NCBI GenBank assembly: GCA_946403545.1
Contig: CAMJAG010000001.1
Span: forward strand, 872-64,871
DNA from: an uncultured Bacillales bacterium
GTDB lineage: Bacteria > Bacillota_I > Bacilli_A > RFN20 > CAG-826
Reading direction: 5' to 3'
DNA: 64,000 nucleotides
Shown: positions 1 to 64,000 of the stretch, piece after piece
How the letters are laid out: the number at the start of each line of letters is the position of its first letter
How positions within the stretch are numbered: the stretch's first letter is position 1
Notes under the pieces: generated by a model
The model's input: only the letters and a program-made list of their open reading frames with translations
What the model was told of the DNA's origin: nothing
Databases searched by the model: none
Program-made: the position numbers and the translations under genes

Positions 1-608
1 GGATTACCAAACTTATCTACACGGTTATAATCATAGAGTCTATAAGTAAGATTGGAGTTTTGTTGGATTTCAATTAATCTAACTCCTTTTCCAATCGCAT
101 GGATTGTTCCTGGATCAATAATAAAAGTATCTCCAGGTTTAACAGGGAAAAAGTTTAGATAATCTAAGATATTTCCGTTTTCTAAAGCTTGTTTAATTTC
201 TTCTTTAGAGCACTTTTTATTTAACCCAACATATAGTCCACTACCCTTATCAGCAGAGATAATATGCCACATCTCACTTTTGCCAAATGAGTTTTCATTT
301 TTTAAAGCATAATCATCACTTGGATGAACTTGTACAGAAAGGTTTTCTTTCGCGTCTATTAATTTGATTAATATAGGAAAGTATTTGAATCTATCTTGAA
401 TAGGTCCAACATCTTCTTTGCTGATAACATCCACTAAAAGTTTTCCTTTATCTTTTCCACTAGCGATAATAGATGAATCTACATCTCTAACAGATAGTTC
501 CCAACATTCACTAACTCTTTCTAAAGAAACGCCTTTATTGAATGCTTTAAAATATGTTCCACCCCAGATGTAATCTTTAACAGCTGGTGCAAGTTTAACT
601 AATTCCAT
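1..608 (-). CDS. manA: Mannose-6-phosphate isomerase, class I (N-terminal part; C-terminus runs off the window edge)
   Basis: Reverse translation from the ATG at 606-608 gives MELVKLAPAVKDYIWGGTYF..QVHPSDDYA.., matching the type I PMI cupin N-terminus (WGG, QVHP motifs). It lies next to the mannan-utilisation genes. Confidence 0.6.
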   Translation of the reverse strand, partial: MELVKLAPAVKDYIWGGTYFKAFNKGVSLERVSECWELSVRDVDSSIIASGKDKGKLLVDVISKEDVGPIQDRFKYFPILIKLIDAKENLSVQVHPSDDYALKNENSFGKSEMWHIISADKGSGLYVGLNKKCSKEEIKQALENGNILDYLNFFPVKPGDTFIIDPGTIHAIGKGVRLIEIQQNSNLTYRLYDYNRVDKFGN

Positions 609-620
609 AAATTATTCTTT

Positions 621-2303
621 CTATTTAACGAATGAATTGAATAAGTCCTTTAATTCGTTAACTCTCTTTTCGCCATTAGCAAGAACATAAATTTTTAATT
701 TAGGTTCTGTTCCACTAGGTCTTACTGTAATTGTGGAGTTATCTTCAAAGAAAAACTTCACAACATCACTACTTGGTAAGTTAGTAGGTACTTCTTTGTC
801 TTTATAAGAAATAACACCCTTCTTATAATCTCCAATATGATCTACTCCCTTAATAGAAGCTACAACTTTAGGATCTCTAAACTTAAGCATTAAGTCTTTA
901 ATCTTTTGCATACCTTCTAAACCAGGGAATTCATATGTTAATAATGCAGTTTTGAAATCACCATATTTCTTATATAAGAAATTGAGTCTATCTAATAAAG
1001 TAATTCCTTGTAATTTGTAGTGGTTAGCGATTTCACACACTAGCATAACTGCATTAACTGCATCTTTATCTCTAATATCAGTATTTGTTAAGTAACCACA
1101 GGATTCTTCAAATCCTAATAAATAGTCACTAGTTTTACCTTCTCTTTCTAAGAAGAGAATTTGTTCACCAATATATTTAAATCCAGTTAAAACATCTCTA
1201 ACTTCTACACCGAAGTCTTTAGCCATAACATTTGCCATATCACTTGAAACAATTGTTTTAACTAAAACTGGTCTATCTGTTAATGTTCCATTTTCTTTTC
1301 TAGCATGATAAATAGCATCAAATAAAACGATACCAACTTCGTTACCAGTTAAGATATGTGGATTACCATTATCATTAACAACAACACCACATCTATCACT
1401 ATCAGGGTCAGTAGCGACTAAGATATCAGCGTTTTCCGCTAACATTTGTTCGATACCTAATTTAAGTGCTTCATGAATTTCAGGATTTGGATATGGACAT
1501 GTTGGGAAGTTACCATTTGGCCATTCTTGTTCTTTAACTACATGAACAGATTCAAATCCATCTTCCTTTAAGATTGTTGTAACGCATTTTCTACCAGCAC
1601 CATATAAAGGAGTATAAATCACATTTAAAACTCTCTTTTCGTTATAAATTGATTGCTTTTTAGTGCTTGCGATAAATGCGTTGAAACAATCATCTCCGAT
1701 AATGTTAATCATTCCTGCTTTGACGAGTTCATCAAAATTACCGACTTTAACATCAGCGAATGTATCTAGAGTATTAATTTCATTTAAAACAGCATCTGCT
1801 AATTCATTAGTGCATTGGCAACCATCATCACCATATGCTTTATAGCCGTTATAAATCTTTGGGTTATGGCTAGCTGTAACAACTACACCAGATTGGCATT
1901 TGAAATATCTAATAGCAAAGCTAATTGTTGGAGTAGGCATAAGTTCTGGATATAAATGAACTTTAATGCCATTAGCAGCGAGAGTTGCTGCTGTTTCTCT
2001 AGCGTATTCTTCACTATGATTACGAGAATCATATCCTACTGCTACTGAGCTATTTTTGTATTTTTTATTTAAATAATTAGCTAAACCTTGAGTGGCTTTT
2101 CTAATCATAAATCTATTCATTCTATTAGTGCCTAATTCCATGACACCACGAAGACCACCTGTACCAAAAGCTAAATCTTGGAAGAATCTATCTTCAATTG
2201 CTTTAGGATCATCCTTAATAGAAAGGAGTTCTTCTTTCTCTTGTTTGTTTAATAACGATGAGTTTAACCATTCGTTATATACTTTCATGAAATCTCTTGC
2301 CAT
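621..2303 (-). CDS. Alpha-D-phosphohexomutase (phosphoglucomutase/phosphomannomutase)
   Basis: 560 aa with the GGLRG and GVVVTASHNP active-site serine motifs of the PGM/PMM family. Confidence 0.85.
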   Translation of the reverse strand: MARDFMKVYNEWLNSSLLNKQEKEELLSIKDDPKAIEDRFFQDLAFGTGGLRGVMELGTNRMNRFMIRKATQGLANYLNKKYKNSSVAVGYDSRNHSEEYARETAATLAANGIKVHLYPELMPTPTISFAIRYFKCQSGVVVTASHNPKIYNGYKAYGDDGCQCTNELADAVLNEINTLDTFADVKVGNFDELVKAGMINIIGDDCFNAFIASTKKQSIYNEKRVLNVIYTPLYGAGRKCVTTILKEDGFESVHVVKEQEWPNGNFPTCPYPNPEIHEALKLGIEQMLAENADILVATDPDSDRCGVVVNDNGNPHILTGNEVGIVLFDAIYHARKENGTLTDRPVLVKTIVSSDMANVMAKDFGVEVRDVLTGFKYIGEQILFLEREGKTSDYLLGFEESCGYLTNTDIRDKDAVNAVMLVCEIANHYKLQGITLLDRLNFLYKKYGDFKTALLTYEFPGLEGMQKIKDLMLKFRDPKVVASIKGVDHIGDYKKGVISYKDKEVPTNLPSSDVVKFFFEDNSTITVRPSGTEPKLKIYVLANGEKRVNELKDLFNSFVK

Positions 2304-2394
2304 ATAAATTACCTCACCTATTCATTTTACTTGTTTTACATGAAAAAAGGTATTCAACATTAATTAATGATTGAAAACCTTTAATCAGATTATT

Positions 2395-4275
2395 CTATCT
2401 TCTAGTCAATTTGAATGCGTCCGCTGGGACATACATATCAAATTTTGGCATCTTGTAGACTGAGAAATTGTTATCTACTACGAATGAGGAGTAGTTAATA
2501 AATCCTTTGACTGCCACATAGACTAATAATTTATCTCCAAGAACGTCCTCATCATAAGCAAACACTCTAATTCTATTTTTTGGATTTTCCATCTCAGGAT
2601 TAACAAGTCCTGCTTTTTTAATCATCTTATTGGAGTAAATTGGCATTAATCTATCTTGATAGAAGTCAATATCGTATTCGCCATCTTCGTATCCTAAATC
2701 ATCATATACGAGAGTAGAACCACCTACTGTAACTTTTGTCTTGCCACCAGCGTTTTTAACCATTGCGATGCCATGATTAGCGAAGAGTTCTTCTCTAGAA
2801 TTGATTTTGTTATGGTCAAGGTTATAAAGTTTAATTCTTTGGTATGGAAGATATAAATCAACTTCTTTACCTAAGTTAACCTTTTCATCATTTCTCATCT
2901 TCATAGCGAAGTAACCTTCCACTCCTTTGAGTGAGAAATAGACTGCTTGATAATCTGTCTTTTGTTCAACAAACTCGAGTTTTGCAGTGATTTTGAGTGA
3001 ATTTGCTACTTCTTCTAATGAAATGTAATCAGGTTTAATTGCAAGATTGATGTCCGTGTTGAATGCTTCATCTAATAAATGAGAGACAAAGTCTGGATCT
3101 AAGACAACGGCTTGTTCACCAACATGAATTACGCCATCTTTAACCATTGCAGGAATTTCATCTTCTGCAGGGATACCCATGATTGCTTTATGAGTTTCGT
3201 AGTCAAATAAGTAAACATGTTCCATGTTGAATTCAACATTAACAGCTTCGTTAGAGTGAATCTTGGAATTAAATGGAATCTTAATGATGAATTGTTCTTT
3301 TCTATTTTCCATCTTGGTGTAAAGAATTGATTCATCACCTAAGTGTTCCACAACTTCAATGAAGGCGTTTAAGTTACCTTGGTTAGGAATAACATGTTCT
3401 GGTCTAATACCTAATAAGACTTTTTGACCGATATATTTCTTGTTTGCTAATTGTTTTGCTTTAACTTCTGGGAATGTTACTACCATGCCATCAACATCAT
3501 TAAGCTTTGCTTTAAGTGTTTTACCATCCATAAAGAGTTCGGCATCAACAATGTTCATTTGTGGAGAACCTAAGAATGTCGCAACGAAGAGGTTTGATGG
3601 ATCTTCAAATAATGTAATTGGAGTGTCAACTTGTTGGACAAATCCATCTTTCATAACGACAATTCTATTACCCATTGTCATAGCTTCTGTTTGGTCGTGT
3701 GTAACATAAATAAATGTTGTTTGGAGTTTATCATGTAACTTAGTAATTTCACTTCTCATCGCAACACGAAGTTTAGCGTCTAAGTTAGATAATGGTTCAT
3801 CAAGTAAGAAGACCTTTGGATCTCTAACAATTGTTCTACCTAAAGCAACACGTTGTCTTTGACCACCGGAAAGTGCTTTTGGTTTACGAGATAAAAGTTC
3901 TGAGATCTCTAAGATTTCTGCTGCGGCTTTAACTCTTTGATCAATTTCATCTTTAGGTACATGTCTAAGTTTTAAACCAAATGCCATATTTTCATAAACT
4001 GTCATATGTGGATATAAAGCATATGATTGGAAAACCATTGCAATATCCCTGTTTTTTGGTTCAACTTCGTTCATTAGTTCACCATCAATATAGAGTTGAC
4101 CAGCAGTAATTTCTTCTAGACCTGCAATCATTCTTAATGTAGTGGATTTACCACATCCAGAAGGACCGACGAAAACAACGAATTCTTTATCTTTAATTTC
4201 AAGATCGAAATCGCTAACTGCTCTTACTCCTCCATCGTAAACTTTAAATACGTGCTTAAGTGTTACATCTGCCAT
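2395..4275 (-). CDS. MsmK/MalK-type sugar ABC transporter ATPase with an extra ~250-aa C-terminal domain
   Basis: Walker A GPSGCGKST, LSGGQRQR signature and Walker B FLLDEPLSNLD, then a TOBE-like region. At 626 aa it is ~250 aa longer than canonical MalK. Confidence 0.85.
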   Translation of the reverse strand: MADVTLKHVFKVYDGGVRAVSDFDLEIKDKEFVVFVGPSGCGKSTTLRMIAGLEEITAGQLYIDGELMNEVEPKNRDIAMVFQSYALYPHMTVYENMAFGLKLRHVPKDEIDQRVKAAAEILEISELLSRKPKALSGGQRQRVALGRTIVRDPKVFLLDEPLSNLDAKLRVAMRSEITKLHDKLQTTFIYVTHDQTEAMTMGNRIVVMKDGFVQQVDTPITLFEDPSNLFVATFLGSPQMNIVDAELFMDGKTLKAKLNDVDGMVVTFPEVKAKQLANKKYIGQKVLLGIRPEHVIPNQGNLNAFIEVVEHLGDESILYTKMENRKEQFIIKIPFNSKIHSNEAVNVEFNMEHVYLFDYETHKAIMGIPAEDEIPAMVKDGVIHVGEQAVVLDPDFVSHLLDEAFNTDINLAIKPDYISLEEVANSLKITAKLEFVEQKTDYQAVYFSLKGVEGYFAMKMRNDEKVNLGKEVDLYLPYQRIKLYNLDHNKINSREELFANHGIAMVKNAGGKTKVTVGGSTLVYDDLGYEDGEYDIDFYQDRLMPIYSNKMIKKAGLVNPEMENPKNRIRVFAYDEDVLGDKLLVYVAVKGFINYSSFVVDNNFSVYKMPKFDMYVPADAFKLTRR

Positions 4276-4278
4276 AAA

Positions 4279-5130
4279 TTAGGCCTCCTTGTTAACTTTA
4301 TATAGACCCTTACCGACCATGTCAGGGTAATATTCTTTGTTAATATATTTATCAAACATTTCGTGAGACATAAGTGTGTATAAAACTATAACCACACTAT
4401 TAGTGATAGCAAATAGGACAAGTCCTATTGCTAAAGTAAGATAATTGATACAACCGAGTCCCACGACTACACCAGTTGTAAGTAGGAAAGTTAATAATAC
4501 TTTCCAATTTAATAATCCTAAGAAACAGAATGCATTTTTAACTGTTACTCCATAGCCATTTGAATAATAGACATCTTGAGTAAAAGTTAGAGCATTAACT
4601 ATTCCTAAAGTAATGAAGAAGACGATAAGTGCACCAACACCAATGCCACACCATACAGGGGAAGTAGGAGAATAGATTAATAAATAACTTCCTCCAACAA
4701 TAAGACCAAATAGTGTCAGTCCAAATATTGCTCCATTCACTATTGCGTGTTTCCAGTTTTCTTTAATTCCAAAGAAGAAATCAATAGAGAATGTTGTGGA
4801 TTCTTGCCAAACTAGCTTCTTAACAGCGTAGAAACCGCCTGCTAATCCAAGGAATCCGATAATCATACATGGAAGCATAATAAGCATTGAATAGAAAACT
4901 AGAGAGAATAAATATTCAAACTTATCATTTGCCATTGCAGCAGCTTCTAAAAATCCAAAGTAGAATAGATCAACCGCTAACGGAATAAAGAACATAAATA
5001 CAAAGCAAGAAAGAGAGAATAAGGTCATCTTTCTGTGAGCAAGTAAATCAAAGAAGACTTCCTTTCTAGTAGTAGGAAGAGCACTTATTGCTTGAGAATC
5101 TGAAATTTGTTTTTCTTTTCTTTTAAACAT
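4279..5130 (-). CDS. Polytopic membrane protein, unknown function
   Basis: 283 aa, highly hydrophobic with multiple predicted TM helices. It overlaps the next gene by 8 nt, suggesting an operon. Confidence 0.5.
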   Translation of the reverse strand: MFKRKEKQISDSQAISALPTTRKEVFFDLLAHRKMTLFSLSCFVFMFFIPLAVDLFYFGFLEAAAMANDKFEYLFSLVFYSMLIMLPCMIIGFLGLAGGFYAVKKLVWQESTTFSIDFFFGIKENWKHAIVNGAIFGLTLFGLIVGGSYLLIYSPTSPVWCGIGVGALIVFFITLGIVNALTFTQDVYYSNGYGVTVKNAFCFLGLLNWKVLLTFLLTTGVVVGLGCINYLTLAIGLVLFAITNSVVIVLYTLMSHEMFDKYINKEYYPDMVGKGLYKVNKEA

Positions 5131-5725
5131 TGCTTGCCCAATCTTTTACTAAAGTAAGAGCGTTATCATGCTCTTTGATTTTATCTTTGGAGTACTCCCC
5201 AAGATTCTCACTAATTGCATTAAGAACCATATAACATTCTTCACCTGGAAGAGTCATATATTTGCTAACTTTTTCTTTATCAATCTTCACTCCATAATTA
5301 ACTCCTTTTTGAGAGTAAAAAGTACATGAAGAATAATAATTAGTTAAAGTTTCATCTAGTTCTAATCCAAAAGCAGAAATGTTAATGCTAGAAAGTTTAG
5401 TACTTGGAATAATTAACACATCAGCAGAGTTATATCCTGTTACAGATAACTTAGTGTCATAGTTGAAACTATTTGGCATTGAATCAATACAAGAGAATAG
5501 CTTTAAATCTTTTTGTTTGTATTTCTCCAACAAATCTTTTTCCAATGAATCTCTATTAGTAACTTCTCCTGATACAAACAATGTAAGAGTTTGGTATTTT
5601 GGAGTCTTGTTATTCAATCTAAAAATGAAATCCATTAAAAACACTGTTAGAATTGCGGAGATTATATAAAATGGCCAAGTATATTTGAAAACGGCCTTAA
5701 CTCTAGACTTTTTTAACTCATTCAT
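5123..5725 (-). CDS. Hypothetical membrane-anchored protein
   Basis: 200 aa with an N-terminal TM segment and translationally coupled overlaps on both sides. Confidence 0.45.
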   Translation of the reverse strand: MNELKKSRVKAVFKYTWPFYIISAILTVFLMDFIFRLNNKTPKYQTLTLFVSGEVTNRDSLEKDLLEKYKQKDLKLFSCIDSMPNSFNYDTKLSVTGYNSADVLIIPSTKLSSINISAFGLELDETLTNYYSSCTFYSQKGVNYGVKIDKEKVSKYMTLPGEECYMVLNAISENLGEYSKDKIKEHDNALTLVKDWASNV

Positions 5726-6210
5726 AGATGTTTCTCCGCCTTAATGAGAATACGTTGATAAGTCTCAATAGTGAGTTTATCTCCCATCTCGTAGTCTAGT
5801 TCGTTTGTGAAAGCAAATATTACTTTGTCTTGGCAATTAATACCAATGAAATATCTTACATATACTGGATAGACATAAAGTCCATTCATGTAGCACATTT
5901 CATCACTTTTCTTTAGAAATTCCACTTCTTCTACAGGTTTAAGTCCACTACTATATCCTTTAAAATATCTATATCTTTGATTAATATCGTTATAAACGTT
6001 CATAAAGAAGAAGATAGCAAACCAAACAAATAAAACAGTGATAACAATTGCAATAATAAGTGTTGGGTAATATGCTTTCTTAGAGAAAATTACTAATAAT
6101 ACATCTGCAATAAGAACGATAGCGAAGACGCAAGAGAATGCTAAAGAGCATCTAAGGAGGTTAGATTTTGCTAATTTATATTCAGAATTTACGTCTACGC
6201 TATATTTCAT
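5722..6210 (-). CDS. Hypothetical membrane protein
   Basis: 162 aa with two hydrophobic helices, and a 4-nt overlap with the downstream gene. Confidence 0.45.
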   Translation of the reverse strand: MKYSVDVNSEYKLAKSNLLRCSLAFSCVFAIVLIADVLLVIFSKKAYYPTLIIAIVITVLFVWFAIFFFMNVYNDINQRYRYFKGYSSGLKPVEEVEFLKKSDEMCYMNGLYVYPVYVRYFIGINCQDKVIFAFTNELDYEMGDKLTIETYQRILIKAEKHL

Positions 6211-6211
6211 A

Positions 6212-7513
6212 TTAATAATTTTCTAATCCTTCGAGGATTGATTGTTTGATGATGCCACCCCATACTACATATCCATAGTAAGAAAGATGTAATCCATCGG
6301 TTCTAAAATATGCAGCATTTGGTTCGCCATTTTCTTTGATTAATGCTTCGCCTGGATTAATAAGAGTTAACCAAGAAGCATTTGATTTTTGATATTGGAC
6401 AACATTTGCATTAACCGAGTTAATAACATCATAGTAGCCTTTATAACCAGGAATTAAGTTCATCATAATGTATTGAACTTTTGTATTTGGCATAGCTGCA
6501 TGAGTGTCATTTAAGAACTTTGATAAGTTATTCCAAATTGTGCCAGCATCTTGTTTGGAGTTAATTACGTTATTAATACCTACGTAATACACTACCATTT
6601 TTGGTTTATATGGGAATACTAATCTTTGATTTAAGCATTCATCCCATTCTTCAATTGTAGTACCACCAATACCATGATTATAACTTACTATTGGTGCTAA
6701 GTCTTCTTTAGAAGATGTCCAGAATTCAATTGATGAGCTACCAGCAAGCATTACATGATGACTTTCTTCTTCTAAAGCTTTGTTTTCATAGTTCTTTGCT
6801 TTAGTTTCGTAGTTAGAATTATTTACTCTATAGTCTTCTGAAGCATCTTTAACATTAATGACTTTGTTAGTGCCATTACAAGTAAGAGTAATCTTGTTAT
6901 CAGCGAATGTAGCTGTTAATGGTTTACTATTTTTAGCCTTATATTCCATAAGTGGTAAAACATTATCTTTGCTATCTTCAAGTTTTAAAAGCGCTGCTTT
7001 AGAAACTTTAATTTCATCGTTTGAAATCTTAAAGTTCATCACACTATCAACTTGATAATCAACTGAAGCAGATTCTTCTAATACTGTTGAAGGAGGTGTG
7101 TAAGGAGGTTCTGTAATTTCTTCAGCGCTTGCGACAGACCATTTAGCGTATAGTCTTGTGTCTTTAAGCACGACATCTGTAGTGAAATTCCATTCGTTTT
7201 TGCAACTCTCTTCCTTATACCAACCATCAAATTCATAGTTCTTTCTAGTTGGATCTTCTGGTTTTGTAATTTGATGTTCACCAGAGATTGTGACAGTTTT
7301 GTAAAGCAAATTATTGCCTTTACCTTTAGTGCCATTAGAAAGAGTGAATTCTTGTCTTAAATAGTTGTAATAGAAGTCAATACGATGTTCGATAGTACCT
7401 GGTTCTTCTCTAGAATCAGCACCCACTCTTACTAATGAATTATTAGCAAGACCTAGTGCCATAGAAGAAACCGCTAAACCCACAATACCTAAAATTTTAA
7501 TTTTGTTATACAT
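6212..7513 (-). CDS. Secreted SGNH/GDSL-family esterase with an N-terminal beta-rich domain (candidate acetyl-mannan esterase)
   Basis: Signal peptide; the C-terminal half carries SGNH blocks (AGSSSIEFW, YYVGINNV, DGLHLS with the catalytic D..H). Confidence 0.6.
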   Translation of the reverse strand: MYNKIKILGIVGLAVSSMALGLANNSLVRVGADSREEPGTIEHRIDFYYNYLRQEFTLSNGTKGKGNNLLYKTVTISGEHQITKPEDPTRKNYEFDGWYKEESCKNEWNFTTDVVLKDTRLYAKWSVASAEEITEPPYTPPSTVLEESASVDYQVDSVMNFKISNDEIKVSKAALLKLEDSKDNVLPLMEYKAKNSKPLTATFADNKITLTCNGTNKVINVKDASEDYRVNNSNYETKAKNYENKALEEESHHVMLAGSSSIEFWTSSKEDLAPIVSYNHGIGGTTIEEWDECLNQRLVFPYKPKMVVYYVGINNVINSKQDAGTIWNNLSKFLNDTHAAMPNTKVQYIMMNLIPGYKGYYDVINSVNANVVQYQKSNASWLTLINPGEALIKENGEPNAAYFRTDGLHLSYYGYVVWGGIIKQSILEGLENY

Positions 7514-8522
7514 GGCATTCCTCCTTTAAATATTTAAGAAGTTCATCTTCCTTAACAGTAGCAAGGCAAATTACTTTGTCTCCTGCTCCATAGTAGATGT
7601 ATAAAAGACCATCTTTATTAACTACTGCTGTTGGGAATACGCAACCATTGTAATAACCATTAGTTTCATATTCTTCTTCAGGTTCCATAAAGAAATCTTT
7701 TGTTCTAGCAATAATCTTTGTTGGATCATTTAAGTCAAGAAGGATAGCGCCTACTCTATAAGCATCATCTTTTGTAGCGACACCATGATAAAGCACTAAC
7801 CAACCATCTTTAGTTTTAATAGGTGGAGTTCCTGCACCGATTTTCTTATCTTCCCAATCAGTTTCGCCTTGCATTAATAAGGAGTAATTGTCCCAGTGGA
7901 GTAAGTCATCACTACTAGAAATCCAAATCGCAGGATTCTTATTAGGATAGCCTTCACCACATCTTTCCATAGCTCTAGAAAGCATATAGAACTTACCATT
8001 AATTGGTTCAGGGAATAAAATTACATCTCTATCATCGAAATGGCTATCGGTGATAGGTCCTAGTTTTTTCCAATGTCTTAAATCTTTTGAAATGGCTAAG
8101 TGAGTTAAGGTGTTGTTATAAACTAGAACCTTAGGACCGAATTCTGGTTGAAAACCGAAATATTCCTTATCTTCTCTCCAATATTGTCCTGGAGGGAATG
8201 GACGAGAAGCATAAGTGAGGTAGAAGTATTCCCCCATCTTAATTAATCTTGGGTCTTCACATCCACCTGCATCTAAGCCATTAGGATCACCACTTAATAA
8301 TGTAGAATCACTTTCTCTAACAAAGTTAATTCCATCTTTAGAAGTAGCTAAACCTAAATGGATTAAGTGAGTTTTGTCATTTCCTGCAGCACGATAAACC
8401 ATATAGAATTTATCTTCTTCAGGAACATAAACACAAGCTGGGTTAAGAACACAAAGTTCTTCCCATTGGTTCTTTGGGTTTGGTTTTAAAATTGGATTAT
8501 TTTTATATTTATTTAATTTCAT
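7506..8522 (-). CDS. GH130 family glycoside phosphorylase (beta-mannoside phosphorylase-like)
   Basis: 338 aa with the N-terminal NPILKP...VLNPA and beta-propeller signature regions typical of GH130. Confidence 0.8.
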   Translation of the reverse strand: MKLNKYKNNPILKPNPKNQWEELCVLNPACVYVPEEDKFYMVYRAAGNDKTHLIHLGLATSKDGINFVRESDSTLLSGDPNGLDAGGCEDPRLIKMGEYFYLTYASRPFPPGQYWREDKEYFGFQPEFGPKVLVYNNTLTHLAISKDLRHWKKLGPITDSHFDDRDVILFPEPINGKFYMLSRAMERCGEGYPNKNPAIWISSSDDLLHWDNYSLLMQGETDWEDKKIGAGTPPIKTKDGWLVLYHGVATKDDAYRVGAILLDLNDPTKIIARTKDFFMEPEEEYETNGYYNGCVFPTAVVNKDGLLYIYYGAGDKVICLATVKEDELLKYLKEECHV

Positions 8523-8534
8523 AATTTGATACCT

Positions 8535-11204
8535 CTAAAGAGCAGTTCTTGTGTTTGTTGTGTAACCGATATCTACTAAGAGTCTTAAGTTATCGACATA
8601 GATATCACTTGCTGTGTAATCGTTATTAACGATACCGAAGGACACTGATTCAATATTCTTTGCGTAGTTAGCGGAAATTGTCTTACTACTACCATTAACG
8701 TCCTTGAATAAAGAGAATCCTATTTCATAATGTGTCCAAACAGTTGGAAGATCGCCTAAAGTTACTCTCATCTTGAATAAAGTAGAACCACTTCTCCAGT
8801 TAAGATTGAGATAAACTGTAGCTTTACCATCACCTTTAATATCGATTGCAAAGCCTTTTGCAGTAACTGTATTTGCAAATTGCGTAATTCTACCATAAGA
8901 GACTGATTCATAACTCTTGTAGTGCATTCTTAAGGATTTAGCACCACCAACACTAGAAACATCATTCGCTAATGCCATCTCGTTATAGTCTCTTTCTGTT
9001 AAATAACTCCAATTATCAAAGATTTCATCACTATTTGCATAGCTTTCCATTGTTTCAAATGTAATTCTATTTGGATTATCAGTATCAGGTTTAATTGTGC
9101 CACTGATTTCTGTAACAGAAGTTTCTGTAGCATTTACAAAGTAAAGTTCATCTAGATAGACTGGGTTAGCAATAGCGTATGTTGGATGGTGATTACCTTG
9201 TTGATCATAGTAAAGGTATTTAAATCCAAGAGCCATGTGAACGATATGTTCACTACTAAGTGGTTTTGGTTCATCGAATAAGTCGGCTTCGTTATTTAGT
9301 TCAAAGTCAGAGAACTTAATTGTGTAGTTATGCCATTCTTTCTTAACCTTTGGAATAACATATCTATACCATTCACCTGAATCCATAGTGAGTTGAATTG
9401 TGAGTTCTGCAGCAATATCGTTTTCATCAAGATATGCAACTGCAGGATCATCAAACTTAACAGAAGCATCTTTTAACCAGATTTGGAATGCGTTCTTATT
9501 CTTAACTGCACTTGAATCCATATAGAGTTGGTAAACAGCCATTTCCATATCTGCTTTATAGTCAAATTCGCCACAATATGGATTTCTACTACCACCAGAT
9601 TTATGTGTATTATCGAGTTTCATAGCTTCGTCTTTATTGACTACACTTTGATCCCAATAATAGTAAAGTTGTGTATAAACATCGTAGTTATTGAAGTCTT
9701 CGATACAACCGTTTTCACTAACTACTCTTGTTCTTGAATCGACAATATCATCAATCTTAATAACTTCTAAATCTTTAATAGAAATAGAACCTGTGGAATA
9801 GTTATCTGCTAAACCAATGTTGAACTTTTGAATGAAGTAGAATTGTTTAGCACCATCACCAGTCATATAGTCTGTTCTTTGGAACGCTTTTAGTGGGATA
9901 ACTAATTCTTTATATTCATCTCTTCCAAAGTATGTGAAGGAGATCTTGAATTGCCATCTATCGTTATCTTCTTCTAAGATTCTGAAATAAAACATTGCAT
10001 TAGTAGCGGAGCCAGTGATTTTGACTTTCATTCTAACAGCGTCGCCTTGTACAAAGTACTTATAGACATTAACGTTTTGGAAACCATAGCCATTGAAACC
10101 ATTTGGATTTGTTTCAGCGTTTTTCGCTACGTATCCTAAAGTTAATTCAGTTCCATCTTCAGAAATAGTTTTATCGAAGTTGAAGTTTTCATAAGTCCAA
10201 TCTTTCATATCTGTACTTCTGAAATCCATCTTCTTCATAAACATATGTTCATAGTTTTCGTATTTAACCGCTTTGATATTGGAGAATAAGCAAATTCCAT
10301 CCCCAAATGTTCTTTCGAAAACTATTTCAAAATATCTAATATGTTCCCAGTCAAATCTTCTATTAAAGACGTTTCCACCAGCAGTTCTAAGTTCAAATTC
10401 ATCATATTTCATTAAGATAGTTTGTTTTGCGTTATTTGAAATTTGAACTTGTTTATGCCAATATTCACCATCATAGTCTAAAACACGAACTAGAACAGTT
10501 GCGTCATGACCTGAATAATAGAAATTGAAATAGAAACTATCTGTACCATAAAGTTCTCTATCTTCTGTCTTTGTAATAACAATCCAACCATCACTCTTAG
10601 CGATGCCTTGGCTTGTATGTTCTTTATCAAAAACAATTGCTAAAGAATCTTTACCATTACCAAAGAAGTTACTTCTATCAATAGAGATATTTGCATAACT
10701 TCCTTCTTTATGTAATACCCAGTCTTGTTCATCTTCAATTGTGATTGGGATTTCATCAATCTTAGCGGATTCATAGAAGAAATTTCTATCCGTTTTAGAT
10801 TTTTTAGTGTGATCTTTATTAACCGCAGTTACTCTCCAATAGTAAAGAATATCTTTCTTTGGAAGAACATAAGTTAAATCAAATTTGTTGTTACTTAAAT
10901 TAGATTCTCTAACATAAACTTCATCAGGATCATCTGATAAGAAGTTAAGTGTGCTAGCGATTTCTAATTGATAATAATCTGCATTTGGACAAGCTTCCCA
11001 AGTAAAGGAAAATCCTTCGCCTGTAGAGAAACCATTTTCAGGTCCAACAAGATTAAAGTCTGCAATTTCCCCTGTTTTTCTTGGGTGAACTGCACTGTGA
11101 GTTGGATATGAAGTGTTATCAATAGATACTGATTCACTAGGCTCAGCTCCACATCCAGTAAGCAATAAAGGTAAAAGTAAGAAGCCTAAAAATCTCTTTT
11201 TCAT
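8535..11204 (-). CDS. Large surface lipoprotein with predicted beta-sandwich/CBM-like domains
   Basis: 889 aa with a lipobox (LLLTGCGA). It is Tyr/Trp/Asn-rich and sits within the mannan locus; no catalytic motif was recognised. Confidence 0.55.
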   Translation of the reverse strand: MKKRFLGFLLLPLLLTGCGAEPSESVSIDNTSYPTHSAVHPRKTGEIADFNLVGPENGFSTGEGFSFTWEACPNADYYQLEIASTLNFLSDDPDEVYVRESNLSNNKFDLTYVLPKKDILYYWRVTAVNKDHTKKSKTDRNFFYESAKIDEIPITIEDEQDWVLHKEGSYANISIDRSNFFGNGKDSLAIVFDKEHTSQGIAKSDGWIVITKTEDRELYGTDSFYFNFYYSGHDATVLVRVLDYDGEYWHKQVQISNNAKQTILMKYDEFELRTAGGNVFNRRFDWEHIRYFEIVFERTFGDGICLFSNIKAVKYENYEHMFMKKMDFRSTDMKDWTYENFNFDKTISEDGTELTLGYVAKNAETNPNGFNGYGFQNVNVYKYFVQGDAVRMKVKITGSATNAMFYFRILEEDNDRWQFKISFTYFGRDEYKELVIPLKAFQRTDYMTGDGAKQFYFIQKFNIGLADNYSTGSISIKDLEVIKIDDIVDSRTRVVSENGCIEDFNNYDVYTQLYYYWDQSVVNKDEAMKLDNTHKSGGSRNPYCGEFDYKADMEMAVYQLYMDSSAVKNKNAFQIWLKDASVKFDDPAVAYLDENDIAAELTIQLTMDSGEWYRYVIPKVKKEWHNYTIKFSDFELNNEADLFDEPKPLSSEHIVHMALGFKYLYYDQQGNHHPTYAIANPVYLDELYFVNATETSVTEISGTIKPDTDNPNRITFETMESYANSDEIFDNWSYLTERDYNEMALANDVSSVGGAKSLRMHYKSYESVSYGRITQFANTVTAKGFAIDIKGDGKATVYLNLNWRSGSTLFKMRVTLGDLPTVWTHYEIGFSLFKDVNGSSKTISANYAKNIESVSFGIVNNDYTASDIYVDNLRLLVDIGYTTNTRTAL

Positions 11205-11205
11205 A

Positions 11206-12753
11206 TTAAAGCTCCTTACTAGAGAGAATTACCATTGTAGAAGTTGGTACTTCGATTTCAATCTTATCGTTTAAGGATGCATCTAAGACCATATTTTCTC
11301 TCACGAAACCATCATCGCCGAGTTTTAATTCGTTTTCGTTATAAATGTAGACGTAGACTTTTCCAGAATCTTGGAATTCTTCTCCAATTCTAAACGTCTT
11401 AGTAACAGTGAACATGCTTCTATTAATAGCAACAACACCTGCATAAGAATTACTTGGTCCAATAATGCCCATACTTCTAAAGTCTTTTGAAATACTTGGA
11501 TCATTTAATCCAGAATCAATAACTTTAGAACCTGCTCGCATTAAGTTAGTTAATAAGACAGAGCTATGATACCAAGGTCTAAGTCTTTGTTTTGCAGCAC
11601 TATCACTTCCTAAAGAGGAGAACATACCCCAACCTTTAGATGTCATTGTGCCATCATCGTTATAAATAAAGTGCATACCATCATCAAAGTCCCAGTAAAC
11701 AACACTAGAAACTCCAGAGATAACACTTTGAAGTGTATAATCTGCCATTCTTAAGCCATATGAGAAGTTAGCAATAAATGCGTTAGAGTCAGTTGCGGCA
11801 TCTTTACCATCATATAAACCTGCTTCCCAGATGTGTGGCATTCTTGAAACACCTAATTCACTATCGATACCTTTGATCTTTGTGAAGACTTGTTTTGTTC
11901 TTGTGATTAAGTCTCCTGTATCAATAATGATGTTTGGACAATATAAGTGATATCCATAGTCACCTACTTTTGCTTTGAGTTCCTCACTGTTAGCGATACC
12001 AGAGAAGTATTCATCTGTACCTTCAAAACCAGTGGTGTCACCACCAACGATTTTGATGTAGTTAAATCCTCTAGCGTCTAATTCAGCGCGAACATTCTTA
12101 ACACCTTTAGACCATACTTCAAAAGTGTTTTTGAAGTTTTTACTTCTACCTTCAACACCTTTATAGTTAGGTTCGTTTGAATTAACGAAATATTTAATAC
12201 ATCTAATTCCTTGGAATTTGATGAGATATTCAAGCACATCAGCGGTCATTTTAGCCCATCTAGGATCACTTGTAACATCCCCAAACATGTTATATTCATC
12301 TTTTCCTAAACTACCAGGAACATTCCAACATCCAAACGCTACTGTTATGTTATGATCATCACAATATTTAAGGACATCTATTGTGTTGTTCATAAGTTTA
12401 TTTGAGAAGTTATATTCCCAAGTATCATCTGATTTGTCAGAGTTGTTTTTATCATCAAAATTGGTGATAAACCAGTCATAGTTAAGCATGCATCTAGATA
12501 CTTGAGGATTTAATCTGTCCATAATCTTTAATGAACGTTCCCAAGAACCAGATGAGAGTTTATCAGGGTCTTCATAAGTACCCCATTCAACACCTAAACC
12601 TTCGAAGTTATTCAAAACAATGTTTTCCTTTGTAAAGGTAACATCATCTAGATTTACTTCCTTAGATTTCACGTCGTTTTTTTGACAACCCATAATAGTG
12701 AAAAGACAAGAAGATAATATTCCAAAACTTAAAATTTTCTTTGTCTTTGTCAT
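11206..12753 (-). CDS. Clan GH-A glycoside hydrolase lipoprotein (GH5/GH113-like; candidate beta-mannanase)
   Basis: Lipobox IMGCQ and the NEP catalytic acid/base motif (FVNSNEPNY) of (beta/alpha)8 clan GH-A hydrolases. Confidence 0.55.
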   Translation of the reverse strand: MTKTKKILSFGILSSCLFTIMGCQKNDVKSKEVNLDDVTFTKENIVLNNFEGLGVEWGTYEDPDKLSSGSWERSLKIMDRLNPQVSRCMLNYDWFITNFDDKNNSDKSDDTWEYNFSNKLMNNTIDVLKYCDDHNITVAFGCWNVPGSLGKDEYNMFGDVTSDPRWAKMTADVLEYLIKFQGIRCIKYFVNSNEPNYKGVEGRSKNFKNTFEVWSKGVKNVRAELDARGFNYIKIVGGDTTGFEGTDEYFSGIANSEELKAKVGDYGYHLYCPNIIIDTGDLITRTKQVFTKIKGIDSELGVSRMPHIWEAGLYDGKDAATDSNAFIANFSYGLRMADYTLQSVISGVSSVVYWDFDDGMHFIYNDDGTMTSKGWGMFSSLGSDSAAKQRLRPWYHSSVLLTNLMRAGSKVIDSGLNDPSISKDFRSMGIIGPSNSYAGVVAINRSMFTVTKTFRIGEEFQDSGKVYVYIYNENELKLGDDGFVRENMVLDASLNDKIEIEVPTSTMVILSSKEL

Positions 12754-12757
12754 AAAA

Positions 12758-14383
12758 TTATTTTCCTAACTTTTCGTTAATTTCTGCTAAAATCTTTGTC
12801 CAATTTGTGTTATTGAATTTTGCTTTATAAGCATCAATTGTAGAGTATTGACCGAATGCATATTTCATAGCATCAACGTTAGCGTCTGCTAAGATTGATT
12901 CTGTTTTGTCATTCTTTGTCTTTGTGGACATCCAAGAAATATCGCTTGGTTCTTTAACCACTCTTAATTGATTTGCGGCTTTAACTGTCTTCATTTCTTC
13001 AATCCAAGCGTTATGAAGATTGAATGTTTCCATATCTGTGAATGGGTCATATGCTTTTGTGTCATTACCTAATGTAGCCATATATCTTAGATATTTACCA
13101 CCATTTGGTTTAGAACCATATTTACCATCTGAGCCTTTTTCCCAAGACATTGGATTGAGTTCGACTTTTCCATCGACCATGTTCCAGTCATATCCTTCGA
13201 TACCATAGATAGCAAACTTAGTGCCTTCATCAGAAAGTAAGTAATCAAGGATATCTAAGATTTTTTCCATCTTTGTATCAGAGATGTTGTAGTTAAATAA
13301 TGTAATTGAGAACCAGTTTTCAGTTCCTTCTAAAGCGAATTTACCATCCGGTCCTTTAACTTTAAGGAATGCAGTACCATCGTCTAAATTGACGTATTTG
13401 TTACTTGTTTTGAATTCTTTTCTTAAAGTTAAGTAGTTTGCAAGAGAGAAGTTATCGTATAAAATTGCTGCTCTACCTGCTAAATATTCTTTATTAGCTT
13501 TACCATCATCAAAGTTGAATTGGTCTTGTGAGTAGTAATGGCTACTAACGAATTCTTTAGCAACTTCTAAGCCAGCGATATAGCCATCAGATGTGAATGC
13601 GTTGATTGCTCTACCATTAGCGTCTTTTGTATAGCAGTGAGGAGCGTCTTTATAGAAGTTAGTAACAGAAGGGAATCCCCATCTTTCATCCACCATTGCG
13701 CATGCTTTATCAGTATTTGCAAAGTCTTTCTTTGTGATGTTTGTGGAAAATGCTGCTACTAATCTTTTGAATTCATCCCATGTGTACACGTCTCCTTCTT
13801 TATATACAGGTGTGTATCCAGCGGTATTCTTATTAGCTTCATCAATTGCTTTAGCCCAGTCTCTACGATAGACATAAGTGAAGTTTGAGAAGTCTTTTGT
13901 AGGATTAGAAATATCGTTAGCGATTGGAATACCATATAGTTTTCCATTAACTTTTAATGCATCAAGGTTAGAGATGTTATCTAACATGGATTTTAAGTTA
14001 GGCCATTTAGATAAGTTATCAGGAAGTGCCTTAAACATTAAATTATCAACCCACTTTTCATAAGTTGAGCCGAAGTTATACGCTTTTAAGTTGAATTGGA
14101 TTGTATCTGCTAAGTTATTACCATTGATAGATGTGTTAACTTCTTGATCCCAATCTGTGTAACTGTAGTTACTTGCTTCAATCTTTACGTTAAATTTCTC
14201 ATTAATCTTTTCTGTATAAACGTCTTCACCTTCCCAGTTATCGAAGTAGACGTTTTTTAGTTGTAAACGAAGACGACCTTCATTATCGTATTTATCTTCT
14301 CCGTTTTTTCCTCCACATGCAGTCATTCCTAATGTAAGGAACGCTACCATAGAACTTGCAAATATTAATTTAGTGTTTTTCAT
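12758..14383 (-). CDS. Extracellular solute-binding lipoprotein (family 1, LplA-like large SBP) for oligosaccharide ABC uptake
   Basis: 541 aa with lipobox GMTACG, lying adjacent to two permease genes. Confidence 0.75.
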   Translation of the reverse strand: MKNTKLIFASSMVAFLTLGMTACGGKNGEDKYDNEGRLRLQLKNVYFDNWEGEDVYTEKINEKFNVKIEASNYSYTDWDQEVNTSINGNNLADTIQFNLKAYNFGSTYEKWVDNLMFKALPDNLSKWPNLKSMLDNISNLDALKVNGKLYGIPIANDISNPTKDFSNFTYVYRRDWAKAIDEANKNTAGYTPVYKEGDVYTWDEFKRLVAAFSTNITKKDFANTDKACAMVDERWGFPSVTNFYKDAPHCYTKDANGRAINAFTSDGYIAGLEVAKEFVSSHYYSQDQFNFDDGKANKEYLAGRAAILYDNFSLANYLTLRKEFKTSNKYVNLDDGTAFLKVKGPDGKFALEGTENWFSITLFNYNISDTKMEKILDILDYLLSDEGTKFAIYGIEGYDWNMVDGKVELNPMSWEKGSDGKYGSKPNGGKYLRYMATLGNDTKAYDPFTDMETFNLHNAWIEEMKTVKAANQLRVVKEPSDISWMSTKTKNDKTESILADANVDAMKYAFGQYSTIDAYKAKFNNTNWTKILAEINEKLGK

Positions 14384-14400
14384 AAAATAACCTCCTTTTG

Positions 14401-15312
14401 TTATCCTTTAATAGCACCAACAACTATGCCTTTTACAAAGAATCTTTGTAAGAAAGGATAGAAACTCATCATAGGTACAATAGTGAAGAAGATACTCGCC
14501 ATTGTAAGACCTTCTGAATACCCTTCTCTTGCTTCAGGGTTTTCAATGTTCGATGAGACCTTTGCAATCATAGTTCGTAATACTTGTTGTAATGGCCATA
14601 TCTTTCTATTGTCTGGAATGAATAACATAGCGTTATACCATGAGTTCCAGTTACCAACAGCGAAGAATAAGCCAATTGTTGCTAGCATTGGAAGTGAGAG
14701 TGGTAAGAAGATCTTAACGAAGATGATAATGTCATTAGCACCATCAATCTTTGCGGATTCTTCCATTTCCACTGGTAAGCTAGCAAAATAGTTACGCATT
14801 AATAACATATTAAATGTATCAATTGCGCCAGGAATGATCATAACCCAAATAGTGTTCATCATTCCTAAATCCCTAATTAAGTAATAGTAAGGAATCATTC
14901 CACCACCAAAGAACATAGTGACAAGAATCATATTCATTACTAAGTTTTTACCTGTCCAGTTATGTCTTGATAAAGCATAGCCTGTAATAACGGTAAAGAA
15001 TAATTGATATAAGGTACCACCAATAAGAAGAATCATTGTGATACCAAAGCCACTCCATAAGTTCTTATCAGCGAAAACCTGTTTATAGCTAGATAAGTCT
15101 AATTGAGTAGGCCAGAGTAATAAGTCTGAATGTAAATATGCATCTTCAGTAGAAATAGAAATAACGAAAGCATTCCAGAATGGGAAGATAATTAATAATG
15201 CGTAAATACAAAGGATAACGCAGATAATTACATCTAAACCTTGAATCTTTCTATCTCTTGAAGAGCCTCTTGGTCTAAGAGGAAGACGCGCTAATTGTTG
15301 ATATTTTTTCAT
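14401..15312 (-). CDS. Sugar ABC transporter permease (MalG/LplC-like)
   Basis: Six TM helices and the EAA-type loop (EESAKIDGAND). Confidence 0.85.
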   Translation of the reverse strand: MKKYQQLARLPLRPRGSSRDRKIQGLDVIICVILCIYALLIIFPFWNAFVISISTEDAYLHSDLLLWPTQLDLSSYKQVFADKNLWSGFGITMILLIGGTLYQLFFTVITGYALSRHNWTGKNLVMNMILVTMFFGGGMIPYYYLIRDLGMMNTIWVMIIPGAIDTFNMLLMRNYFASLPVEMEESAKIDGANDIIIFVKIFLPLSLPMLATIGLFFAVGNWNSWYNAMLFIPDNRKIWPLQQVLRTMIAKVSSNIENPEAREGYSEGLTMASIFFTIVPMMSFYPFLQRFFVKGIVVGAIKG

Positions 15313-15314
15313 AA

Positions 15315-16256
15315 TTAGATAATTCCCCTTTCACCACAAGCTTTAGCAATTCTATCGACAGTGATAACAAGTGCAAAACCAATTACTGATTTAAATAAAC
15401 CAATAGCGGTACCTACACCAGCGGAATCACTACCAACAATTGCATGATAATAAATATAAGTGTCAATAATATTGACATCTTCTCTAATAAGTGGGTTTCC
15501 TAAGTTAAGGATTTGGTCAAAACCAGCAGAAAGGACACCACCAACAGACATGATAAGTAGGAGAATCGCTGTTGGTTTGATTCCTGGCAAAGTAATGTGC
15601 CAAATCTTTTGTAAACGAGTCGCACCATCGATATCTGCGGCTTCGTATTGGTCTTGCGGGATACCCGCCATAGTGGCTAAGTAAATAATGCTTCCCCAGC
15701 CAGCTTCTTTCCAAATATCACTAGCGAAAACTAGTCCAAAGAAGAAGTTTTTATTCGCTAGGAAGTTCGTTCGGTCTCCTCCCATCGCCTTTATCAGCGA
15801 GTTAATCGCACCATTATATGCGAATAATGAGAAGACGAAACCTGAGACGACAACCCATGAAAGGAAGTGAGGGAAAGTAACGATTGTTTGAATTGTCTTC
15901 TTAGTCTTAATCATTCTTAATTCATTAAGTAATAAAGCAGTTGTAACTGCGCCTAAGAAACCAATAACAATCTTAACGGAACCAATGATGAGTGTATTTC
16001 TAAATGCTAACCAGAATTTTGGTTCTTCGAAGACTCTAACAAAGTTATCAAAGCCATTCCATGGCGAATTCCAAACACCTAACCTAGGTTTAAAGTCTTT
16101 AAATGCCATTAAGACACCATACATTGGAACATAACAGAAGATGATATAGAAAACGATGGCAGGCAAAATCATGAGGAGTAAATATTTACTTCTCCAGAAT
16201 TTGTTGCCGAATTTGACAAACACGTTATTTCTTCTTGAAATTGTCGTAAGTTCCAT
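15315..16256 (-). CDS. Sugar ABC transporter permease (MalF/LplB-like)
   Basis: 313 aa polytopic protein with EAADIDGATRLQ in the EAA loop. Confidence 0.85.
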   Translation of the reverse strand: MELTTISRRNNVFVKFGNKFWRSKYLLLMILPAIVFYIIFCYVPMYGVLMAFKDFKPRLGVWNSPWNGFDNFVRVFEEPKFWLAFRNTLIIGSVKIVIGFLGAVTTALLLNELRMIKTKKTIQTIVTFPHFLSWVVVSGFVFSLFAYNGAINSLIKAMGGDRTNFLANKNFFFGLVFASDIWKEAGWGSIIYLATMAGIPQDQYEAADIDGATRLQKIWHITLPGIKPTAILLLIMSVGGVLSAGFDQILNLGNPLIREDVNIIDTYIYYHAIVGSDSAGVGTAIGLFKSVIGFALVITVDRIAKACGERGII

Positions 16257-16261
16257 AAATC

Positions 16262-17245
16262 TTATCTTTCGTATTTAAGAATGTAATCGATGACTGTATC
16301 TATATCAGTGAATAATAATTCTGTAACTGTATCCGCCCCACCAGCGTAAATAGCAATTCTTCCTGTTTTAGCATCGGCTAAACATGAAACTGGGAACAAA
16401 ACATTTGGTACATATCCACTAGTTTCATAGATTTTTTCAGGAGCTAATAGGAAATTGCCACATCTATGAAGTACTTTACTTGGATCATCTCTATCTACGA
16501 TTGCAGCACCGATAGAATAGACAAGACCAGAGCAAGTTAAGTTAGCACCATGGAAGAATACTAACCAACCTAAGTCACATTCAATAGGAGTTGGTCCAGC
16601 ACCAATTTTAGTGCCACACCACCATTCCCATCCTTTTTCCATAACATGTCTATGATGTCCCCAATATTCCAAATCTTTAGAATAGCTAAGGAAGATATCA
16701 CCGAATAATGTATGTCCTGAGTCACTTGGACGTGAGAACATAGCGTATTCTCCATTAATCTTTCTTGGGAATAAGACACCATTTCTATTAAATGGAAGGA
16801 ATGGATTATCAATTAATTCGAAGTTTTTGAAATCTTTAGTTTTGCCAATACCTAATGTTGGTCCATGATTTGCAGTGCAGAAGACAATATAATATGTGCC
16901 TTCAATTTCTACTAAACGAGGGTCGTATGCATATTCTAATTTGACTGGATTTCCATTTTTATCCTTGAAGACGATTGGGTCAACTTCAAAGTCAAAATGA
17001 ATACCATCTTTAGAATGTCCAACAAAAAGGAATGGAATGCCATTTTTTGTGTCTGCTCTAAAAACACCAATGAATTCACCCTTATATGCCATGACTGCAC
17101 TGTTAAATACACGTGAAGCATTTGGGAATGGATTCATTTTAATAATAGGATTTTCAGAATATCTCCATATTGGACCATCGTATCCTTCAGGACGAGGTTG
17201 ATATGGCATGTTATTCAATTCATTTCCATAAATTTTGTGTTTCAT
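16262..17245 (-). CDS. GH130 family glycoside phosphorylase (second copy)
   Basis: 327 aa and paralogous to 7506..8522 (NPII..NASRVFNSAV, FRAD motifs). Confidence 0.8.
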   Translation of the reverse strand: MKHKIYGNELNNMPYQPRPEGYDGPIWRYSENPIIKMNPFPNASRVFNSAVMAYKGEFIGVFRADTKNGIPFLFVGHSKDGIHFDFEVDPIVFKDKNGNPVKLEYAYDPRLVEIEGTYYIVFCTANHGPTLGIGKTKDFKNFELIDNPFLPFNRNGVLFPRKINGEYAMFSRPSDSGHTLFGDIFLSYSKDLEYWGHHRHVMEKGWEWWCGTKIGAGPTPIECDLGWLVFFHGANLTCSGLVYSIGAAIVDRDDPSKVLHRCGNFLLAPEKIYETSGYVPNVLFPVSCLADAKTGRIAIYAGGADTVTELLFTDIDTVIDYILKYER

Positions 17246-17255
17246 ATTTAACTAC

Positions 17256-18263
17256 CTACTTTACTATTTCTCTATTCGATTCTCTTTCAATAAAGTCACA
17301 ACGAATGACTATTTGAGAATACGCAATTTGATGTGATTTGATGGAATTTGCAATGTATTTTGCTACTTCTTCTCCAATTTCCTGTCTAGGAATATTGAAT
17401 GTTGATAGTTTAGGAGTTACAAATTCACCAGTCCTGATGTTATCGAATCCAATAACTGAAATATCATCAGGAACTTTTTTATTTAATCTATTAATTGTCT
17501 TAATAGCGTTTAACGCAATGATGTCATTAGCGCATACAATCGCAGTAATTGGATTATTATTTAAGGCATTTACAAGCATGTTTTCATCAGCGTAATCCTT
17601 TTTATCATTATTAAAAATAATGCTATAAGGAACTGCTTCATCTTTATGGGTTTCCATACAAGACATATATCCTTCGTGTCTTTCTCTGAAGGATGTACTA
17701 TGAGAGTCACTACCATAGAAAGCAATGTCTCTATGTCCTTGCCTAATTAGTCTTTGTGTAGCTAAATAAGCACTGTCGTAATTGGAGAATTTAAACTGTG
17801 TTGCTTCGGAATAGAATGTTTTAGGATCTACGACGACTGTTGGTTTATTCTTACTAATTACAACATCCATAATTGACTTAGGAGTAACATGCATAATGAT
17901 GTAAGCGCCACAAGAAGAGTCTTTAAGTTTTTTAAGAAGCGCATCATCAATCCTATCTTCTTCGAATACAAAATATTCCATGATGAGATTGTTTCTAGAA
18001 AGTGTGGAAGATATAGAGGTAATAATTGGTTGCCAGAAATCTTCTTTAAACAATATTCTTGATGAGCTAATCAAAAGAACATGGCTACTAGATACCTTAT
18101 AAGCTTTTAACTTAGAAGTGTCATAGCCTAACTCTGTAGCCTTCCTAATGATTTTCTCTCTAGTTTCATCAGAGACATTGTTTTTGCCTCCCAATGCTCT
18201 AGAAACCAAACCTTTAGTAACGTTACATTCTAATGCGATTTGTTCTAATGTCGTTTTTTTCAT
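17256..18263 (-). CDS. LacI-family transcriptional regulator
   Basis: N-terminal HTH (TLEQIALECNVTKGLVSRAL) plus a periplasmic-binding-fold sugar-binding domain. Confidence 0.85.
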   Translation of the reverse strand: MKKTTLEQIALECNVTKGLVSRALGGKNNVSDETREKIIRKATELGYDTSKLKAYKVSSSHVLLISSSRILFKEDFWQPIITSISSTLSRNNLIMEYFVFEEDRIDDALLKKLKDSSCGAYIIMHVTPKSIMDVVISKNKPTVVVDPKTFYSEATQFKFSNYDSAYLATQRLIRQGHRDIAFYGSDSHSTSFRERHEGYMSCMETHKDEAVPYSIIFNNDKKDYADENMLVNALNNNPITAIVCANDIIALNAIKTINRLNKKVPDDISVIGFDNIRTGEFVTPKLSTFNIPRQEIGEEVAKYIANSIKSHQIAYSQIVIRCDFIERESNREIVK

Positions 18264-18304
18264 AATTTTTCTTTAATAATATTTAATAAAATAATACGAG
18301 TATA

Positions 18305-18327
18305 GGAGGGGTAATAAATACCCCTCC
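18305..18327 (-). terminator. Rho-independent terminator hairpin downstream of the large lipoprotein gene
   Basis: GGAGGGGTA-loop-TACCCCTCC stem followed on the minus strand by a T-rich run. Confidence 0.5.
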
Positions 18328-18354
18328 ATGAATGAGTGTATATATGTGCAAGGA

Positions 18355-21300
18355 TTACACGGATAATGTAGCAGTTAAAACTGTGTTAGCTGCGACATAA
18401 GCTGCGAGGTCACCAGTACATGAATTGACTGTCATTGTAAGTGTGTTACCACTACCTGGAGCCAATGTCATTTTAATAACACTTGCTGCGGATTGTAGTT
18501 TTGGAACATTAACTGTAACTTCGTTATTGAAGACGTTGTATGAACATTTAACTTCGCCACCTAATGCTGCGCATGAGAGATAGCAAGCACCGAGTTCATC
18601 AAATCTGATAGAAGCATCAACTGTACCACCAGCAATCTTACCATTGAAAGTTAAGCCTTTATATGGAGTGATTGCGGAGTAGATATTGTTGTCTTCGTTT
18701 AAGAACATCATGTCATCAACATAGAAGTATTCAGCTGAACCAGCACCACTCTTTGTTTGCGGAACGAATCCAACACCATAGTATGTCTTAGATGGGTCTA
18801 ATGTAACTGTAGCTCTTACCCAACCACTGTTTGCCTTAACAGTAATGTCGCTAGAGACACGTGCTGAACCGACGTTAGAGGATGTAATTGTTTGAGCTGT
18901 ATAGACTTGAGTTCTAAGAACCATATCATAATTTGTTGGGTTCTTAACATAGAATGAGAAGACGTTTGCTTTTGTATGAGCTTGAGCTGTTCCTTTAAAT
19001 AAGCCCCAAGTCATATATCTCATAGCGTTACTCTTGTTCCATTTGAGTTTGAGAGAGTTATTACCGCTATGGACATTTGCTGAACCTGTTTCAAGTGATA
19101 ATTGATCACCATTACCACCCATTAATGACCAGCCGTTGCCACCGATTGGGGAACCGCTACCACCTGAGTAGTAATCACAGTAATAAGCACCACGAGCACC
19201 AGAGATATTGGATTCATCTTTATTGCTTTGATAGTACATCTTACCACTTTCAGTATATGTTTCAGCGTTATCTAAGATATCAACCATTGTCATGTTAACG
19301 TTAGCTAAGATGTTAGAAATTGTACCTGTAGCGCTAACGTAAGTTAATGTCTTACCATCAGTGCTTAAGTTAGCAACGTATTTACCTGATGTAGCGAAAT
19401 CAAATGTAATCTTGTTACCAGAATAGCTATATGTACCTGCCACATCTTCCATTGAAGCTTGAGCAAAGTCGAATAAGCACTTGTTGTCTTTTTTGATTTC
19501 AATTGTTGCTGGGCATAAATTCATTGCTTTACCCATGAACATTTGACCAACTTCCACTAATTTGTCTGGTTCTGGTGGAACGAAGACTGCGTATGGATTT
19601 GCACCATAGACTTCAACGTCATCGATGTATAACCATGCTTCGTTTGCAGATAAGCTTGTGTTCTTTTCTGTGAAGATCATGTAGCCATAGTAAACGAGGT
19701 TTGGATTAAGATCGATTTCGAAATGTTTCCATTGACCGATAGCTGCTGTTTGTTCGAATGTTTGTGCTCTAACTTGTTGATCTCTTGTGCCGTTTGTTGG
19801 AGCACTTTGAGAATACATAGAGACTTTGAATGATTTAACTAAACCGTTTGTCTTAGCCCAGAAGGAGAGCTTGTTACCACGGAATGCTTGTTTTTCTGCT
19901 GTGCCATCGAATAAGCCCCATTGCATATATCTGAATGCGACTGATTTAGAGTGTTTTAAGCAAAGATAGTTGTTACCAGAGTGAGCGCCAGCTTTATCTT
20001 GTTTTAATTTAAGTTGTGAGCCATCGCCACCTAAGAGTGACCAACCACTTCCGCCCCAATCAGATGAAGCTGTTCCACCTGCGTAGTATTCGGAGTAGTA
20101 AGCACCACGGCAACCACTTCTATTGTTTTTATCTTTGTTGGATTGATAATATGCAGTGCCATCTTTATCGTAACTTTCGAAGTTATCAACGACTTGAACT
20201 GCATCAAGATCCATTTGACCAACTTCTTGTGCTAATTGACCTTCAGCACTGACGAATGTAACTTTTTGACCACCATTAGTGAAGTTACCAACGTATTTGA
20301 GTGTTGCGCCATTATCACTAGATGTGAATACTAATGAATCGTTATTAGCAACGACTTTACCAGGAACTTCGACTGGATCTTCTAAGTCAACAACCTTAGC
20401 TGTTGCAGCACCGTTAGCACCGATTTCGATTCTAACGATGTTACCAGTGGCTAACTTACCTGTGTAAACATTAGCAGCTTTATTAACTGTTGTTGTTTCT
20501 GCTCTTGCTTCTTTTAATGTAACGAAGCTGACAGAATCACAGAATGAAGCACATGGTTGACCACTTGTCTTATCGTCACCTTGTAAATAGAATTCGATTC
20601 TTGTTAAGTAGTTAACGATGTCATCTTGGTGAATACCTGTCCAACCAGCAACTGCTTTAATGGACTTGCCTGCTTCACCCCATAATGCCCAACCATCATC
20701 ATCTAGTGGAATTGTGTATTCTGCATATTCACTAGTTGTTGGTTTGAGTGTGTAAGTGAATGAAGGAGCTTGTAATTTACCTTCGATTTCAACTGAAGCG
20801 TGTAATAGGACTTTAACTGTCATGAAGCTTGGAGTCATGAGTCTGAATCTTAAAGCATTAACAGCGTTAGGGAATTCGCCACCATTGAAACGTTTAGCGA
20901 ACTTATAGCCAACGTTGTTTCCCCAAGAGTCAAATCTTAATGCCTTTTGGCCTTCAACTGACTTAACGCCTAATGAAACTGCTGCTTTAGTATCTTCTGT
21001 CCAGCCACCTTCATTCTTGTAGCCAAGTGCTACCCAACCAGCGTCTGTCATAGATGGAGAGTCAGCATAGTTTTCAAAGTCATCAACTACTACTAAGTCA
21101 TCATATGTAGTAAAGACTGCGTTGAATTGTGTGTCTGCTGTGATAGGAGTTTTAATATCTCTATCCCATTTTTTGAATCTGTAGAACTTAGATTCTTTAT
21201 CGCCTCTTCTTGTAGGTGTTTCACCTTCATAAACAGCGCATTGACCTTCTTCAACTTGGCTGATTTGAACTGGTAAACCATTGACTACGAATTGTACGAT

Positions 21301-21543
21301 GTATTTTTGCTTAGCTGGAGTATAAGATGGAGTTTCTTTACTCGATGAGGAAGTATTTCCGCCACCTTGTGAACTTGATGTTCCACCTTGAGAGCTAGAA
21401 CCACCTTGTTCTCTAGATGTTGGTTTTGGTCCCCAACCTTCGCCTGGATCAACACTAGGATTTAAAATTCCGTGACATGCGCCAAGCATTAATGCAGTTG
21501 CAAAAACGACCGGTAAAAAAGCGAATTTTCTCTTATTTCTCAT
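18355..21543 (-). CDS. Giant surface lipoprotein with three repeated (small beta domain + CBM4/9-like) units
   Basis: The likely start is the MRNKRKFAFLPVVFATALMLGAC lipobox methionine; the ORF extends to 21570. The Gly/Ser-rich linker and three internal repeats open with DDFENY, DNFESYDKDG and DNAETYTESG (about 21099-20600, 20199-19602 and 19284-18699). Confidence 0.6.
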   Translation of the reverse strand: MRNKRKFAFLPVVFATALMLGACHGILNPSVDPGEGWGPKPTSREQGGSSSQGGTSSSQGGGNTSSSSKETPSYTPAKQKYIVQFVVNGLPVQISQVEEGQCAVYEGETPTRRGDKESKFYRFKKWDRDIKTPITADTQFNAVFTTYDDLVVVDDFENYADSPSMTDAGWVALGYKNEGGWTEDTKAAVSLGVKSVEGQKALRFDSWGNNVGYKFAKRFNGGEFPNAVNALRFRLMTPSFMTVKVLLHASVEIEGKLQAPSFTYTLKPTTSEYAEYTIPLDDDGWALWGEAGKSIKAVAGWTGIHQDDIVNYLTRIEFYLQGDDKTSGQPCASFCDSVSFVTLKEARAETTTVNKAANVYTGKLATGNIVRIEIGANGAATAKVVDLEDPVEVPGKVVANNDSLVFTSSDNGATLKYVGNFTNGGQKVTFVSAEGQLAQEVGQMDLDAVQVVDNFESYDKDGTAYYQSNKDKNNRSGCRGAYYSEYYAGGTASSDWGGSGWSLLGGDGSQLKLKQDKAGAHSGNNYLCLKHSKSVAFRYMQWGLFDGTAEKQAFRGNKLSFWAKTNGLVKSFKVSMYSQSAPTNGTRDQQVRAQTFEQTAAIGQWKHFEIDLNPNLVYYGYMIFTEKNTSLSANEAWLYIDDVEVYGANPYAVFVPPEPDKLVEVGQMFMGKAMNLCPATIEIKKDNKCLFDFAQASMEDVAGTYSYSGNKITFDFATSGKYVANLSTDGKTLTYVSATGTISNILANVNMTMVDILDNAETYTESGKMYYQSNKDESNISGARGAYYCDYYSGGSGSPIGGNGWSLMGGNGDQLSLETGSANVHSGNNSLKLKWNKSNAMRYMTWGLFKGTAQAHTKANVFSFYVKNPTNYDMVLRTQVYTAQTITSSNVGSARVSSDITVKANSGWVRATVTLDPSKTYYGVGFVPQTKSGAGSAEYFYVDDMMFLNEDNNIYSAITPYKGLTFNGKIAGGTVDASIRFDELGACYLSCAALGGEVKCSYNVFNNEVTVNVPKLQSAASVIKMTLAPGSGNTLTMTVNSCTGDLAAYVAANTVLTATLSV

Positions 21544-21848
21544 AAGAATTCCTTTCCTTGCATTATGCAATATGTAGAAAGAGTTGGACTCTTTAACGGA
21601 TTTATTATAGCCCGGAAATTAGTATATTTTATATATTAATTTAATAAACTTTACTAAAATTTTGTAAACATTTTAAAAAGTTTACGAAAACACTATTAAG
21701 TATATTCAAATATTTTTAATTTTAAATTTAGCGTGCGTTACGCGCAAAATTATTATTTATATATAAGGAATAAGAGTAGAGAATTTCAAAAATATTTGTT
21801 TACTAATTTTTATAAATGTTTACCAAAATAATGGTTTACAATATAAAC

Positions 21849-22763
21849 ATGAAAAAGTTTATTAAATATTTACTATTATCCCCGATGATGTTTTCAGTTA
21901 TCGGATGTGGAAATCAAACAAAATCAGAGGAAAAATCTATGGAACCAAAACCTGTTGATGTAGTAGTTATCTCTGGTCAATCTAACGCAGTAGGATGCAC
22001 GCACGCTAAATGTATTACAAGAAGTATAGGTGCTGAAGCTTACTCAACATATATGACTGGTTATAACGACATTAAGATTGCATATGATTGTTGGACGAAA
22101 GATGAAGGTCCAAGATTTTATTCTCAAAACAAATCTAAAGATGAAACATTTGTGAAAGTCATGTTAGGACAAGGAAATGGCCTTGGAACATTCGGTCCTG
22201 AAATTGGTATTGCAGAAGCATTACATGAAAAATACGCTGATAGATTGTTCTTAATAAAATATGCTTGTGGCGCTTCTAATCTAAAAGATGACTGGGCACA
22301 AAAGAATTCACCAATGTATCCTAGATTAATCGAATATGTTAAAAAACAAATGCAAAACTTAGTAAGTATGGGATATGTTCCTACTATTAAAGCATTCTGT
22401 TGGATGCAAGGTGAAGGTGATTCTTGGGATGGATATTATCAAGAATATAAAGATAATTTAAGTGGCTTTGCCGCTAATATTCGTGAAGATCTTAAAGAAT
22501 TATCAGGTAACAAAGATGTTCCATTTATCGATGCTGGTATTTCTAATTCAAAAGATTGGCAATACTATAGACAAGTAAATAACGCTAAACAAGAGTTTGC
22601 AGCAGAAAGCGAAAACAATATCTACATTGATACTATTGCTGCAGGAATGCACACTAACGTAGAACCATTTGACACTCCTGATACATGTCACTACGATACA
22701 GAAAGTGAAGTATTATTAGGTCACTTGTTCGCAGATGCATTCGAACCATTCTTAGCAAAGTAA
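21849..22763 (+). CDS. SASA/DUF303-type carbohydrate esterase lipoprotein (sialate-O-acetylesterase-like fold)
   Basis: Lipobox SVIGCGN and the SGQSNAVG catalytic serine motif. The ORF track starts at 21816, but the signal peptide begins at the internal Met. Confidence 0.65.
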   Translation: MKKFIKYLLLSPMMFSVIGCGNQTKSEEKSMEPKPVDVVVISGQSNAVGCTHAKCITRSIGAEAYSTYMTGYNDIKIAYDCWTKDEGPRFYSQNKSKDETFVKVMLGQGNGLGTFGPEIGIAEALHEKYADRLFLIKYACGASNLKDDWAQKNSPMYPRLIEYVKKQMQNLVSMGYVPTIKAFCWMQGEGDSWDGYYQEYKDNLSGFAANIREDLKELSGNKDVPFIDAGISNSKDWQYYRQVNNAKQEFAAESENNIYIDTIAAGMHTNVEPFDTPDTCHYDTESEVLLGHLFADAFEPFLAK

Positions 22764-22770
22764 AAGAGGA

Positions 22771-23766
22771 TTAATCCTCTTTTTCTTTATCCATAATTTG
22801 ATTAATTACTTCAATTAATTCTTTTGCCATTATGTCATGTTTATCTACATAAGCATGATTGGATATTGCCGTATTGTCTCCATCAAATTTATGGATAAAT
22901 AGGTTTTTATATAATGGTTTTAGATATTCATATGTTGCCTCTATCATTGGGTAAACATCTTTTTCTTTTAAAGTGCCATACACCATTAAGATTTTTAGAT
23001 CAGGATTTTTGGATAGCTCACTATCGATAAGTTCCTTATAAGTCTTCTTAAAGATGTTTACACGATTTAAAGAGTCTTTAACTGCAACATATGAATAGTC
23101 GTTAGTGCCTAGGCTAACGATGAGTAGGTCTGCTTTTTTATCATCAACATAGTTGATATCAGAGCAAACTTTTACTTTATCTTTATAATTTATAATTCCT
23201 ATTTCTTTTGGATTTGTGTAATCAGAGAACACTAATCCCCATCCACTAGCGGAGAATATGTCATAGTCATAACCAAGTTCATATAATCCATGAAAGCAAA
23301 AATCTCTTATAGAATCGTTGACATGAATACTTGCGTCACCATCATGTGCTAAGATACCAAATCCTGCGATTGTGGAATCTCCATAAACTTTAACTTTGTA
23401 TTTATGGTTGAAGTCGTAATCTAATATCTCTCCATCAATATCTAGAGAAGAAATAACAAGAGCATTATCATTAGCTTCATTTGCTTTAAAAATATCTACA
23501 AAGTGTTCCTTATTATCATTAAAAGAATAATTAAATATAGGGTTTTTAACGAGGATTTTGGTTTTCTTGTCATAGTTTTTATCTAAGATTAAATAAATGT
23601 ATCCAGGAGCAGGAACTAGTTCTAATTTAATAGAAAAACTATTTCCTTTCATTTTGAAAGAAAGACCTGAGCCTCCGTTATAAAAGGTATAACTTCCATC
23701 ATTGATGGAATATCTACCAAATAATTTAAGTTTATTTAAACTATTGAGCATAGTTAGATTATACAC
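22771..23766 (-). CDS. CE2-like esterase (N-terminal beta-sandwich plus C-terminal SGNH hydrolase)
   Basis: GDS block (KVYGDSTIAGFG) and LGTNDY block III; the two-domain layout resembles CE2 acetyl-xylan/glucomannan esterases. Confidence 0.6.
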   Translation of the reverse strand: MYNLTMLNSLNKLKLFGRYSINDGSYTFYNGGSGLSFKMKGNSFSIKLELVPAPGYIYLILDKNYDKKTKILVKNPIFNYSFNDNKEHFVDIFKANEANDNALVISSLDIDGEILDYDFNHKYKVKVYGDSTIAGFGILAHDGDASIHVNDSIRDFCFHGLYELGYDYDIFSASGWGLVFSDYTNPKEIGIINYKDKVKVCSDINYVDDKKADLLIVSLGTNDYSYVAVKDSLNRVNIFKKTYKELIDSELSKNPDLKILMVYGTLKEKDVYPMIEATYEYLKPLYKNLFIHKFDGDNTAISNHAYVDKHDIMAKELIEVINQIMDKEKED

Positions 23767-25179
23767 TTATCTAAACATATGAGGATATCTTTCTAACATG
23801 TAATCCATGTCTTTATCCCCTCTACCACTTAAGTTAACTAAAATAGATCCACTCTTCATGTTTCTAGCACATTTAATTGCGTATGCCAAAGCATGACTTG
23901 ATTCAATAGCAGGAATAATACCTTCTAATCTAGATAGTAAGAAGAATGCTTCTGCGGCTTCATCATCAGTAATTGATTCGTATTTAACTCTACCAATTTC
24001 CTTTAGGAAAGCATGTTCCGGACCGACACCAGGATAATCAAGACCACTAGCAATACTATAAGCATCTCCAGCGGATCCATCAGGGTTTTGCAATACTAAT
24101 GAATTAAATCCATGTAAAACCATTTCTTTTCCAAGTGTCATAGTAGCACTGTTTTTACCTGGTTCTTTTCCTGTTCCCATAGCTTCAACGCCTACAATGT
24201 TAACCGGTTCTTCTAAGAAAGCTTCAAACATTCCAATAGCGTTACTACCACCACCAACGCATGCTGTTACGATATCAGGAAGTTCGCCCGTCATATCTAA
24301 AAATTGTTGTTTTGCTTCTCTACCGATGACTTCTTGGAAGTCTCTAACCATTAATGGATATGGATGAGGACCAACTGCACTACCAATCACATAGAAAGCG
24401 TTTTTATATTCTTTCATGTATGCTTCAAAAGCAGCATCAACTGCTTCTTTAAGTGTTCTTGTTCCAAACTTAACAGGAATAACATTAGCTCCTAAAACTT
24501 TAATTCTTGCAACATTTGGTGCTTGTTTTTCCATATCTACTTCACCCATATAAATGTCACATTCTAAACCAAAGTATGCTGCCGCCATTGCAACTGCAGA
24601 ACCATGACTTCCTGCGCCTGTTTCTGCGATAAGCTTTTTCTTACCTAAATACTTAGCAAGTAAAGCTTGACCCATTGCGTTATTAAGCTTATGAGCACCA
24701 CCATGGTTTAAATCCTCTCTCTTTAAATAGATTTGAACTCTACCTAAATAGTTAGATAAATTTTGGCAATGATAAATAGGAGTAGGTCTTCCTTGGTAGT
24801 TCTTTCTTATTTCTCTGAGTTCTGCGATAAACTTGCTAGATTTAGCAATTGTCTGATATCCATAATAGATTTCATCCATTGCCTTTTGTAAGTTTTTAGG
24901 TACGAAACTGCCTCCATAACGTCCAAAATATCCATCATCGGTTGGATACTTCTTTCTATAGTTTTTAAAATCAAATTCGATTCCTTTTAAAGGAGAATCT
25001 TCAAATAATCTTTGTCCTTTAACTCTTCTATCTAAAGGTTTATTTGCATTCTCAGGTATTAAATACCTATGTCCTTCTAAGATTGCTCCTTCAATGCGTC
25101 CTTCTTTGAGTAACGCTCTTACTCTTCTTTCATTAATGCCGAACTTTTCAGCGGCTTCTGTTACGGATATATATTTCAT
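23767..25179 (-). CDS. Excisionase-type HTH domain fused to a tryptophan synthase beta-chain-like PLP enzyme
   Basis: N-terminal [29 protein letters not shown] is an HTH_17/excisionase-type helix. The remainder has TrpB motifs GGAHKLNN (PLP lysine), [11 protein letters not shown] and [11 protein letters not shown]. Confidence 0.8.
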
Positions 25180-25227
25180 ACCTTTTACTTCCTTTCGGTA
25201 TATTAGTCCTACCTATTATATAAAATA

Positions 25228-25258
25228 TGAAATATAAAGAAAAGAAAAACCCTTCCGG
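25228..25258 (-). terminator. Rho-independent terminator downstream of the alpha/beta hydrolase gene
   Basis: AACCCggaaGGGTT hairpin followed by a T-run on the minus strand. Confidence 0.5.
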
Positions 25259-25259
25259 G

Positions 25260-26192
25260 TTATTTCGTTTTAATGAATTCGTCTATTTGATCGAATATCT
25301 TTTCGTCCTGTTCCACTAGTCTGTCTAGTGATACATCTTTGAAGTAATCGATTCTTTGTTGTTTAGTTATAATCTTTTTCTTCTTAAGAAGATAATTATA
25401 TGTTCCAAAGACTTCATCCATATATTTAGTAGCAGCGTCAGTGTAGTTCGGATTATGTTTTCGACCCGTAACTTTCAAGCATGTAATATTTGGATTATTT
25501 AACTCTTCAACCTTTTCAAAAGAAGTAGAAATAGGCACCATTACATCATTATCTGAGTGGATAAAGAATAGCTTTTTGCTGGTGTTTTTGAGGAATTCTA
25601 AATTGTTTAAATCATAATATTCAGGAATTGTTTTCTTTTCATATTTAAGAATTCTACGAACAAAGAAGTTCTTCTTAAGCAAAGCTTTGATTTCTATCGG
25701 AATAGATAAAAAGCCAGATAAGATAACCGCTTGATCAATATCGTCTCTAATATGAATTAAGTTAAGAGCGGTATAGGCACCCATAGAATGTCCCACTAAC
25801 ACTATTGGTTGTTTAATCTTCAAAAGATCTAATAATTCCATAGTGTCTTTAGTAGGCATATTAACGCTTTCTAATCTTTCACCACCAGAATAATCACAAC
25901 CTGTATAGTCTAAAGTTAAGACTTTATATCCTCTTTTTGCCATTTGTTCTATTTCTGCTAGGTAGCAGCAATGTCCAGGTCCTAATCCATGTAAAAAGAG
26001 AATTAGTTTATCTTGGTTGTAGTTTTCATAGTAATAGTAAAAATAGCGGATATCCACTCCTCTTGAGTTGATGAAATGATATTCCTCTTGTTTCAGACCT
26101 TTAAAGTCGAAATGACTATGATAAGGAACCCCTATTTCTCTATCATAGCGGCATACAAATTTATTTCTATAAAGTGTAGATATTAATCCCAT
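25260..26192 (-). CDS. Alpha/beta-fold hydrolase
   Basis: GHSMG nucleophile elbow; 310 aa. Confidence 0.7.
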   Translation of the reverse strand: MGLISTLYRNKFVCRYDREIGVPYHSHFDFKGLKQEEYHFINSRGVDIRYFYYYYENYNQDKLILFLHGLGPGHCCYLAEIEQMAKRGYKVLTLDYTGCDYSGGERLESVNMPTKDTMELLDLLKIKQPIVLVGHSMGAYTALNLIHIRDDIDQAVILSGFLSIPIEIKALLKKNFFVRRILKYEKKTIPEYYDLNNLEFLKNTSKKLFFIHSDNDVMVPISTSFEKVEELNNPNITCLKVTGRKHNPNYTDAATKYMDEVFGTYNYLLKKKKIITKQQRIDYFKDVSLDRLVEQDEKIFDQIDEFIKTK

Positions 26193-26212
26193 ATTTGAAA
26201 TAATAACATCTA

Positions 26213-27805
26213 TTAGAATAAAGCCGAAATAATTTTAAACAATCCACAGATACTGCGTGGAATAAGTCTTAGTTTAAAGTTCTTATCAACCTTCTTAGAA
26301 ACACTAATCATTTCTTTGAAGTCATCACTGATTTGACTCATACACTTTACTTTGTAAAGAATTGTTCCACATTCAAAGTGATGGACAAGACTTCTAAAGT
26401 CAAAGTTAATAGTACCAACGAATGCTAATTCACCATCAGCAATTGCAGATTTCATATGGTTAAATCCAGGAGTGTATAAATAGATATTAACTCCAGCATC
26501 TAATAAATATCTGAAATTAGACTTTGCCAATAAATAAGCAAGTTTCTTATCTGGAATTCCTGGAACAATAAGATTTACTTCAACACCCCTTAAAGCAGCG
26601 TTCCGCAAAGCATCTATGAGTCCATATGTAGGAATTAGATAAGGAGTAGAAATATCCACTCTCTTCTTTGCGTAGTTAAGAATATTGATGTAATTTTGTT
26701 CACCAATAAGAGCGCTATCGATATCACCTGGAGAATCTCCAAATGGCATAACGAATCCATCATCATCGAATTCTTCATATTTGTGATTGAGATATTTATC
26801 AAAGTCAGTAGCTTTACCACTAGCTAACGAATAGTTCTCTAAGAAGATAGAAATTAAGTTATCAATTCCACTACCTTCGATTCTAACCATAGTGTCTTTC
26901 CAATAACCAAATCTCTTAATTTCATTAGCGTATTCATCTGCTAAGTTCATTCCGCCTGTATAACCAAATTGATGGTCAATAACCACTATCTTTCTGTGAT
27001 CTCTGTTATTGTACATACCTGAAAGAATAGGTCTAAATGGATGGAATTTGTAACATTTTATGCCATATTTACCAAGGATTTTAGGTGTTTTTGATGAGAT
27101 TGTGCCACCACAACCCATATCGTCATAAACGATTCTAATTTCAACACCTTCCTTAGCTTTATTAATTAATTCTTCTTTGATTAGGTTCCACCACTTACCA
27201 TCTGTAATGATGAAGAATTCCATAAAGATAAATTCTTTTGCTTTCTTAATGTCTTCATACATAGCAGGGAAAAATTCTTCACCTGACTTATAATAAGTAA
27301 CTCTATTATTAGTATGAACACTCAAGTTTGTAGTGTTTTTTAAATATCTAAAAGCACCTACGGATTGTTGTAAATCTTTTGAGATTTGTTTTTCTTCTTT
27401 TTTACTCTTTTCAAAATGAGGAGTAATTGCGTCTAAATATGCTTTAACAATTCTTTTATCTTTCTTTCTAAGACCATGATTACCAAAGATAAGGAACACT
27501 ATTGAGGTGAATAATGGAAGTAAGAGCATTCCAATAATCCAAGGAATCTTAAATTCTGGATCTTCTGCTTTATTAACAATTCTAAAGAAGATGAAGAACG
27601 CTATGAAGAAAATAATTAATCTACATAGTAAATAAACTAGGATAATTATTAATGCTGTATCTACACTTGGATTTGTTTTATCAATAATAAATAGAATGAT
27701 ATCATCTAAATAGAACTGCAAAACAATGAGTGCTGCAAACTCTATTAGTAGAATAAAAATAACTAACAAATAACCTGAAAGCAGGTTTCTAAAAAACTTT
27801 TTCAT
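26213..27805 (-). CDS. cls: Cardiolipin synthase (PLD superfamily)
   Basis: N-terminal TM helices and two HKD motifs (HRKIVVIDH and HMKSAIADG). Confidence 0.85.
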   Translation of the reverse strand: MKKFFRNLLSGYLLVIFILLIEFAALIVLQFYLDDIILFIIDKTNPSVDTALIIILVYLLCRLIIFFIAFFIFFRIVNKAEDPEFKIPWIIGMLLLPLFTSIVFLIFGNHGLRKKDKRIVKAYLDAITPHFEKSKKEEKQISKDLQQSVGAFRYLKNTTNLSVHTNNRVTYYKSGEEFFPAMYEDIKKAKEFIFMEFFIITDGKWWNLIKEELINKAKEGVEIRIVYDDMGCGGTISSKTPKILGKYGIKCYKFHPFRPILSGMYNNRDHRKIVVIDHQFGYTGGMNLADEYANEIKRFGYWKDTMVRIEGSGIDNLISIFLENYSLASGKATDFDKYLNHKYEEFDDDGFVMPFGDSPGDIDSALIGEQNYINILNYAKKRVDISTPYLIPTYGLIDALRNAALRGVEVNLIVPGIPDKKLAYLLAKSNFRYLLDAGVNIYLYTPGFNHMKSAIADGELAFVGTINFDFRSLVHHFECGTILYKVKCMSQISDDFKEMISVSKKVDKNFKLRLIPRSICGLFKIISALF

Positions 27806-27860
27806 ATTAATTCACCTTCATAGTTATTTTAGCATGTGTTTATTTATAAACAAAAAGAAA

Positions 27861-27895
27861 AAATACCCCCACCACTGAGGTAGGGGTATCTAAGA
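27861..27895 (-). terminator. Rho-independent terminator downstream of the flotillin gene
   Basis: ATACCCC...GGGGTAT stem followed on the minus strand by TTTTTTCTTTTT. Confidence 0.5.
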
Positions 27896-27902
27896 TAATC
27901 AA

Positions 27903-29411
27903 TTAGTCTTCGTCTTTCTTATCGTTTTTCTCTTTTACTTCTTTTAAGACCTTTGGGCCAAGATATCCAAGGAGGAGAGATTTTAGATCGATTCCAAGAG
28001 TTTTATTTAATCCAGCGAAGATTTGATCACCGTGTTGTTGAATTTCTTCTACGAGTTTTGTTTCATTACCAGAACCGTACATTGTAATTCCATCAATTTG
28101 AGATAATGCACTTGCGATTGGTTCTGCATATGCTCTTACTGTTTCTGGTAAGACACCAGAGTCGAGAATGAGTTTTAATGTAGCAGCGTCATTGAAGAGT
28201 TTCATAGCTTCTGCTTTTTCTTTTGTAGCTTTAGCTTCTGCGTTACCTTTTGCTTCAATACCAGCAGCTTCTGCTAAAGCAGCTTGTTTATTAGCTTCAG
28301 CTTCGAGTTTGACAGCTTCTGCTGCTTTTTCTCTAGCAATTCTTTGAGCTTCTGCTTCAACTTTGACTTTTTCAGCTTTTCTTTGAGCTTCAAGAAGTTC
28401 TGCTTCTGCAGCTTTTTGTCTTCTATAAAGAGTTGCTTCAGCTTCTTTTTCAGCAGCGTATTTTTCAGCATCTGCTTTCTTGTTAATTTCTGCTGTTAAT
28501 TTCTTTTCTGTAAGTTCAACTTCTTTATTTCCAAGTTCAACTTCTCTTTCTCTCTTAGAAATTTCAGCGTTAACTGTTGCAGTGTTGATTTCTTCTTGTC
28601 TCTTTTGTTCTTGAATCTTGTATGCTGCATCTGCGTCTGCTCTTGCAGTATCAGTTTTAATCTTTAATTCAGCTTCTTTTAATGCGTATTCAGTATTCTT
28701 TTCAACAATGATTGTCTTAGAATTGACTTCTGCTTCATTTGCTTCTTGAGCAGCTTTTGCTCTTGCAATACTTACATCTCTATCAGCGTTTGCTTTAGCA
28801 ATTGCAGCTTCTTTTGAGATTTGAGCGATGTTATCAATACCTAAGTTTTCAATAACATGATTGCCATCTGAGAAGTTTTGAATGTTGAAGTTAACTAATT
28901 CCAAACCTAATTTAGACATATCTGGAATAACATTTTCTTTAACAGCTTCTGCAACACCTTTTCTATCTTGTACTAATTGACGAATGCCAACTGTACCAAT
29001 AATTTCACGCATGTTACCTTCAAGAACTTGTTTGACTTGTTCAATTAAGTCAGCTTTATTCATTCCTAAAGTTGCTTCGAATGCTCTTTCTAGTAATGCT
29101 GGATCACTAGAGATTTTTAAGTTTGCGACACCATCAACATTGATGTTAATGAATTCGTTTGTTGGAATTGATTCACGTGTTTTAATGTCAACTTGGAAGA
29201 CTTTGAGGGATAATCTATCCTTTCTTTGCAAGAAAGGTAATTTCCATCCTGCTCTTCCTCTTAATATTTTTCTTTTGCCTAAACCAGAGATCATGACTGC
29301 TTCATCTGGTCCTGCTTTAGTGTATGAGCAGAGAATAAAGATAAGTAATAATACTGCTACAACTACACCAATTACAACGAATGCTACCCACATAATACTG
29401 TCCTCCTTCAT
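27903..29411 (-). CDS. Flotillin-like SPFH/band-7 protein (FloT/YuaG-like)
   Basis: N-terminal TM anchor and an SPFH domain, followed by an extended Ala/Glu/Lys-rich coiled coil. Confidence 0.85.
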   Translation of the reverse strand: MKEDSIMWVAFVVIGVVVAVLLLIFILCSYTKAGPDEAVMISGLGKRKILRGRAGWKLPFLQRKDRLSLKVFQVDIKTRESIPTNEFININVDGVANLKISSDPALLERAFEATLGMNKADLIEQVKQVLEGNMREIIGTVGIRQLVQDRKGVAEAVKENVIPDMSKLGLELVNFNIQNFSDGNHVIENLGIDNIAQISKEAAIAKANADRDVSIARAKAAQEANEAEVNSKTIIVEKNTEYALKEAELKIKTDTARADADAAYKIQEQKRQEEINTATVNAEISKREREVELGNKEVELTEKKLTAEINKKADAEKYAAEKEAEATLYRRQKAAEAELLEAQRKAEKVKVEAEAQRIAREKAAEAVKLEAEANKQAALAEAAGIEAKGNAEAKATKEKAEAMKLFNDAATLKLILDSGVLPETVRAYAEPIASALSQIDGITMYGSGNETKLVEEIQQHGDQIFAGLNKTLGIDLKSLLLGYLGPKVLKEVKEKNDKKDED

Positions 29412-29776
29412 TACTTATTAATGTGTATAGTTAGTATGTTCTCAGCATCATTCCAAGAAGTTGAGAACTTGACTGGCTTATCACTAAGCTCAATCTTTAA
29501 TGCTTCAGATATCTTTTTCATAAGTCCTGTTGAAGATATCCTTGCATATGTTTTTTTAACGGAGATTTGATAAATTGCGTATTCATCCAAGTCACCGCTT
29601 TGGACCTTTTCTTTCGTTAGTGGACGAATCACAACATTCTTATTAACATCTAATCCAACTTGTATTCTATATGCATACTCGAATGGAACAGACGCAATAG
29701 TATTCAATGTAATATTCGTATTATAGAAAGAAGCGGTACCAATTTTTTCTTCTGAACTAAACCATTGAATTTCCAT
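29411..29776 (-). CDS. Hypothetical protein co-transcribed upstream of the flotillin gene (in the NfeD position but non-membrane)
   Basis: 121 aa; its stop overlaps the flotillin start. It has none of the TM helices expected for NfeD/YuaF. Confidence 0.4.
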   Translation of the reverse strand: MEIQWFSSEEKIGTASFYNTNITLNTIASVPFEYAYRIQVGLDVNKNVVIRPLTKEKVQSGDLDEYAIYQISVKKTYARISSTGLMKKISEALKIELSDKPVKFSTSWNDAENILTIHINK

Positions 29777-29943
29777 TTTTTCTACCTCCTAACATACATA
29801 TAATACAATCGAATTTTCATTAATTCAAGAAAATTCAAAAAAATTTTTACGTTTCCGAAATAGAACAAATAAATTCACATTATTGCGGTAGTTTTGGTTT
29901 GAATTACACACCTTAAAAATCATAACATTTTTTGAATATAGGA

Positions 29944-29972
29944 AAAAGAAAAAAGCCAACGAGTGGCTATTT
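29944..29972 (-). terminator. Terminator of the yefM-yoeB operon
   Basis: AGCCACtcgtTGGCT hairpin followed by a T-run on the minus strand. Confidence 0.5.
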
Positions 29973-29973
29973 C

Positions 29974-30231
29974 TTATTCATAATGGGTCCACATACGAAT
30001 TATAACTACTGTGTTTTCATCTTTTCTAACCTCATAAATCAGTCTGTGTTGGACATTGATTCTACGTGAATAGACATTTTCAAAACCTACTAGTTTTTCA
30101 TATGATGGTGGCGTTTCAAACGGATTTTTTGATAGAAGTTCGATTAAAGCTTTTACTTTCTCTATTAATTTAGGATATTGTTTTAGTTTTTCGTAATCTT
30201 TAAAACATTGTTTACTAAAAACTATTTCCAT
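29974..30231 (-). CDS. yoeB: YoeB/Txe-family type II toxin (mRNA interferase)
   Basis: 85 aa ending ...HRLIYEV..VVIIRMWTHYE, which is characteristic of YoeB/Txe. It overlaps the upstream antitoxin gene by 10 nt. Confidence 0.8.
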   Translation of the reverse strand: MEIVFSKQCFKDYEKLKQYPKLIEKVKALIELLSKNPFETPPSYEKLVGFENVYSRRINVQHRLIYEVRKDENTVVIIRMWTHYE

Positions 30232-30467
30232 GGAGGTTCTTTTGAAAAATCAGAAGTTGGAGTTTTAACAGCTTCCTCAATGTCTTCGTAAACACCTTTG
30301 ATACCCGCCAAATAGAGAGATTCAATTAAACTATTATATTCATCCGCACTGAGAAGAATAACACTACCTTCTTTTGTGCTGATATTAACTGTATCGTTAT
30401 ATCTAATGCACGAAGAAGCAAGCTTGTAAAGTTCATCTCTAGCTTTGCTAATATTTAAATTAATCAT
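30222..30467 (-). CDS. yefM: YefM/Phd/Axe-family antitoxin
   Basis: 81 aa Phd/YefM-like N-terminus (ISKARDELYKL, ILLSADEYNSLIESL), coupled to the toxin gene. Confidence 0.75.
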   Translation of the reverse strand: MINLNISKARDELYKLASSCIRYNDTVNISTKEGSVILLSADEYNSLIESLYLAGIKGVYEDIEEAVKTPTSDFSKEPPWK

Positions 30468-30493
30468 AGAATTCTCCTTTCGTTTATATTATA

Positions 30494-30512
30494 TCGTACG
30501 CAATTTCGTACG
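30494..30512. promoter_or_regulatory. Paired TCGTACG operator-like repeats in the yefM-yoeB promoter
   Basis: Two copies of TCGTACG (palindromic CGTACG core) at 30494-30500 and 30506-30512, 12 bp centre-to-centre. This mirrors the TGTACA pair of the E. coli yefM-yoeB operator. Confidence 0.45.
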
Positions 30513-30611
30513 TAAAGACTAAATCATTAAATAACTTAATAGTGTTGTTTTTTTCTTTTCTTTGTGTGATTATGGAGTTGTCTAAAAAACATAAATAAGG
30601 AGTTATTTATA

Positions 30612-31625
30612 ATGAAAAAAGGTTTAATTTTAACCACCACATTTGCTGCATTAGCATTAGTTTTAGCAGCGTGTGGTGAATCTGCATCAAAGCCTGCTGC
30701 TACATCTACTAAAGTAACAAGTGTTGCAACAAGCAAAGAATCTACACCTCAAAAGAGTGTTACAGTTACTTCTATCGCTTTAGGTAATGAAGGAAACAAA
30801 GCTTACATTACAGTTAGAGGTACACAAGAAAACTACACCGCTGAAGAATTCAAATGGGCGTGGGGTTTAATGGATCAAAATGGTACATTTGATGATGGTA
30901 AAGAAACTCCATCTAATGATGACTACAAGCCATTAACATTCAATGCTGCTAATAATCAATTCACAGCAAAATATTGTTTAACTGATATCACTACTTTAGT
31001 AGCAGGTAAACTTTATCGTATCTATGGTGGTACACCAGAATCATATGGAGATATCCAATTTGAATCTAACCAATTTGGTGCTCATGATGAAACTAGAAAC
31101 TACTACCTAAGGCAAGATCAAAACAATGCATTAACATTTGATAACATTCAACCAATTACTTACACAAAAGCAACAGTTGTTGAAGTTACTGCTCAAAATG
31201 CTCCTACAGGCGTAACACAAATGGGTGCATATGTTAAATTCGGTGGAGCAAATTCAAAGAATTTAACAATGGAAACAATTAATGGATGGCATGATGCAGG
31301 TCATATCGCAGGTAACTTCCAAAGAGTTATTGGTGGTGAATACTTATTACACGCTCATGTAGACACTGAAAGATTCTGGGCAATCGAAGGTAACGAAGTT
31401 TATTTCTACCTCTATGTTGGATTTATCGTTGAAGGCGAAGGTTGGATGACACACTTTGATGTCGTCAGTGGCAACGAAAGTGCTGGCTTGAATTTAGACG
31501 CTACAATCAATGGCGTTAGCTACACAGTTAATGGTGAAACATATCAAGTATTCGCAGATTCAAGTAAGTCTGGTGAAGAAAACTATTGGGGTTGTTTAGG
31601 CGTTAAACGCGTAGCAGCTGCATAG
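30612..31625 (+). CDS. Lipoprotein of unknown function
   Basis: Lipobox LAACGE with a Ser/Thr-rich linker; 337 aa. Confidence 0.5.
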   Translation: MKKGLILTTTFAALALVLAACGESASKPAATSTKVTSVATSKESTPQKSVTVTSIALGNEGNKAYITVRGTQENYTAEEFKWAWGLMDQNGTFDDGKETPSNDDYKPLTFNAANNQFTAKYCLTDITTLVAGKLYRIYGGTPESYGDIQFESNQFGAHDETRNYYLRQDQNNALTFDNIQPITYTKATVVEVTAQNAPTGVTQMGAYVKFGGANSKNLTMETINGWHDAGHIAGNFQRVIGGEYLLHAHVDTERFWAIEGNEVYFYLYVGFIVEGEGWMTHFDVVSGNESAGLNLDATINGVSYTVNGETYQVFADSSKSGEENYWGCLGVKRVAAA

Positions 31626-31685
31626 TTGTTTACTCAAGAAAACGAAGGCCATTTATTGGTCTTCTTTTCTTTTTGCAAAACAAAA

Positions 31686-31714
31686 GGCCTAAAACGGCCT
31701 TAAGAAATATTTTT
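31686..31714. terminator. Bidirectional terminator hairpin between the lipoprotein gene and tRNA-Ala
   Basis: AAGGCCtaaaacGGCCTT stem flanked by T-runs on both strands. Confidence 0.45.
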
Positions 31715-31790
31715 TGGTGGATCCGACGAGGATCGAACTCGCTACCTCATCGTTGCGAACGATGCGCTCTCCCAGATGAGCTACGGACCC
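31715..31790 (-). tRNA. tRNA-Ala (anticodon read as CGC), CCA encoded
   Basis: Reverse complement folds into a cloverleaf: acceptor GGGTCCG/CGGATCC with the G3:U70 alanine identity pair, D arm GCTC/GAGC, anticodon stem CATCG/CGATG with loop TTCGCAA, T arm GCGAG-TTCGATC-CTCGT, and a 3-prime CCA. Confidence 0.85.
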
Positions 31791-31865
31791 ATTTATTTAG
31801 CAAATGTATTATAGACATTTTCTATAAAGAAAACCATCCAAGATTTTATTGGATGGCTTTTTCTT

Positions 31866-33113
31866 TTAGTCGTGTGGATTCGAATTAGGTTTATCAATAC
31901 CTTGAGCTTTCTTAAGCTCTGCTTTTCTTTCGTACATCAGTCTATCCGCACGAATGAATAAGTGAGTAATTGAGTTATCTTTATATTTCAAGAAATCTGC
32001 CATACCTGCAGCAATAACAGGTCCACCATTAACGACATTTTTATCAATAATATCATTGAATTTCCTTATTAAAACCTCTCTATTTGTGAAATCTTCACCT
32101 TCAAGAATTACTGCAAATTCGTCTCCACCTACTCTATAAATATCACTATATTTATAGATTCCTTTGATGATTGTAACAGCGGATTTGATATATTCATCAC
32201 CTTTATCATGGCCATAAGTATCATTTATAGTCTTAAGATCATTTAAGTCAAAAACAACTAAACTGAATTCTCTTTGATTTCCATATCCAATTCTTGCATC
32301 AAACATAGTTTCAATTTCAATATAAGCGTGCTTACTTTTAACTCCTGTTAGTGGATCAGTCATCGCTAATAATTGAGCGTATTCTAATTCTTCTCGGTGT
32401 TTTTTATCTGCTGCAATTAGTGATTCAAGTTCTCTTCTATAACTCTTCTTTCCTGCTTCAAGAACGAATGTATGTAATAGACATGTACCTGCTAGGAAGG
32501 CTAAAGAGTATAGAGGCTGCAATGGATAGAAGTATTGGAAGATAGTTAATATTGTTAAAGCGCTAGAACATAAAGCAATTGCTAAATATCTAGGTTTTCT
32601 TTCGTCTTCATGGTTTTTTATCATGAAGTAGAAAGTATATAAAGCAGTTCCTAAGAAAATAAACGCTTGAACAATAAGTGATATATTTCTGCCCATATCT
32701 GTTTGATATGCAACTGCATCATCAAAGTGGAAGAAAATAGGCACAATTAAGTTAATGACTAAAAGTATTAAATGAGCGGTCAAGAACATCCAACTGAATA
32801 TCACTAATAAATTAGTGAAATGGTTCTTCTCTTTTAGATATTCAACTATATATCTTGCCCACATAAATACAGTTAAGCCCATAGCAACAAAGTAGACATA
32901 TGTATCAATGTATAAGGCTATCTTTAAATGGTTCATGTTTAAAATGCCCCATATACCATCGGTTAAGTAATATAAAAGAGTGCTGAGTAAAAAGAGTCTG
33001 TATATATTTCTAGCAGGGATTAAATCTTTTTGCCCTGATGGTTTCATGAATACATCAATATTAACAATGATAGTTACGAAAAAAGCAATTATACCCGCCA
33101 TTGAATATGCCAT
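31866..33113 (-). CDS. Membrane-anchored diguanylate cyclase (GGDEF domain)
   Basis: About six N-terminal TM helices and a C-terminal GGDEF domain with the intact RVGGDEF active-site motif. Confidence 0.85.
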   Translation of the reverse strand: MAYSMAGIIAFFVTIIVNIDVFMKPSGQKDLIPARNIYRLFLLSTLLYYLTDGIWGILNMNHLKIALYIDTYVYFVAMGLTVFMWARYIVEYLKEKNHFTNLLVIFSWMFLTAHLILLVINLIVPIFFHFDDAVAYQTDMGRNISLIVQAFIFLGTALYTFYFMIKNHEDERKPRYLAIALCSSALTILTIFQYFYPLQPLYSLAFLAGTCLLHTFVLEAGKKSYRRELESLIAADKKHREELEYAQLLAMTDPLTGVKSKHAYIEIETMFDARIGYGNQREFSLVVFDLNDLKTINDTYGHDKGDEYIKSAVTIIKGIYKYSDIYRVGGDEFAVILEGEDFTNREVLIRKFNDIIDKNVVNGGPVIAAGMADFLKYKDNSITHLFIRADRLMYERKAELKKAQGIDKPNSNPHD

Positions 33114-33358
33114 ATAATCACTTAACTCCTTTCTTGTTCAAAATCTCCTAGTTTTAACAACTTAAATAATAAGTAATGTCGATTTAAAGAAACACTAAAA
33201 CAAAGACTATAAACACTTTGATAAAGCAATTCTTATATATATTCTTCTATGTAATTAGTATAAACCATATGCACGCATATTAAAGGAAAAATAAGAAAAA
33301 TTACTCCCTAATTGCATATTTGAGGAGTAATTTTACTTAGTTATACTATATATCTTAA

Positions 33359-33682
33359 TTACTTAAGTTTTGTGTATTTATCGGACTTTCCTTTAGATTT
33401 GCTTACTGGATATTTAGCCTCATTTTGATCCATCTTAGCATTTATAATTTCATCTTCATCAAGGTTTAATTTATCTAAAAGGTTTTGACAATAAGTTAAA
33501 ACATCCGCTAACTCTTCTTTGACTTCATTGATGTCAAAGTTTTCTTCATCCCATTGAAAACATTCTAATAATTCATTAGCTTCAATAGAGATAGATTTAG
33601 CTAGATTAGCAGGACTATGGAACTTGTCCCAATCTCTATCTTCTGTAAATTTTCTAATCCTATCTTTTGTTTCTTGTTTCAT
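33359..33682 (-). CDS. MazG-like nucleotide pyrophosphohydrolase (small all-alpha NTP-PPase)
   Basis: 107 aa with the EANELLE...EELADVL metal-binding EExxE/D pattern. Confidence 0.7.
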   Translation of the reverse strand: MKQETKDRIRKFTEDRDWDKFHSPANLAKSISIEANELLECFQWDEENFDINEVKEELADVLTYCQNLLDKLNLDEDEIINAKMDQNEAKYPVSKSKGKSDKYTKLK

Positions 33683-33685
33683 AAT

Positions 33686-34234
33686 TCATCTTTCAATTTC
33701 GTAAATATCTTCAATTTCTCCTACAAACATATAAGAGAATTGATTAGGAGCGTTATAAACAGCATCTGCTACTGATTTATCTAAGAAATTATCTCTTTGT
33801 ATTTGCTGTTTATAAAGCACTTTACATACGATTACATATTTTCCTTCTTCAAATGTTACATCGTTATCATTCAATTCCAAAATATGTAATCCGGATTTTT
33901 CTATTTTATCAGGTACATCGTTAGCGGAAACTGTACCCAAATACATTAATTCTTTTTGATGTCCTTCAAAGAAGGTCATAGTGAATCTACCTGCTTTATC
34001 AATAATAGGTAATGTATGTCTTATTGGTCTAATGTATATAGTCATAGTTTTCTTTTTCCATACATTACCAAAAGCACCCCAAGCACATGTTAATGTACCT
34101 ATTTCGTTATCCGCTTTCGCAGTGCATAAGAAAGGAGTCTCTCTTTGCATCGCTACAACAGGATCTATAAGTTTAGATATATCCTTAGGGTCAATTCTAT
34201 TTAGTTTCATATTAGGATTCGTGAGTTTCCCCAA
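33686..34234 (-). CDS. Flavin reductase-like (FMN-binding split-barrel) protein
   Basis: 182 aa, similar to the flavin reductase/DIM6-NTAB family. It overlaps the downstream gene by 23 nt. Confidence 0.6.
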   Translation of the reverse strand: MGKLTNPNMKLNRIDPKDISKLIDPVVAMQRETPFLCTAKADNEIGTLTCAWGAFGNVWKKKTMTIYIRPIRHTLPIIDKAGRFTMTFFEGHQKELMYLGTVSANDVPDKIEKSGLHILELNDNDVTFEEGKYVIVCKVLYKQQIQRDNFLDKSVADAVYNAPNQFSYMFVGEIEDIYEIER

Positions 34235-34964
34235 TTCTCTTTGATGGGTTTTTCATTATCTTTTTGGCAGTGATTACTTCTTTTTCTTTCTTAAGTTCAT
34301 TAATAAAGTAATCGAGAATTAATGGGTTTACGTTGTATGGGAAGTAAACCACTACTGTCATTTGTTTATCTCCAATTTGAGAGATATCAATATTCCTCAT
34401 ATTTAAAGAATTACGATCACAAACCTCTTTAATTTTTTCTAAAGCTGGATAGTCTTTTTGAACTTCCACGACTACATGAGGAGCGTGAGTATCAACAGTA
34501 ACAATGATTCTATTTCTAATAAAGACTAATAATAACGTAATTAATGTAGCGATAACTGCTTCTAATACAAATCCTGCACCAACTGCCAAACCAACGCCTG
34601 CACAAATCCATAAGGTAGTAGCGGTACTTAAACCCTTAACTGTAAATTTATCTTTGATAATAACGCCAGCGCCTAAGAAACCAATACCGGTAATAGTACC
34701 AGCAGCGATACGAGAAATATCATAATTTCCGCCAGGAACTGCAAGTTTTATTCCCCAGAGAGAAATAATCATAAATATTGAACATCCAATAGATAGTAAA
34801 GCGTGAGTACGCATACCAGCATTCTCACCTTTTCTATACCTTTCAAGTCCTATAAGAGCACTTAAAACTCCAGAAATTAGTAAGGCTATGGTAATAAAAA
34901 TTAAGATGCCCCAACCATCAAACTTCTCTGTTAATGATAAAAACCACTTATCTACGATATTCAT
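34212..34964 (-). CDS. MgtC/SapB-family membrane protein
   Basis: A hydrophobic N-terminal domain (4-5 TM helices) plus a C-terminal soluble ACT-like domain; 250 aa. Confidence 0.55.
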   Translation of the reverse strand: MNIVDKWFLSLTEKFDGWGILIFITIALLISGVLSALIGLERYRKGENAGMRTHALLSIGCSIFMIISLWGIKLAVPGGNYDISRIAAGTITGIGFLGAGVIIKDKFTVKGLSTATTLWICAGVGLAVGAGFVLEAVIATLITLLLVFIRNRIIVTVDTHAPHVVVEVQKDYPALEKIKEVCDRNSLNMRNIDISQIGDKQMTVVVYFPYNVNPLILDYFINELKKEKEVITAKKIMKNPSKRIGETHES

Positions 34965-35068
34965 ATGTAATGCCTCTTTATTACGTAATATAAAATTATC
35001 ATATTTTTAACATTTATAGATATAACTTTATTGGTTATTAAAAGAAAAACCATGCAAATCCTGCACGG

Positions 35069-36172
35069 TTATTCATTATCTTCATTGTTTTGGCTTTTCT
35101 TTTCTTGTTCAATTTCTTGTCTGATTATGTATTTTTGTTCTTGTCTTTTATTTCCTACAAAGACAGTATTTTGAAGCACTTTTGCAAATGCATAATGACA
35201 AACCATTAAGTTAACTACATAGATTGGAATAAATAAGAATATGAAAAGAACTGTATTTAGTTCCGCTAATTGGTTGAAGAATTGGAATTCTGGTCTTCCC
35301 CAAACAAGTTCTCCCGTTCTCATAAGTGCGATTAATATAAATGGCAAGATAAGAAGAACTGGGTAATACCATTTTTTAAAAGCTTTAGATGTAATTGAAA
35401 GAATTATAAAAACGATAAATGAAGCAAATACTGATCCCATCAAGAACCAGTTAATAATTTGTTTATCTGTTCCTGGATTAGCAATGAACATCAAGCAAGC
35501 GATTGGTAACCAAGCAACTGCTTCAAAGTATGAAATCATCATTGTTCTACTTCTTTTAATGTATTCTAATTCAAATAATTTTTCTTTATTAATAAAGTTT
35601 TCGAAGAAAAGCTTTTCTTGGACAGTATCGTCTTCTCTCATTCTGCTTAAATTAGAAAGGCACTTTAAATGTGTTGAAGTTGCAAAAGCAAGAAGAACTA
35701 AGAATATTGCAATGCTTGCAAGAGGCATATACAAGAATGTGTATCCCATTATTCCAAAAGATTCGGAATCATATACAAAAACCACGTTAAAATAGGCCCA
35801 AACCGCAATTCCTATTTCATATAAAAGGAATAAACCCGTGAAAATATAGACAATAATCATCGATTTCATAAATTGATGATATTCTTGCAAGAAGTGTGTT
35901 TTGATAAAGTAAAATATTTGACCTGCTACGCAAATCATTGCGATAACAAAAGCCACTATTCTTACTGGATGCTCGAATCCAATACCTAGAACTGAGAAAA
36001 TTAATGTAACAAAAAATGATAAGCCGTAAATATTAAAAATGCTGGTAACAAAACTCTTTCTAAGCTTTTGATTTTTAATACTTTGAATTTTATCTATATT
36101 AACATAGATGTTTTTGTTATCATTATCAGGAACAATCATATAATTTCTCTCTCTTTGGCAAAAATTATACAT
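35069..36172 (-). CDS. Polytopic membrane protein, unknown function
   Basis: 367 aa with many TM helices and an acidic/basic C-terminal tail. Confidence 0.45.
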   Translation of the reverse strand: MYNFCQRERNYMIVPDNDNKNIYVNIDKIQSIKNQKLRKSFVTSIFNIYGLSFFVTLIFSVLGIGFEHPVRIVAFVIAMICVAGQIFYFIKTHFLQEYHQFMKSMIIVYIFTGLFLLYEIGIAVWAYFNVVFVYDSESFGIMGYTFLYMPLASIAIFLVLLAFATSTHLKCLSNLSRMREDDTVQEKLFFENFINKEKLFELEYIKRSRTMMISYFEAVAWLPIACLMFIANPGTDKQIINWFLMGSVFASFIVFIILSITSKAFKKWYYPVLLILPFILIALMRTGELVWGRPEFQFFNQLAELNTVLFIFLFIPIYVVNLMVCHYAFAKVLQNTVFVGNKRQEQKYIIRQEIEQEKKSQNNEDNE

Positions 36173-36240
36173 AAAAATACATAAATATACAAATATTATT
36201 TTTACAAATTAAAACCATGCTCCCAGCATGGTCAATTTTA

Positions 36241-36645
36241 TTAAATTTCAACAGGTGCTTTAGTAAAGCTATATCTAGTTGCTTTAACATCTGTTAATTT
36301 GAATGTTACAAATCTTCCATCTCCTGCTTCATACAATCCTTTAGGACCTGTTTCATCATCAAGCATAGCTTGTTGAAGTTCTTTTCTATCATCCTCAACT
36401 AATGTAGCGGTTACTCGTAACCAATCAAAGTCAGGATACATGCCACAGAGTTCTACTTTTGGATTTGCTTTTACTTGTTTATAGAATTCTTTAAAGTTTC
36501 CTGAACAAATATAAGCTTCTCCTTCATATTCTAGGATGCTTCCAAAAGGTCTAACTCTTGGTTGATCTCCATCAATAGTAGAGATGTAGAACACTTTAAC
36601 TTGTTTTAATTCACTTACTAGTTTGTTCATATTAGTTGCCTCCAT
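36241..36645 (-). CDS. Pyridoxamine 5'-phosphate oxidase-like FMN-binding protein (general stress protein 26 family)
   Basis: 134 aa split-barrel; the YISTIDGDQPRVRPF pattern is typical of the PNPOx-like family. Confidence 0.65.
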   Translation of the reverse strand: MEATNMNKLVSELKQVKVFYISTIDGDQPRVRPFGSILEYEGEAYICSGNFKEFYKQVKANPKVELCGMYPDFDWLRVTATLVEDDRKELQQAMLDDETGPKGLYEAGDGRFVTFKLTDVKATRYSFTKAPVEI

Positions 36646-38314
36646 GAACTGCGTCCACTGCTGCTACAATTTTTGCATCATCGTAGAAGTCATCATATTC
36701 CACTTTATAATCTGGGTCTAAACCATCCTCAATCGGAAGATATAAGTTCTTTCCGTTTTCCTTTTTAACATATCTTAATGTCATAGTAGATGAGATGGTT
36801 AATGCTGTTCCGTCCGCTAAAACGGTAGGCATAACAGCGCACATTCCACCACCAGATTGTTTGCCAATAATCTTTGCAATTCCTTGCTCTTTTACAATAG
36901 AAACCGCTAAATTTGCTGCAGAGAATGTATTTTCTCCCGCTAATATTGTCCAAGTGTAATCGTTATAAGCATCACCTTCATATTTGCCATCTTCATCAGT
37001 GTCAATTAAGAATCCTGCTCTTTCATAAGTGTTATTTAAAGTATTGTAAATAGAATAGAAAACATCATCATCTGTCATAAAGCCTAAGAATCTAATTAAG
37101 GCGGCAAGATTACCACCACCATTAAGTGATAAGTCTACAACAATATCTTTAACTTCATCATGGGCTTTAATTCTAGTCATGCAATATTGCATCAATTTAT
37201 ATGTATCATATTGCCATGCTGAAGCACTATTGAGTTGATCTTTAGTGCCTGTAACAAAGCTATCAAATGTAATAATTGCAGTATCTCCAGAGAATCTTAC
37301 AGGATTTCTTTCAGGATTAATTTCTGCAATATTTCTTTTAGCAGTTAAATCATTTTTTAAATTGAAGTATGTATTCCACTTTGTTCCTCTTCTAGCTAAC
37401 GGAACGGTTGTGGAATCATCTCTATCCATATAATAAGTTCCAAAATCCACTCTTGAGTGGAGATCGTTTAATGTTTTAAATACAAAGTCAGTTATTCCTC
37501 TATAGTTATTTGCACCAACAGGAGATGTAATTAACGCTTTTGTGTTTGCGTCAATATAATCAATAGCCTTTGTATATCCTTTAATTTCTTTTAGACCATA
37601 GAAATAATCTAATAAGAATGCTAATGAACTCAAAGTAGCGTTACTAACATCTTCAGGAATCTCAGTTCCACACATAGGAGTGGTAAGTTTAATTAAAGTC
37701 GTTGCTTGAGCATCGCTTACTTCTCCAAACGCTCCATAAAGTTTATCTCCATTAAAGAAAACATTGTAATAATTTTGACTACAGAAAAGTATATTAGCGA
37801 TCACTAAAGGCAGTAAAACCTTATTATTTTCATATTTAATATCAAATCCATAATCACTTAATTTAAAGTTAAGTTGTCTAATTTGAGAAGCGTCAGATTC
37901 ATCTTTATTTTGTTTAAAATTAGCACTATAGTCAGTGGATAAAGATGTCATTGCAATTATGTTAAAGAATTGGCTATCTCCACGAATAACATCATTTTCC
38001 CAATCAATCTCAATAGCGCCATAGATTAAGAATGACATCATCATCTTCTTTTCATTAATATCTTTTTTAATACTAATATAATCAGAAATTAAATATCCTC
38101 TTAAATCTTTAACAAACTTTGCAATATCTACATAAGGAACATTACCTCCATCAGGAAAGAATAATTTCATCCTCTTTGTAGTTATTTGAAAATCAGGTGA
38201 AAGATTTTGAAAATAATATGTCTTTGCATTTTTGTCTAATAATGAACATCCAGTAGCCGCTAGACAAGACGCTACTAGAGGTAATAATGTAAATAATTTA
38301 ATTCTCTTTTTCAT
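36632..38314 (-). CDS. S41-family (C-terminal processing) peptidase lipoprotein
   Basis: Lipobox ATGCS, DLSLNGGGNLA (the S41 DLRNNxGG-type motif) and FSAANLAVS (catalytic Ser region). Confidence 0.6.
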   Translation of the reverse strand: MKKRIKLFTLLPLVASCLAATGCSLLDKNAKTYYFQNLSPDFQITTKRMKLFFPDGGNVPYVDIAKFVKDLRGYLISDYISIKKDINEKKMMMSFLIYGAIEIDWENDVIRGDSQFFNIIAMTSLSTDYSANFKQNKDESDASQIRQLNFKLSDYGFDIKYENNKVLLPLVIANILFCSQNYYNVFFNGDKLYGAFGEVSDAQATTLIKLTTPMCGTEIPEDVSNATLSSLAFLLDYFYGLKEIKGYTKAIDYIDANTKALITSPVGANNYRGITDFVFKTLNDLHSRVDFGTYYMDRDDSTTVPLARRGTKWNTYFNLKNDLTAKRNIAEINPERNPVRFSGDTAIITFDSFVTGTKDQLNSASAWQYDTYKLMQYCMTRIKAHDEVKDIVVDLSLNGGGNLAALIRFLGFMTDDDVFYSIYNTLNNTYERAGFLIDTDEDGKYEGDAYNDYTWTILAGENTFSAANLAVSIVKEQGIAKIIGKQSGGGMCAVMPTVLADGTALTISSTMTLRYVKKENGKNLYLPIEDGLDPDYKVEYDDFYDDAKIVAAVDAVHGGN

Positions 38315-38404
38315 ATTGAAATTATTATACGATATCTGTATTTATTTATAAATAAGTAAGAGGACAAATCATGTCCTCACACTACTTATTGACATATATA
38401 TAAA

Positions 38405-38930
38405 ATGAAAGAGCATTGGAACCCAGTGAAGTCATCTTGCTGATGGCTGGGGCCCAACCAAAAGAGAAGGATATTCGGGATACTGAATATCTAACAAGAC
38501 CTGTTTATCAGGTATTCCGGGATTAAAATACCGCTTTGGTTGGTGGCGCATAATGCTCTTCGATGTAAGTAGACACCCGAGTAGGCACTACAAGAGGCTC
38601 TGTAGCAATACATCCCACGATAAGATGTTAGTCTGAGAAACTAATATCTACGTTCTCAAAGAAAGTGTTTGGCTTGATGGTAAGCAATTACCTATAACTA
38701 CTTTGGTGGGCACTAGTAGGAGAATGCCAGCGAGTTTTGGATCTACGACAAGATAAAAAATATAGCTGAAGCTCTCTGAAAGTTGGAAGATGATGTAACT
38801 CTTCCCATGGTACGGTAGCAATACCCATTCCAGAAGTATTAGGGTCGCTCCCTCTTACTCAGCCTGGCGTGCATGTGTACGAAAAACAAATTAGAGTAAG
38901 TTATGTATGGCGAAGGTCATCAATGTACAA
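38405..38930 (+). ncRNA. Candidate large structured non-coding RNA (class unknown; ROOL/GOLLD-like size range)
   Basis: A ~530-nt intergenic stretch with no ORF in any frame and a GC content clearly above the ~30% background. It has many local hairpins and a long-range pairing (GAGCATT 38411-17 with AATGCTC 38557-63; CCAACCAAA with TTTGGTTGG), and ends in an intrinsic terminator. The strand is inferred from that terminator. Confidence 0.4.
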
Positions 38931-38934
38931 AAAA

Positions 38935-38966
38935 GGTGGATTCTTATGACTCCACCATTTTTATTT
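38935..38966 (+). terminator. Intrinsic terminator (first copy of a 37-nt repeat)
   Basis: GGTGGAttcttatgacTCCACC hairpin followed by ATTTTTATTT. Confidence 0.6.
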
Positions 38967-38998
38967 GTAGTATGAATGACACATGATAAAATGAATTC

Positions 38999-39829
38999 AT
39001 GAATAATGAAACAAATAAAAATGAATTAGAGAATGAGAAAGTTTATATTTTCATTTCGCATTCTCATAAAGATATAGAAAAAGTAAGAAAAATTAGAAAT
39101 TATTTAGAGAGTCTTGATTGTGAACCAATTCTTTTCTTTTTAAAAAGCAAAGATGATGAAGATGAGATAATTCAACTTATCAAAGACGAGATTGATGCTA
39201 GAGTTTGGTTTATTTATTGTAGATCTATAAATGCATCTAAATCTAAATGGGTTAATGATGAAGTAACATATGTTGAGCAAACAGGTAAAAACAACATAGT
39301 TATAGATATCGATGGATGCCTAGATGAAAATGGAGAATTAAAAAATAGCGTTAAAAATAAACTTAATGTCATTATTAACGGATTTAGAAACTTACAACAA
39401 TTGTATATTTCTTATTCACACAAAGACTCTGTTGAAGTTCTTCGTATTGTCCAGTTTTTAAAAAGATATGGTGTTGATTTGTTTTATGATGACATGACAC
39501 ATTTTGGATCAGATTGGAAACATTCTATTCATAATCAAATTGTTAAATCGCCATATTTTCTGGTTTTTTTAAGCAAACAATCCATTAATTCACATTTCAT
39601 TTATGATGAAATAAAGCTAGCACAATACTTTAATAAAGAAATAATTCCCGTAATTCTTTATAACAATATTAACGATTATTATTCAGTCATTGAATCAGAT
39701 GTTTTCCAAAAGAATTTTGCATACTTTTTAGTCTGTGAATTCGATACTTCTAGTGATGTTCAATTCAAAGTGTCCTCATTTAGACTGCTAAACACATTAT
39801 TAGAGCATTTCTTTACGGATTTTGAATAA
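38999..39829 (+). CDS. Tandem TIR-TIR domain protein
   Basis: Two TIR domains: the first carries VYIFISHSHKDIEKV, the second LYISYSHKDSVEV. 276 aa with no other domain. Confidence 0.8.
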   Translation: MNNETNKNELENEKVYIFISHSHKDIEKVRKIRNYLESLDCEPILFFLKSKDDEDEIIQLIKDEIDARVWFIYCRSINASKSKWVNDEVTYVEQTGKNNIVIDIDGCLDENGELKNSVKNKLNVIINGFRNLQQLYISYSHKDSVEVLRIVQFLKRYGVDLFYDDMTHFGSDWKHSIHNQIVKSPYFLVFLSKQSINSHFIYDEIKLAQYFNKEIIPVILYNNINDYYSVIESDVFQKNFAYFLVCEFDTSSDVQFKVSSFRLLNTLLEHFFTDFE

Positions 39830-39836
39830 AAGAAAA

Positions 39837-39868
39837 GGTGGATTCTCATGAGTCCACCATTTTTATTA
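39837..39868. terminator. Bidirectional intrinsic terminator (second copy of the 37-nt repeat)
   Basis: GGTGGATTCTCATGAGTCCACC hairpin followed by ATTTTTATTA; 35 of 37 positions match 38930-38966. Confidence 0.6.
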
Positions 39869-41101
39869 TGTTCGAGTAACTGAGAGGCTAACACTCCAAA
39901 CATAATAGAACATACTTGATGCATTCGCCGTAGGATGGTTTAGATTTAGCATAGCTTCTTCTATAAATAATGCATCTGATTTAGGTACTTTAATTGAGAA
40001 ACTATCCAAATCCGCACCATTGTTACTTTCTAAATGTATCGGGGTTTTATATTGGTTATTGAGTATAAACGACCCATTGATCCAATTACATAACAGCAAT
40101 AATTTTCTACCATAGTTATAGATATTAATCGTATATGTAATGTATTCAGTTGAAGATTCTGCGATCCATTCTTTTAAGTTAAATGGAAGTTTGTACTTCA
40201 ATGATGCATTTGAGGAATAAGTGCTATTTATGGTTGCACTGTTATCTTCAAATGTACTTGTTACACGTAGGCCTGCATAACTCTTATTAAGATTTATATA
40301 TTTATATTCTTCTAATAATGCTTCAGTTCCTAAATAAAGTTTCATTGAAATAGGACTTATTTTTGCAGGTGCAGTTGAGATACAACCTTTTGGTCTAGAA
40401 ACAGTGAATTTAATTCCTTTTAATATCTCTTCTTTATCTAATTTGTACATTCTATTGAAGACTGTGTAGTCATCATTTGAACGGAAGGTTCCACTATCAA
40501 TTAAAGATATTGCAGTATCTAACCTATAATCAACCCAATTAAATGTGTTAATTCCTACTACACCTTCTTCTTTTTCATAGTGGCTGAATTTTATAGTCAA
40601 ATAACCAACTGATTCAGTGTGTTGGAGATAGTATTGATAGTCTTCACTAAGCTTTAATTCATATGATTTTGACTTATTAGAACAAGAGATGTCTACACTA
40701 GGAAAATTGAAGTCTATAATCTGAGCTTCATTAGTGTCCAAATAGTTTGCGTAAATGTTTTCTGGAAGTTCCACATTGTCATAAATTGCTTTGCCAGAGC
40801 GATCCACTAATTTCTTTGAATTTAAGTTTGGCTTTTCGAAACAACCCATAAAGAGTTTGTCCTTCTTCTCTGTAGGTTGATATTCGAAAGTATTTATGTA
40901 TTGTATGGTATTTACTTCACCATCGTTTGCAATAACATTAACTTCCTTCCATGGAATTGGTTGTGGCTTATAATCCTCATCTAAAATCGGACAATTTGTT
41001 TCCCCTTTCATAGAAAAGGAACATGCACTGATAGATAATAACGAGACTGCTGTTATGAGTATTAAGCTAATTTTTCTTTTCATAATTGAGATCCTCCTCA
41101 A
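39866..41101 (-). CDS. Lipoprotein of unknown function
   Basis: Lipobox LLSISACS; 411 aa, beta-rich and Tyr/Asn-rich. Confidence 0.5.
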   Translation of the reverse strand: MRRISIMKRKISLILITAVSLLSISACSFSMKGETNCPILDEDYKPQPIPWKEVNVIANDGEVNTIQYINTFEYQPTEKKDKLFMGCFEKPNLNSKKLVDRSGKAIYDNVELPENIYANYLDTNEAQIIDFNFPSVDISCSNKSKSYELKLSEDYQYYLQHTESVGYLTIKFSHYEKEEGVVGINTFNWVDYRLDTAISLIDSGTFRSNDDYTVFNRMYKLDKEEILKGIKFTVSRPKGCISTAPAKISPISMKLYLGTEALLEEYKYINLNKSYAGLRVTSTFEDNSATINSTYSSNASLKYKLPFNLKEWIAESSTEYITYTINIYNYGRKLLLLCNWINGSFILNNQYKTPIHLESNNGADLDSFSIKVPKSDALFIEEAMLNLNHPTANASSMFYYVWSVSLSVTRT

Positions 41102-41124
41102 TTACAAAATATCACGAAAATAGG

Positions 41125-41433
41125 TTAAATACAATATCTATAGAATAAAAAGAAAGACACCCCGTCAAGGATGTCTATTGCGGATACCTCGAAGATATCA
41201 GCGAAAGTATTGACTGTATCAAGATTCACTGTTCCTTCGTTTTCAATTCTGCGTAAGTTTCTTACTGAATATCCAACGCGGTCTGCTAGCTCTTCTTGAG
41301 TCCAGTTTCTACTTTTTCTTAGGTTCTTGATGGATGTACCAATCAAGCGTGAATCAATTAATGTTCTCATAACTACTACCTCCCAAATTGATCTGCTACC
41401 TATATTGACAGGTTTTCCTGAGTTTTGATTCAC
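41125..41433 (-). CDS. XRE-family (Cro/C1-type HTH) transcriptional regulator
   Basis: HTH_3 region IKNLRKSRNWTQEELADRVGYSVRNLRRIENEG. The true start may be the internal Met at about 41370. Confidence 0.7.
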   Translation of the reverse strand: MNQNSGKPVNIGSRSIWEVVVMRTLIDSRLIGTSIKNLRKSRNWTQEELADRVGYSVRNLRRIENEGTVNLDTVNTFADIFEVSAIDILDGVSFFLFYRYCI

Positions 41434-41486
41434 TAAGTAGTTTATGAGCGTATATACTTTAAATTATCCTACGATTGTTGTCAACA

Positions 41487-41738
41487 CTAATTGTCAGAAA
41501 TTGATTCTGCAAGTTCTAATATTTGTACAAATGTTAAAGATTGAAGGTGTAGATACGCTTGAACAACAGCCAACTTATATTCAGTTCTATCTGTTGACCT
41601 AATAGCAATATCTCTAAACCTTCTAAATTCTACTCTTGTTTCTTGCTCTGTATCACTAAGGCATGTCATTACCATTTTATTAGTTGCTTCTAAAGTAAGT
41701 TGCCTCAAATATTTTTTCTTAGCCTCAACATCAACCAT
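41487..41738 (-). CDS. Small hypothetical protein between the TIR-MTase and XRE genes
   Basis: 83 aa, charged and alpha-helical, 8 nt downstream of the TIR-MTase gene. Confidence 0.35.
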   Translation of the reverse strand: MVDVEAKKKYLRQLTLEATNKMVMTCLSDTEQETRVEFRRFRDIAIRSTDRTEYKLAVVQAYLHLQSLTFVQILELAESISDN

Positions 41739-41746
41739 ATAAATAC

Positions 41747-43099
41747 CTATTTCTTAAATCCTACACAAACAAAGCGGTTAACTGCGTACCAAAAATCATT
41801 TCTAGAGAAACGATATTGGAGTTGCGTTAACAAATCTTCCATTTCATTGAACTCTGCTTTAGTTTGCTCATTTTCGTTTGCGATTAATTGAGCTTTAAAA
41901 TAATTCAATCTATAAGCAAAGCTTACTTTATAAAGACCTAATTTCTCTTCATAAGACATATGAGATGTTTCTGTAACAGTGCAATGCATTTTAACTTTGT
42001 TAAATCCTTCATGGACTAACCAAGAATAAAGTTTTCTACCATTGTTTCTATCAGACATTCCTTCAAGAGAATAAGATTTCTTTAAGACTTTTTCTATAAG
42101 CTCATCATCTCCATAAGAAATCTTACTGCCATCATCACTACCTCTAACAATAATCATTCCGCCTTTATTCATAAGAGCCTTTAAATTCTCTAATGCTTTT
42201 TCAGGATTTGTTAGATGATGGAGGACTAAGAAACAAGAAACAACATCAAAGCCTTTAATGCCCTTTTGCTTCATTATTCCCTGCATTTCCTCCATAAATG
42301 TTGGACTTTCAATATTTAATTGATAGAAAGAGAACTTACTATTTTTATTATTTTTATTTGCTTGTTCAATAGCACTTTCACTAATATCGATTCCCACTAC
42401 TTTAGTGTATTTTGCTTTTCTAAAAGCTTGTCTAGTTACATATCCTTGAGCGCAACCAACATCTAGAACTGTGTAATTGTTTTTGTCTAAATACATGTCT
42501 AAAATGCGTTGGTTTTCATCATCATATCTAGATCCTTGGCTTTTTAATCTTTCTGATTCATTAGTGAAATCAAATTCATAAATAGACCATCTTCCTTTGT
42601 AATCAATGCAATCTTTTGGTCTTGGTCTAGAAACTAAAAACCTATTAAACAATCTCTTTTGATAATCATTTACATCAAAAACATCACCAATTGGTTCACT
42701 ATGACAATCTCTAATTGCGTCAATTTCCTTTGGTAACTTTTTTGGATAATTAACTTTATCTAAGAATAAAACTAGAATATTTAATCCTTCAGTTTTTAAA
42801 GCGGTTTCTATTTCTTGTCTAACCCAGTCATCTTTTTTAAATATTCTCTTAGAAAATGTATCTGGAGTTACAAGAAGAATAAAGTCTTTGGAATTATGGA
42901 TTGCATTAGTTAACTGAGGTGGAAACATACCACCTTGAATTGATACCTTATCAAAGAAACTTAGATAACCATTATCCATCAAATTTCTATATAAAAGATA
43001 CGTTGGATATAATCCATCACTTCTTCTATATGAAATGAAAACATCATATATAAAATCTTTTCTCTTAATTTGAGTGTTTTTATTAATTTCTTCAGGCAT
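41747..43099 (-). CDS. TIR domain fused to a class I SAM-dependent methyltransferase
   Basis: N-terminal TIR (FIYDVFISYRRSDG ... ILLVTPD) and a C-terminal Rossmann MTase (motif I VLDVGCAQGYVT, motif IV-like DVVSCFLVLHHL). Confidence 0.8.
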   Translation of the reverse strand: MPEEINKNTQIKRKDFIYDVFISYRRSDGLYPTYLLYRNLMDNGYLSFFDKVSIQGGMFPPQLTNAIHNSKDFILLVTPDTFSKRIFKKDDWVRQEIETALKTEGLNILVLFLDKVNYPKKLPKEIDAIRDCHSEPIGDVFDVNDYQKRLFNRFLVSRPRPKDCIDYKGRWSIYEFDFTNESERLKSQGSRYDDENQRILDMYLDKNNYTVLDVGCAQGYVTRQAFRKAKYTKVVGIDISESAIEQANKNNKNSKFSFYQLNIESPTFMEEMQGIMKQKGIKGFDVVSCFLVLHHLTNPEKALENLKALMNKGGMIIVRGSDDGSKISYGDDELIEKVLKKSYSLEGMSDRNNGRKLYSWLVHEGFNKVKMHCTVTETSHMSYEEKLGLYKVSFAYRLNYFKAQLIANENEQTKAEFNEMEDLLTQLQYRFSRNDFWYAVNRFVCVGFKK

Positions 43100-43198
43100 A
43101 TTCAGTCCTCTTATTTATTAATTTTATAATAAAATAAAGAAAAATACTTTAATATGATAATATAAGAGTGAAGTATATTTACGTGAGGTATTAAACAT

Positions 43199-45580
43199 AT
43201 GTATCCTGAATTACTTGCTATTTTCATTATTACTGGAGTTGTTGAACTCGTTTTAATAGGTGTATTTTTTTATAACCTAATCAGATATAGATATCTTGGT
43301 AATAAATATTTTTACGTAACTGTAAGTGTATTAGTTCTTTTGATGTATTCAACATTCGTCAATAGATCATCAGATCTTTCTATTTCTATGTTTGGAAACA
43401 TAGTGTTTGACACTATTGCGGCAGCAGTAGGTAAAGTTGATACTGAAAAGATTTCTTGGCTGTTTTTACCGGGCGAATGGAATAAATGGCTAGTAATTTT
43501 CTACTTTATCGCCTCATATACAACATTCGCATTCTTATCCATCACAGTTATTCTTAACTTTGCAAAACTCTTCTTAAATGCATTTATTTTCTATAAAAGA
43601 CGAATTATAAATGGAGCAAATGTGTACTATTTGTTCACAGATTCTAGAAATGAAACAGTAATTCCTTTAGCCACTAAACTATTAGATGAAACAAAAGGTC
43701 GTAAAAACTCAGTTAAAGTTTTCGTTTCTAGAGCATCTTTAAAAACTCAAGAAGGTAATGAATTTAGAGATATGTTAGTGGGCTTAGGCATTCCTGTTCA
43801 AGCTGAAAAATTCTCATACAGGATGGCTAGAAAGATCTTTAATTCTAGATACTTCAAACTACATCTTTTTGATAAGCAACAATCGTTTATTTACTTACTT
43901 TTCTCAAATGACGAAACCACTACAAAAGTGGCAACTGATTTCAAAACAGCGATTCAAAAGAATCGTAAGTTTAAAAAAATTAACGACTTTGTAACTCTTT
44001 TAAAGGAAACAAAAGACAAAGATAAATTAGAGAAATTAAAAGAGAACTTTAATGAGAAAGAATATGATTTATTACAAAAAATCCAAATCTTTGTCACTTA
44101 TCAAGAAACAGATTTAGATATTCTCCATAACTTCTCTGGAGAGACATTGCATATCATGAATACTCTTTCTAAGTACGACATGATTGCTTCTAGATTTGTA
44201 TTTGATAATCCAATCTCTCAATTAGTGGACTTAAACAACATCAAACTTAAAGAAGACAATAAACATTTAAATGTTACACTCCTTGGTTTTGGTGTTATTG
44301 ATAGAGCAATATTTGAAAGAATGACATTCTCTTATCAACTTTATGGAGATAATATTAACAAAGTTAATTACCATGTTTTAGATAGAGATGCTGATTCTTT
44401 AATTAAACCTTATGTAAACGAATATACAGATAGAAATAACAGTGTTTATCTATACTCTATCGACTCCGCTTTCGATGGAGAAGATTTAAGACACTACGAA
44501 ACAATTGATAGATATATCTCATCATTGCAAAACGATCCAAACCGTTTCCAAGATGATGGTTTTGAAATCTTTGTTATTTCAGTCATAAACTCAAATAACG
44601 ATTTAAATATCGCGCTTAACTTAAGAAGAGCTATCTTAAAATACTTCAATGATAGATGTGAACAAGTTGTTATTTACGTCAGAGTTGCAGAAAGACTCAT
44701 TGGAGAACAATTCAGAGGTTCAAATCTTTCATACACATACGAAACTCTCTCTCATATTCACGAAGTAAAAGACTTCAATAAGAAATCTGATGTAGAGAAA
44801 GAAGCATACTTCAACTCATTCAAGGACGAGGAAGAAAGAAAAGCAGCAGAGAAAAGATTAATTAAAGATTTAAAAGCACCTATCATTCTCTTTGGTAATG
44901 ATGCAATTATGTCCACATATCTTGCTAGAGAACATAAATACTTCATGGGATTCGCTGAAAACGCTTGGAAATCCTACCAATTAGAACAAGCTTATAACAA
45001 TTATTCTGAAACTCAACTTGATAGATTATGGTTAAGACAAAATAAACAAGAAGTTAAAAATAACACTGATTATGTTCTTTCACTTAGAACAAAGCTAAAC
45101 TTATTTGGCTACAAACTAAATCTAAATAAACAAGAAAACCAATACTTAATGGTTCCTGGTGATGATGTTTCAATTCTTACTTCAGGTGAAAATGAAGAAA
45201 CATTCCTTGAAAGAACAAAACTTAAAGATGAAACTGGTGATGTTGCAAAAGTTCTTAAGATTGCTGATATGGAACATAACCGCTGGTTACAATCCAATAA
45301 CCAAAGATTTAGATATTTATCTAAAGATTACACAAAGGTCGAGGATCAAGAACTATTTGGAGTGAATAAATACACCAATGAAAAAGAAATCACAAGGAAA
45401 TATAACGACAATACACAACACATTTGTATGGTCACTAATGAGGGATTAAGAGACTTCTACAATTATGTTGGAAAGAAAAATCCTGAATATAAAGATGTCG
45501 CTTTAAAACTTGTGTACACAAACGATATTGTTCAGTTAAGAACGATAATCAAAAATGGAACAGAACAAAAGAATAAATAA
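43199..45580 (+). CDS. Membrane protein with four N-terminal TM helices and a ~650-aa cytoplasmic domain of unknown function
   Basis: 793 aa with a hydrophobic N-terminus and no recognisable motif in the soluble part. It is followed by a terminator. Confidence 0.55.
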   Translation: MYPELLAIFIITGVVELVLIGVFFYNLIRYRYLGNKYFYVTVSVLVLLMYSTFVNRSSDLSISMFGNIVFDTIAAAVGKVDTEKISWLFLPGEWNKWLVIFYFIASYTTFAFLSITVILNFAKLFLNAFIFYKRRIINGANVYYLFTDSRNETVIPLATKLLDETKGRKNSVKVFVSRASLKTQEGNEFRDMLVGLGIPVQAEKFSYRMARKIFNSRYFKLHLFDKQQSFIYLLFSNDETTTKVATDFKTAIQKNRKFKKINDFVTLLKETKDKDKLEKLKENFNEKEYDLLQKIQIFVTYQETDLDILHNFSGETLHIMNTLSKYDMIASRFVFDNPISQLVDLNNIKLKEDNKHLNVTLLGFGVIDRAIFERMTFSYQLYGDNINKVNYHVLDRDADSLIKPYVNEYTDRNNSVYLYSIDSAFDGEDLRHYETIDRYISSLQNDPNRFQDDGFEIFVISVINSNNDLNIALNLRRAILKYFNDRCEQVVIYVRVAERLIGEQFRGSNLSYTYETLSHIHEVKDFNKKSDVEKEAYFNSFKDEEERKAAEKRLIKDLKAPIILFGNDAIMSTYLAREHKYFMGFAENAWKSYQLEQAYNNYSETQLDRLWLRQNKQEVKNNTDYVLSLRTKLNLFGYKLNLNKQENQYLMVPGDDVSILTSGENEETFLERTKLKDETGDVAKVLKIADMEHNRWLQSNNQRFRYLSKDYTKVEDQELFGVNKYTNEKEITRKYNDNTQHICMVTNEGLRDFYNYVGKKNPEYKDVALKLVYTNDIVQLRTIIKNGTEQKNK

Positions 45581-45586
45581 CCTATG

Positions 45587-45615
45587 AAAAGCCATAGAAC
45601 TGGCTTTTCTTTTTA
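45587..45615 (+). terminator. Intrinsic terminator after the 793-aa membrane protein gene
   Basis: AAAAGCCAtagaacTGGCTTTT followed by CTTTTTAC. Confidence 0.55.
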
Positions 45616-45632
45616 CTTTACACTACAAATAC

Positions 45633-45645
45633 ACGCATAATGCGT
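45633..45645. promoter_or_regulatory. Perfect 13-nt palindrome ACGCATAATGCGT upstream of the ATPase-ClpP operon (candidate operator)
   Basis: An inverted repeat 50 nt upstream of the 45695 start, followed by a second palindrome, TTTGTAgaaaTACAAA. Confidence 0.3.
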
Positions 45646-45694
45646 TATATAATGGATTTGTAGAAATACAAATATAGCAATGGAGAATTAGATT

Positions 45695-46618
45695 ATGATT
45701 ACAGAAATTCATAAGAATTATTCTGCTTTTCGAGAAATGTTGTTAGCCACAACTGCTTTAAGCAACCGTTCTAGTAAGAAATATGATGACGATTGCAAAG
45801 CAATCATTGATTTCATCGGAGAAGCATATGGTCTAGAAAAAGACCTCGTAGAATATTGTAAAAAGGTCATTTTAGATGAACTAGTTACAATATCTACTGA
45901 CCAAGATATCCGCGCTTTCGTAAATTCACATACCGCTGACAGTGAATTAGAAGAATTAGACTCTTTATTAAGCGCTAAATGTGATGTTATTGGAGTTATT
46001 AGAAACTTTGGAGAAGTTAGAAGTCCTCAATTAAGTGAGACTTGGTTTGACTATAGTCATAGCAATCCATATTATCCAGAAATTAGATATCAACAATTAT
46101 CTATCGCTGCTTCCACAGGTAATGTAGTAGCAAATAAGATCGTTGGTATTCTTTCTGTTTTAGGTATTGGATGCGAAGCTACTAGAGAAAAGGTTCTTTC
46201 TGGAGTTTATAGACTTAGACAATGCGCTATTTGGGGAGACATTTCTTCTCTAATTATGATTAGACAAGTTTATAGAATCTTAGAAATGAAAGAACAAGTA
46301 AAACTCTATGATGAATTAGTGTCATTAGTACCTTTCATGAAAGAAGGAAGAACAGTAATTCCTCAAAGAATTGCAGAGAAAATCTCTAGAGAAGCAATAG
46401 AAACATTCGCAATTATCTGTTCTATTAAACAAGACATTATCTTAAATCAACATAAGTTCTACATAGATTATTCATTCGTTGAAGTTATGTTACTTAAAGA
46501 AGTTGATTACTATGATAAACTCCACTTCATTAATAAATATGACGCTCAAGAGTGGAAAGAAGTTACTAACTCATCATTTAATCCAAATAAGAAGATTGGA
46601 TTTAAGATTGGAGAATAG
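45695..46618 (+). CDS. Hypothetical protein, first gene of the ATPase-ClpR/ClpP operon
   Basis: 307 aa, alpha-helical, with no recognisable domain. The C-terminus ends in ...KKIGFKIGE (an IGF tripeptide). It sits 3 nt upstream of the ATPase gene. Confidence 0.5.
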   Translation: MITEIHKNYSAFREMLLATTALSNRSSKKYDDDCKAIIDFIGEAYGLEKDLVEYCKKVILDELVTISTDQDIRAFVNSHTADSELEELDSLLSAKCDVIGVIRNFGEVRSPQLSETWFDYSHSNPYYPEIRYQQLSIAASTGNVVANKIVGILSVLGIGCEATREKVLSGVYRLRQCAIWGDISSLIMIRQVYRILEMKEQVKLYDELVSLVPFMKEGRTVIPQRIAEKISREAIETFAIICSIKQDIILNQHKFYIDYSFVEVMLLKEVDYYDKLHFINKYDAQEWKEVTNSSFNPNKKIGFKIGE

Positions 46619-46621
46619 ATT

Positions 46622-48586
46622 ATGAAAAGAAGACCATATTCTGAACAAGTATCTCAAAAATACATTGATCAAAATCTTGAAAACACTCAAATAATGTCCT
46701 TCCTTGAATATAAAGGTAAAGGCTACGCTAAATACTTATTTGATGATTTAGCAAAAACTGATATCAAAGGATTCCCATTCTCTAGTGATTTTGTATCTTC
46801 TAAAGGGAAATCATATTCCTTTATTGATTTTGAAAATCTAAGTGATAAAGAAAAAGCGGATTGTAAACTTAGATTCTTCTATTTACCTAATTATCATGAG
46901 TTATATATCGGTACTACTGGTTCTGGTAAAACTACAGGATGTATTGAACCACAAATCAGAGCGATATCCACTCAAAAGAATAAAGCTAACTTATTTATTA
47001 CTGACCCTAAAGGTGAGTTATTTGAACATAATGGTAAATACTTAAAAGACCAAGGTTATAACGTATTTGTTCTTAACTTTAGAAACTTAGGTAGAACTCA
47101 TACATGGAATCCACTTAAAGAAATGTATGAAAAACAAATGGAATCTCTCACTATTGGAAAGAATAGTAAGAAATGTAATTGTCCAGTAGATAAGTCACTA
47201 GCGTTAATGTCTGAAAAGAGTAAATATCAAGGCACATATATTGCTTATAAACACATGGCATTTGCAACACAAGAAGACTTTGATAAATACGTGAATATTG
47301 AAACTTATTTAAATAAATCCAAAGTTTCTTCATTAGTTAACCAATTATGTGACTGTATCTTTAGTGAAGATAAATCCACTACAGATAGAACTTGGAGTGA
47401 TGGTGCTAGAGGATTATTCCATGGTATTTTATTGTCCATGTTAGAAGAAGCTGTTTTACCAGGAAGTAAGTTTAGCGAACAACATATGACATTAAAGACA
47501 GTTAACGATATCTTCAATTTAATTAGAGAAGGTAGCGAAACTCGCGATTCATATGGAGATCACTACACTAACGAAGAAATGCATGAGAAGATGGTAGACT
47601 TCTTGCATGGTAAATCATCTATTTGTATGAGCAAGTTAAATAATATTATTAAGACTGCTCAAACAACGAGAAAAGGGTTTTTATCAACATTCTTATCCAC
47701 TACTGAAAAATGGATGCAAGGTCACATCTATCAATTGACAAGTCATACATCTATTTCTCTAGAAGATAATGAACATCCTTGGGCGGTATTTGTATCCACT
47801 AGAGACTATGATAAATCAGATAATGTTATCGCTGGTTTATTCATTGACTGGGTATATAGACAATCTCTACAAGCTGTTGAAGAGAAACGTAAACTCGGTT
47901 TAGAACCTAGACCAATTCACTTCTTATTAGATGAATTCGCTAACATTCCAAGAATCCCTGACTTTGATAATAAGATTGCTACTGCTAGAAGTAGAAATAT
48001 GTGGTTCCACTTATTCGTTCAATCTTATGATCAATTAGATTTAATCTATGGAGAAGAAACAGCCTCTATTATCGTAGATAACTGTAACCAACAAACATTC
48101 TTAGGTTCTCAATCTCAAGAAACTAAAGAAAGATTCTCTAGAGAATGTGGTAAAAAGACTGTTACATCCTTAGAAGGTGTTATTCATGGTGAAGTTAACG
48201 ATGTTGTAGAAATCCCAGTTGTGCCTATCACAAGTCTAGATCAAATCAAACCTGGTGAAATGTACACTAAACGTATTTATTCTCCAATATTAAGATGTAG
48301 CTTTATCAGAAGCTATCAATGCGCTCAACAAGGTATCTTTAAAAACTTCTGGAATAATAAAGCGGAAGAAGAACTTATTCCACTTAACTATGTTATTCCT
48401 GATGATTTAGAACATTCTTATTTACCAGTATTAAGCGCTATTGAAGTAAGAAGATTATGTCCACCTAGACCAAGAAATCCTCGTAGTAGAGTTCAATACG
48501 AAGATGAAGACATGGAAGCAGAAGATCCTGAAGACTTTGAAGACTTCTTACATGAAGTTCAACTTAAGATGAAAGGAAAGAAGTAG
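46622..48586 (+). CDS. Soluble VirD4/TraG/TraD-type (type IV coupling protein-like, FtsK-HerA superfamily) P-loop ATPase
   Basis: Walker A IGTTGSGKTT, the T4CP DPKGE motif (ITDPKGELF), Walker B HFLLDEFANIP, and QSYDQLDLIYGEE. There is no N-terminal TM anchor, and the C-terminal tail is acidic. Confidence 0.8.
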   Translation: MKRRPYSEQVSQKYIDQNLENTQIMSFLEYKGKGYAKYLFDDLAKTDIKGFPFSSDFVSSKGKSYSFIDFENLSDKEKADCKLRFFYLPNYHELYIGTTGSGKTTGCIEPQIRAISTQKNKANLFITDPKGELFEHNGKYLKDQGYNVFVLNFRNLGRTHTWNPLKEMYEKQMESLTIGKNSKKCNCPVDKSLALMSEKSKYQGTYIAYKHMAFATQEDFDKYVNIETYLNKSKVSSLVNQLCDCIFSEDKSTTDRTWSDGARGLFHGILLSMLEEAVLPGSKFSEQHMTLKTVNDIFNLIREGSETRDSYGDHYTNEEMHEKMVDFLHGKSSICMSKLNNIIKTAQTTRKGFLSTFLSTTEKWMQGHIYQLTSHTSISLEDNEHPWAVFVSTRDYDKSDNVIAGLFIDWVYRQSLQAVEEKRKLGLEPRPIHFLLDEFANIPRIPDFDNKIATARSRNMWFHLFVQSYDQLDLIYGEETASIIVDNCNQQTFLGSQSQETKERFSRECGKKTVTSLEGVIHGEVNDVVEIPVVPITSLDQIKPGEMYTKRIYSPILRCSFIRSYQCAQQGIFKNFWNNKAEEELIPLNYVIPDDLEHSYLPVLSAIEVRRLCPPRPRNPRSRVQYEDEDMEAEDPEDFEDFLHEVQLKMKGKK

Positions 48587-48587
48587 T

Positions 48588-49133
48588 ATGGCTAACGATA
48601 ATTTTGAAGAATTATATAAACAAGGAATTATAGTCATCACTACTGGTATAGAAGATATGGATGTTACTAGTAACATCATCTTATCTCTTCTTAATTGGAA
48701 CAGAATTGATCCAAAGAAAGAATTACAACTCTATATCTCTTCAGTATCTGGAGACTACCTAAATGTCCTTTCTATTTATGACGCTATCCAATCAATTAGT
48801 AATCCAATTTCAGGATATTGTATTGGTTTAGTTGGTAGTTGCGCTGCACTACTTTTAGCGGCGTGTAACAAAGGTAAACGCTACATTTTAGAGCATAGTC
48901 AAATTGCTTTAAGAGAGATTTCTGGCATTATTCCTGGTGGAAGTAAACAACAAACAGAAATCGAAATTCTCGCAAACGAATTAGCGTCTCAAAGAGAAAC
49001 ATTTGAATCTCTTCTTTCAAAACATACAGGTCAATCCGTTGAAGAAATACACCACCTTTGCTATGAAAACACTTATTTAACTCCTGAAGAAGCTATTAAA
49101 AAAGGCTTCGTAGATAAGATTGTGAGGAAATAA
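48588..49133 (+). CDS. ClpP-fold protein lacking the catalytic His and Asp (ClpR-like inactive paralog), N-terminally short
   Basis: It aligns to ClpP (YISSVSGDYLNVLSIYDAIQSI...GLVGSCAAL). The Ser position is kept, but His (IHQP becomes LREI) and Asp (ERD becomes YEN) are replaced. It lacks the N-terminal axial-loop segment. Confidence 0.7.
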   Translation: MANDNFEELYKQGIIVITTGIEDMDVTSNIILSLLNWNRIDPKKELQLYISSVSGDYLNVLSIYDAIQSISNPISGYCIGLVGSCAALLLAACNKGKRYILEHSQIALREISGIIPGGSKQQTEIEILANELASQRETFESLLSKHTGQSVEEIHHLCYENTYLTPEEAIKKGFVDKIVRK

Positions 49134-49135
49134 TT

Positions 49136-49648
49136 ATGGATAACAGAATTATTACTTTAAATGGTGAAATCAACGAAGGAAGCGCGATGAAAGTTATTCT
49201 TTCATTACTTCAAATGGATGCTGAAAATAGAAAACAACCAATATATCTATATATCAACTCTCCTGGTGGAAATATTGTTCATGGATTAGCAATATATGAT
49301 GTTATGAATAACATATCCGCTCCGGTATATACAGTATGTAATGGCATGGCAGCATCGATGGGTAGTTTCTTACTCTCTTGTGGTGCTAAAGGACATAGAT
49401 ATTGTTTAAAACACTCTCGTATTCTTATCCATCAACCACTTGTCTATAACAACTATGGAAGAATGATTGAAGAAAGCGAAGCTCAACAAATCGCCGCTAA
49501 TTTAAGAAAAGATAGAGATAAATTAGAACAAATCATGGCAGACAATTCTGGTAAAGACATTAAAGTCTTCCATAAGGATTGTGAAAGAGACCATTGGATG
49601 AGCGCTCAAGAAGCTCTAGACTATGGTCTAATAGATAAGATTATCTAA
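49136..49648 (+). CDS. clpP: ClpP-family serine peptidase with an intact Ser-His-Asp triad but missing the N-terminal axial loops
   Basis: GMAASMGS (Ser), ILIHQP (His) and CERDHWMSAQEALDYGLIDKI (Asp) are present. It is 170 aa, against ~195-200 for canonical ClpP. Confidence 0.8.
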   Translation: MDNRIITLNGEINEGSAMKVILSLLQMDAENRKQPIYLYINSPGGNIVHGLAIYDVMNNISAPVYTVCNGMAASMGSFLLSCGAKGHRYCLKHSRILIHQPLVYNNYGRMIEESEAQQIAANLRKDRDKLEQIMADNSGKDIKVFHKDCERDHWMSAQEALDYGLIDKII

Positions 49649-49655
49649 GAAAAGA

Positions 49656-49680
49656 GGAAGTCCTAGACTTCCTTTTATTT
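49656..49680. terminator. Bidirectional terminator between the two convergent operons
   Basis: GGAAGTCctaGACTTCC stem followed by TTTTATTT; the IMPase stop codon lies within the T-run. Confidence 0.55.
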
Positions 49681-50433
49681 CACTCTATTAAGTATTAACT
49701 CAAGTGTTTCTTGGTTATTTGCAACCACTAATGAATCGCTACCAAATTCGTATTCTTTTTTATTGATGGTTTTATAAACCATTCCAGCTTCTTTTATCAA
49801 TAAAAGACCTGGTGCTATATCCCATATGTAATTGTAGTAGCAGATATATGCTTGTGCTTTTGATGTGGCTAATGTAGTAAAGTCTACACAAGCCGCTCCT
49901 AAAAGTCTCGTTTTAAGGAAATTCCCTTGTAAATCCTTCATTAATTCAAATTGTTTATCAAATGAAATGGTTTTGTTATCTTTATAAAAATCACTAGATA
50001 ATAAAACTCCATCTTCATGTTTAATATCTTTATTTACTTTAATAGGTTTTCCATTAAGGAAAGCTCCACCATCTTTCTTAGCAAGATATAACTCATCCTT
50101 ATATGGCAAATAGATTATTGATAACACTACTTCTTTCCTTTGGAAAACCGCTAGTTGAATACCACAAAGTTCTATGCCCATTGAATAGTTACAAGTGCCA
50201 TCAAGTGGATCGATAACAAAGGTTAGTTCATCTGTTAGTGGTTCGTTTTTACTTTCTTCTGCGATTATTTTTGCTTGAGGGAATTCTTTTTTAATAGCGT
50301 TAACAAAATAATCATTAAGTTCTAAATCCGCTTCTGAGAGTAAGTCATTAATAGATTTATGTTTAATTGATTTATGTTGCTTAAAGAATATGTCTTTTGA
50401 AGATAAAACTAGTTGTTTTAAATACTCTTCCAT
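49675..50433 (-). CDS. Inositol monophosphatase / CysQ-family phosphatase
   Basis: EES metal site, DPLDGT and WDIAPG motifs; 252 aa. It sits 4 nt downstream of the TIR-NACHT gene. Confidence 0.8.
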   Translation of the reverse strand: MEEYLKQLVLSSKDIFFKQHKSIKHKSINDLLSEADLELNDYFVNAIKKEFPQAKIIAEESKNEPLTDELTFVIDPLDGTCNYSMGIELCGIQLAVFQRKEVVLSIIYLPYKDELYLAKKDGGAFLNGKPIKVNKDIKHEDGVLLSSDFYKDNKTISFDKQFELMKDLQGNFLKTRLLGAACVDFTTLATSKAQAYICYYNYIWDIAPGLLLIKEAGMVYKTINKKEYEFGSDSLVVANNQETLELILNRVK

Positions 50434-50437
50434 GCGA

Positions 50438-53284
50438 TTATCCCTTCAAATCTCTAATAAATTTCTCAACATGTTTAATCCATGTTAATACTGATTCATT
50501 TTGTAAGTATTCGTATTTTCTTGTTACTTTTTGTGCTTCGCAAATCAAATTATATAAAGCTTGTGCTTCAGTTAATTCGATTGGAATATTTAGTTTTTCC
50601 GCAATTTCAATTGCTTCAGAACAAGGAGCTTCCGCTTTTGCAAGTAAGGAAGTATCTCCATTATAGTTTACTAAATAGTAAAGAGAAGTTAAGAAATAGA
50701 TTTGACCTTGGTCATATAAATCTTTATTCTCTTTAGCACATTTCATTGCTTCTTCTTTTAATTCCATGATCCTTGCTTCATTGCCACGATTAACAATTTC
50801 ATAGAACATAGATGTATATAAGAATCTTGTGTAATATCTATCATGTTGGTTATATAAGACATAGATTGCTTCCGCTTTATTAAGTTTATCTTTAGCTTTA
50901 GCTAAATCCATATGCCATATACATGCATCAGCGTATACACGATAGTCTTCCGCTAAGAAGAGGTGATCTCCAATTTGAGTGCCATCTTCCATTTCTTCTT
51001 TAACTCTTTTATCAAGAAGCGCGACAGCATTATCTGCTGCTTTATAGCAGTTTTCTAAATCAAGCCTTCTACAATAAACTTTTGATAAAGTTAAGTTAAT
51101 CAAAGATTCTTCGTATAAATCGCCTGCTTCTTTAGCGTCTTTGATCGCACCATCACTCATTCCTATGAGTTCGTCGAATAGCACCATCTTGCGATAAACA
51201 AGCATTGCCATTCTTTCAAATTCACTACGAATTTCTATGTCTAATTCGCCTAAATCATGTTCTTTGATGAATTCTTTAATGTCATTAAATGCTTCAGTAA
51301 ATGATAAGGAAATATAGTGGAATTGAATAACTCCCATATCATAGTTCACATCATCACTTGGATCTCTATTCTTTAAGAACTTACCAAATCCTGCTTCTTT
51401 AAGTTTGATAAATAAGCCAGCGTTATAGATTGCTTGTCTATATTTGATAAAGATTTTTGTAAAACATTCAGACTGATAGATTTCAAACGCTTCATAATCA
51501 TCATCCTTATAGATGTAATTGATGTTATCAATGTATTCAAATAATCCTTCATAAAGAGTGTAAAGTTTTGATTTAATACACACTCTTAAAAAGTCAAAAT
51601 TCTTTAATAGTTTACAAAGTTTTTCTGTCTTTTTAAGTGCTTTTAAGGCTTTTTGATAGTCTAAGATGACATAAGGATTGTTCTTCCATTCACCTAATTC
51701 AATTTGCTTTTCAATATATTCAAGCAAGATCTTATAACCATCTCTTCTAGAGACACAATATTTTGCAGGACATTCGTTAGATTCACTTAACCAGTCTAAA
51801 ATTGATTTATGTCTACTCTTAAGAGTGCCATCTTCAATAATTACAAAGTAATTAGATACTATATCGATATTCTTTCTAATTTCAGATTCTGATAGACCTG
51901 TTGCATCCGCTAAAAACTCCACTGTTGGAGGAACGCTTGTAGCGAGTAATAAAGATATAATCTTTCTAATATCTTCATAATCATCTGGTGCTTTAGGGAA
52001 AATTCTATCAAACCAGATTAAGTAGTATGAATAAATTCCGTCAGGGAATTCTCTAACGTTATCTAAAGAGTATTCACCACTCTTAATTAGACTAACAATA
52101 CTCTTAGCATATAAGAATGATCCATGTGTTTTTCCAAGCAAAATCCTCAGTGTTTCTGCATCGAATTTATAATTTGAGAGTGCTTGGTCATAATACTTTT
52201 TAATATCCGCAACGTTTTCTTCATTGTTTTCTAACATGCTGAAAACGTGACAACTTGAGAAGTAACTAACAACATTCTTTTGAGGTCTAGTTGAACATAA
52301 AATCTTTAACCAAGAAGGTAAAGTGTTTTGATAAGTCACTATCATCTCAGCAATTTCATTTTTATTATCCAAAACTGCTTCATCTAATGCATCGATAACA
52401 ATTATTTGAGGGTTCTTAAAAGTAACTTTGTTACCTACTTCAATAAAGAACAACTCAAATAATCTTTTAGCGTCTAAATTATCTATATTTGCTTCTCTAG
52501 TTAAAATCTTTTTAATTTCGAGATTATAATCTTCGTTACGACCAGCGATTTGTGCTGCTAAGTTTTTAATAATACTTCTAGCGTCAGTCTTAGTTCTATT
52601 ACCAAAGCTACAGAAATGGATACCTGCAACATTGTTATGGAAATTAATAGTTAACATAGCGCACATTGCAGTCTTTCCAATACCTGGAGCAGCTTGTAAT
52701 AAATAGATTGGTAAACTATCTGGTTTATTAATCCATTTTTCTACATCCGCGAAGAAAGAATCTCTACCAACAAAGTTGAGTGTATGATGAGTAATTTCAA
52801 AAGCGTCAATAGCTTGGACTTCTTTAGAAATATCAAAACCAGTATCGAAGTAGCCTACTTCTTCTTCGTTTCTAACGATCTTTAGTAATCTTTGATAGCA
52901 ACTTTCGTATACATCTTCAATGATTGAATTATCCGCTGCGACAGCGTTTTTAATCATGATTCTTTGTAAACGAACAATTGAAAGAGGAACATAAGAGTCA
53001 TCTAACATGATAGGAACAATTGTTTTCTTATATTCCACTGCTCTAGCGAGTTCATTTAAACAATATCCGTCTAGAGAAACAGACTTTTTAGATACAAAGA
53101 AAACAAAATGACTACATCTTTGAATCGCGTTATCAATTTTAGTTTCCCAATCACCTTGATATAGATAGTCCTTATCAAGGAAGACTTCATAAACTTCTTC
53201 TTTGCGTAAATCAGTAACAACTTTATTGACTACGTTTTCTAAAGTTTGATGTCCATAGGATATGAAAATAACTTGTTTATCCAT
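50438..53284 (-). CDS. TIR-NACHT-TPR protein (bacterial STAND/NLR-like NTPase with a TIR effector domain)
   Basis: N-terminal TIR (VIFISYGHQ...FVFFVSKKS), a NACHT Walker A LLQAAPGIGKTAMCA and Walker B IIVIDALDEAV, and C-terminal TPR-like helical repeats; 948 aa. Confidence 0.85.
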   Translation of the reverse strand: MDKQVIFISYGHQTLENVVNKVVTDLRKEEVYEVFLDKDYLYQGDWETKIDNAIQRCSHFVFFVSKKSVSLDGYCLNELARAVEYKKTIVPIMLDDSYVPLSIVRLQRIMIKNAVAADNSIIEDVYESCYQRLLKIVRNEEEVGYFDTGFDISKEVQAIDAFEITHHTLNFVGRDSFFADVEKWINKPDSLPIYLLQAAPGIGKTAMCAMLTINFHNNVAGIHFCSFGNRTKTDARSIIKNLAAQIAGRNEDYNLEIKKILTREANIDNLDAKRLFELFFIEVGNKVTFKNPQIIVIDALDEAVLDNKNEIAEMIVTYQNTLPSWLKILCSTRPQKNVVSYFSSCHVFSMLENNEENVADIKKYYDQALSNYKFDAETLRILLGKTHGSFLYAKSIVSLIKSGEYSLDNVREFPDGIYSYYLIWFDRIFPKAPDDYEDIRKIISLLLATSVPPTVEFLADATGLSESEIRKNIDIVSNYFVIIEDGTLKSRHKSILDWLSESNECPAKYCVSRRDGYKILLEYIEKQIELGEWKNNPYVILDYQKALKALKKTEKLCKLLKNFDFLRVCIKSKLYTLYEGLFEYIDNINYIYKDDDYEAFEIYQSECFTKIFIKYRQAIYNAGLFIKLKEAGFGKFLKNRDPSDDVNYDMGVIQFHYISLSFTEAFNDIKEFIKEHDLGELDIEIRSEFERMAMLVYRKMVLFDELIGMSDGAIKDAKEAGDLYEESLINLTLSKVYCRRLDLENCYKAADNAVALLDKRVKEEMEDGTQIGDHLFLAEDYRVYADACIWHMDLAKAKDKLNKAEAIYVLYNQHDRYYTRFLYTSMFYEIVNRGNEARIMELKEEAMKCAKENKDLYDQGQIYFLTSLYYLVNYNGDTSLLAKAEAPCSEAIEIAEKLNIPIELTEAQALYNLICEAQKVTRKYEYLQNESVLTWIKHVEKFIRDLKG

Positions 53285-53966
53285 GTACTTTTTCCTCTAA
53301 AGCAATGTTATAACCCGCTTTCTTGCCTTCATTTAATGTTTCTTCATTTGCTAAATGCATAAGAGTAATTTTCTTTCTCTCTTCCATATTGAAGGCGTTA
53401 TTTAATACTGAAATATGAGTATGTATCATCGCATTAAGAGAAGTTGTAACTTCATGATACATTTCATCTATTTTTCCTGATTTAAGTTCTCTAACTGCTC
53501 TATCAAGTAGTTCAGATGTATCTCCTGAATAGTAGAAATTAATTTCTTTAGAATATACAAAATATGCATAACTACCAGGAATATGTGGAACTTCAACAGG
53601 TTCCACTTTTAAATCTTTGATTAAAGAGTAGTCATTATATATTTCAAAATCAAAATCTAAACCAGTTAATTGGAGTAGTTTTTTAAGATTATCTTTTAAA
53701 GGATAGAAGACTTTTACCGTCTTTTTTGAGAAGAAATGAATCCAATATAAGAATGGTTCAAGGCTTCCAATATGATCACTATGAAGATGGGTAATTAAAA
53801 CAACAATTTCATCAACATCATCTAAAAGATGAAGTGCTAAAATCTTGTCACAAATTTTCTCGCCCATATCAAAAATATACAATTTGCCATTTTGTTTAAA
53901 ATAAGCACAATTGTTATTTGTGAAATAGTTAAAAGCGGCTCCTACACCTAAAAATTTTAAATACAT
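53277..53966 (-). CDS. Metallo-beta-lactamase-fold hydrolase
   Basis: HxHxDH motif (ITHLHSDHIGS); 229 aa. It overlaps the TIR-NACHT start by 8 nt. Confidence 0.7.
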   Translation of the reverse strand: MYLKFLGVGAAFNYFTNNNCAYFKQNGKLYIFDMGEKICDKILALHLLDDVDEIVVLITHLHSDHIGSLEPFLYWIHFFSKKTVKVFYPLKDNLKKLLQLTGLDFDFEIYNDYSLIKDLKVEPVEVPHIPGSYAYFVYSKEINFYYSGDTSELLDRAVRELKSGKIDEMYHEVTTSLNAMIHTHISVLNNAFNMEERKKITLMHLANEETLNEGKKAGYNIALEEKVHG

Positions 53967-53968
53967 AA

Positions 53969-54226
53969 TTATTTAATTATCTTATAGCCTTCTTTAAGAA
54001 TACATTTAATCGTAGCAAGAGCGGTATTCCTATCATATTCTTTTTCTTCTTCAGGAAGTTCATCATAAGGCACTAAACAAGGAGTTTGTTTTTTAGTGTC
54101 ATTTCTTTCTGGACCATAGGTCCATCCATCTTTGATTCTTCCTTCCATCCAAGTTATATGGACTTGTTCCGCTATTATTTCGATAAGTTGTTTTATATCT
54201 TCAGTGATAACAATATCTTTTTCCAT
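53969..54226 (-). CDS. RyR-domain (ryanodine-receptor-like) small protein
   Basis: 85 aa matching the bacterial RyR-domain pattern: HITWMEGRIKDGWTYGP...TPCLVPYDELPEEEKEYDRNTA. Confidence 0.55.
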   Translation of the reverse strand: MEKDIVITEDIKQLIEIIAEQVHITWMEGRIKDGWTYGPERNDTKKQTPCLVPYDELPEEEKEYDRNTALATIKCILKEGYKIIK

Positions 54227-54228
54227 AA

Positions 54229-54666
54229 TTATTCGTCTTCTAGTATTTTTTGAAATAAGCTGTATTCATCTCTAGTTATTGTATCATCACTAGCAGTTAG
54301 AGCGATACCATATAAAACAACAGCAGTTTTAGTATCTTCATCAAATTCTTCTTTGATATTATTTACCATTGCTTTAACAAAAGCTTCTTTATCTCCAAAT
54401 TGAGTAGCATGGAAGAATTCTCTATAAGAAACATCTAATCCTGTTGCTTCTTTAAAGAATCCATATTCCTTAACAGCGCAATCTTTATCAGCAGAAACGT
54501 ACATTCTAGTTAAGTTAATAACAATATTAGCGATTCTATCTTTGTGATAATCTTGTTTTCTAAGATTACGATAAAGTCTTTCTAAAGCTTGTCTACCTAA
54601 CTTTGCTCTTTCAGCATCTTCTAAATTAACAACTTCATGCATGACTCGTTCTACTTCTTTATTCAT
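54229..54666 (-). CDS. TerB-like domain protein (paralog A)
   Basis: 145 aa, helical, with VSADKDCAVKEYGFF and a C-terminal ASDDTITRDEYSLFQKIL, similar to the tellurite-resistance TerB fold. It is paralogous to 54903..55349. Confidence 0.5.
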   Translation of the reverse strand: MNKEVERVMHEVVNLEDAERAKLGRQALERLYRNLRKQDYHKDRIANIVINLTRMYVSADKDCAVKEYGFFKEATGLDVSYREFFHATQFGDKEAFVKAMVNNIKEEFDEDTKTAVVLYGIALTASDDTITRDEYSLFQKILEDE

Positions 54667-54681
54667 AATATGTTCTTCCTA

Positions 54682-54903
54682 TTATTTTTTACTTTTTAGA
54701 TTACAAGCATTTGGGAAATTAATTTCCCACGCTGCTGCTCTTGCTATTTGAAGTAATTTATATTTCTTATCTTCATCAGTTATCTCTTTGATAACTTCTT
54801 TAGTATTTGGATTTAACAAAAATATTTTGGATTCTTTAACTCCAAATACTGAATCTCTTACTTCGTATAAGTGTCTTCCGTTACGAAATTGAAATGGTTT
54901 CAT
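54682..54903 (-). CDS. Small hypothetical protein
   Basis: 73 aa; overlaps the upstream gene by 1 nt. Confidence 0.35.
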   Translation of the reverse strand: MKPFQFRNGRHLYEVRDSVFGVKESKIFLLNPNTKEVIKEITDEDKKYKLLQIARAAAWEINFPNACNLKSKK

Positions 54904-55349
54904 TATGCAAGCAATTTGTCGATTAAATCTTGTTCTGCAACTGTTAATGTGTGGTCACTTGCTAAGAAAGTAACTGCAAATAAGACCATACTTGTTCTTG
55001 TTTTGTTATCTGCTTTTTTCATTAAGTTAGCAAATTCATTAACATAATCATCATCTAAGCCACCATTGGTCATGTCATAGAATGTATCTGTATCCATATC
55101 AATACCAGTGACTGCTCTAAAGAAAGAATATTCTGCTCCACTACATTTGCCATCAGCAGAAACTAAAATTCTAACTAAGTGAATAATTAAGTTAGTAATT
55201 TCATCCTTATTACAACCGAGTTCTTTTAAACCTCCGATAAAGTCGTTTAAAGCATGTGCAGCAATATTAACTTTTTCTTGTGGTTCTTCGTTTAAAATGT
55301 TTTGGCACATTTTTCTTAATTCAGCATCCATATGAAATCCTCCCATCAT
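54903..55349 (-). CDS. TerB-like domain protein (paralog B)
   Basis: VSADGKCSGAEYSFF and a C-terminal ASDHTLTVAEQDLIDKLL. The likely start is an internal Met near 55334. Confidence 0.5.
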   Translation of the reverse strand: MMGGFHMDAELRKMCQNILNEEPQEKVNIAAHALNDFIGGLKELGCNKDEITNLIIHLVRILVSADGKCSGAEYSFFRAVTGIDMDTDTFYDMTNGGLDDDYVNEFANLMKKADNKTRTSMVLFAVTFLASDHTLTVAEQDLIDKLLA

Positions 55350-55436
55350 TAATGAAAGACTTCAAACATATAGTTTTTGTCCATTCAATTACATATAAAT
55401 ATCTGTCTAAATTTATTTTATCATTTTTAAAGAACA

Positions 55437-55465
55437 AAAAGAACACGTTTTTAACGTGCTCTTGT
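55437..55465 (-). terminator. Terminator downstream of cysK
   Basis: AGAGCACGTTaaaAACGTGTTCT-type hairpin (one mismatch), then a T-run on the minus strand. Confidence 0.4.
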
Positions 55466-55513
55466 GGTGGGTTTATAGTCTCTAAATAGCCAGGGGGACT
55501 ACTTATTGCTTAA

Positions 55514-56443
55514 TTAATCTTGAAACATTGCAGTAGATAAGTATCTTTCACCAGTATCTGGGAATAAAACAACGATAGTTTTACCTGCATTTTCTTCTCT
55601 TTGCGCTAATGTGATAGCAGCTTTTAAAGCTGCACCTGAAGAAATACCAATTAATAATCCTTCTACTCTAGCGGATTCTCTACCCATTTCAAATGCATCT
55701 TCATTTGCGATAGGAAGGATTTCATCATAGATCTTTGTATCTAATGTATCAGGTACGAAACCTGCTCCGATACCTTGGATCTTATGAGGACCTGGAGTAC
55801 CTTTGGAAAGAACTGGAGAAGTTTCTGGTTCAACCGCTACTACTTTGATAGAAGGTTTCTTTTCTTTTAAGTATTTACCTGTACCTGAAATAGTGCCACC
55901 GGTACCAACACCTGCAACAAAATAATCTAAATTACCTTCTAAATCATTAAAGATTTCTGGTCCTGTTGTTAAGTAGTGAGCTTTAGGATTAGCAAAGTTA
56001 GTGAATTGAGAAGGAATAAAAGCATTAGGAATTTCTTTTGCTAATTCTTCTGCTTTTGCAATAGCACCTTTCATACCTTTGCTACCTTCAGTTAACACTA
56101 ATTCAGCGCCATAAGCTTTTAATAAGTTTCTTCTTTCAATAGACATTGTTTCTGGCATTGTAAGAATAATCTTCATACCAAATGATGCTGCAACCATGCT
56201 TAATCCAATACCAGTATTACCACTTGTAGGTTCTACTAATACTGTATCTTTATTAATTAATCCTTTATCAAAAGCATCTAAAATCATTGCTCTAGCAATT
56301 CTATCTTTAACACTACCTGCAGGGTTAAAAGATTCAACTTTTGCAATGATTTTTGCTTTTAAATTGTACTTTTTCTCAATGTTTTTAAGTTCCACTAATG
56401 GAGTGTTTCCAATTGTGTCCACTATTCTTTCATAGACTTTCAT
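55514..56443 (-). CDS. cysK: Cysteine synthase A (O-acetylserine sulfhydrylase)
   Basis: PLP-enzyme motifs [24 protein letters not shown] and GTGGTISG; 309 aa. Confidence 0.9.
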
Positions 56444-56532
56444 AATTCTACCTCGTTTTTACTAATCCTATATGTTTAATAGGTTTACAATATAATAGCA
56501 CTGTGTTATACTTATGTCAACGAGGATGAATT

Positions 56533-56940
56533 ATGAAATTATCAAGTAAAAGTATTACCGCAATTAAAATGTTTATAGATCTAGGAGAACATTATGAAGA
56601 AGGATATATCTCACTTGTGGATATATCTAATAGAAAAGAAATATCTAAAAAGTTCCTAGAACAAATAGTGCCTTTATATAAAAAAGCAAAATTATTAGAT
56701 TGTAATAGAGGAAATAAAGGTGGATATAGGTTAGCAAAACCTGCTATTAAAATTACATTAAAAGATATCCTTTATATCTCTGAAACTAATCTTATTAATG
56801 ATGAGAAAGATAAATCTATTGTTATAAACAATATCATTGAAGGATTAGATACCACTATTGATAACTATCTAAGCTCAATCACTCTTGAATCATTAGTGGA
56901 TCAACAAAAAGAAAGCTACACTACTGATTATTTTATTTAA
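56533..56940 (+). CDS. Rrf2-family transcriptional regulator (CymR-like), divergent from cysK
   Basis: N-terminal Rrf2 wHTH (ITAIKMFIDLGEHYEEGYISLVDISNRKEISKKFLEQIV); 135 aa. Confidence 0.8.
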   Translation: MKLSSKSITAIKMFIDLGEHYEEGYISLVDISNRKEISKKFLEQIVPLYKKAKLLDCNRGNKGGYRLAKPAIKITLKDILYISETNLINDEKDKSIVINNIIEGLDTTIDNYLSSITLESLVDQQKESYTTDYFI

Positions 56941-57011
56941 TAAATTTTATTTTTATTAATTTAAATGTTCCTTTATAATCTATAAATAAATAGGTTAGGA
57001 GGAACTTTTTT

Positions 57012-59132
57012 ATGAAGACTAAACATTTATCAATTTTAGGAATATTACTAATTACTTTATCAATTGGAGCATGTAACAAAACTCCATCAAATAGCAATGT
57101 TAGTAGCAGTGATACACCTGTATCTTCATTTGAAAGTACTCATAATGTTTCCTCTGATAATCCTGGAGGAGGCACTCCTAAAAGAAAATATGGTAAATAC
57201 ACTATTAAAGATGAAGTAGAAGATATTAGTGATTTACAAGGTTCTCCTTGGTTAAATACTTCTATTGAAGGAATAATGAACAAGATTGAACAACCATCTA
57301 TTAAAGATGATTTCTTTGCTAATGTTAACTATGACTATTTAAGTCAATATACTCTTCCACAAGGAACTAAGGTTCATGGAGGTAAACTCTATGAATCTAG
57401 TGATTTAGTGGATCAAAGAAAAGTAAATATGCACTTCGATGATAATGATCCTCGCCTTAATACATTGTTTGGGATAATTTCATCAGGGGATTTAGATGCT
57501 GTTAGTGCTGGTTTGAATAGCATCATGAATATGTCTCATGAAGATCTTCTTAAAGCTTTTAGTAACGACTACTTATTTAAAGGTTTGCATAAATTAGCTA
57601 CAATTTATCGTTATCCCGGTGATCAATATCCATTAATTGATATTCAATTTTTAAGCAGTTATCTAACTCTCCCATATCTTGCATATCTAAATTTATATGG
57701 ACAACAAAGGGATTTTTATGGCGCTATTGATGGAATGCAACTATTTATGACAGGTGGACTTATGCTTTATCCTAGAAGAGACTATTTTGATGATTTAAAA
57801 GCTGCCATCGCATCATCTGTTAATGTAAGTTGGCAACCTACATTATATGAAGTTAAGGGTCTTCCAAAACTCTATACAAATCTTCTAGATTTAACAAGCA
57901 CACTCAAAAGTTTGGGTTTTAAAGATGATGATTACATTTATTGCACAGATGGAATTTTAGCATTCTTAAACGAGTTCTGTTCTGGTGTACTTCATGATCC
58001 TGATAAATTAAGAGGATATCTTTTAGATACATACACTCTAAATAATATGTATTTCCTTGGAGCGATTACCCTATATAGTTGGATTGAAGATCCTGAATGT
58101 GCCAATTATGCTCCATTCATTTTTGAAAGTATGAAAAAAGAAGGAATGGATTTTCAAGACTTAACTTATGCAATTATCGAAGAGTTATTTCCTGAAATAG
58201 TTAATAGAACATATATTGATAAATATGTCACCGCTTCTAGTAAAACAAGAGTCACTAACATTGTAGAAGATGTAATATCCACTTATAGTGAGATGTTAAA
58301 TAATTGTGATTGGATCTCCTCTCAAACAAAACAAAGAGCAGTTCAAAAAATCAATGAGATGACCTATACCGTTTTTTATAATGATGAAGAATTAGAAGTC
58401 GCTCCAATCGAATTTGAAAATATCGAAAATCTTTCAATCATGGATGCTTATAGTCAATATCAAACTTATTTCATGGATGGAATCATCGCTGGTGCGTTCA
58501 CTAACAGTGAGATATTCCAACAATTTAGACCATACACAGTTAACGCTGTTTATCAAAACGCGAATAATAGTTTCTATATTTGCCATGGAATTTTCTCTTC
58601 ATTCATAGACGAACCAAATTTAACAGATGAAGAGTTATATGGCTCTGTTGGTTTTGTTATTGGACATGAAATCTCTCATGCTTTCGATAATACAGGTAGT
58701 CAATATTGGCAAGGTAAATATCTCAACTGGTGGACAGATGAAGACAGAACTACTTTCAATACTAAAGTCGAAAACCTCATTAGCTACATAAATACAAACG
58801 TTAGAACATTAAAAGATGCTACTATTCATGGGGAAAATCTTGCTGGTGAAGTTATCGCAGATATGGGTAGTATGAGAGTATTACTTAAAATGATTGAATC
58901 AAAAGATGCAAGTTTTGATATGGATAAATTCTTTAAAGCGTATGCAAGATGGTGGTCTGTTATTTACTCTAACGAAGAAGCTCATAGACGTAATGAAATT
59001 GATGTTCACGCTGCTAGCTTTATTAGAGTTAACTTAACATTAGCGCAATTCGATGAATTCAAAACCTTCTACAACATTACTGGTAGAGATAATATGTATA
59101 TCGATGAAGAAGATGTTATCGCTATTTGGTAA
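57012..59132 (+). CDS. pepO: M13-family zinc metalloendopeptidase lipoprotein (PepO/neprilysin-like)
   Basis: Lipobox SIGACN, HExxH (VIGHEISHAFD) and the GENLAGEVIADMG motif (M13 GENIAD). Confidence 0.8.
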   Translation: MKTKHLSILGILLITLSIGACNKTPSNSNVSSSDTPVSSFESTHNVSSDNPGGGTPKRKYGKYTIKDEVEDISDLQGSPWLNTSIEGIMNKIEQPSIKDDFFANVNYDYLSQYTLPQGTKVHGGKLYESSDLVDQRKVNMHFDDNDPRLNTLFGIISSGDLDAVSAGLNSIMNMSHEDLLKAFSNDYLFKGLHKLATIYRYPGDQYPLIDIQFLSSYLTLPYLAYLNLYGQQRDFYGAIDGMQLFMTGGLMLYPRRDYFDDLKAAIASSVNVSWQPTLYEVKGLPKLYTNLLDLTSTLKSLGFKDDDYIYCTDGILAFLNEFCSGVLHDPDKLRGYLLDTYTLNNMYFLGAITLYSWIEDPECANYAPFIFESMKKEGMDFQDLTYAIIEELFPEIVNRTYIDKYVTASSKTRVTNIVEDVISTYSEMLNNCDWISSQTKQRAVQKINEMTYTVFYNDEELEVAPIEFENIENLSIMDAYSQYQTYFMDGIIAGAFTNSEIFQQFRPYTVNAVYQNANNSFYICHGIFSSFIDEPNLTDEELYGSVGFVIGHEISHAFDNTGSQYWQGKYLNWWTDEDRTTFNTKVENLISYINTNVRTLKDATIHGENLAGEVIADMGSMRVLLKMIESKDASFDMDKFFKAYARWWSVIYSNEEAHRRNEIDVHAASFIRVNLTLAQFDEFKTFYNITGRDNMYIDEEDVIAIW

Positions 59133-59176
59133 TTCTATTCTTGATAATTACTTCATTTCATCGTTATAATTTTGTC

Positions 59177-59794
59177 ATGAAAAACAAACTATTTATAATT
59201 CCACTATTATCATTAGTGACCTTAACTGCTTGTGGTGACACCATGAGTTTTAAACCTAAAATGCCAAAGTATTACTATGGTGTTTTAGAAGTTCTGAACA
59301 GTAGAAGCGAAACAACTACTTATTATTCCGTTAGTAGCCCTATCACTCCTATTGACGGCAAAGAATACGATGCAGTTTATACATGCTGTGTTAATGTTAA
59401 AAATGTTGGAACTCAACTAGAAAGCAGAACAAAAACAGAAGCTCTTTATGTTTGGTCAAAACAATCAAAAGCGTATAGAAGTTATTATTACGATTATTCA
59501 GTTGCGACATGGAAATATTCAGTAGACGTAGATTCAATTGATGATGAATTTGTGACCCAAGCTCTTAGAAGCAAAAAATTCCATCCAAAGAAAAGCGATG
59601 TAACCACATCTAAGGATTATTATGAATTCGTTGAAGATGTAGATGGAGTATCAACATCTATAAGAGTTTCTAAAGATCAATACCATTTATGTATGTATGA
59701 AGCAACGACCGGATACAATTCTCCTAAAGTATTATCTATTGACTATTCTGGAGACTTCTACGGAATTCCATATACTGATTACATGGAGATTTAA
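59177..59794 (+). CDS. Lipoprotein of unknown function
   Basis: MKNKLFIIPLLSLVTLTACGD lipobox at the internal Met (the ORF track starts at 59126). Confidence 0.5.
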   Translation: MKNKLFIIPLLSLVTLTACGDTMSFKPKMPKYYYGVLEVLNSRSETTTYYSVSSPITPIDGKEYDAVYTCCVNVKNVGTQLESRTKTEALYVWSKQSKAYRSYYYDYSVATWKYSVDVDSIDDEFVTQALRSKKFHPKKSDVTTSKDYYEFVEDVDGVSTSIRVSKDQYHLCMYEATTGYNSPKVLSIDYSGDFYGIPYTDYMEI

Positions 59795-59826
59795 AAAAAT
59801 AACCACTGATAAATCAGTGGTTTTTA

Positions 59827-60240
59827 TTATGCATTTTCTACGTGTTTAAGTAATATTTCATCTAAATCAGGGAACGCTGTTTTAGGAATGATAATATGTC
59901 CTTTATCAGAAACGAAACAATGTTCGCTTTCACCAGTTAACACTACTTGATTATCTTTATTTTTCATCGTGTAGTTAAATATCAGTTTAATACCCGTAAA
60001 TTCTTTGATAGATACTTCGATAGATATCTCTTCACCAAAGTATGTTGGTTTTCTATATCTAACGTTGACTCCTATGACAGGAGAGATAACCCCTCTCTTC
60101 TCTAAGGTTGAATAATCTAATCCGATGCTCTCTAAAAAACTGATACGAGATTCTTCCATCCATCTAATATAGTTAGAGTGATGCACTATTCCCATTTTAT
60201 CAGTTTCGTAGTATTGAACTTTGTGATTATATAAATGCAT
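59827..60240 (-). CDS. Acyl-CoA thioesterase, 4HBT (hotdog) family
   Basis: YbgC-like pattern YYETDKMGIVHHSNYIRWMEESR; 137 aa. Confidence 0.7.
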   Translation of the reverse strand: MHLYNHKVQYYETDKMGIVHHSNYIRWMEESRISFLESIGLDYSTLEKRGVISPVIGVNVRYRKPTYFGEEISIEVSIKEFTGIKLIFNYTMKNKDNQVVLTGESEHCFVSDKGHIIIPKTAFPDLDEILLKHVENA

Positions 60241-60315
60241 AAACTTTGTCTCCGGAAAAAGACCTTTTGTATTATATGATAAAAATCTAATGATTAATAG
60301 AGAAAATTTTATTTT

Positions 60316-60648
60316 TTATAAATTATCGTTATCTATGTGTTCCATAGTCTCGTAGAAGTCATCTTCATCTTCCTCATCTTCTTCTGATTGAGGTGAGTAT
60401 TTTCTTTTTGGTTTTCTTCTAGTATTAGACTTAGTGTCATATCTTTCTTTAACAAATTGTCTAAGGATATCAAGAGGGAACACTAGTATTCCAATAAATA
60501 GAATTCCTAATCCAATAAAGAATAAATACTTATTAAGAAAATCTATATTTGTATTAGCAAGATAAATAAATAGCCATGCGAAACATGTCATTATTCCTAA
60601 CGCTATTAAACTAACTGCAATAAATTTTCTAAACTTGTACCTACCCAT
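60316..60648 (-). CDS. Small membrane protein with an acidic C-terminal tail
   Basis: 110 aa with two TM helices and an EEDEEDEDD tail. Confidence 0.4.
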   Translation of the reverse strand: MGRYKFRKFIAVSLIALGIMTCFAWLFIYLANTNIDFLNKYLFFIGLGILFIGILVFPLDILRQFVKERYDTKSNTRRKPKRKYSPQSEEDEEDEDDFYETMEHIDNDNL

Positions 60649-60797
60649 ATAATGTTTTAATTGTAGATTAAACTACAATAATAAACAAGAAGAGATGACT
60701 AATACTGAATTAATTATCTAGAAAACCCTGCAAAAACAAAGGATTAGGTTTTTCAATTGCCTAATCCTTGTGCTTTTTTGGTTATTTCACGAAATAA

Positions 60798-62021
60798 CTA
60801 TTTCTTATTTTTCTTAACCTCATCAAACTTCTCTTTCATAGTAGGATTACCATAGGTAAGTTTTCTGATAGTTAAGTCTTGTAGCTTGTCGTTAGCGAGT
60901 CTTAAGTTATTATCTGCGCCTAAGAGATTTTCTTTGATCTTTAAGAGTTTCTTAATTGTGTTATCGATCTCTTCAATAGCAGTGTTGAACTTATTACTTG
61001 CTTGATTGTAGTTGTACATAAACTTATTTTGGAAATCAGTAAGTTTATCTTCAAATGTAGTAATATCAATGTTTTGTTCTTTGATGACTTGTAATTCGTT
61101 TTTATAATTAGCAGCGTTCTTAGCAGCGTTATAAAGTAAACCGATAATTGCCATAAAGCTTTGAGGTCTTACCACAAACATCTTTGGGAATTTATGTGAC
61201 ACATCCACTATTCCAGCGTTATATAAGTCACTGTCTGGTTCTAAAGTAGAAACTAAGACTGCATATTCACAACCTTTCTTATTTCTATCTTCATCAAGTT
61301 TCTTAAAGAAGTCTTCGTTTTTATGTTTAGTAGCAGTTTCATCTGCTTCGTTTTTCATTTCAAACATAATGGAAATGAATTCCACTCCTTGATCAGTGAA
61401 ATCTCTAAAGATAAAGTCTCCTTTAGTGCCTTCATTAACTTCATTATCCTTTTCAAAGTAAGCATTTGGATAACAAACATTTCTATACATTTCAAAGGAG
61501 TTTTTACAATGTTGTTCTAAAGTTTCACCAAGCATTTTAGTGGATGATTTAGTCTTTAAATCCCTGTAAAACTCAATTGTTTCATCTTTCATCTTAATTT
61601 CAGCAGCGTGTTGATTCTTAAGATTTTGTTCTTTAATTTTATATTCGTTTTCTTTGGAATTAAGTTCACCTTTAAGCTCTACGATTTGGAGGTCTTTTTT
61701 ACTAACAGCTTCTTCCACTGCATGTTTTGTTTCATTCTTAGCAGCGTTTAATTCACCTTGTAATTTAGCGAGTTCAACTTCTTTTTGGCTCTTTAAAGAT
61801 TGAAGCTCACTATTAAGTTTATTAATCTTATCTTCAAGTTCTTTTTGACCTTCTTGCTTTGCAAGTTTAAGTTCTAATTCTTTTTGTCTTTTAGCTTCTT
61901 CAAGTCTTCTATTTAATTCTTTATTAAATTCATCATCTTTAATTTGAGATAGTAATTCTTTATAGACATTTTCATCTACAGTAAATACTTCTCCACATTT
62001 AGGACATGTAACTTTTGCCAT
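60798..62021 (-). CDS. DUF2130-like protein (N-terminal zinc ribbon, long coiled coil, C-terminal globular domain)
   Basis: CPKCGEVF zinc ribbon followed by a Lys/Glu-rich coiled coil; 407 aa. Confidence 0.55.
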
Positions 62022-62178
62022 ATATTAATCCTCCTTTTAAATAAGGTAACAGTATGTTTTTGTTTGTAATATTATTATACATTTTCCCGCTTAGTTTTTT
62101 AATTCTTTTCTAAAAGAAAACAACCCATTGTTAGACTAAATCTAATTCATGGGTTGTTTTAATTAAATTACGACTTTA

Positions 62179-63777
62179 TTAGAGATCTAAAGTAACTGTG
62201 TTCCAAGTAAGAGTTCCACCATTGAGACCTTCTTGTTTGTCTTTTAAATTCTTAGCCCAGCTAATGTATCTCTTACCATCAATTTTATAACTGATGCCAA
62301 CAGCTGGATTGTTACCATTTACTTGAACATCAATGAACATACCTTCATAAGCGCTTAAGTATCTAGTTGTGCAAATTCCATTTAAACCTGTCCATGTTTT
62401 TGCGTTATTTTCTGTTGTCATTTTGTTTGTAAACGCGATTTGCTTTGAAACACCTTCGATATTGTGAATGTCAAGTCTCCACTTATTTCCTTGCTTACTA
62501 GATAAGCAGAATCTAATGTGTCTTGCGTTATTTGTAACTGTTGTAGGGTTTATGTCAAGAAGATTGTTATCTTTATCGTAATGCCATTTATAAATAGTGA
62601 AGTTTCCGTTACTATCACCCATACTTCTTACACCAAACCATGAACCGTAATAAGCAGCATTAGTGAATTTAACTTCCATTGGTTCACCAGAATATGTAGC
62701 AATATAATCAGCAGTTGCTCTTCTGAAATTCCATCTATTCAAATCGCTTTCAGGTACTAAGTTTGTAATCGCTCTTACATTCCAATATGCTGGACGGCTT
62801 AATTGAATTGTATATGTTTCATTACCATTTGGAGCAATCATGACATGTGTTCTATTTAAGAAAACAGCATAGTTATATTGATCAGGCCATGTATTAGGAC
62901 CCAAAACTCTGTTAACAATTGTGCAATAAGCTGTGTTGTTTTTGACATGATAAACATGCCAGCTTCTTACTAATTGTTCAAGATTTTGTTCATCATGAGA
63001 TTGTCTAACAGCAACTGTCACAAATGAATTAGCAGGAACTTTAACATGTTTGAATTGTACTTCTCGGAAGTGTGAAGCAATTGCTGAGAAGCCACATAAT
63101 TGTGGATAATATGCTGCAATAATGTCTTCATTAGTATTATTGTGGATTTCCATATTATAGTAACTGCCTTCTTTTGATCCAGCTTCTACTGTTAAATATT
63201 CTGTATAGTAATGGTTAGGTTGGACTTGTAAATCACCAACATAATCACCATTTGCAATCATATGTCCAATAACATTTCCACGTGCTACGCCATCTCCAGC
63301 AAAGTAATCACTTGAATAGCAATTAAATCTTCTACAAATATTTACACCTGCATGATAATAAGCAGCAAACACTAATTGTGTACAGTACCAAGTAGAATTG
63401 TTTTCACCCCAAACAGGTCCTTGATAGTCATCAAGTATTTTAAGTGTGTATGGTTTGCCTACTTGAGACACCATGAAACGTACAGCATTTATTCTTTCTG
63501 ATTGACTTGCATAAATTACTCTTAAGACTTTTGTACCAAAACGTAAAATTCTTTCATCATCTAAAACACCAAATCTTACGCCACTAGCGACTGCTTCAAC
63601 AGTTTCAATAAAGTTGAAATATTCGCTGTTTCCATTGGAATTAACAACTCTACCACATTTAAGTGTTTGGACAATCATACCCATATGAGTTACAGCGTTT
63701 ACCATATCCCATGTTTGAACGGTTTGCAAATTTGGACAATCTTCGGTTGTGAGTCCTGATATTGGGTCCCAGACCAA
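62179..63777 (-). CDS. Hypothetical protein; the N-terminal region may be a permuted papain-like (YiiX/YaeF-type) amidase domain
   Basis: 532 aa. The NSTWYCTQLVFAAYYHAG motif resembles the Cys-containing motif of the YiiX family. The remainder is beta-rich with no recognisable domain. Confidence 0.4.
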   Translation of the reverse strand: MVWDPISGLTTEDCPNLQTVQTWDMVNAVTHMGMIVQTLKCGRVVNSNGNSEYFNFIETVEAVASGVRFGVLDDERILRFGTKVLRVIYASQSERINAVRFMVSQVGKPYTLKILDDYQGPVWGENNSTWYCTQLVFAAYYHAGVNICRRFNCYSSDYFAGDGVARGNVIGHMIANGDYVGDLQVQPNHYYTEYLTVEAGSKEGSYYNMEIHNNTNEDIIAAYYPQLCGFSAIASHFREVQFKHVKVPANSFVTVAVRQSHDEQNLEQLVRSWHVYHVKNNTAYCTIVNRVLGPNTWPDQYNYAVFLNRTHVMIAPNGNETYTIQLSRPAYWNVRAITNLVPESDLNRWNFRRATADYIATYSGEPMEVKFTNAAYYGSWFGVRSMGDSNGNFTIYKWHYDKDNNLLDINPTTVTNNARHIRFCLSSKQGNKWRLDIHNIEGVSKQIAFTNKMTTENNAKTWTGLNGICTTRYLSAYEGMFIDVQVNGNNPAVGISYKIDGKRYISWAKNLKDKQEGLNGGTLTWNTVTLDL

Positions 63778-63780
63778 ATC

Positions 63781-64000
63781 GCCAATTTGTAAATAATCAT
63801 AATAGTATTCGAAATTGTTTTCACTAGGATCAAGACTATTAGGATTTCCATAGTAAACTGGTTTTCTAGGTCCATGATTGTTTATATGGTTGTTTGCATC
63901 ATAAGTAGTGTCATAGAAATCAAAATCTCTTATGCTTGATTGCTCTGTTGCCCAATTCTTATCGTTGTTTGAATACCATGATGGTTTTGGTGTATAGCCA
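63781..64000 (-). CDS. Partial ORF (C-terminal end), unknown function
   Basis: An open frame continues to the window edge, 3 nt upstream of the previous gene. Confidence 0.3.

What the first reader, a model, noticed from the sequence alone, without database searches (positions are those of the whole stretch)
38315..55513. About 17-kb island with four independent TIR-domain genes and no integrase, between an S41 peptidase gene and cysK
TIR-TIR (38999), TIR-MTase (41747..43099), TIR-NACHT-TPR (50438..53284), the ncRNA candidate, the ATPase-ClpP module, and RyR and TerB genes all cluster here. The flanks (peptidase, cysK, Rrf2) look like core genes. No integrase, transposase or tRNA lies at the island edge; the tRNA-Ala is ~6.5 kb away at 31715. 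This density of TIR architectures in one locus suggests a defence hot-spot worth mining as a unit.
Basis: partly seen in the sequence, partly recalled or inferred. Interest (0 to 1): 0.7.

Follow-up and report, generated by a model that had tools for sequence, protein, structure and literature searches.

The report
Composite TIR-rich defence-type island, two new cassettes
This 17-kb stretch of an uncultured rumen bacterium is a patchwork of separately acquired immune-type gene cassettes, including two conserved multigene cassettes that I could not find described: a TIR-NACHT sensor with two nucleotide-processing enzymes, and a conjugation-type ATPase teamed with a ClpP protease pair, a channel-like membrane protein and a RyR-domain protein.

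Summary
There are three TIR genes carrying four TIR domains, not four genes. The ncRNA candidate is a full-length ROOL RNA. The "ATPase" is a soluble VirD4/TraG-like coupling-protein homologue. The TPR and TerB calls are weak.

The region is not one unit. It holds:
- ROOL RNA.
- An orphan tandem-TIR (ThsB-like) gene bracketed by a duplicated 35-nt terminator.
- A TIR-SAM-methyltransferase/HTH/lipoprotein operon.
- Cassette A: a membrane protein with tandem RCK domains, a TPR/Sel1 adaptor, a VirD4-like ATPase, an inactive ClpR-like subunit plus an active ClpP, a RyR-domain protein and a TerB-like protein.
- Cassette B: TerB-like, MBL hydrolase, TIR-NACHT and an IMPase-family phosphatase.

A and B each recur by themselves at other chromosomal sites in other Bacillota genomes. 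Here B is nested inside A. None of the island genes lies within 10 kb of cysK in 13 related species. Same-species contigs that cover the region from the HTH gene (41125) to cysK keep it, and no contig covers the ROOL, tandem-TIR or lipoprotein part. There is no integrase, no flanking repeat and no compositional deviation.

B is a new operonic variant of bacterial TIR-NLR defence. A matches no PADLOC model and I found no description of it in the literature searched. Its defence role and mechanism are inferred, not shown.

The parts
38398..38938 (+). ROOL RNA (large ornate ncRNA), full length, followed by its own terminator hairpin
   Evidence: Rfam RF03087, 187.6 bits, model positions 1-574/574; the hairpin at 38935-38958 is read from the sequence and falls within repeat D4
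38931..39867 (+). Two copies of a 35-nt terminator hairpin (38931-38965 and 39833-39867, 94% identical) that bracket the tandem-TIR gene
   Evidence: the repeat finder family D4; the second copy (39837-39858) is listed by the terminator scan
38999..39829 (+). Tandem-TIR protein (276 aa), ThsB-like, with no ThsA-type partner nearby
   Evidence: Pfam TIR_2 and ThsB_TIR; PADLOC ThsB models up to 52 bits; a candidate catalytic Glu in both domains, read from the sequence
39866..41101 (-). Lipoprotein of unknown function, last gene of the TIR-methyltransferase operon
   Evidence: Signal peptide and lipobox LLSISAC; no match in Pfam, PADLOC or NCBIfam
41125..41433 (-). XRE-type HTH regulator
   Evidence: Pfam HTH_3 at 4.8e-11
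41487..41738 (-). 83-aa protein of unknown function
   Evidence: No family match; 99% identical in same-species contig L006
41747..43099 (-). TIR domain fused to a class-I SAM methyltransferase of the small-molecule/RNA type
   Evidence: Pfam TIR_2 at 1.2e-9 and Methyltransf_31 at 2.3e-22; the best NCBIfam matches are UbiG, BioC, CmoB and Hen1, all far below their cut-offs; sequence motifs DWVRQEI and VLDVGCAQG
43199..45580 (+). Cassette A: membrane protein with 4-5 N-terminal helices, tandem RCK/KTN domains and a C-terminal helical domain with an invariant EHNRW motif
45695..46618 (+). Cassette A: all-helical TPR/Sel1-like partner that always accompanies the ATPase
46622..48586 (+). Cassette A: soluble VirD4/TraG-like (FtsK-HerA superfamily) ATPase with an acidic C-terminal tail
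   Evidence: Pfam T4SS-DNA_transf, TraG-D_C and TrwB_AAD_bind; NCBIfam conju_CD1115 at 240 bits; Walker A GTTGSGKT, Walker B HFLLDEF and no N-terminal TM segment; tail comparison
48588..49133 (+). Cassette A: ClpR-like, catalytically inactive ClpP paralogue
   Evidence: Pfam CLP_protease at 1.4e-39. His is replaced by Arg and Asp by Asn in the window copy. The Ser is retained here but is not conserved in the orthologues.
49136..49648 (+). Cassette A: ClpP with an intact Ser-His-Asp triad and no N-terminal axial-loop segment
   Evidence: Pfam CLP_protease at 1.8e-58; alignment with E. coli ClpP
49675..50433 (-). Cassette B: inositol-monophosphatase-family phosphatase
   Evidence: Pfam Inositol_P at 5e-48; motifs DPLDGT and WDIAPG; follows TIR-NACHT in L107, L108 and L110
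50438..53284 (-). Cassette B: TIR-NACHT STAND protein with a C-terminal region that looks helical from the sequence
   Evidence: Pfam TIR_2 and NPHP3_N; Walker motifs; orthologues 64% identical in L107 and 31% in L110, in the same three-gene order
53277..53966 (-). Cassette B: metallo-beta-lactamase-fold hydrolase, Apyc1- and RNase Z-like
   Evidence: Pfam Anti-Pycsar_Apyc1 at 46 bits (below its cut-off of 50) and Lactamase_B_2; HLHSDH motif; lies upstream of TIR-NACHT in L107, L108 and L110
53969..54226 (-). Cassette A: stand-alone RyR-domain protein (85 aa)
   Evidence: Pfam RyR at 3.3e-26; sits next to the ClpP pair in L094, L096 and L105; H23, W26 and D65 invariant
54229..54666 (-). TerB-like protein, assigned to cassette A by its position next to RyR
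   Evidence: Weak Pfam TerB match; homologues lie next to RyR in L094 and L105 and near the cassette in L096
54682..54903 (-). 73-aa protein of unknown function
   Evidence: ORF listing; 97-99% identical in same-species contigs; no family match
54903..55349 (-). Second TerB-like paralogue, orthologous to the one that heads cassette B in L107 and L108
   Evidence: 33% identical to 54229-54666; 52% identical to L107:5717-6145, which lies directly upstream of MBL/TIR-NACHT/IMPase

Best explanation
The interval is a mosaic accessory island in an uncultured rumen Bacillota (Bacilli/Erysipelotrichaceae-like) genome. It was built by piecemeal insertion of self-contained cassettes, not by one mobile element. 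It contains five modules:
1. A ROOL RNA gene.
2. An orphan tandem-TIR (ThsB-like) gene, apparently inserted behind ROOL with duplication of its terminator.
3. An operon of TIR-SAM-methyltransferase, an 83-aa protein, an XRE-type HTH and a lipoprotein.
4. Cassette A.
5. Cassette B, nested inside A and co-transcribed with A's RyR and TerB-like genes.

CASSETTE B. It most likely works as an NLR-type abortive-infection sensor. The C-terminal region would bind a phage protein, the NACHT module would oligomerise, and the clustered TIR domains would cleave NAD+ by depletion and/or make an ADPR-type product. The MBL phosphodiesterase and the IMPase-type phosphatase are always linked to it. They would process or clear the nucleotide products or substrates.

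CASSETTE A. It most likely is an ATP-driven, membrane-associated proteolytic immune or stress module. A hexameric VirD4-like ring with its TPR/Sel1 adaptor would recognise a target and engage a ClpP/ClpR chamber. The RyR-domain protein (a fold that binds ADPR-type ligands) and the membrane protein with tandem RCK domains would supply nucleotide-dependent control or a membrane effector arm.

SHOWN: domain content, catalytic motifs, conserved gene linkage, occurrence of the cassettes at different loci, and absence from relatives at this site.
INFERRED: the defence function, all ligands, any ATPase-ClpP coupling, and any cross-talk between modules.
For: - Domains and motifs.
- Cassette A recurs with the same seven gene families but a different gene order in L094 (ATPase 64% identical) and L096 (48%). 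L105 (61%) has six of them and lacks the RCK protein. The minimal adaptor+ATPase pair occurs in L098, L103 and L106.
- Cassette B recurs as TerB-like/MBL/TIR-NACHT/IMPase in L107 and L108, and as MBL/TIR-NACHT/IMPase in a Clostridiales contig, L110. In each case it sits among housekeeping genes without cassette A.
- Relatives lack the island genes next to cysK.
- Defence-type neighbours of A in L094: a DpnII restriction-modification system, HicB and phage Bro-N/ANT genes.
- The RCK-domain fold and the TPR/Sel1 fold.
- RyR-domain proteins bind or cleave 2'cADPR and 3'cADPR (PMC13232231). The equivalents of their His, Trp and Asp residues are invariant here.
- One cassette A component shows a whole-gene allelic replacement within the species: 77.6% identity, while its neighbours are 98-100% identical.
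- A duplicated terminator brackets the tandem-TIR gene.
- Terminators separate the island from cysK and separate the modules from each other.
Against: - No experiment exists for any gene here.
- PADLOC has no model for the cassette A proteins beyond a weak mad8 hit, and none for the MBL or IMPase.
- Cassette A, and especially the minimal pair, often sits among housekeeping genes. That also fits a non-immune cellular role.
- No ClpP-docking motif was identified in the ATPase.
- There is no compositional sign of foreign origin.
- There is no mobility gene and no island-flanking repeat.
- Same-species contigs that cover 41125 to cysK all keep it.
- Only a handful of neighbourhoods could be read: six independent ones for A and three for B.
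Confidence: 0.55

Rival explanations
1. The island is one integrated TIR-signalling network. The three TIR proteins would make ADPR-derived signals. RyR, MBL and IMPase would shape or quench those signals. The RCK membrane protein and the VirD4-like/ClpP machine would be the shared effectors.
For: - Four TIR domains lie within 15 kb of a RyR-domain protein, a fold shown to bind or cleave cADPR isomers (PMC13232231).
- RyR and the TerB-like genes form a run of same-strand genes with gaps of at most 15 nt, ending in MBL/TIR-NACHT/IMPase.
- The TIR-methyltransferase gene and the RCK gene diverge from a shared 99-bp region.
Against: - Cassette A occurs with no TIR gene within 10 kb in L094, L096 and L105.
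- Cassette B occurs without RyR, the RCK protein or ClpP in L107 and L110.
- The tandem-TIR gene and the TIR-methyltransferase were not found linked to either cassette elsewhere.
- The modules are therefore autonomous, and the co-location could be ordinary defence-island clustering.
Confidence: 0.15
2. Cassette A is not an immune system. It is either a decayed remnant of a conjugative element or a cellular regulated-proteolysis or ion-homeostasis module that happens to lie beside TIR genes.
For: - The closest named family for the ATPase is a conjugal VirD4-like protein (NCBIfam conju_CD1115, 240 bits).
- The adaptor+ATPase pair sits next to ribosomal-protein, DNA-repair and sporulation genes in L098, L105 and L106.
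- Neither PADLOC nor PHROGs has families for the RCK, TPR/Sel1 or TerB-like proteins.
- RCK proteins normally gate K+ transport.
Against: - No relaxase, VirB4 or other T4SS gene lies in any of the loci read.
- The ATPase lacks the membrane anchor of true coupling proteins.
- The family is small and patchy: 97 clusters for the adaptor and 17 for the RCK protein.
- The cassette moves between unrelated sites.
- It neighbours restriction-modification, HicB and phage genes in L094 and TIR genes here.
- One component shows strain-level allelic replacement.
- The RCK protein has no K+ selectivity-filter motif (sequence).
Confidence: 0.25
3. The region is ordinary ancestral chromosome of this lineage, not an island. 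The apparent absence from relatives would only reflect the generally scrambled synteny of these poorly sampled MAG lineages.
For: - No deviation in GC content or codon usage.
- No integrase, no tRNA at the edges and no flanking repeats.
- The gene order from 41125 to cysK is identical in every same-species contig that covers it, at 91-100% identity.
- The relatives have also lost the M13 and S41 flanks.
Against: - Cassettes A and B are found at different loci in related genomes. B lies between the oxaloacetate decarboxylase and biotin-ligase genes in L107, with TIR-NACHT 64% identical.
- The distance between cysK and conserved genes is about 6-8 kb in L014 and L018 but about 30 kb here.
Confidence: 0.1

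Closest known systems
Bacterial NACHT / TIR-NLR defence proteins (bNACHT, Kibby et al., 10.1101/2022.07.19.500537; 'TIR-NLR' of Rousset et al., PMC9122126)
   Same: It has the same tripartite layout of N-terminal TIR effector, NACHT NTPase and a C-terminal region that presumably senses the target. The expected mode of action is also the same: oligomerisation-activated NAD+ cleavage.
   Different: The gene here sits in a conserved operon with an MBL hydrolase upstream and an IMPase-family phosphatase downstream, plus a TerB-like gene in two lineages. The bNACHT paper says such genes are only rarely in operons, and then poorly conserved ones. No PADLOC NLR model matched beyond the TIR domain.
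Thoeris (ThsB TIR + ThsA effector)
   Same: The tandem-TIR protein matches ThsB-type TIR models.
   Different: No ThsA-type (SIR2/SLOG, Macro or TM) effector gene lies adjacent. The gene has two TIR domains, stands alone between two copies of a terminator, and sits next to a ROOL RNA.
ClpP1/ClpP2 and ClpP/ClpR heteromeric Clp proteases with AAA+ partners (ClpX, ClpA, ClpC)
   Same: A tandem pair of ClpP-fold subunits, one catalytic and one lacking the triad, encoded next to a ring ATPase.
   Different: The neighbouring ATPase is a RecA-fold VirD4/TrwB-type protein of the FtsK-HerA superfamily, not an AAA+ unfoldase. Both subunits lack the N-terminal axial loops that contact ClpX and ClpA. No IGF/LGF-type loop was recognised.
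Type IV coupling proteins (VirD4/TraG/TrwB) and ring-translocase defence modules such as HerA-linked systems
   Same: A P-loop with the all-alpha insertion domain and an acidic C-terminal tail ending in Phe, as in TraD (the TraD comparison is from my own knowledge). The concept of a hexameric translocase paired with a degradative enzyme is also shared.
   Different: It has no membrane anchor and no T4SS or relaxase genes nearby. Its obligate partner is a TPR/Sel1 protein. It is linked to ClpP/ClpR, RyR, TerB-like and RCK proteins.
RyDEP, phage RyR-domain proteins that cleave or sequester 2'/3'cADPR (PMC13232231)
   Same: It belongs to the same Pfam family (PF02026, 3e-26). The His-x-x-Trp and Asp positions that bind or cleave the ligand are conserved.
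   Different: It is encoded by the host within a conserved cassette, not by a phage. The phosphate-binding His (H100 in RyDEP) appears to be Thr in all four orthologues. That reading comes from counting residues, not from an alignment to RyDEP. Its activity is untested.
MADS (methylation-associated defence system, 10.1101/2023.03.30.534895)
   Same: Weak PADLOC hits to mad1 (HTH), mad2 (methyltransferase core) and mad8 (P-loop).
   Different: The mandatory mad6 and mad7 are absent. The hits are generic domain matches of 19-58 bits, and the genes lie in different operons.
ROOL RNA (RF03087; Kretsch et al., PMC12286853)
   Same: A full-length match with all the conserved elements.
   Different: ROOL is reported mainly from phages and prophages near tRNA islands. 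Here no phage gene is evident among the domain-scanned genes on either side, from about 30.6 to 60.2 kb, and the nearest gene is a tandem-TIR gene. About 28 candidate ROOL loci from IMG/VR, screened by sequence motifs only and not confirmed with the Rfam model, showed no TIR neighbour in a low-sensitivity test.

Membership tests
Bacterial NLR-like (NACHT-clade STAND) defence protein | NACHT-type P-loop NTPase with Walker A and Walker B (hhhhDxxDE) | tested here: met
   Pfam NPHP3_N at 78.9 bits; GIGKT and IIVIDALDE in the sequence
Bacterial NLR-like (NACHT-clade STAND) defence protein | N-terminal effector domain and C-terminal repeat/sensor region | tested here: inconclusive
   The TIR effector is confirmed (TIR_2 at 1.9e-15). 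The C-terminal ~430 aa have no Pfam repeat hit at E <= 0.01, and their helical character is judged from the sequence only.
Bacterial NLR-like (NACHT-clade STAND) defence protein | Confers phage resistance | not testable with these tools
   Needs a phage challenge experiment
Thoeris | ThsB-type TIR protein | tested here: met
   Pfam ThsB_TIR at 4e-10; PADLOC ThsB at 1e-14
Thoeris | Adjacent ThsA-type effector that senses the TIR product | tested here: not met
   The neighbours are the ROOL RNA and a convergent lipoprotein gene. No SIR2, SLOG or Macro domain was found anywhere in the interval.
MADS | mad6, mad7 and mad8 all present (mandatory in the authors' model) | tested here: not met
   Only a weak mad8 hit (38.5 bits) plus generic mad1 and mad2 hits; no mad6 or mad7 hit
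Type IV coupling protein of a conjugative system | VirD4/TraG P-loop with all-alpha domain | tested here: met
   T4SS-DNA_transf at 130 bits, TrwB_AAD_bind at 72 bits, TraG-D_C at 97 bits
Type IV coupling protein of a conjugative system | N-terminal membrane anchor and neighbouring relaxase/T4SS genes | tested here: not met
   The N-terminus is hydrophilic. No T4SS or relaxase domain was found in the window interval or in the loci called with Pfam annotation: L094, L096, L098, L105, L106.
ClpP protease (catalytic) | Ser-His-Asp triad | tested here: met
   Met for 49136-49648. Not met for 48588-49133, where His is Arg, Asp is Asn and the Ser is not conserved in the orthologues.
ClpP protease (catalytic) | Docking to an AAA+ partner through IGF/LGF loops and N-terminal axial loops | tested here: inconclusive
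   The N-terminal loop segment is absent from both subunits. No conserved [ILV]G[FL] loop specific to the ClpP-linked ATPases was seen. A complex cannot be modelled with these tools.
RyR-domain (PF02026) cADPR-binding/cleaving proteins | RyR domain with His/Trp/Asp ligand and catalytic residues | tested here: met
   Pfam RyR at 91.8 bits. H23, W26 and D65 are invariant in four orthologues. The H100 equivalent appears to be Thr. The correspondence to RyDEP numbering is by spacing, not by a direct alignment to RyDEP.
RyR-domain (PF02026) cADPR-binding/cleaving proteins | Binds or hydrolyses 2'/3'cADPR | not testable with these tools
   Needs a biochemical assay
RCK/KTN-gated channel or transporter | Tandem RCK domains attached to a membrane domain | tested here: met
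RCK/KTN-gated channel or transporter | K+ selectivity filter (TVGYG-like) or a Trk/Ktr-type pore partner | tested here: not met
   No such motif in residues 1-140, and no Trk/Ktr membrane subunit nearby
ROOL RNA | Reaches the Rfam gathering score over the full model | tested here: met
   187.6 bits against 99.1, positions 1-574/574
Genomic island / defence hot-spot | Present in some close relatives and absent or different in others at the same site; mobility genes or compositional bias | tested here: inconclusive
   Absent next to cysK in 13 related species, but their synteny is also lost. Fixed within the species over the part covered by contigs. No integrase, no tRNA edge, no flanking repeat and no compositional bias.

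The most novel reading that the evidence does not exclude
Cassette A would be a previously unrecognised kind of machine. A soluble type-IV-coupling-protein-like (FtsK/HerA-superfamily) ring ATPase with a TPR/Sel1 adaptor would drive or gate a ClpP/ClpR proteolytic chamber. That would make it the first non-AAA+ partner of ClpP. Control would come from ADPR-type nucleotides through a host RyR-domain protein and a membrane protein with tandem RCK domains, and the whole would act as an anti-phage or anti-plasmid system. In this genome it would be physically and transcriptionally interleaved with a TIR-NACHT/MBL/IMPase system that could supply such nucleotides.
Probability: 0.25. Interest if true: 0.85.

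Novelty: new variant of a known kind. Interest (0 to 1): 0.6.

Why it matters
Clusters of defence genes are a well-known phenomenon, so the island as such is not new. Taking it apart gives two concrete, testable leads.

1. A conserved three- or four-gene TIR-NACHT operon. Its MBL and IMPase partners imply nucleotide chemistry beyond simple NAD+ depletion in bacterial NLR-type immunity.

2. A conserved cassette of five to seven genes that links a conjugation-type ring ATPase to a ClpP/ClpR pair, a RyR-domain protein and an RCK membrane protein. RyR domains were only recently shown to bind or cleave cADPR immune signals in phages. A host-encoded RyR protein embedded in a conserved cassette, here co-transcribed with a TIR-NACHT gene, suggests that hosts also use this fold to sense or buffer such signals.

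The region also places a ROOL RNA, whose function is unknown, in a chromosomal immune-gene setting rather than a prophage.

Tried and rejected
- MADS membership. It was suggested by PADLOC hits to mad1, mad2 and mad8. I rejected it because mad6 and mad7 are absent and the hits are generic.
- S41 peptidase as a synteny anchor. No relative was found in 185,579 species genomes and no exact copy is on record.
- cysK as a synteny anchor. It returned 80 loci, but only Rrf2-cysK is syntenic, so the island edges could not be mapped by an empty site.
- Flanking direct or inverted repeats for the whole island. None was convincing.
- GC content, GC skew and codon usage. No deviation.
- Phage or plasmid origin of cassette A. 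The adaptor has no match in IMG/VR, INPHARED or PLSDB, and PHROGs has no family for the RCK, adaptor or TerB-like proteins.
- TIR-NACHT against PLSDB. No match.
- The metagenome scan with the adaptor profile gave only 5 loci.
- A RyR-like C-terminal domain in the RCK protein, suggested by the EHNRW motif. It is not supported: hhalign probability 0.15 and no Pfam hit in any of 15 members.
- Foldseek against the PDB for the RCK protein model was uninformative.
- A general ROOL-TIR association. Of 120 pattern hits in IMG/VR, about 28 were plausible ROOLs by motif screening (not confirmed with the Rfam model). None had a TIR ORF by a home-made HMM. The test has low sensitivity, but it gives no support.
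- ROOL near cassette A in other loci. None.
- S41 peptidase as a paralogue of the other 560-aa ORF in the window. They are unrelated.
- Literature searches for the RyR/TerB/ClpP/VirD4 combination and for NACHT/TIR/IMPase/MBL. No paper was found.

Full report
OBSERVATION

- 38999-39829 carries two TIR domains.
- 41747-43099 is TIR plus a class-I SAM methyltransferase.
- 50438-53284 is TIR plus a NACHT-type NTPase (NPHP3_N 6e-22; GIGKT and IIVIDALDE motifs).
- 48588-49133 and 49136-49648 are ClpP-fold proteins.
- 53969-54226 is a RyR-domain protein (3e-26).
- The flanks are an S41 peptidase and cysK/Rrf2.

The only tRNA in the window is tRNA-Ala at 31715-31790. No integrase or transposase domain was found in the interval.

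Corrections:
- There are three TIR genes with four TIR domains, not four genes.
- Pfam detects no TPR in the NACHT protein.
- 'TerB' is a sub-threshold call, although 5 of 6 family members repeat it. There are two TerB-like paralogues.
- The 'ATPase' is a VirD4/TraG-type coupling-protein homologue with no membrane anchor.
- 39866-41101 is a lipoprotein.
- The ncRNA candidate is a full-length ROOL RNA (RF03087, 187.6 bits).

ORGANISM AND ISLAND STATUS

The cysK protein is 81-86% identical to those of uncultured rumen 'Bacilli/Erysipelotrichaceae/Acholeplasmatales' MAGs. Exact or near-exact copies of the island genes occur in rumen and gut metagenome contigs.

Within that species, the stretch from the HTH gene (41125) to cysK keeps identical gene order at 91-100% amino-acid identity. 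The one exception is the RCK membrane protein. It is only 77.6% identical in contig L007, while its neighbours there are 98-100% identical. No same-species contig covers the ROOL, tandem-TIR or lipoprotein part.

In 13 related species only Rrf2-cysK is retained (Rrf2 in 10 of the 13), and no island gene lies within 10 kb of cysK. Two of them place homologues of window genes at 23.8-26.2 kb only 6-8 kb from cysK, against about 30 kb here. Local synteny is generally poor, however, so the edges cannot be fixed by an empty site.

GC content and codon usage are unremarkable, and no flanking repeats were found. 'Hot-spot' in the strict sense remains unshown.

ANATOMY: FIVE MODULES

1. ROOL RNA with its own terminator.

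2. The tandem-TIR gene. Two 94%-identical copies of that 35-nt terminator bracket it (38931-38965 and 39833-39867). This looks like a cassette inserted behind ROOL. The gene is ThsB-like but has no ThsA-type partner.

3. A minus-strand operon: TIR-methyltransferase, an 83-aa protein, an XRE-type HTH and a lipoprotein. The methyltransferase resembles small-molecule or RNA methyltransferases, not DNA methyltransferases.

4. Cassette A.

5. Cassette B.

The scanned terminator-like hairpins follow cysK, the RCK gene, the tandem-TIR gene and the IMPase gene.

CASSETTE A

Neighbourhoods of homologues of the VirD4-like ATPase show conserved gene linkage.
- L094 (ATPase 64% identical): RCK-type 816-aa protein, 314-aa adaptor, ATPase, two ClpP genes, and convergent RyR and TerB-like genes.
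- L105 (61%): adaptor, ATPase, two ClpP genes, RyR and TerB-like. It lies beside a tRNA and housekeeping genes.
- L096 (48%): TerB-like, adaptor, ATPase, two ClpP genes and RyR, followed by the RCK-type protein, a 215-aa protein and a trypsin-like protease.
- L098/L099, L103 and L106 (43-45%): the adaptor+ATPase pair only, among housekeeping genes.

The order varies but the set is kept, which argues for a functional link.

Component properties:
- The adaptor family is small, 97 clusters at 50% identity among 1.84 billion representatives. It is an all-helical TPR/Sel1 solenoid.
- One ClpP paralogue keeps Ser-His-Asp. The other lacks the triad across its orthologues, as ClpR does. Both lack the N-terminal axial-loop segment.
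- The ClpP-linked ATPases carry long acidic C-terminal tails.
- The RyR protein keeps the His-x-x-Trp and Asp residues. A 2026 preprint shows these bind and cleave 2'/3'cADPR in phage RyR-domain proteins (PMC13232231).

No PADLOC model covers these proteins beyond a weak mad8 hit. No phage or plasmid copy of the adaptor was found. The literature searches found nothing on this combination.

CASSETTE B

Neighbourhoods of MBL homologues show MBL, TIR-NACHT and IMPase as a fixed trio with closely spaced or overlapping ORFs.
- In a related species (L107/L108; MBL 79%, TIR-NACHT 64%, IMPase 73%) a TerB-like gene heads the trio. That gene is 52% identical to window 54903-55349.
- In a Clostridiales contig (L110; 46%, 31% and 44%) the trio occurs without a TerB-like gene.
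- In both cases the cassette sits among housekeeping genes and lacks cassette A.

The catalytic motifs are intact: a candidate TIR catalytic Glu, HLHSDH in the MBL, and DPLDGT/WDIAPG in the IMPase. TIR-NACHT is a known bacterial NLR architecture. The published survey notes that such genes are only rarely in operons, and then poorly conserved ones, and it mentions neither an MBL nor an IMPase partner. A systematic TIR-system preprint does not mention them either.

NESTING

In the window the minus-strand run reads: TerB-like(148) > 73 aa > TerB-like(145) > RyR > MBL > TIR-NACHT > IMPase. It ends back-to-back with ClpP.

Cassette B's body therefore sits between ClpP and RyR of cassette A, and B's TerB-like gene lies outside A's TerB-like/RyR pair. 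Assigning each TerB-like paralogue to a cassette rests on position and on the 52% match to L107. The cassette A TerB-like proteins of L094 and L105 are about equally distant from both paralogues.

The interleaving may be an accident of recombination between TerB-like paralogues. It may instead reflect coupling through ADPR-type ligands. The evidence favours autonomy, because each cassette occurs alone elsewhere.

MECHANISM (INFERRED)

Cassette B:
- A STAND sensor is activated by a phage protein.
- NACHT-driven oligomerisation brings the TIR domains together.
- The clustered TIR domains cleave NAD+ and/or make a signalling product.
- The MBL phosphodiesterase and the IMPase phosphatase process or clear nucleotide products or substrates.
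- An alternative role for the MBL is a latent effector, as described for protease-linked MBL modules (PMC12642450).

Cassette A:
- A hexameric VirD4-like ring with a TPR/Sel1 adaptor recognises a target.
- The ring engages a ClpP/ClpR chamber.
- The RyR and RCK proteins provide nucleotide-dependent control and possibly a membrane effector.

None of these steps has been demonstrated.

VERDICT

The island itself is an ordinary kind of thing, a cluster of immune-type cassettes. Cassette B is a new operonic variant of a known defence family. Cassette A is an apparently undescribed conserved system whose most novel reading, a coupling-protein-like ATPase working with ClpP under nucleotide control, remains open.

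Noticed in passing
window 38398-38938: A full-length ROOL RNA lies with no phage gene evident among the domain-scanned genes on either side (about 30.6-60.2 kb). It sits between an S41 lipoprotein peptidase gene and a tandem-TIR gene. ROOL is usually reported from phages and prophages near tRNA islands, and its function is unknown.
   Followed up: partly
window 38931-38965 and 39833-39867: A 35-nt terminator hairpin is duplicated (94% identity) on both sides of the tandem-TIR gene, as if the gene had been inserted as a cassette behind ROOL.
   Followed up: partly
L007:880-3261 versus window 43199-45580: In one same-species contig the RCK membrane protein is only 77.6% identical, with the differences spread over its whole length. 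The flanking genes there are 98-100% identical. This points to whole-gene allelic replacement or diversifying selection on that one component.
   Followed up: partly
L098/L099 9063-11836; L103 9992-12735; L106 9083-11821: The TPR/Sel1 adaptor and VirD4-like ATPase occur as a bare pair, without ClpP, RyR, TerB-like or RCK genes, embedded among ribosomal, DNA-repair and sporulation genes. The role of this minimal pair is unknown.
   Followed up: no
L096 13260-17647: In this locus the RyR gene ends an operon that encodes a 499-aa trypsin-like protease, a 215-aa protein and the RCK-type protein. This may be an alternative embedded effector, occupying the position that cassette B occupies in the window.
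   Followed up: no
L105 14014-14087: A tRNA gene lies directly beside the TerB-like end of cassette A. This hints at tRNA-proximal insertion, although no integrase is present.
   Followed up: no
L110 3452-7412: Cassette B in the Clostridiales contig lies about 2.6 kb from a Pnkp/Hen1 RNA-repair pair, with two GDSL lipase genes in between.
   Followed up: no
window 31866-33682: The left flank, between the tRNA-Ala and the island, carries a GGDEF protein and a small MazG-like nucleotide pyrophosphohydrolase. These may also be accessory or nucleotide-signalling genes.
   Followed up: no
window 46622-48586 (residues ~600-654): The ClpP-linked VirD4-like ATPases have long Asp/Glu-rich C-terminal tails with Phe near the end. 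The tails are shorter in the orthologues that lack ClpP.
   Followed up: partly
window 36632-38314 and 39866-41101: Both the S41 peptidase and the 411-aa unknown protein have lipoprotein signal sequences. The 'core' left flank is therefore itself a surface protein gene, and it has no detectable relative in the species-representative genome set.
   Followed up: partly

Follow-up and report, generated by a model that had tools for sequence, protein, structure and literature searches.

A ROOL-family RNA and an apparently separate tandem-TIR gene side by side in a contig of an uncultured Bacillales bacterium

In a 64,000-nt stretch of DNA from an uncultured Bacillales bacterium (contig CAMJAG010000001.1; this whole stretch is referred to as the window), about 530 nt of unusually GC-rich sequence at positions 38405-38930 lie directly upstream of a gene for a protein with two TIR domains. 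The locus raises the questions of what this stretch encodes, and of whether it forms a functional unit with the TIR-TIR gene. A preliminary description, made from the letters alone, had considered a new RNA-guided or RNA-sensing TIR module or, alternatively, an independent ornate RNA, possibly of the ROOL or GOLLD class. We conclude with high confidence that positions 38413-38926 (plus strand) represent an independently transcribed ROOL RNA of about 515 nt, and that the tandem-TIR gene beside it belongs to a cassette of its own, which varies between strains.

The GC content of 38405-38930 is 0.426, compared with a window mean of 0.328 (sd 0.031) for stretches of 526 nt, and the stretch ranks first among 1270 such stretches. 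Each of the six reading frames carries 5-15 stops, the longest open run comprises 68 codons, and all ORFs listed for the stretch are of 57 aa or less. The preliminary description had thus been accurate in its claims of GC enrichment and of stops in all frames, and also in its list of local hairpins, of which each half was located at most 1-2 bases from where it had been placed: GATATTC (38470) and GAATATC (38485), GGTATT (38511) and AATACC (38527), GGAAGA (38785) and TCTTCC (38800), AGGG (38841) and CCCT (38850), and GAGAA (38635) and TTCTC (38653). A 10-mer described as repeated, GTAGCAATAC, is indeed present twice, but its second copy starts at 38815 instead of 38816, and it is not a repeat in the usual sense; each copy (the first at 38602) forms a short stem with a GCAA tetraloop at its tip. 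Similarly, two long-range complementarities exist as described, though shifted by 2-5 nt (GAGCATT at 38411 with AATGCTC at 38552, and CCAACCAAA at 38454 with TTTGGTTGG at 38535), and only the latter is a helix of the Rfam ROOL structure. The fold energy of the whole element (-152 kcal/mol) is modestly better than that of shuffled sequences (z = -2.1). Since the z-score is only -2.1, richness in stems is unconvincing by itself, and the real structural evidence is the match to a covariance model together with covariation, not the fold energy.

A cmscan search against Rfam had been proposed as a check on the identity of the element. The scan of the whole window with Rfam 15 returned two matches, a tRNA-Ala (31715-31790) and a ROOL RNA (RF03087) at 38398-38938 on the plus strand, the latter with 187.6 bits compared with a gathering score of 99.1 (E 1e-40). 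The ROOL match spans model positions 1-574 of 574 and is thus not truncated. A second scan of 38200-39100 with permissive filters, on both strands, gave no Rfam family other than ROOL at E ≤ 1 on either strand. As ROOL is the sole family at this level, GOLLD, HEARO, OLE and raiA, which gave no match at E ≤ 1 in the same region, are excluded. The earlier guess of the ROOL/GOLLD class was right as regards ROOL, and with a full-length ROOL match the independent ornate RNA was the correct one of the two alternatives. The stretch is a new member of an already catalogued family, and its membership in ROOL is not in doubt.

The ROOL core extends from the 5' strand of helix P1 (GCATTGG, 38413-38419) to its 3' strand (TCAATGT, 38920-38926) on the plus strand; the span from P1 to P1 is 514 nt, within the range of about 500-660 nt that characterizes ROOL RNAs. 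Conserved blocks of the family are recognized in the alignment, i.e. AACCCAGUGAAG...GCUGGG, the GGGAUAC loop, ACAAGAGGC, UAUAAC, CUGAAAGUU, the GGGUCGCUCCC...CUCAG hairpin and the GGCGAAGG hairpin. The only long unconserved stretch in the alignment of the clade (38725-38771, plus strand; variable core at about 38729-38764) aligns with the long unpaired, A-rich loop of the Rfam ROOL model, and represents a large loop with a variable linker.

Of 143 model pairs that could be mapped, 107 are canonical in the window sequence. The Rfam structure was also mapped onto an alignment of seven clade members, with controls in which the 3' partners were slid by 1-3 columns, and with 500 shuffles. Paired cells amounted to 75.9% in the seven-sequence alignment compared with 37-42% in the slid controls, and pairs with changes on both sides numbered 36 compared with 6-16; none of the 500 shuffles matched the observed pairing values. 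Covariation, which the preliminary description had named as a further check, is thus observed across the seven sequences. Model helices 10, 11 and 25 are mostly unpaired in the clade and are without covariation support, and hairpin P3b is shortened in the window ROOL in comparison with the model. The loops of the ROOL kissing-loop and pseudoknot interactions are invariant within the clade, and therefore yield no covariation signal.

Relatives were collected with a 29-nt motif from the 3' hairpin, which led to 39 viral and 15 genome loci (of the latter, two are chance matches, in Granulicella and Neisseria), and with a clade-specific 20-mer, which led to nine metagenome loci. The motif used first, AACCCNGTGAAG...GCNGGG, was dropped as too unspecific, with one of 120 viral matches being ROOL-like. 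Fourteen related loci are 70-98% identical to the window element, and all score above the Rfam threshold (158-223 bits). They stem from metagenome contigs and from metagenome-assembled genomes labelled Erysipelotrichaceae, Anaeroplasmatales, Mollicutes, Bacilli and Bacillales, and some were sampled from the rumen or the human gut. Between genomes with unrelated flanking sequences, identity of the element amounts to 70-80%, and a blastn search with the element against phage and plasmid collections gave no match. Canonical ROOLs, as found on phage contigs and in other genomes, lie within tRNA arrays and score 225-370 bits; the window clade scores lower (184-223 bits), and is thus a somewhat divergent, tRNA-free branch of ROOL.

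The window is chromosomal. Genes for phosphoglucomutase, a sugar ABC transporter, cardiolipin synthase, flotillin and a GGDEF protein are found in the left flank, and genes for cysteine synthase, an Rrf2 protein and an M13 peptidase in the right flank. A variable island at about 38.9-54 kb encodes three TIR proteins, an orphan type-IV coupling protein, two ClpP and a metallo-beta-lactamase-fold protein. No phage genes and no tRNA array surround the window ROOL; the nearest tRNA gene is that for tRNA-Ala, at a distance of 6.6 kb. The prophage or tRNA-array context that is frequent but not obligatory for ROOL is hence not found at this locus. ROOL RNAs have been described outside prophages as well (Weinberg et al. 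2017, PMC5737381), and the missing context therefore does not exclude membership.

An inverted repeat, GAGGACA-N5-TGTCCTC (38360-38378, plus strand), marks the point, about 55 nt ahead of helix P1, at which conservation within the clade sets in; it is a candidate regulator-binding site. The 3' half of this repeat, GTCCTCAC (38373-38380), overlaps the -35 position. Every one of the 12 clade loci with available upstream sequence has it, always 20 nt before the -10 box, with flanks that are otherwise unrelated among these loci. The repeat folds as a 7-bp hairpin (-10.6 kcal/mol), with no T-run following on the plus strand and a T-run on the minus strand that is not conserved. The predicted -10 box, TAAAAT (38401-38406, plus strand), was also recognized by conservation: a TAnnnT hexamer precedes the first base of P1 by 6 nt in 11 of these 12 loci, and by 9 nt in the other (L161). 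We infer a ROOL promoter that would comprise this -10 box and a start at about 38412-38413, approximately 44 nt downstream of the centre of the inverted repeat, and that would be devoid of a canonical -35 box. The inverted repeat would take the place of the latter, and a regulator may bind there, possibly the small XRE-type helix-turn-helix (HTH) protein encoded nearby. The hexamer TTGACA (38389-38394) was considered as a -35 box and was rejected, because it is only 6 nt away from the conserved -10 box. The ROOL promoter was not detected by an automatic promoter scan.

At the other end of the RNA, a hairpin (GGTGGA-N10-TCCACC, 38935-38956; -13 kcal/mol, z -3.6) followed by ATTTTTATTT constitutes the ROOL terminator, which is at the same time the left copy (38931-38965, plus strand) of a 35-nt direct repeat. 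An intrinsic terminator had been placed within the stretch in the preliminary description; hairpin and T-run do exist, but they lie just beyond position 38930. The automatic terminator scan missed this terminator because its loop, of 10 nt, is longer than 8 nt. The right copy of the repeat (39833-39867, plus strand; -17.2 kcal/mol, z -5.1) is a terminator for the TIR-TIR gene and for a convergent lipoprotein gene. The two copies are 94% identical, and there is no third copy in the 64 kb. In more distant relatives, a T-run follows directly after the 3' strand of P1; the window and two near-identical contigs, L181 and L183, diverge from the other relatives after P1 and possess the hairpin terminator of their own.

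Downstream of the ROOL RNA, a convergent two-gene unit (39866-41433, minus strand) comprises a gene for an XRE-type HTH protein (41125-41433, minus strand; HTH_3 Pfam match) and, after a gap of 23 bp, a gene for a predicted lipoprotein of 411 aa (39866-41101, minus strand) with a signal peptide and the lipobox LSISAC. The lipoprotein was not assigned to any Pfam, PADLOC or NCBIfam family, and no significant relative was found in the PDB. The HTH gene recurs: a homologue is located convergently beside ROOL in nine of the 12 clade loci with at least 400 bp of downstream sequence, at a spacing from 13 bp (L182) to 2.2 kb. The slot between ROOL and HTH gene is empty in some loci, and contains a small basic ORF (starting with MKxTKSKAAYTNKWL) or a membrane protein of 211-217 aa in others; in L180 it is occupied by a DinJ-Fic pair, and in the lineage of the window by the 411-aa lipoprotein, with or without the TIR-TIR gene. 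The first ROOL to be studied by experiment is that of megaplasmid pMP118 of Ligilactobacillus salivarius, where an HTH gene in the same direction, LSL_1884, lies 78 nt downstream of the ROOL (130 bits). Its product shows weak similarity to the HTH protein of the window (26% identity, E 4e-4); a role of this gene in expression of the long non-coding RNA (lncRNA) has been proposed (PMC5643018).

These observations would be consistent with ROOL and the XRE-type HTH gene forming a regulated pair, in which the HTH protein binds the promoter repeat and the slot between the two genes receives accessory genes for toxins or defence; ROOL would thereby be linked to conflicts with phages or mobile elements. 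This reading is tentative, and we regard it as unlikely to hold as a whole. It is favoured by the conservation of GGACA-N5-TGTCCTCAC in all 12 loci, with an unchanged spacing to the -10 box, by the recurrence of the HTH homologue, by the gene on pMP118, and by a slot that varies from 13 bp in L182 through DinJ-Fic in L180 to the lipoprotein with or without TIR-TIR in the window lineage. However, the HTH gene's own promoter has no second copy of the repeat nearby, and none beyond chance was found elsewhere in the window; three loci (L160, L177 and L178) have no HTH gene downstream, and one of these (L177) still has the repeat. Genes of the HTH_3 type are, moreover, very common chance neighbours, and their orientation differs, being convergent in the window clade and co-directional in L. 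salivarius, where the inverted repeat upstream of ROOL is absent. A tblastn search with the window HTH protein against plasmids gave generic HTH matches only, and no L. salivarius plasmid among them. Nor are all genes of the slot of the defence type, the lipoprotein and the small basic ORFs being exceptions. More doubtful still is the proposition that the ROOL of the chromosomal clade is a regulated gene with a -35-less promoter in need of a factor that binds GGACA-N5-TGTCCTCAC (with the XRE-type HTH protein as candidate), that the slot repeatedly gains toxin or defence cargo, and that an RNA cage would act in conflicts of the cell with phages or mobile elements; if true, a locus free of tRNA genes and prophage would offer a tractable entry to ROOL function. 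What the locus adds to knowledge of the family is limited to the promoter repeat and the recurrent HTH neighbour, and both are leads, not findings.

The tandem-TIR gene was the reason for suspecting an RNA-guided or RNA-sensing TIR module, in which ROOL and gene would be one unit and the RNA would guide, sense for, or regulate a TIR NADase in the manner of a retron. The coding sequence (38999-39829, plus strand; 276 aa) is on the same strand as the RNA and its start codon is 72 nt away from it; the protein matches Pfam TIR_2 twice and ThsB_TIR once, with ThsB-like PADLOC matches in both halves; two further TIR genes are found in the wider island; and contig L183, which is 97.7% identical over 38220-41024, retains ROOL and the TIR-TIR gene in the same arrangement. 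These points favour a unit. The strong hairpin terminator that separates the RNA from the gene argues against it, though terminator read-through into the TIR-TIR gene is possible. The gene is contained in a cassette (38966-39832, plus strand) that is a neighbour and not a part of the RNA; the cassette of 902 bp is flanked by the two 35-nt terminator copies, and direct repeats in this position also argue against a unit. Most telling is the rumen contig L181, in which window positions 38059-38965 are found at 92% identity and are directly followed by positions 39833-41738 at 96% identity: the order there is ROOL, a single terminator and the convergent lipoprotein gene, and the TIR-TIR gene is absent. 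Both an insertion and a deletion by recombination between the repeats would fit the cassette, and on either account ROOL persists without the TIR-TIR gene.

Similarly, RNA and gene do not travel together elsewhere. No TIR gene was found at 13 other ROOL loci of the clade, and tblastn with ten TIR queries against 64 loci fetched with ROOL motifs (532 kb) detected no TIR gene except in the near-identical L183. Conversely, 86 homologues of the TIR-TIR protein were found at E ≤ 1e-10, and within 5 kb of seven places that encode four of its homologues there was no match to any Rfam family, ROOL included; the neighbours at these places are an AAA_15/AAA_21 ATPase, Fic, AbiEii, a type-IV coupling protein plus ClpP, or a serine recombinase. 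A look-up of the exact protein gave no match. As to partners that a defence module might have, no reverse transcriptase domain was found in the ORFs of 90 aa or more from 30.6 to 54 kb, and no ThsA-type effector (SIR2, Macro, SLOG) among the neighbours. The suggestion of an RNA-guided or RNA-sensing TIR module is therefore not borne out, given the terminator, the L181 strain without the gene, the direct repeats and the missing co-occurrence, and we consider it very improbable. By comparison of these loci, the TIR-TIR gene is a separate strain-variable cassette without a demonstrable functional tie to ROOL.

It is even harder to credit a role in cis, with the element as a riboswitch, attenuator or similar leader of the gene downstream. 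A same-strand gene and a terminator-like hairpin at the end of the element would fit a leader, but the downstream gene varies among nearly all relatives (a small basic ORF, a membrane protein of 211-217 aa, a convergent HTH gene at 13 bp, the lipoprotein, or TIR-TIR), no known leader comes anywhere near 515 nt with closed long-range helices, and the ROOL family is known as a stable, free-standing RNA. Finally, that the stretch is the remains of a protein gene, or a spacer GC-rich by chance and without RNA function, a view for which the modest fold energy (z -2.1) could be quoted, is next to inconceivable in view of a full-length covariance-model match 88 bits above threshold, 36 pairs with compensatory changes, 70-80% identity across genomes with unrelated flanks, and stops in six of six frames.

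ROOL RNAs have been known from the literature since 2017 (Weinberg et al., PMC5737381; Cousin et al., PMC5643018, for the L. salivarius lncRNA). The L. salivarius ROOL is non-essential and highly stable, and is similar in abundance to 16S rRNA (PMC5643018). The structure of ROOL env-120 as solved by cryo-EM is an octameric cage with a disordered linker facing the interior (PMC12286853), the counterpart of the variable loop at 38725-38771 in the window, and the ROOLs of L. salivarius and Enterococcus faecalis form a homo-hexamer and a homo-octamer, respectively (PMC12990946). The solved ROOLs self-assemble without protein via kissing loops and A-minor contacts, and the working idea of the authors of the cage structures is that ROOL encloses or sequesters other macromolecules.

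The ROOL of the window would be transcribed from its own promoter, with the TAAAAT -10 box and the repeat in the place of -35, and transcription would end at the hairpin terminator. By analogy with other members, the RNA would be expected to accumulate to very high and stable levels and to fold into a flat monomer; six or eight monomers may self-assemble, protein-free, into a hollow cage, a homo-hexamer or homo-octamer that holds the variable linker inside. As extrapolated from the solved members, the window ROOL would most likely serve to enclose or sequester another macromolecule. In view of the weak helices 10, 11 and 25 and the short P3b, cage formation or stoichiometry like that of the solved members is not to be assumed; the shortened P3b and weaker helices could alter the cage stoichiometry.

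The window RNA shares with other ROOLs the full-length model match and the multi-junction architecture, the conserved blocks AACCCAGUGAAG...GCUGGG and GGGAUAC loop and the GGGUCGCUCCC and GGCGAAGG hairpins, a variable internal linker, a similar size, and hosts that are Bacillota or Mollicutes-like bacteria of rumen and gut; with the ROOL of pMP118 it shares, in addition, an HTH gene close by. It differs in that its clade has lower bit scores, a shorter P3b and three poorly paired model helices, and in that the window copy is located on a chromosome beside a variable island, outside any prophage or tRNA array; the promoter-proximal inverted repeat of the clade sets it apart from the L. salivarius ROOL. 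GOLLD (RF01998), which is often phage-borne, is likewise a large, ornate, cage-forming RNA of similar hosts, but is unrelated in sequence and fold, and its model gave no match in the region at E ≤ 1. Retrons and other defence systems of a non-coding RNA plus effector resemble the locus in that a structured RNA immediately precedes the same-strand gene of a putative effector; in contrast to these, the window has no reverse transcriptase, a terminator stands between RNA and gene, the effector is missing in L181, and RNA and effector do not co-occur elsewhere. The comparison with Thoeris concerns the gene and not the RNA: each half of the 276-aa protein matches TIR profiles of the ThsB type, but no ThsA-type effector (SIR2, Macro/SLOG) was found beside it.

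As a discovery the element carries little weight, since ROOL has been catalogued since 2017, is represented in Rfam, and is known from several cryo-EM structures. The analysis removes a tempting hypothesis, that of an RNA-guided TIR defence module, and illustrates that adjacency in a single genome can mislead, where one strain with an empty site settles the question. For work on ROOL function, the locus is of modest value, as it represents a compact chromosomal clade without the clutter of tRNA arrays or prophages. A defined promoter region with a conserved repeat, together with a recurrent small HTH neighbour that echoes the arrangement in L. salivarius, would make the regulation of ROOL directly testable.

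Upstream of the ROOL RNA gene, the region 38360-38412 of the window holds an inverted repeat, GAGGACA-N5-TGTCCTC, that is conserved in the clade of ROOL relatives 70-98% identical to the window copy. The sequence of the 3' half, GTCCTCAC, does not vary across the clade (12 of 12 loci), and it lies at a constant distance of 20 nt from a TAnnnT -10 box, which is itself placed 6 nt 5' of the closing helix P1; within the spacer between repeat and -10 box, TATTGACA (38387-38394) is kept in about half of these loci. The promoter region lacks a canonical -35 element, and the repeat is therefore a candidate operator or activator site. A tandem pair of ROOL genes (263 and 230 bits) was also observed, at 2969-4077 of locus L162, which belongs to the genome of an uncultured member of the Bacilli sampled from a Hadza gut.

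Downstream, the 902-bp cassette with the tandem-TIR (TIR-TIR) gene lies between two 35-nt repeats (38931-38965 and 39833-39867), each of which is a two-way terminator hairpin, and the near-identical contig L181 represents the empty site with the terminator in single copy. Either the cassette was gained at the terminator, or it was lost through recombination between the terminator repeats.

A variable island occupies 38999-53966 and carries three distinct genes with TIR domains, i.e. the tandem TIR (38999-39829), a TIR fused to a SAM methyltransferase (41747-43099) and a TIR-NACHT/STAND gene (50438-53284). Further genes of the island encode an orphan type-IV secretion coupling protein (46622-48586) and, side by side, two ClpP proteins (48588-49648); a metallo-beta-lactamase protein (53277-53966) matches anti-Pycsar Apyc1 at a sub-threshold score. 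At two other loci (L185, 448-6251; L186, 1500-5491), the gene for a TIR-TIR homologue (50% identical) precedes, by a few genes, one for a type-IV coupling protein, after which comes ClpP. Since this coupling protein-ClpP pairing is found also in the window (45695-49648), 7 kb from the TIR-TIR gene, the arrangements suggest that both descend from a single type of integrative or conjugative element.

The space between ROOL and a neighboring small XRE-type HTH gene (41125-41433, minus strand) varies in content. In the window it holds the TIR-TIR gene and a predicted lipoprotein of 411 aa (39866-41101, minus strand; lipoprotein signal MKRKISLILITAVSLLSISAC), encoded 23 bp downstream of the HTH gene and co-directional with it, for which no recognisable family was found in Pfam, PADLOC, NCBIfam or PDB sequences. 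In L180 (451-1761), the HTH gene is the first of an operon that also encodes a DinJ/RelB-like antitoxin together with a Fic-domain protein carrying the motif HPFREGNTRT, and the space is thus occupied by a toxin-antitoxin pair. Several clade members carry, directly 3' of ROOL and on the same strand, a short ORF whose strongly basic product has 56-73 aa and the N-terminus MKxTKSK(A/S)AYTNKWLxRN (L177, 2551-2772, minus strand; L165, 6824-6988; L176, 199-408; L161, 6370-6516); L166 and L175 seem to have degraded copies, and the window has none. This ORF could encode an RNA-binding partner or be a mere passenger gene.

The XRE-type HTH gene adjoins ROOL in nine of 12 clade loci with sufficient downstream sequence (L161, L166, L169, L170, L175, L176, L180, L181 and L182). 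On plasmid pMP118 of L. salivarius, the HTH gene LSL_1884 (L191, 47914-48186) is co-directional with ROOL and 78 nt downstream of it, and its product shows weak similarity to the HTH protein of the window, including a common C-terminal DIL..DG..FLF tail. The XRE-type HTH gene may encode a regulator that recurs with ROOL and acts on it.

Follow-up and report, generated by a model that had tools for sequence, protein, structure and literature searches.

A TIR domain fused to a SAM-dependent methyltransferase in an uncultured Bacillales bacterium: a candidate two-module conflict protein

Described TIR systems and the place of the fusion

TIR NADases are executioners common to bacterial, plant and animal immunity, and the interest lies in what turns them on. 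In the described bacterial cases of SpbK of ICEBs1, the TIR-STAND/Avs-like proteins and the Pycsar/CBASS TIR effectors, the TIR NADase serves as a suicide effector under a separate sensor (PMC11984713, PMC12847820). Such bacterial TIR abortive-infection systems, made up of one protein or two genes, lie in variable or mobile regions and swap their effectors among TIR, transmembrane and nuclease domains, and it is to these that we liken the gene analysed here, a TIR domain joined to a class I SAM-dependent methyltransferase (TIR-MTase), found in a window of 64,000 nucleotides (i.e. the whole stretch of DNA that was analysed). The TIR-MTase differs in having no STAND NTPase, cyclase, SAVED, CARF or SLOG receptor, and bears no sequence relationship to SpbK (PADLOC). 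No precedent was found for a methyltransferase fold as the controlling module of a TIR effector.

Among the bacterial systems, Thoeris has a TIR protein (ThsB) that stands alone beside ThsA, whereas the TIR of the TIR-MTase is fused to an enzyme and lacks an adjacent ThsA-type effector. The TIR domain is weakly like ThsB (Pfam ThsB_TIR, 23.3 bits; PADLOC, E 1.9e-5), and the NCBIfam model ThcB4 matches it at E 8e-10, far below its cut-off. Membership of Thoeris was rejected on the absence of a ThsA-type gene (SIR2/SLOG, Macro, transmembrane or caspase-like) near the TIR-MTase, as Pfam and PADLOC found no ThsA, SLOG or SIR2 gene among the neighbours at 36-64 kb. Membership of CBASS or Pycsar was rejected as well, since the same searches over the same interval found no CD-NTase or cyclase; a SAVED-TIR model gave the only signal, which was weak and at the level of TIR. 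The original prediction that the fusion is neither a Thoeris nor a CBASS component therefore holds. We found no earlier description of the fusion in the PADLOC and NCBIfam libraries or in the searchable literature, which returned nothing specific on TIR-methyltransferase fusions, Thoeris type III, HEPN-MTase fusions or SAM-depletion sensing.

Among solved structures, the TIR domain of SARM1 / C. elegans TIR-1, an NAD+ hydrolase, comes closest to the N-terminal domain; both have the strand DVFISYRR and, with the catalytic glutamate, the motif DW(V)xxE(I). In SARM1, regulation comes from an NAD+/NMN-binding ARM domain and assembly from SAM (sterile alpha motif) domains. Both are missing from the TIR-MTase, a bacterial protein whose sole partner domain is the C-terminal SAM-dependent methyltransferase. 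A SARM1-like TIR is wired to an enzyme fold that is not known as an immune sensor. If the methyltransferase pocket were the trigger, this would be a compact one-gene system leading from metabolite state, be it that of SAM or of an unknown methyl acceptor, to NAD+ depletion, and a new sensor class for defence-finder catalogues; if the methyltransferase modified the TIR product instead, a methylated NAD-derived signal would be revealed.

The fusion gene and its two modules

The TIR-MTase gene (41747..43099, minus strand) is an open reading frame without a break, whose product has 450 aa and contains both motifs quoted in the original prediction (DVFISYRRSDG and VLDVGCAQGYVT). Its ATG is preceded at 8 nt by a Shine-Dalgarno sequence (AAGAGGA), located in an AT-rich intergenic region of 99 bp (43100..43198) that is common to a divergent gene for a 793-aa protein and in which a promoter scan picked up no consensus promoter. 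The fusion that had been proposed from the sequence is real: one intact frame carries Pfam TIR_2 (aa 20-126, E 1.2e-9; 39.1 bits, cut-off 28) and five methyltransferase families above cut-off (Methyltransf_31/12/23/11/25, aa ~197-345, E 2e-22 to 2e-14), and this pair of domains recurs in more than 100 listed full-length homologues. A frameshift or two-ORF artefact was rejected because of these homologues, together with the uninterrupted frame and the AlphaFold2 model of the whole protein (pLDDT 87.6, pTM 0.79).

The SARM1-like TIR domain (42689..43048, minus strand; aa ~18-137) also passes the Pfam TIR cut-off (22.7 versus 21.3 bits). Searched alone against the PDB, it retrieves only SARM1/TIR-1 TIR chains (E 3e-12), which the family profile matches at E 5e-24, and in the AlphaFold2 model it forms alternating beta-alpha units (E18-23 to E133-137). 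The stretch DWVRQEIETAL, with a W-x-x-x-E motif, aligns with DWVHKEIVTAL of SARM1 and places the predicted catalytic glutamate at E96 (codon at 42812..42814, minus strand); its SARM1 counterpart is E642. Glutamate is kept at this position in 59 of the 66 TIR-class representatives described below. Since the domain is of SARM1 type and keeps E96, it is predicted to cleave NAD+.

The second module (41750..42592, minus strand; aa 170-450) comprises an N-terminal cap helix, the Rossmann core and a C-terminal lid. Its SAM motifs are intact, with motif I in VLDVGCAQG (D213, G215, G219), motif II at D238 and motif IV at D285; at motif III, most members have Asp but the window protein N262, which counts against the switch reading given below. 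The nearest solved relative is 3mgg, an uncharacterised methyltransferase of Methanosarcina mazei (sequence E 3e-18; Foldseek E 1e-16, TM 0.76, 22% identity), followed by LahSb, BC2162, PMT, JHAMT, RebM and BioC. Judged by sequence and predicted fold, the module is a class I SAM-dependent methyltransferase of small-molecule type, without DNA or RNA methyltransferase character; the Foldseek comparison that had been proposed for assigning its clade arrives at small-molecule/peptide methyltransferases. No NCBIfam equivalog reaches its cut-off. The family has a charged pocket of its own (RGSDDG, SDRxNGRK, HHL, and Y/E/R/Q on the cap helix). While 3mgg, LahSb, JHAMT, PMT, BioC and RebM have the class I Rossmann core and helical lid in common with the TIR-MTase, none of them accounts for the family-specific motifs RGSDDG, SDRxNGRK and FWY or for the cap-helix Y/E/R/Q.

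Exchange of N-terminal domains and candidate modes of action

A homologue search with the TIR-MTase gave 253 matches in all, and more than 100 listed full-length homologues (430-474 aa) share the two domains at identities down to 28%; the best relative in the genome collection is 41% identical. With the methyltransferase domain alone, phmmer recovered 104 representatives at E<=1e-30 and 437 at E<=1e-10. The family spans more than 100 sequence clusters from gut Clostridia, Bacillales, Bacteroidales, Akkermansia and others; no relative was found in viral contigs, a result that has no bearing on defence either way.

Among the best 150 representatives the methyltransferase module is constant and the N-terminal domain is exchanged. 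TIR is present in 66 (~72 with about six more that are TIR-like or DUF4062-like), a HEPN-like domain in 21, one or two transmembrane helices in 13, a winged helix in one (Trans_reg_C, E 1.5e-10) and a region without family match in two, the remaining 41 being solo modules or fragments. This methyltransferase has been joined independently to TIR domains of at least four subtypes. The HEPN-like domain (found in Bacillales paralogues, not in the window protein) is modelled as all-helical (pLDDT 85.7) and has an invariant R117-N118-x3-H122; its assignment is tentative, as it draws on this motif and on matches below cut-off to HEPN_RiboL-PSP, Apea and Swt1 (E 1.5e-3 to 0.04) and likewise to Abi_2, while a profile search of the PDB returned nothing and Foldseek nothing significant. 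Fifteen residues are kept in all architecture classes (Y174, E181, R184, Q188, D213, G215, G219, D238, D285, H295, R319, D322, D323, R351 and R355).

Considering that the methyltransferase module is constant, that the effectors vary and that the same pocket residues recur in every class, we favour the methyltransferase as a ligand-binding gate for interchangeable effectors. One-component regulators and CARF-HEPN-type sensor-effector pairs likewise combine a Rossmann-type ligand input with interchangeable outputs, and HEPN domains fused to Rossmann-fold sensors are described in PMC3710099; compared with these regulators and pairs, the input of this family keeps all features of an active methyltransferase, and its HEPN or TIR output is N-terminal.

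We give about even chances to the gene encoding a conflict protein with two modules in one polypeptide, probably a switch of the abortive-infection or defence type. Its input would be the methyltransferase module, binding or turning over SAM and a conserved small ligand, and its output the N-terminal domain. A changed ligand state of the pocket (SAM being lost, or a substrate appearing when a phage or mobile element attacks) would free the TIR domain for assembly, and the assembled TIR would deplete NAD+ and bring about cell arrest or death. From the three mechanisms that the original prediction had offered, TIR as the effector of a methyltransferase-based sensor fits best, given that HEPN-like, transmembrane and winged-helix domains are further fusion partners of this methyltransferase; the same fusions weaken the proposal that it modifies a TIR-derived signal, and its action on a nucleic acid finds no support in fold or motifs. 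As counterpoints to the sensor reading, the pocket looks fully catalytic, which is more than a pure sensor needs, and the forms that are solo or coupled to phosphoesterases (Metallophos, Y_phosphatase3) could mean an ordinary enzyme of an unknown pathway.

A broader proposal, which we hold only tentatively and regard as rather doubtful, is that the methyltransferase-fold module represents a new family of metabolite-gated immune sensors that monitor SAM or capture an infection-specific small molecule. Such a module might, for instance, sense the destruction of SAM by phage SAM lyases (a 'guard of the methyl-donor pool', for which no description was found in the searchable literature) and switch on whichever effector is fused to it, be it a TIR NADase, a HEPN RNase, a membrane-disrupting helix or a DNA-binding domain.

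The two modules could instead act as coupled enzymes, with TIR cleaving or cyclising NAD+ and the methyltransferase methylating nicotinamide, ADPR or a cADPR isomer, and the outcome being either a methylated signal or an irreversible loss of NAD+, with salvage or phage NAD-reconstitution blocked. No other partner is nearly as common as TIR (~72 of the 109 N-terminally extended representatives), the methyltransferase is of small-molecule type, and its invariant Arg/Asp-rich pocket suits an anionic nucleotide-like ligand. Phosphoesterase genes moreover overlap and follow family members: in L068-L071 the TIR-MTase is followed by Y_phosphatase3, and in L081-L082 a solo methyltransferase by Metallophos. 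Two loci have an ADP-ribosylglycohydrolase gene nearby, at 1.7 kb in one and 4.5 kb in the other. These two genes are, however, not orthologous to each other (E 0.036) and may therefore be there by chance. What makes the coupled-enzyme explanation unlikely is that the same methyltransferase with the same pocket residues occurs with HEPN-like, transmembrane or winged-helix domains or on its own, forms that make no NAD-derived products, so that a substrate specific to the TIR product is improbable.

Flanking genes and the less probable alternatives

An orphan protein of 83 aa (41487..41738, minus strand) starts 8 nt after the TIR-MTase stop, and is followed by an XRE-family HTH regulator (HTH_3, E 4.8e-11), in the arrangement that had been noted from the sequence. 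The XRE reading frame spans 41125..41433 (minus strand), and its true start is likely the ATG at 41370, which is preceded by a Shine-Dalgarno sequence (GGGAGG) and gives a protein of 81 aa (41125..41370); weak PADLOC matches are to capH and control-protein models. Public collections include the gene of the 83-aa protein among their calls, in a 90% cluster with 23 members; the protein has no match in Pfam, PHROGs, PADLOC, NCBIfam or PDB sequences, and found only its own cluster among 5.8 billion proteins.

The original prediction had the fusion lead a three-gene unit, and this stands in part. The small ORF is co-oriented and nearly contiguous with the TIR-MTase gene and probably co-transcribed with it, and in the closest relative (L072-L074), the only one in which it recurs, an 81-aa homologue (37% identical) overlaps the TIR-MTase stop by 4 nt. 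The XRE gene is missing from that relative; an orthologue (73% identical) lies directly downstream of the TIR-MTase P0007 in L089. Against a single unit, a promoter-like site (TTGACA-17-TAAAGT, 41456..41484, minus strand; a consensus match only, at 10 of 12 positions) lies between the small ORF and the XRE gene, whose 3' end has a terminator-like hairpin (41155..41176, minus strand; a 9-bp stem followed by a T-run), and both partners were seen together in none of the relatives, most of which have neither. Under the switch reading, the 83-aa protein would be a clade-specific accessory, possibly an inhibitor, and the XRE protein a separately transcribed, recurrent local regulator.

The same three genes could be read as a toxin-antitoxin or addiction module, in which the TIR-MTase is the toxin, the translationally coupled 83-aa protein its antitoxin and XRE the autoregulator, together stabilising a variable island. 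The close spacing of the small ORF (a gap here, an overlap in L072-L074), its conservation despite fast evolution, the adjacency of an XRE gene in two relatives and a type IV coupling-protein-like gene in the same island all agree with this. We nevertheless consider it improbable: most family members have no small partner, the slot being taken elsewhere by unrelated genes (Y_phosphatase3, HTH proteins) or by nothing, and the presumed antitoxin belongs to no known antitoxin family, has no DNA-binding domain and would follow its toxin.

Comparably improbable is an RNA-directed pair serving RNA processing or repair, not immunity, in which TIR would remove nicotinamide from NAD-capped RNA, the HEPN paralogues would cleave RNA and the methyltransferase would methylate it. 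TIR proteins are reported to decap NAD-RNA (PMC10937652), and HEPN domains to be mostly RNases (PMC3710099); the best PHROGs match is labelled tRNA methyltransferase (E 8e-17), and NCBIfam gives weak matches to CmoB, CmoM and Hen1. These methyltransferase matches, however, are confined to the generic Rossmann core, with scores far under the family cut-offs, whereas the closest folds, lid included, are small-molecule/peptide methyltransferases; an RNA-binding domain is absent, the transmembrane and winged-helix variants do not fit, and the distribution is patchy, with varied contexts.

Finally, the idea that the methyltransferase modifies DNA within a system resembling restriction-modification or MADS, to which TIR would be an additional effector, is largely refuted and highly improbable. 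PADLOC mad2, the DNA N6-methyltransferase of the eight-gene MADS (mad1-mad8), does match aa 191-320 (E 1.9e-16), and the XRE protein has a weak match to mad1. The mad2 match, at profile positions 274-396 of 492, is however limited to the SAM-binding core, and the motif IV region, FLVLHHL, is without (D/N)PP(Y/F). A target-recognition domain is absent, as are mad3-mad8 and a nuclease nearby, and the structural neighbours are other than DNA methyltransferases. Membership of MADS was rejected on the core-only match, the missing motif and the absence of mad3-mad8.

In line with a conflict role, the window holds two further TIR genes within 12 kb, one for a TIR-TIR and one for a TIR-STAND protein. 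Elsewhere, the family locus L001 has two DUF262/HEC-06-like genes and L002 a C5-MTase and PDC-M33A (E 1e-150), and a Fic/Bro-N and TIR-MTase pair recurs in three different flanks. A defence context was seen in about three of 12 distinct neighbourhoods, which is anecdotal, and several homologues sit among housekeeping genes. The TIR-MTase gene is fast-evolving, which also agrees with a conflict role (64% identity, against 84% for a neighbouring 307-aa gene).

On the other side of the intergenic region, the divergent gene (43199..45580, plus strand) encodes a multi-pass membrane protein of 793 aa without a Pfam family; an RyR-like C-terminus was considered for it and dropped, as the motif match was marginal (E 0.096). 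This protein is possibly associated with the TIR-MTase, as an 885-aa homologue (29-34% identity) is encoded immediately upstream of the TIR-MTase gene, and in the same direction, in L072-L074.

The TIR-methyltransferase fusion

The TIR-MTase gene is an uninterrupted 450-aa ORF (41747..43099, minus strand) with a Shine-Dalgarno sequence (AAGAGGA) 8 nt ahead of its ATG. The fusion of a TIR domain to a class I SAM-dependent methyltransferase (MTase) put forward in the original prediction is borne out by Pfam searches, in which both domains exceeded the cut-offs: the N-terminal region scores as TIR_2 (aa 20-126, E 1.2e-9, 39.1 bits versus a cut-off of 28) and aa ~197-345 match five class I MTase families (E 2e-22 to 2e-14). 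A search of 5.8 billion proteins returned 253 matches, and more than 100 of those listed carried the same fusion at full length (430-474 aa, identity down to 28%), while AlphaFold2 modelled the whole chain with confidence (pLDDT 87.6, pTM 0.79); relatives and model together rule out a frameshift artefact. The closest genome-collection relatives are Clostridia MAGs (~40% identity), and GC content is ~32%. At three MAG loci (L008 5989..7280, L011 5458..6870 and L006 6103..7281) the frame is split or 5'-truncated, with TIR and MTase appearing as abutting ORFs, which could reflect gene decay or assembly error.

When the N-terminal 160 aa were searched alone against all PDB sequences, only the TIR domains of SARM1 and C. 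elegans TIR-1 were recovered (E 3e-12), and the family profile matched these domains at E 5e-24. In the alignment, the window's DVFISYRRSDG and DWVRQEIETAL face DVFISYRRNSG and DWVHKEIVTAL of SARM1, so that E96 falls on the SARM1 catalytic glutamate, which we take to be E642 (the register itself comes from the PDB match). A Glu is kept at this position in 59 of the 66 TIR-class family representatives. Judged by its sequence, the window domain belongs to the SARM1-like TIR group.

A constant methyltransferase module with exchangeable partners

The MTase module (aa ~170-450) falls, by sequence and fold, among small-molecule or peptide methyltransferases. Its closest solved structure is 3mgg, an uncharacterised M. 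mazei methyltransferase (sequence E 3e-18; Foldseek E 1e-16, TM 0.76), followed by LahSb, BC2162, phosphoethanolamine N-MTases, juvenile-hormone acid MTase, RebM, BioC and TmtA, all of them small-molecule or peptide enzymes bearing a helical lid. The module keeps intact SAM-binding motifs (VLDVGCAQG, D238, D285), its motif IV lacks (D/N)PP(Y/F), and no NCBIfam equivalog came near its cut-off for the protein. Family-specific invariant residues lie on the N-terminal cap helix (Y174, E181, R184, Q188) and at HHL 294-296, RGSDDG 319-324, SDRxNGRK 349-356, F394, R397 and FWY 436-438. No characterised enzyme is a close relative of the window MTase, which is of the class I small-molecule type. The protein as a whole combines a SARM1-type TIR domain that keeps the catalytic Glu with an MTase fold whose SAM motifs are intact and whose charged pocket is conserved.

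Searching the module alone against 1.84 billion cluster representatives yielded 3123 matches at E<=1e-3 (437 at E<=1e-10, 104 at E<=1e-30), and the N-terminal regions of the best 150 of these 3123 were classified. A TIR domain was found in 66 (family TIR HMM), a TIR-like or DUF4062-like region in ~6 (weak Pfam matches or by eye), a helical domain of ~160 aa in 21 (HMM built from alignment A5), one or two transmembrane helices in 13 (sequence inspection) and an OmpR-type winged helix (Trans_reg_C, E 1.5e-10) in one; two were unassigned and 41 were solo proteins or fragments (N-terminal extension <60 aa). This MTase occurs fused to at least four TIR subtypes (FISYRR, which is SARM1-like, FISFKN, FISRTGKD and VFVSYSH), and the invariant pocket residues are retained whether a protein belongs to the TIR, HEPN-like, transmembrane or solo class or to one of the others. 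The MTase module is the constant part of the family, and the N-terminal domains are exchanged.

The helical domain (hosts: Paenibacillus, Evansella, Neobacillus and one Bacteroidales MAG) has an invariant R-N-x3-H motif, was modelled as all-alpha (pLDDT 85.7) and repeatedly gave sub-threshold matches to HEPN_RiboL-PSP, HEPN_Apea, Swt1 and Abi_2; since neither sequence nor Foldseek searches of the PDB returned anything significant, we call it HEPN-like only tentatively. Its MTase fusions in Bacillales include L010 5374..7500, L012 5425..7513 and P0159-P0181. In Evansella and Neobacillus they are followed by a conserved protein of ~210 aa (the two versions are 52% identical and start ...VWYASYGSNM...) without a Pfam match. 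In three further proteins with the HEPN-like domain (P0182, P0184 and P0187, ~355 aa), the MTase is replaced by another C-terminal domain, Cys-rich and ~190 aa long, which by eye resembles a small-molecule-binding V4R-type domain and suggests that HEPN-like outputs pair with alternative ligand-binding inputs.

Gene neighbourhood

The gene order of the original prediction is found in the window: an 83-aa ORF (41487..41738, minus) starts 8 nt past the TIR-MTase stop and is followed by an XRE/HTH_3 ORF (41125..41433, minus; E 4.8e-11). As the gap is short and holds no promoter-like site, the 83-aa ORF is probably co-transcribed with TIR-MTase. The XRE gene has its own promoter-like site (TTGACA-17-TAAAGT, 41484..41456), Shine-Dalgarno (GGGAGG, before an ATG at 41370) and terminator-like hairpin (41176..41155), and is therefore predicted to be a separate transcription unit.

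The three-gene unit was traced only in parts among relatives. The loci L072-L074 carry a TIR-MTase 64% identical to the window's (P0002) and have the same synteny, with a coupling protein, the 307-aa gene (84% identity) and an S41 peptidase. There, the ORF for an 81-aa counterpart of the 83-aa protein (37% identity) overlaps the TIR-MTase stop by 4 nt, and no XRE, lipoprotein or TIR-TIR gene lies beside it. The 83-aa protein had no other detectable relative and no family in Pfam, PADLOC, NCBIfam, PHROGs, PDB or the protein collections. At L089 (P0007, 60% identity) an XRE protein sharing 73% identity with that of the window comes directly after, likewise with a hairpin and a promoter-like sequence of its own in front, and there is no small ORF. 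P0006 (60% identity) is followed by an overlapping Y_phosphatase3 gene and an unrelated HTH protein, P0071 has a Fic/Bro-N gene ahead of it in three distinct flanks, and P0003, P0011, P0021 and P0111 have no conserved partner. Given this variation, the set is clade-specific and loosely associated, not a conserved operon.

The Y_phosphatase3 gene (L068 9286..10074, also L069-L071) overlaps the 3' end of its TIR-MTase by 17 nt, and a Metallophos gene (L081 6876..7466, also L082) overlaps that of P0102, a solo MTase, by 4 nt; these overlaps hint at a possibly phosphorylated MTase ligand. Ahead of P0102 lies the gene for a zinc-ribbon membrane protein. Two different family members have an ADP-ribosylglycohydrolase (PF03747) gene in their vicinity, at distances of 1.7 kb and 4.5 kb (L081 8567..9499, L089 10821..11308), maybe by coincidence, as the two are mutually non-orthologous (E 0.036).

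Divergent from and upstream of TIR-MTase lies a 793-aa multi-pass membrane protein without a family match (43199..45580, plus), whose homologues adjoin TIR-MTase at L072-L074 too (identity only 29-34%); at L072 the homologue (885 aa, 5341..7998) is directly upstream and co-directional, with a 2-nt gap. The C-terminus of the 793-aa protein holds an 'LAE.EHNRW' motif marginally resembling a RyR domain (E 0.096). Beyond it, a block (45695..49648, plus) encodes the 307-aa protein (weak Tis1-immunity match, E 5e-4), two ClpP paralogues and, between these, an ATPase resembling type IV coupling proteins (T4SS-DNA_transf, E 2e-37); it recurs at L072 and could represent either a stand-alone ATPase-protease system or part of an integrative conjugative element. 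A TIR-STAND protein (948 aa, 50438..53284, minus; TIR_2 E 2e-15, NPHP3_N P-loop NTPase E 6e-22) follows, the third TIR gene within one 15-kb stretch. It is preceded, with an 8-nt overlap, by a metallo-beta-lactamase-fold gene (53277..53966, minus; 46 bits to the anti-Pycsar Apyc1 model, under the cut-off of 50) and by a small RyR-domain ORF (53978..54190, minus; 62% identical to its L072 counterpart).

Downstream of the XRE gene come a lipoprotein gene (39866..41101) and, 2 kb from TIR-MTase, a tandem TIR-TIR protein (276 aa, 38999..39829, plus; TIR_2 E 2e-26), which matched several PADLOC ThsB models (E 1e-14 to 1e-9) and, weakly, spbK. No ThsA-like partner was seen beside it, and its absence from the syntenic L073 makes it look like inserted cargo. 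The region looks like a variable island rich in conflict genes. MazG-like, GGDEF cyclase, PLD-family and flotillin/SPFH proteins are among the nearby genes (33359..33682, 31866..33113 and 26213..29411, all minus).

A putative ligand-gated switch and its alternatives

TIR, HEPN and transmembrane segments are classic interchangeable abortive-infection effectors, and one-component systems classically use a winged helix as output; because its N-terminal partners are of these kinds, the MTase module is most simply read as the input, a domain that would bind SAM and a conserved small ligand, or turn them over, and whose ligand state would control the N-terminal output, predicted in the window protein to be NAD+ depletion by TIR. 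Speculative triggers include SAM loss (e.g., through phage SAM lyases), a methyl acceptor appearing on infection, and auto-methylation. We give about even chances to TIR-MTase being such a conflict switch, with MTase input and TIR output.

It is unlikely that the MTase instead methylates the TIR product. The dominance of TIR among its partners, the small-molecule fold with an Arg/Asp-rich pocket, and the overlapping phosphoesterase and nearby ADP-ribosylglycohydrolase genes would suit this reading, but it agrees poorly with the finding that HEPN-like, transmembrane, winged-helix and solo proteins have the same pocket. That TIR-MTase and the 83-aa protein form a toxin-antitoxin pair is quite improbable: the small ORF is translationally coupled in the window and at L072-L074, yet the reading fits this clade only. 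We consider equally doubtful an RNA-directed pair, in which NAD-RNA decapping or RNase action would be combined with RNA methylation, as the PHROGs and NCBIfam labels pointing to it reflect the generic core only and it is at odds with the fold neighbours and transmembrane variants. A DNA MTase of a restriction-modification-like or MADS-like system, suggested by a PADLOC mad2 match, is highly improbable, since the match is confined to the Rossmann core, a DPPY motif is lacking and no mad3-mad8 genes are present.

In its manner of action TIR-MTase would resemble single-protein or two-gene TIR abortive-infection systems (SpbK, TIR-STAND, Pycsar/CBASS TIR effectors). The defining partner genes or domains of Thoeris, CBASS, Pycsar, MADS and SpbK were sought in the protein and its neighbours and are absent; it is a member of none of them, in agreement with its original placement outside Thoeris and CBASS. 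With MADS, an eight-gene system in which mad2 is the DNA N6-MTase, it shares only the Rossmann core. We found no PADLOC or NCBIfam model for a TIR-MTase or HEPN-MTase sensor-effector family (Pfam architecture aside), nor a paper describing one in a literature largely outside subscription journals. TIR suicide effectors are an already known kind, and what appears new here is the input module of the putative switch, for which we found no precedent.

The case for a conflict role is circumstantial. Three TIR genes share one island in the window, DUF262/HEC-06-like genes adjoin one relative's locus (L001), and a C5-MTase and PDC-M33A adjoin another (L002). Fic and TIR-MTase seem to move as a pair from flank to flank, and TIR-MTase diverges faster than its neighbouring genes.
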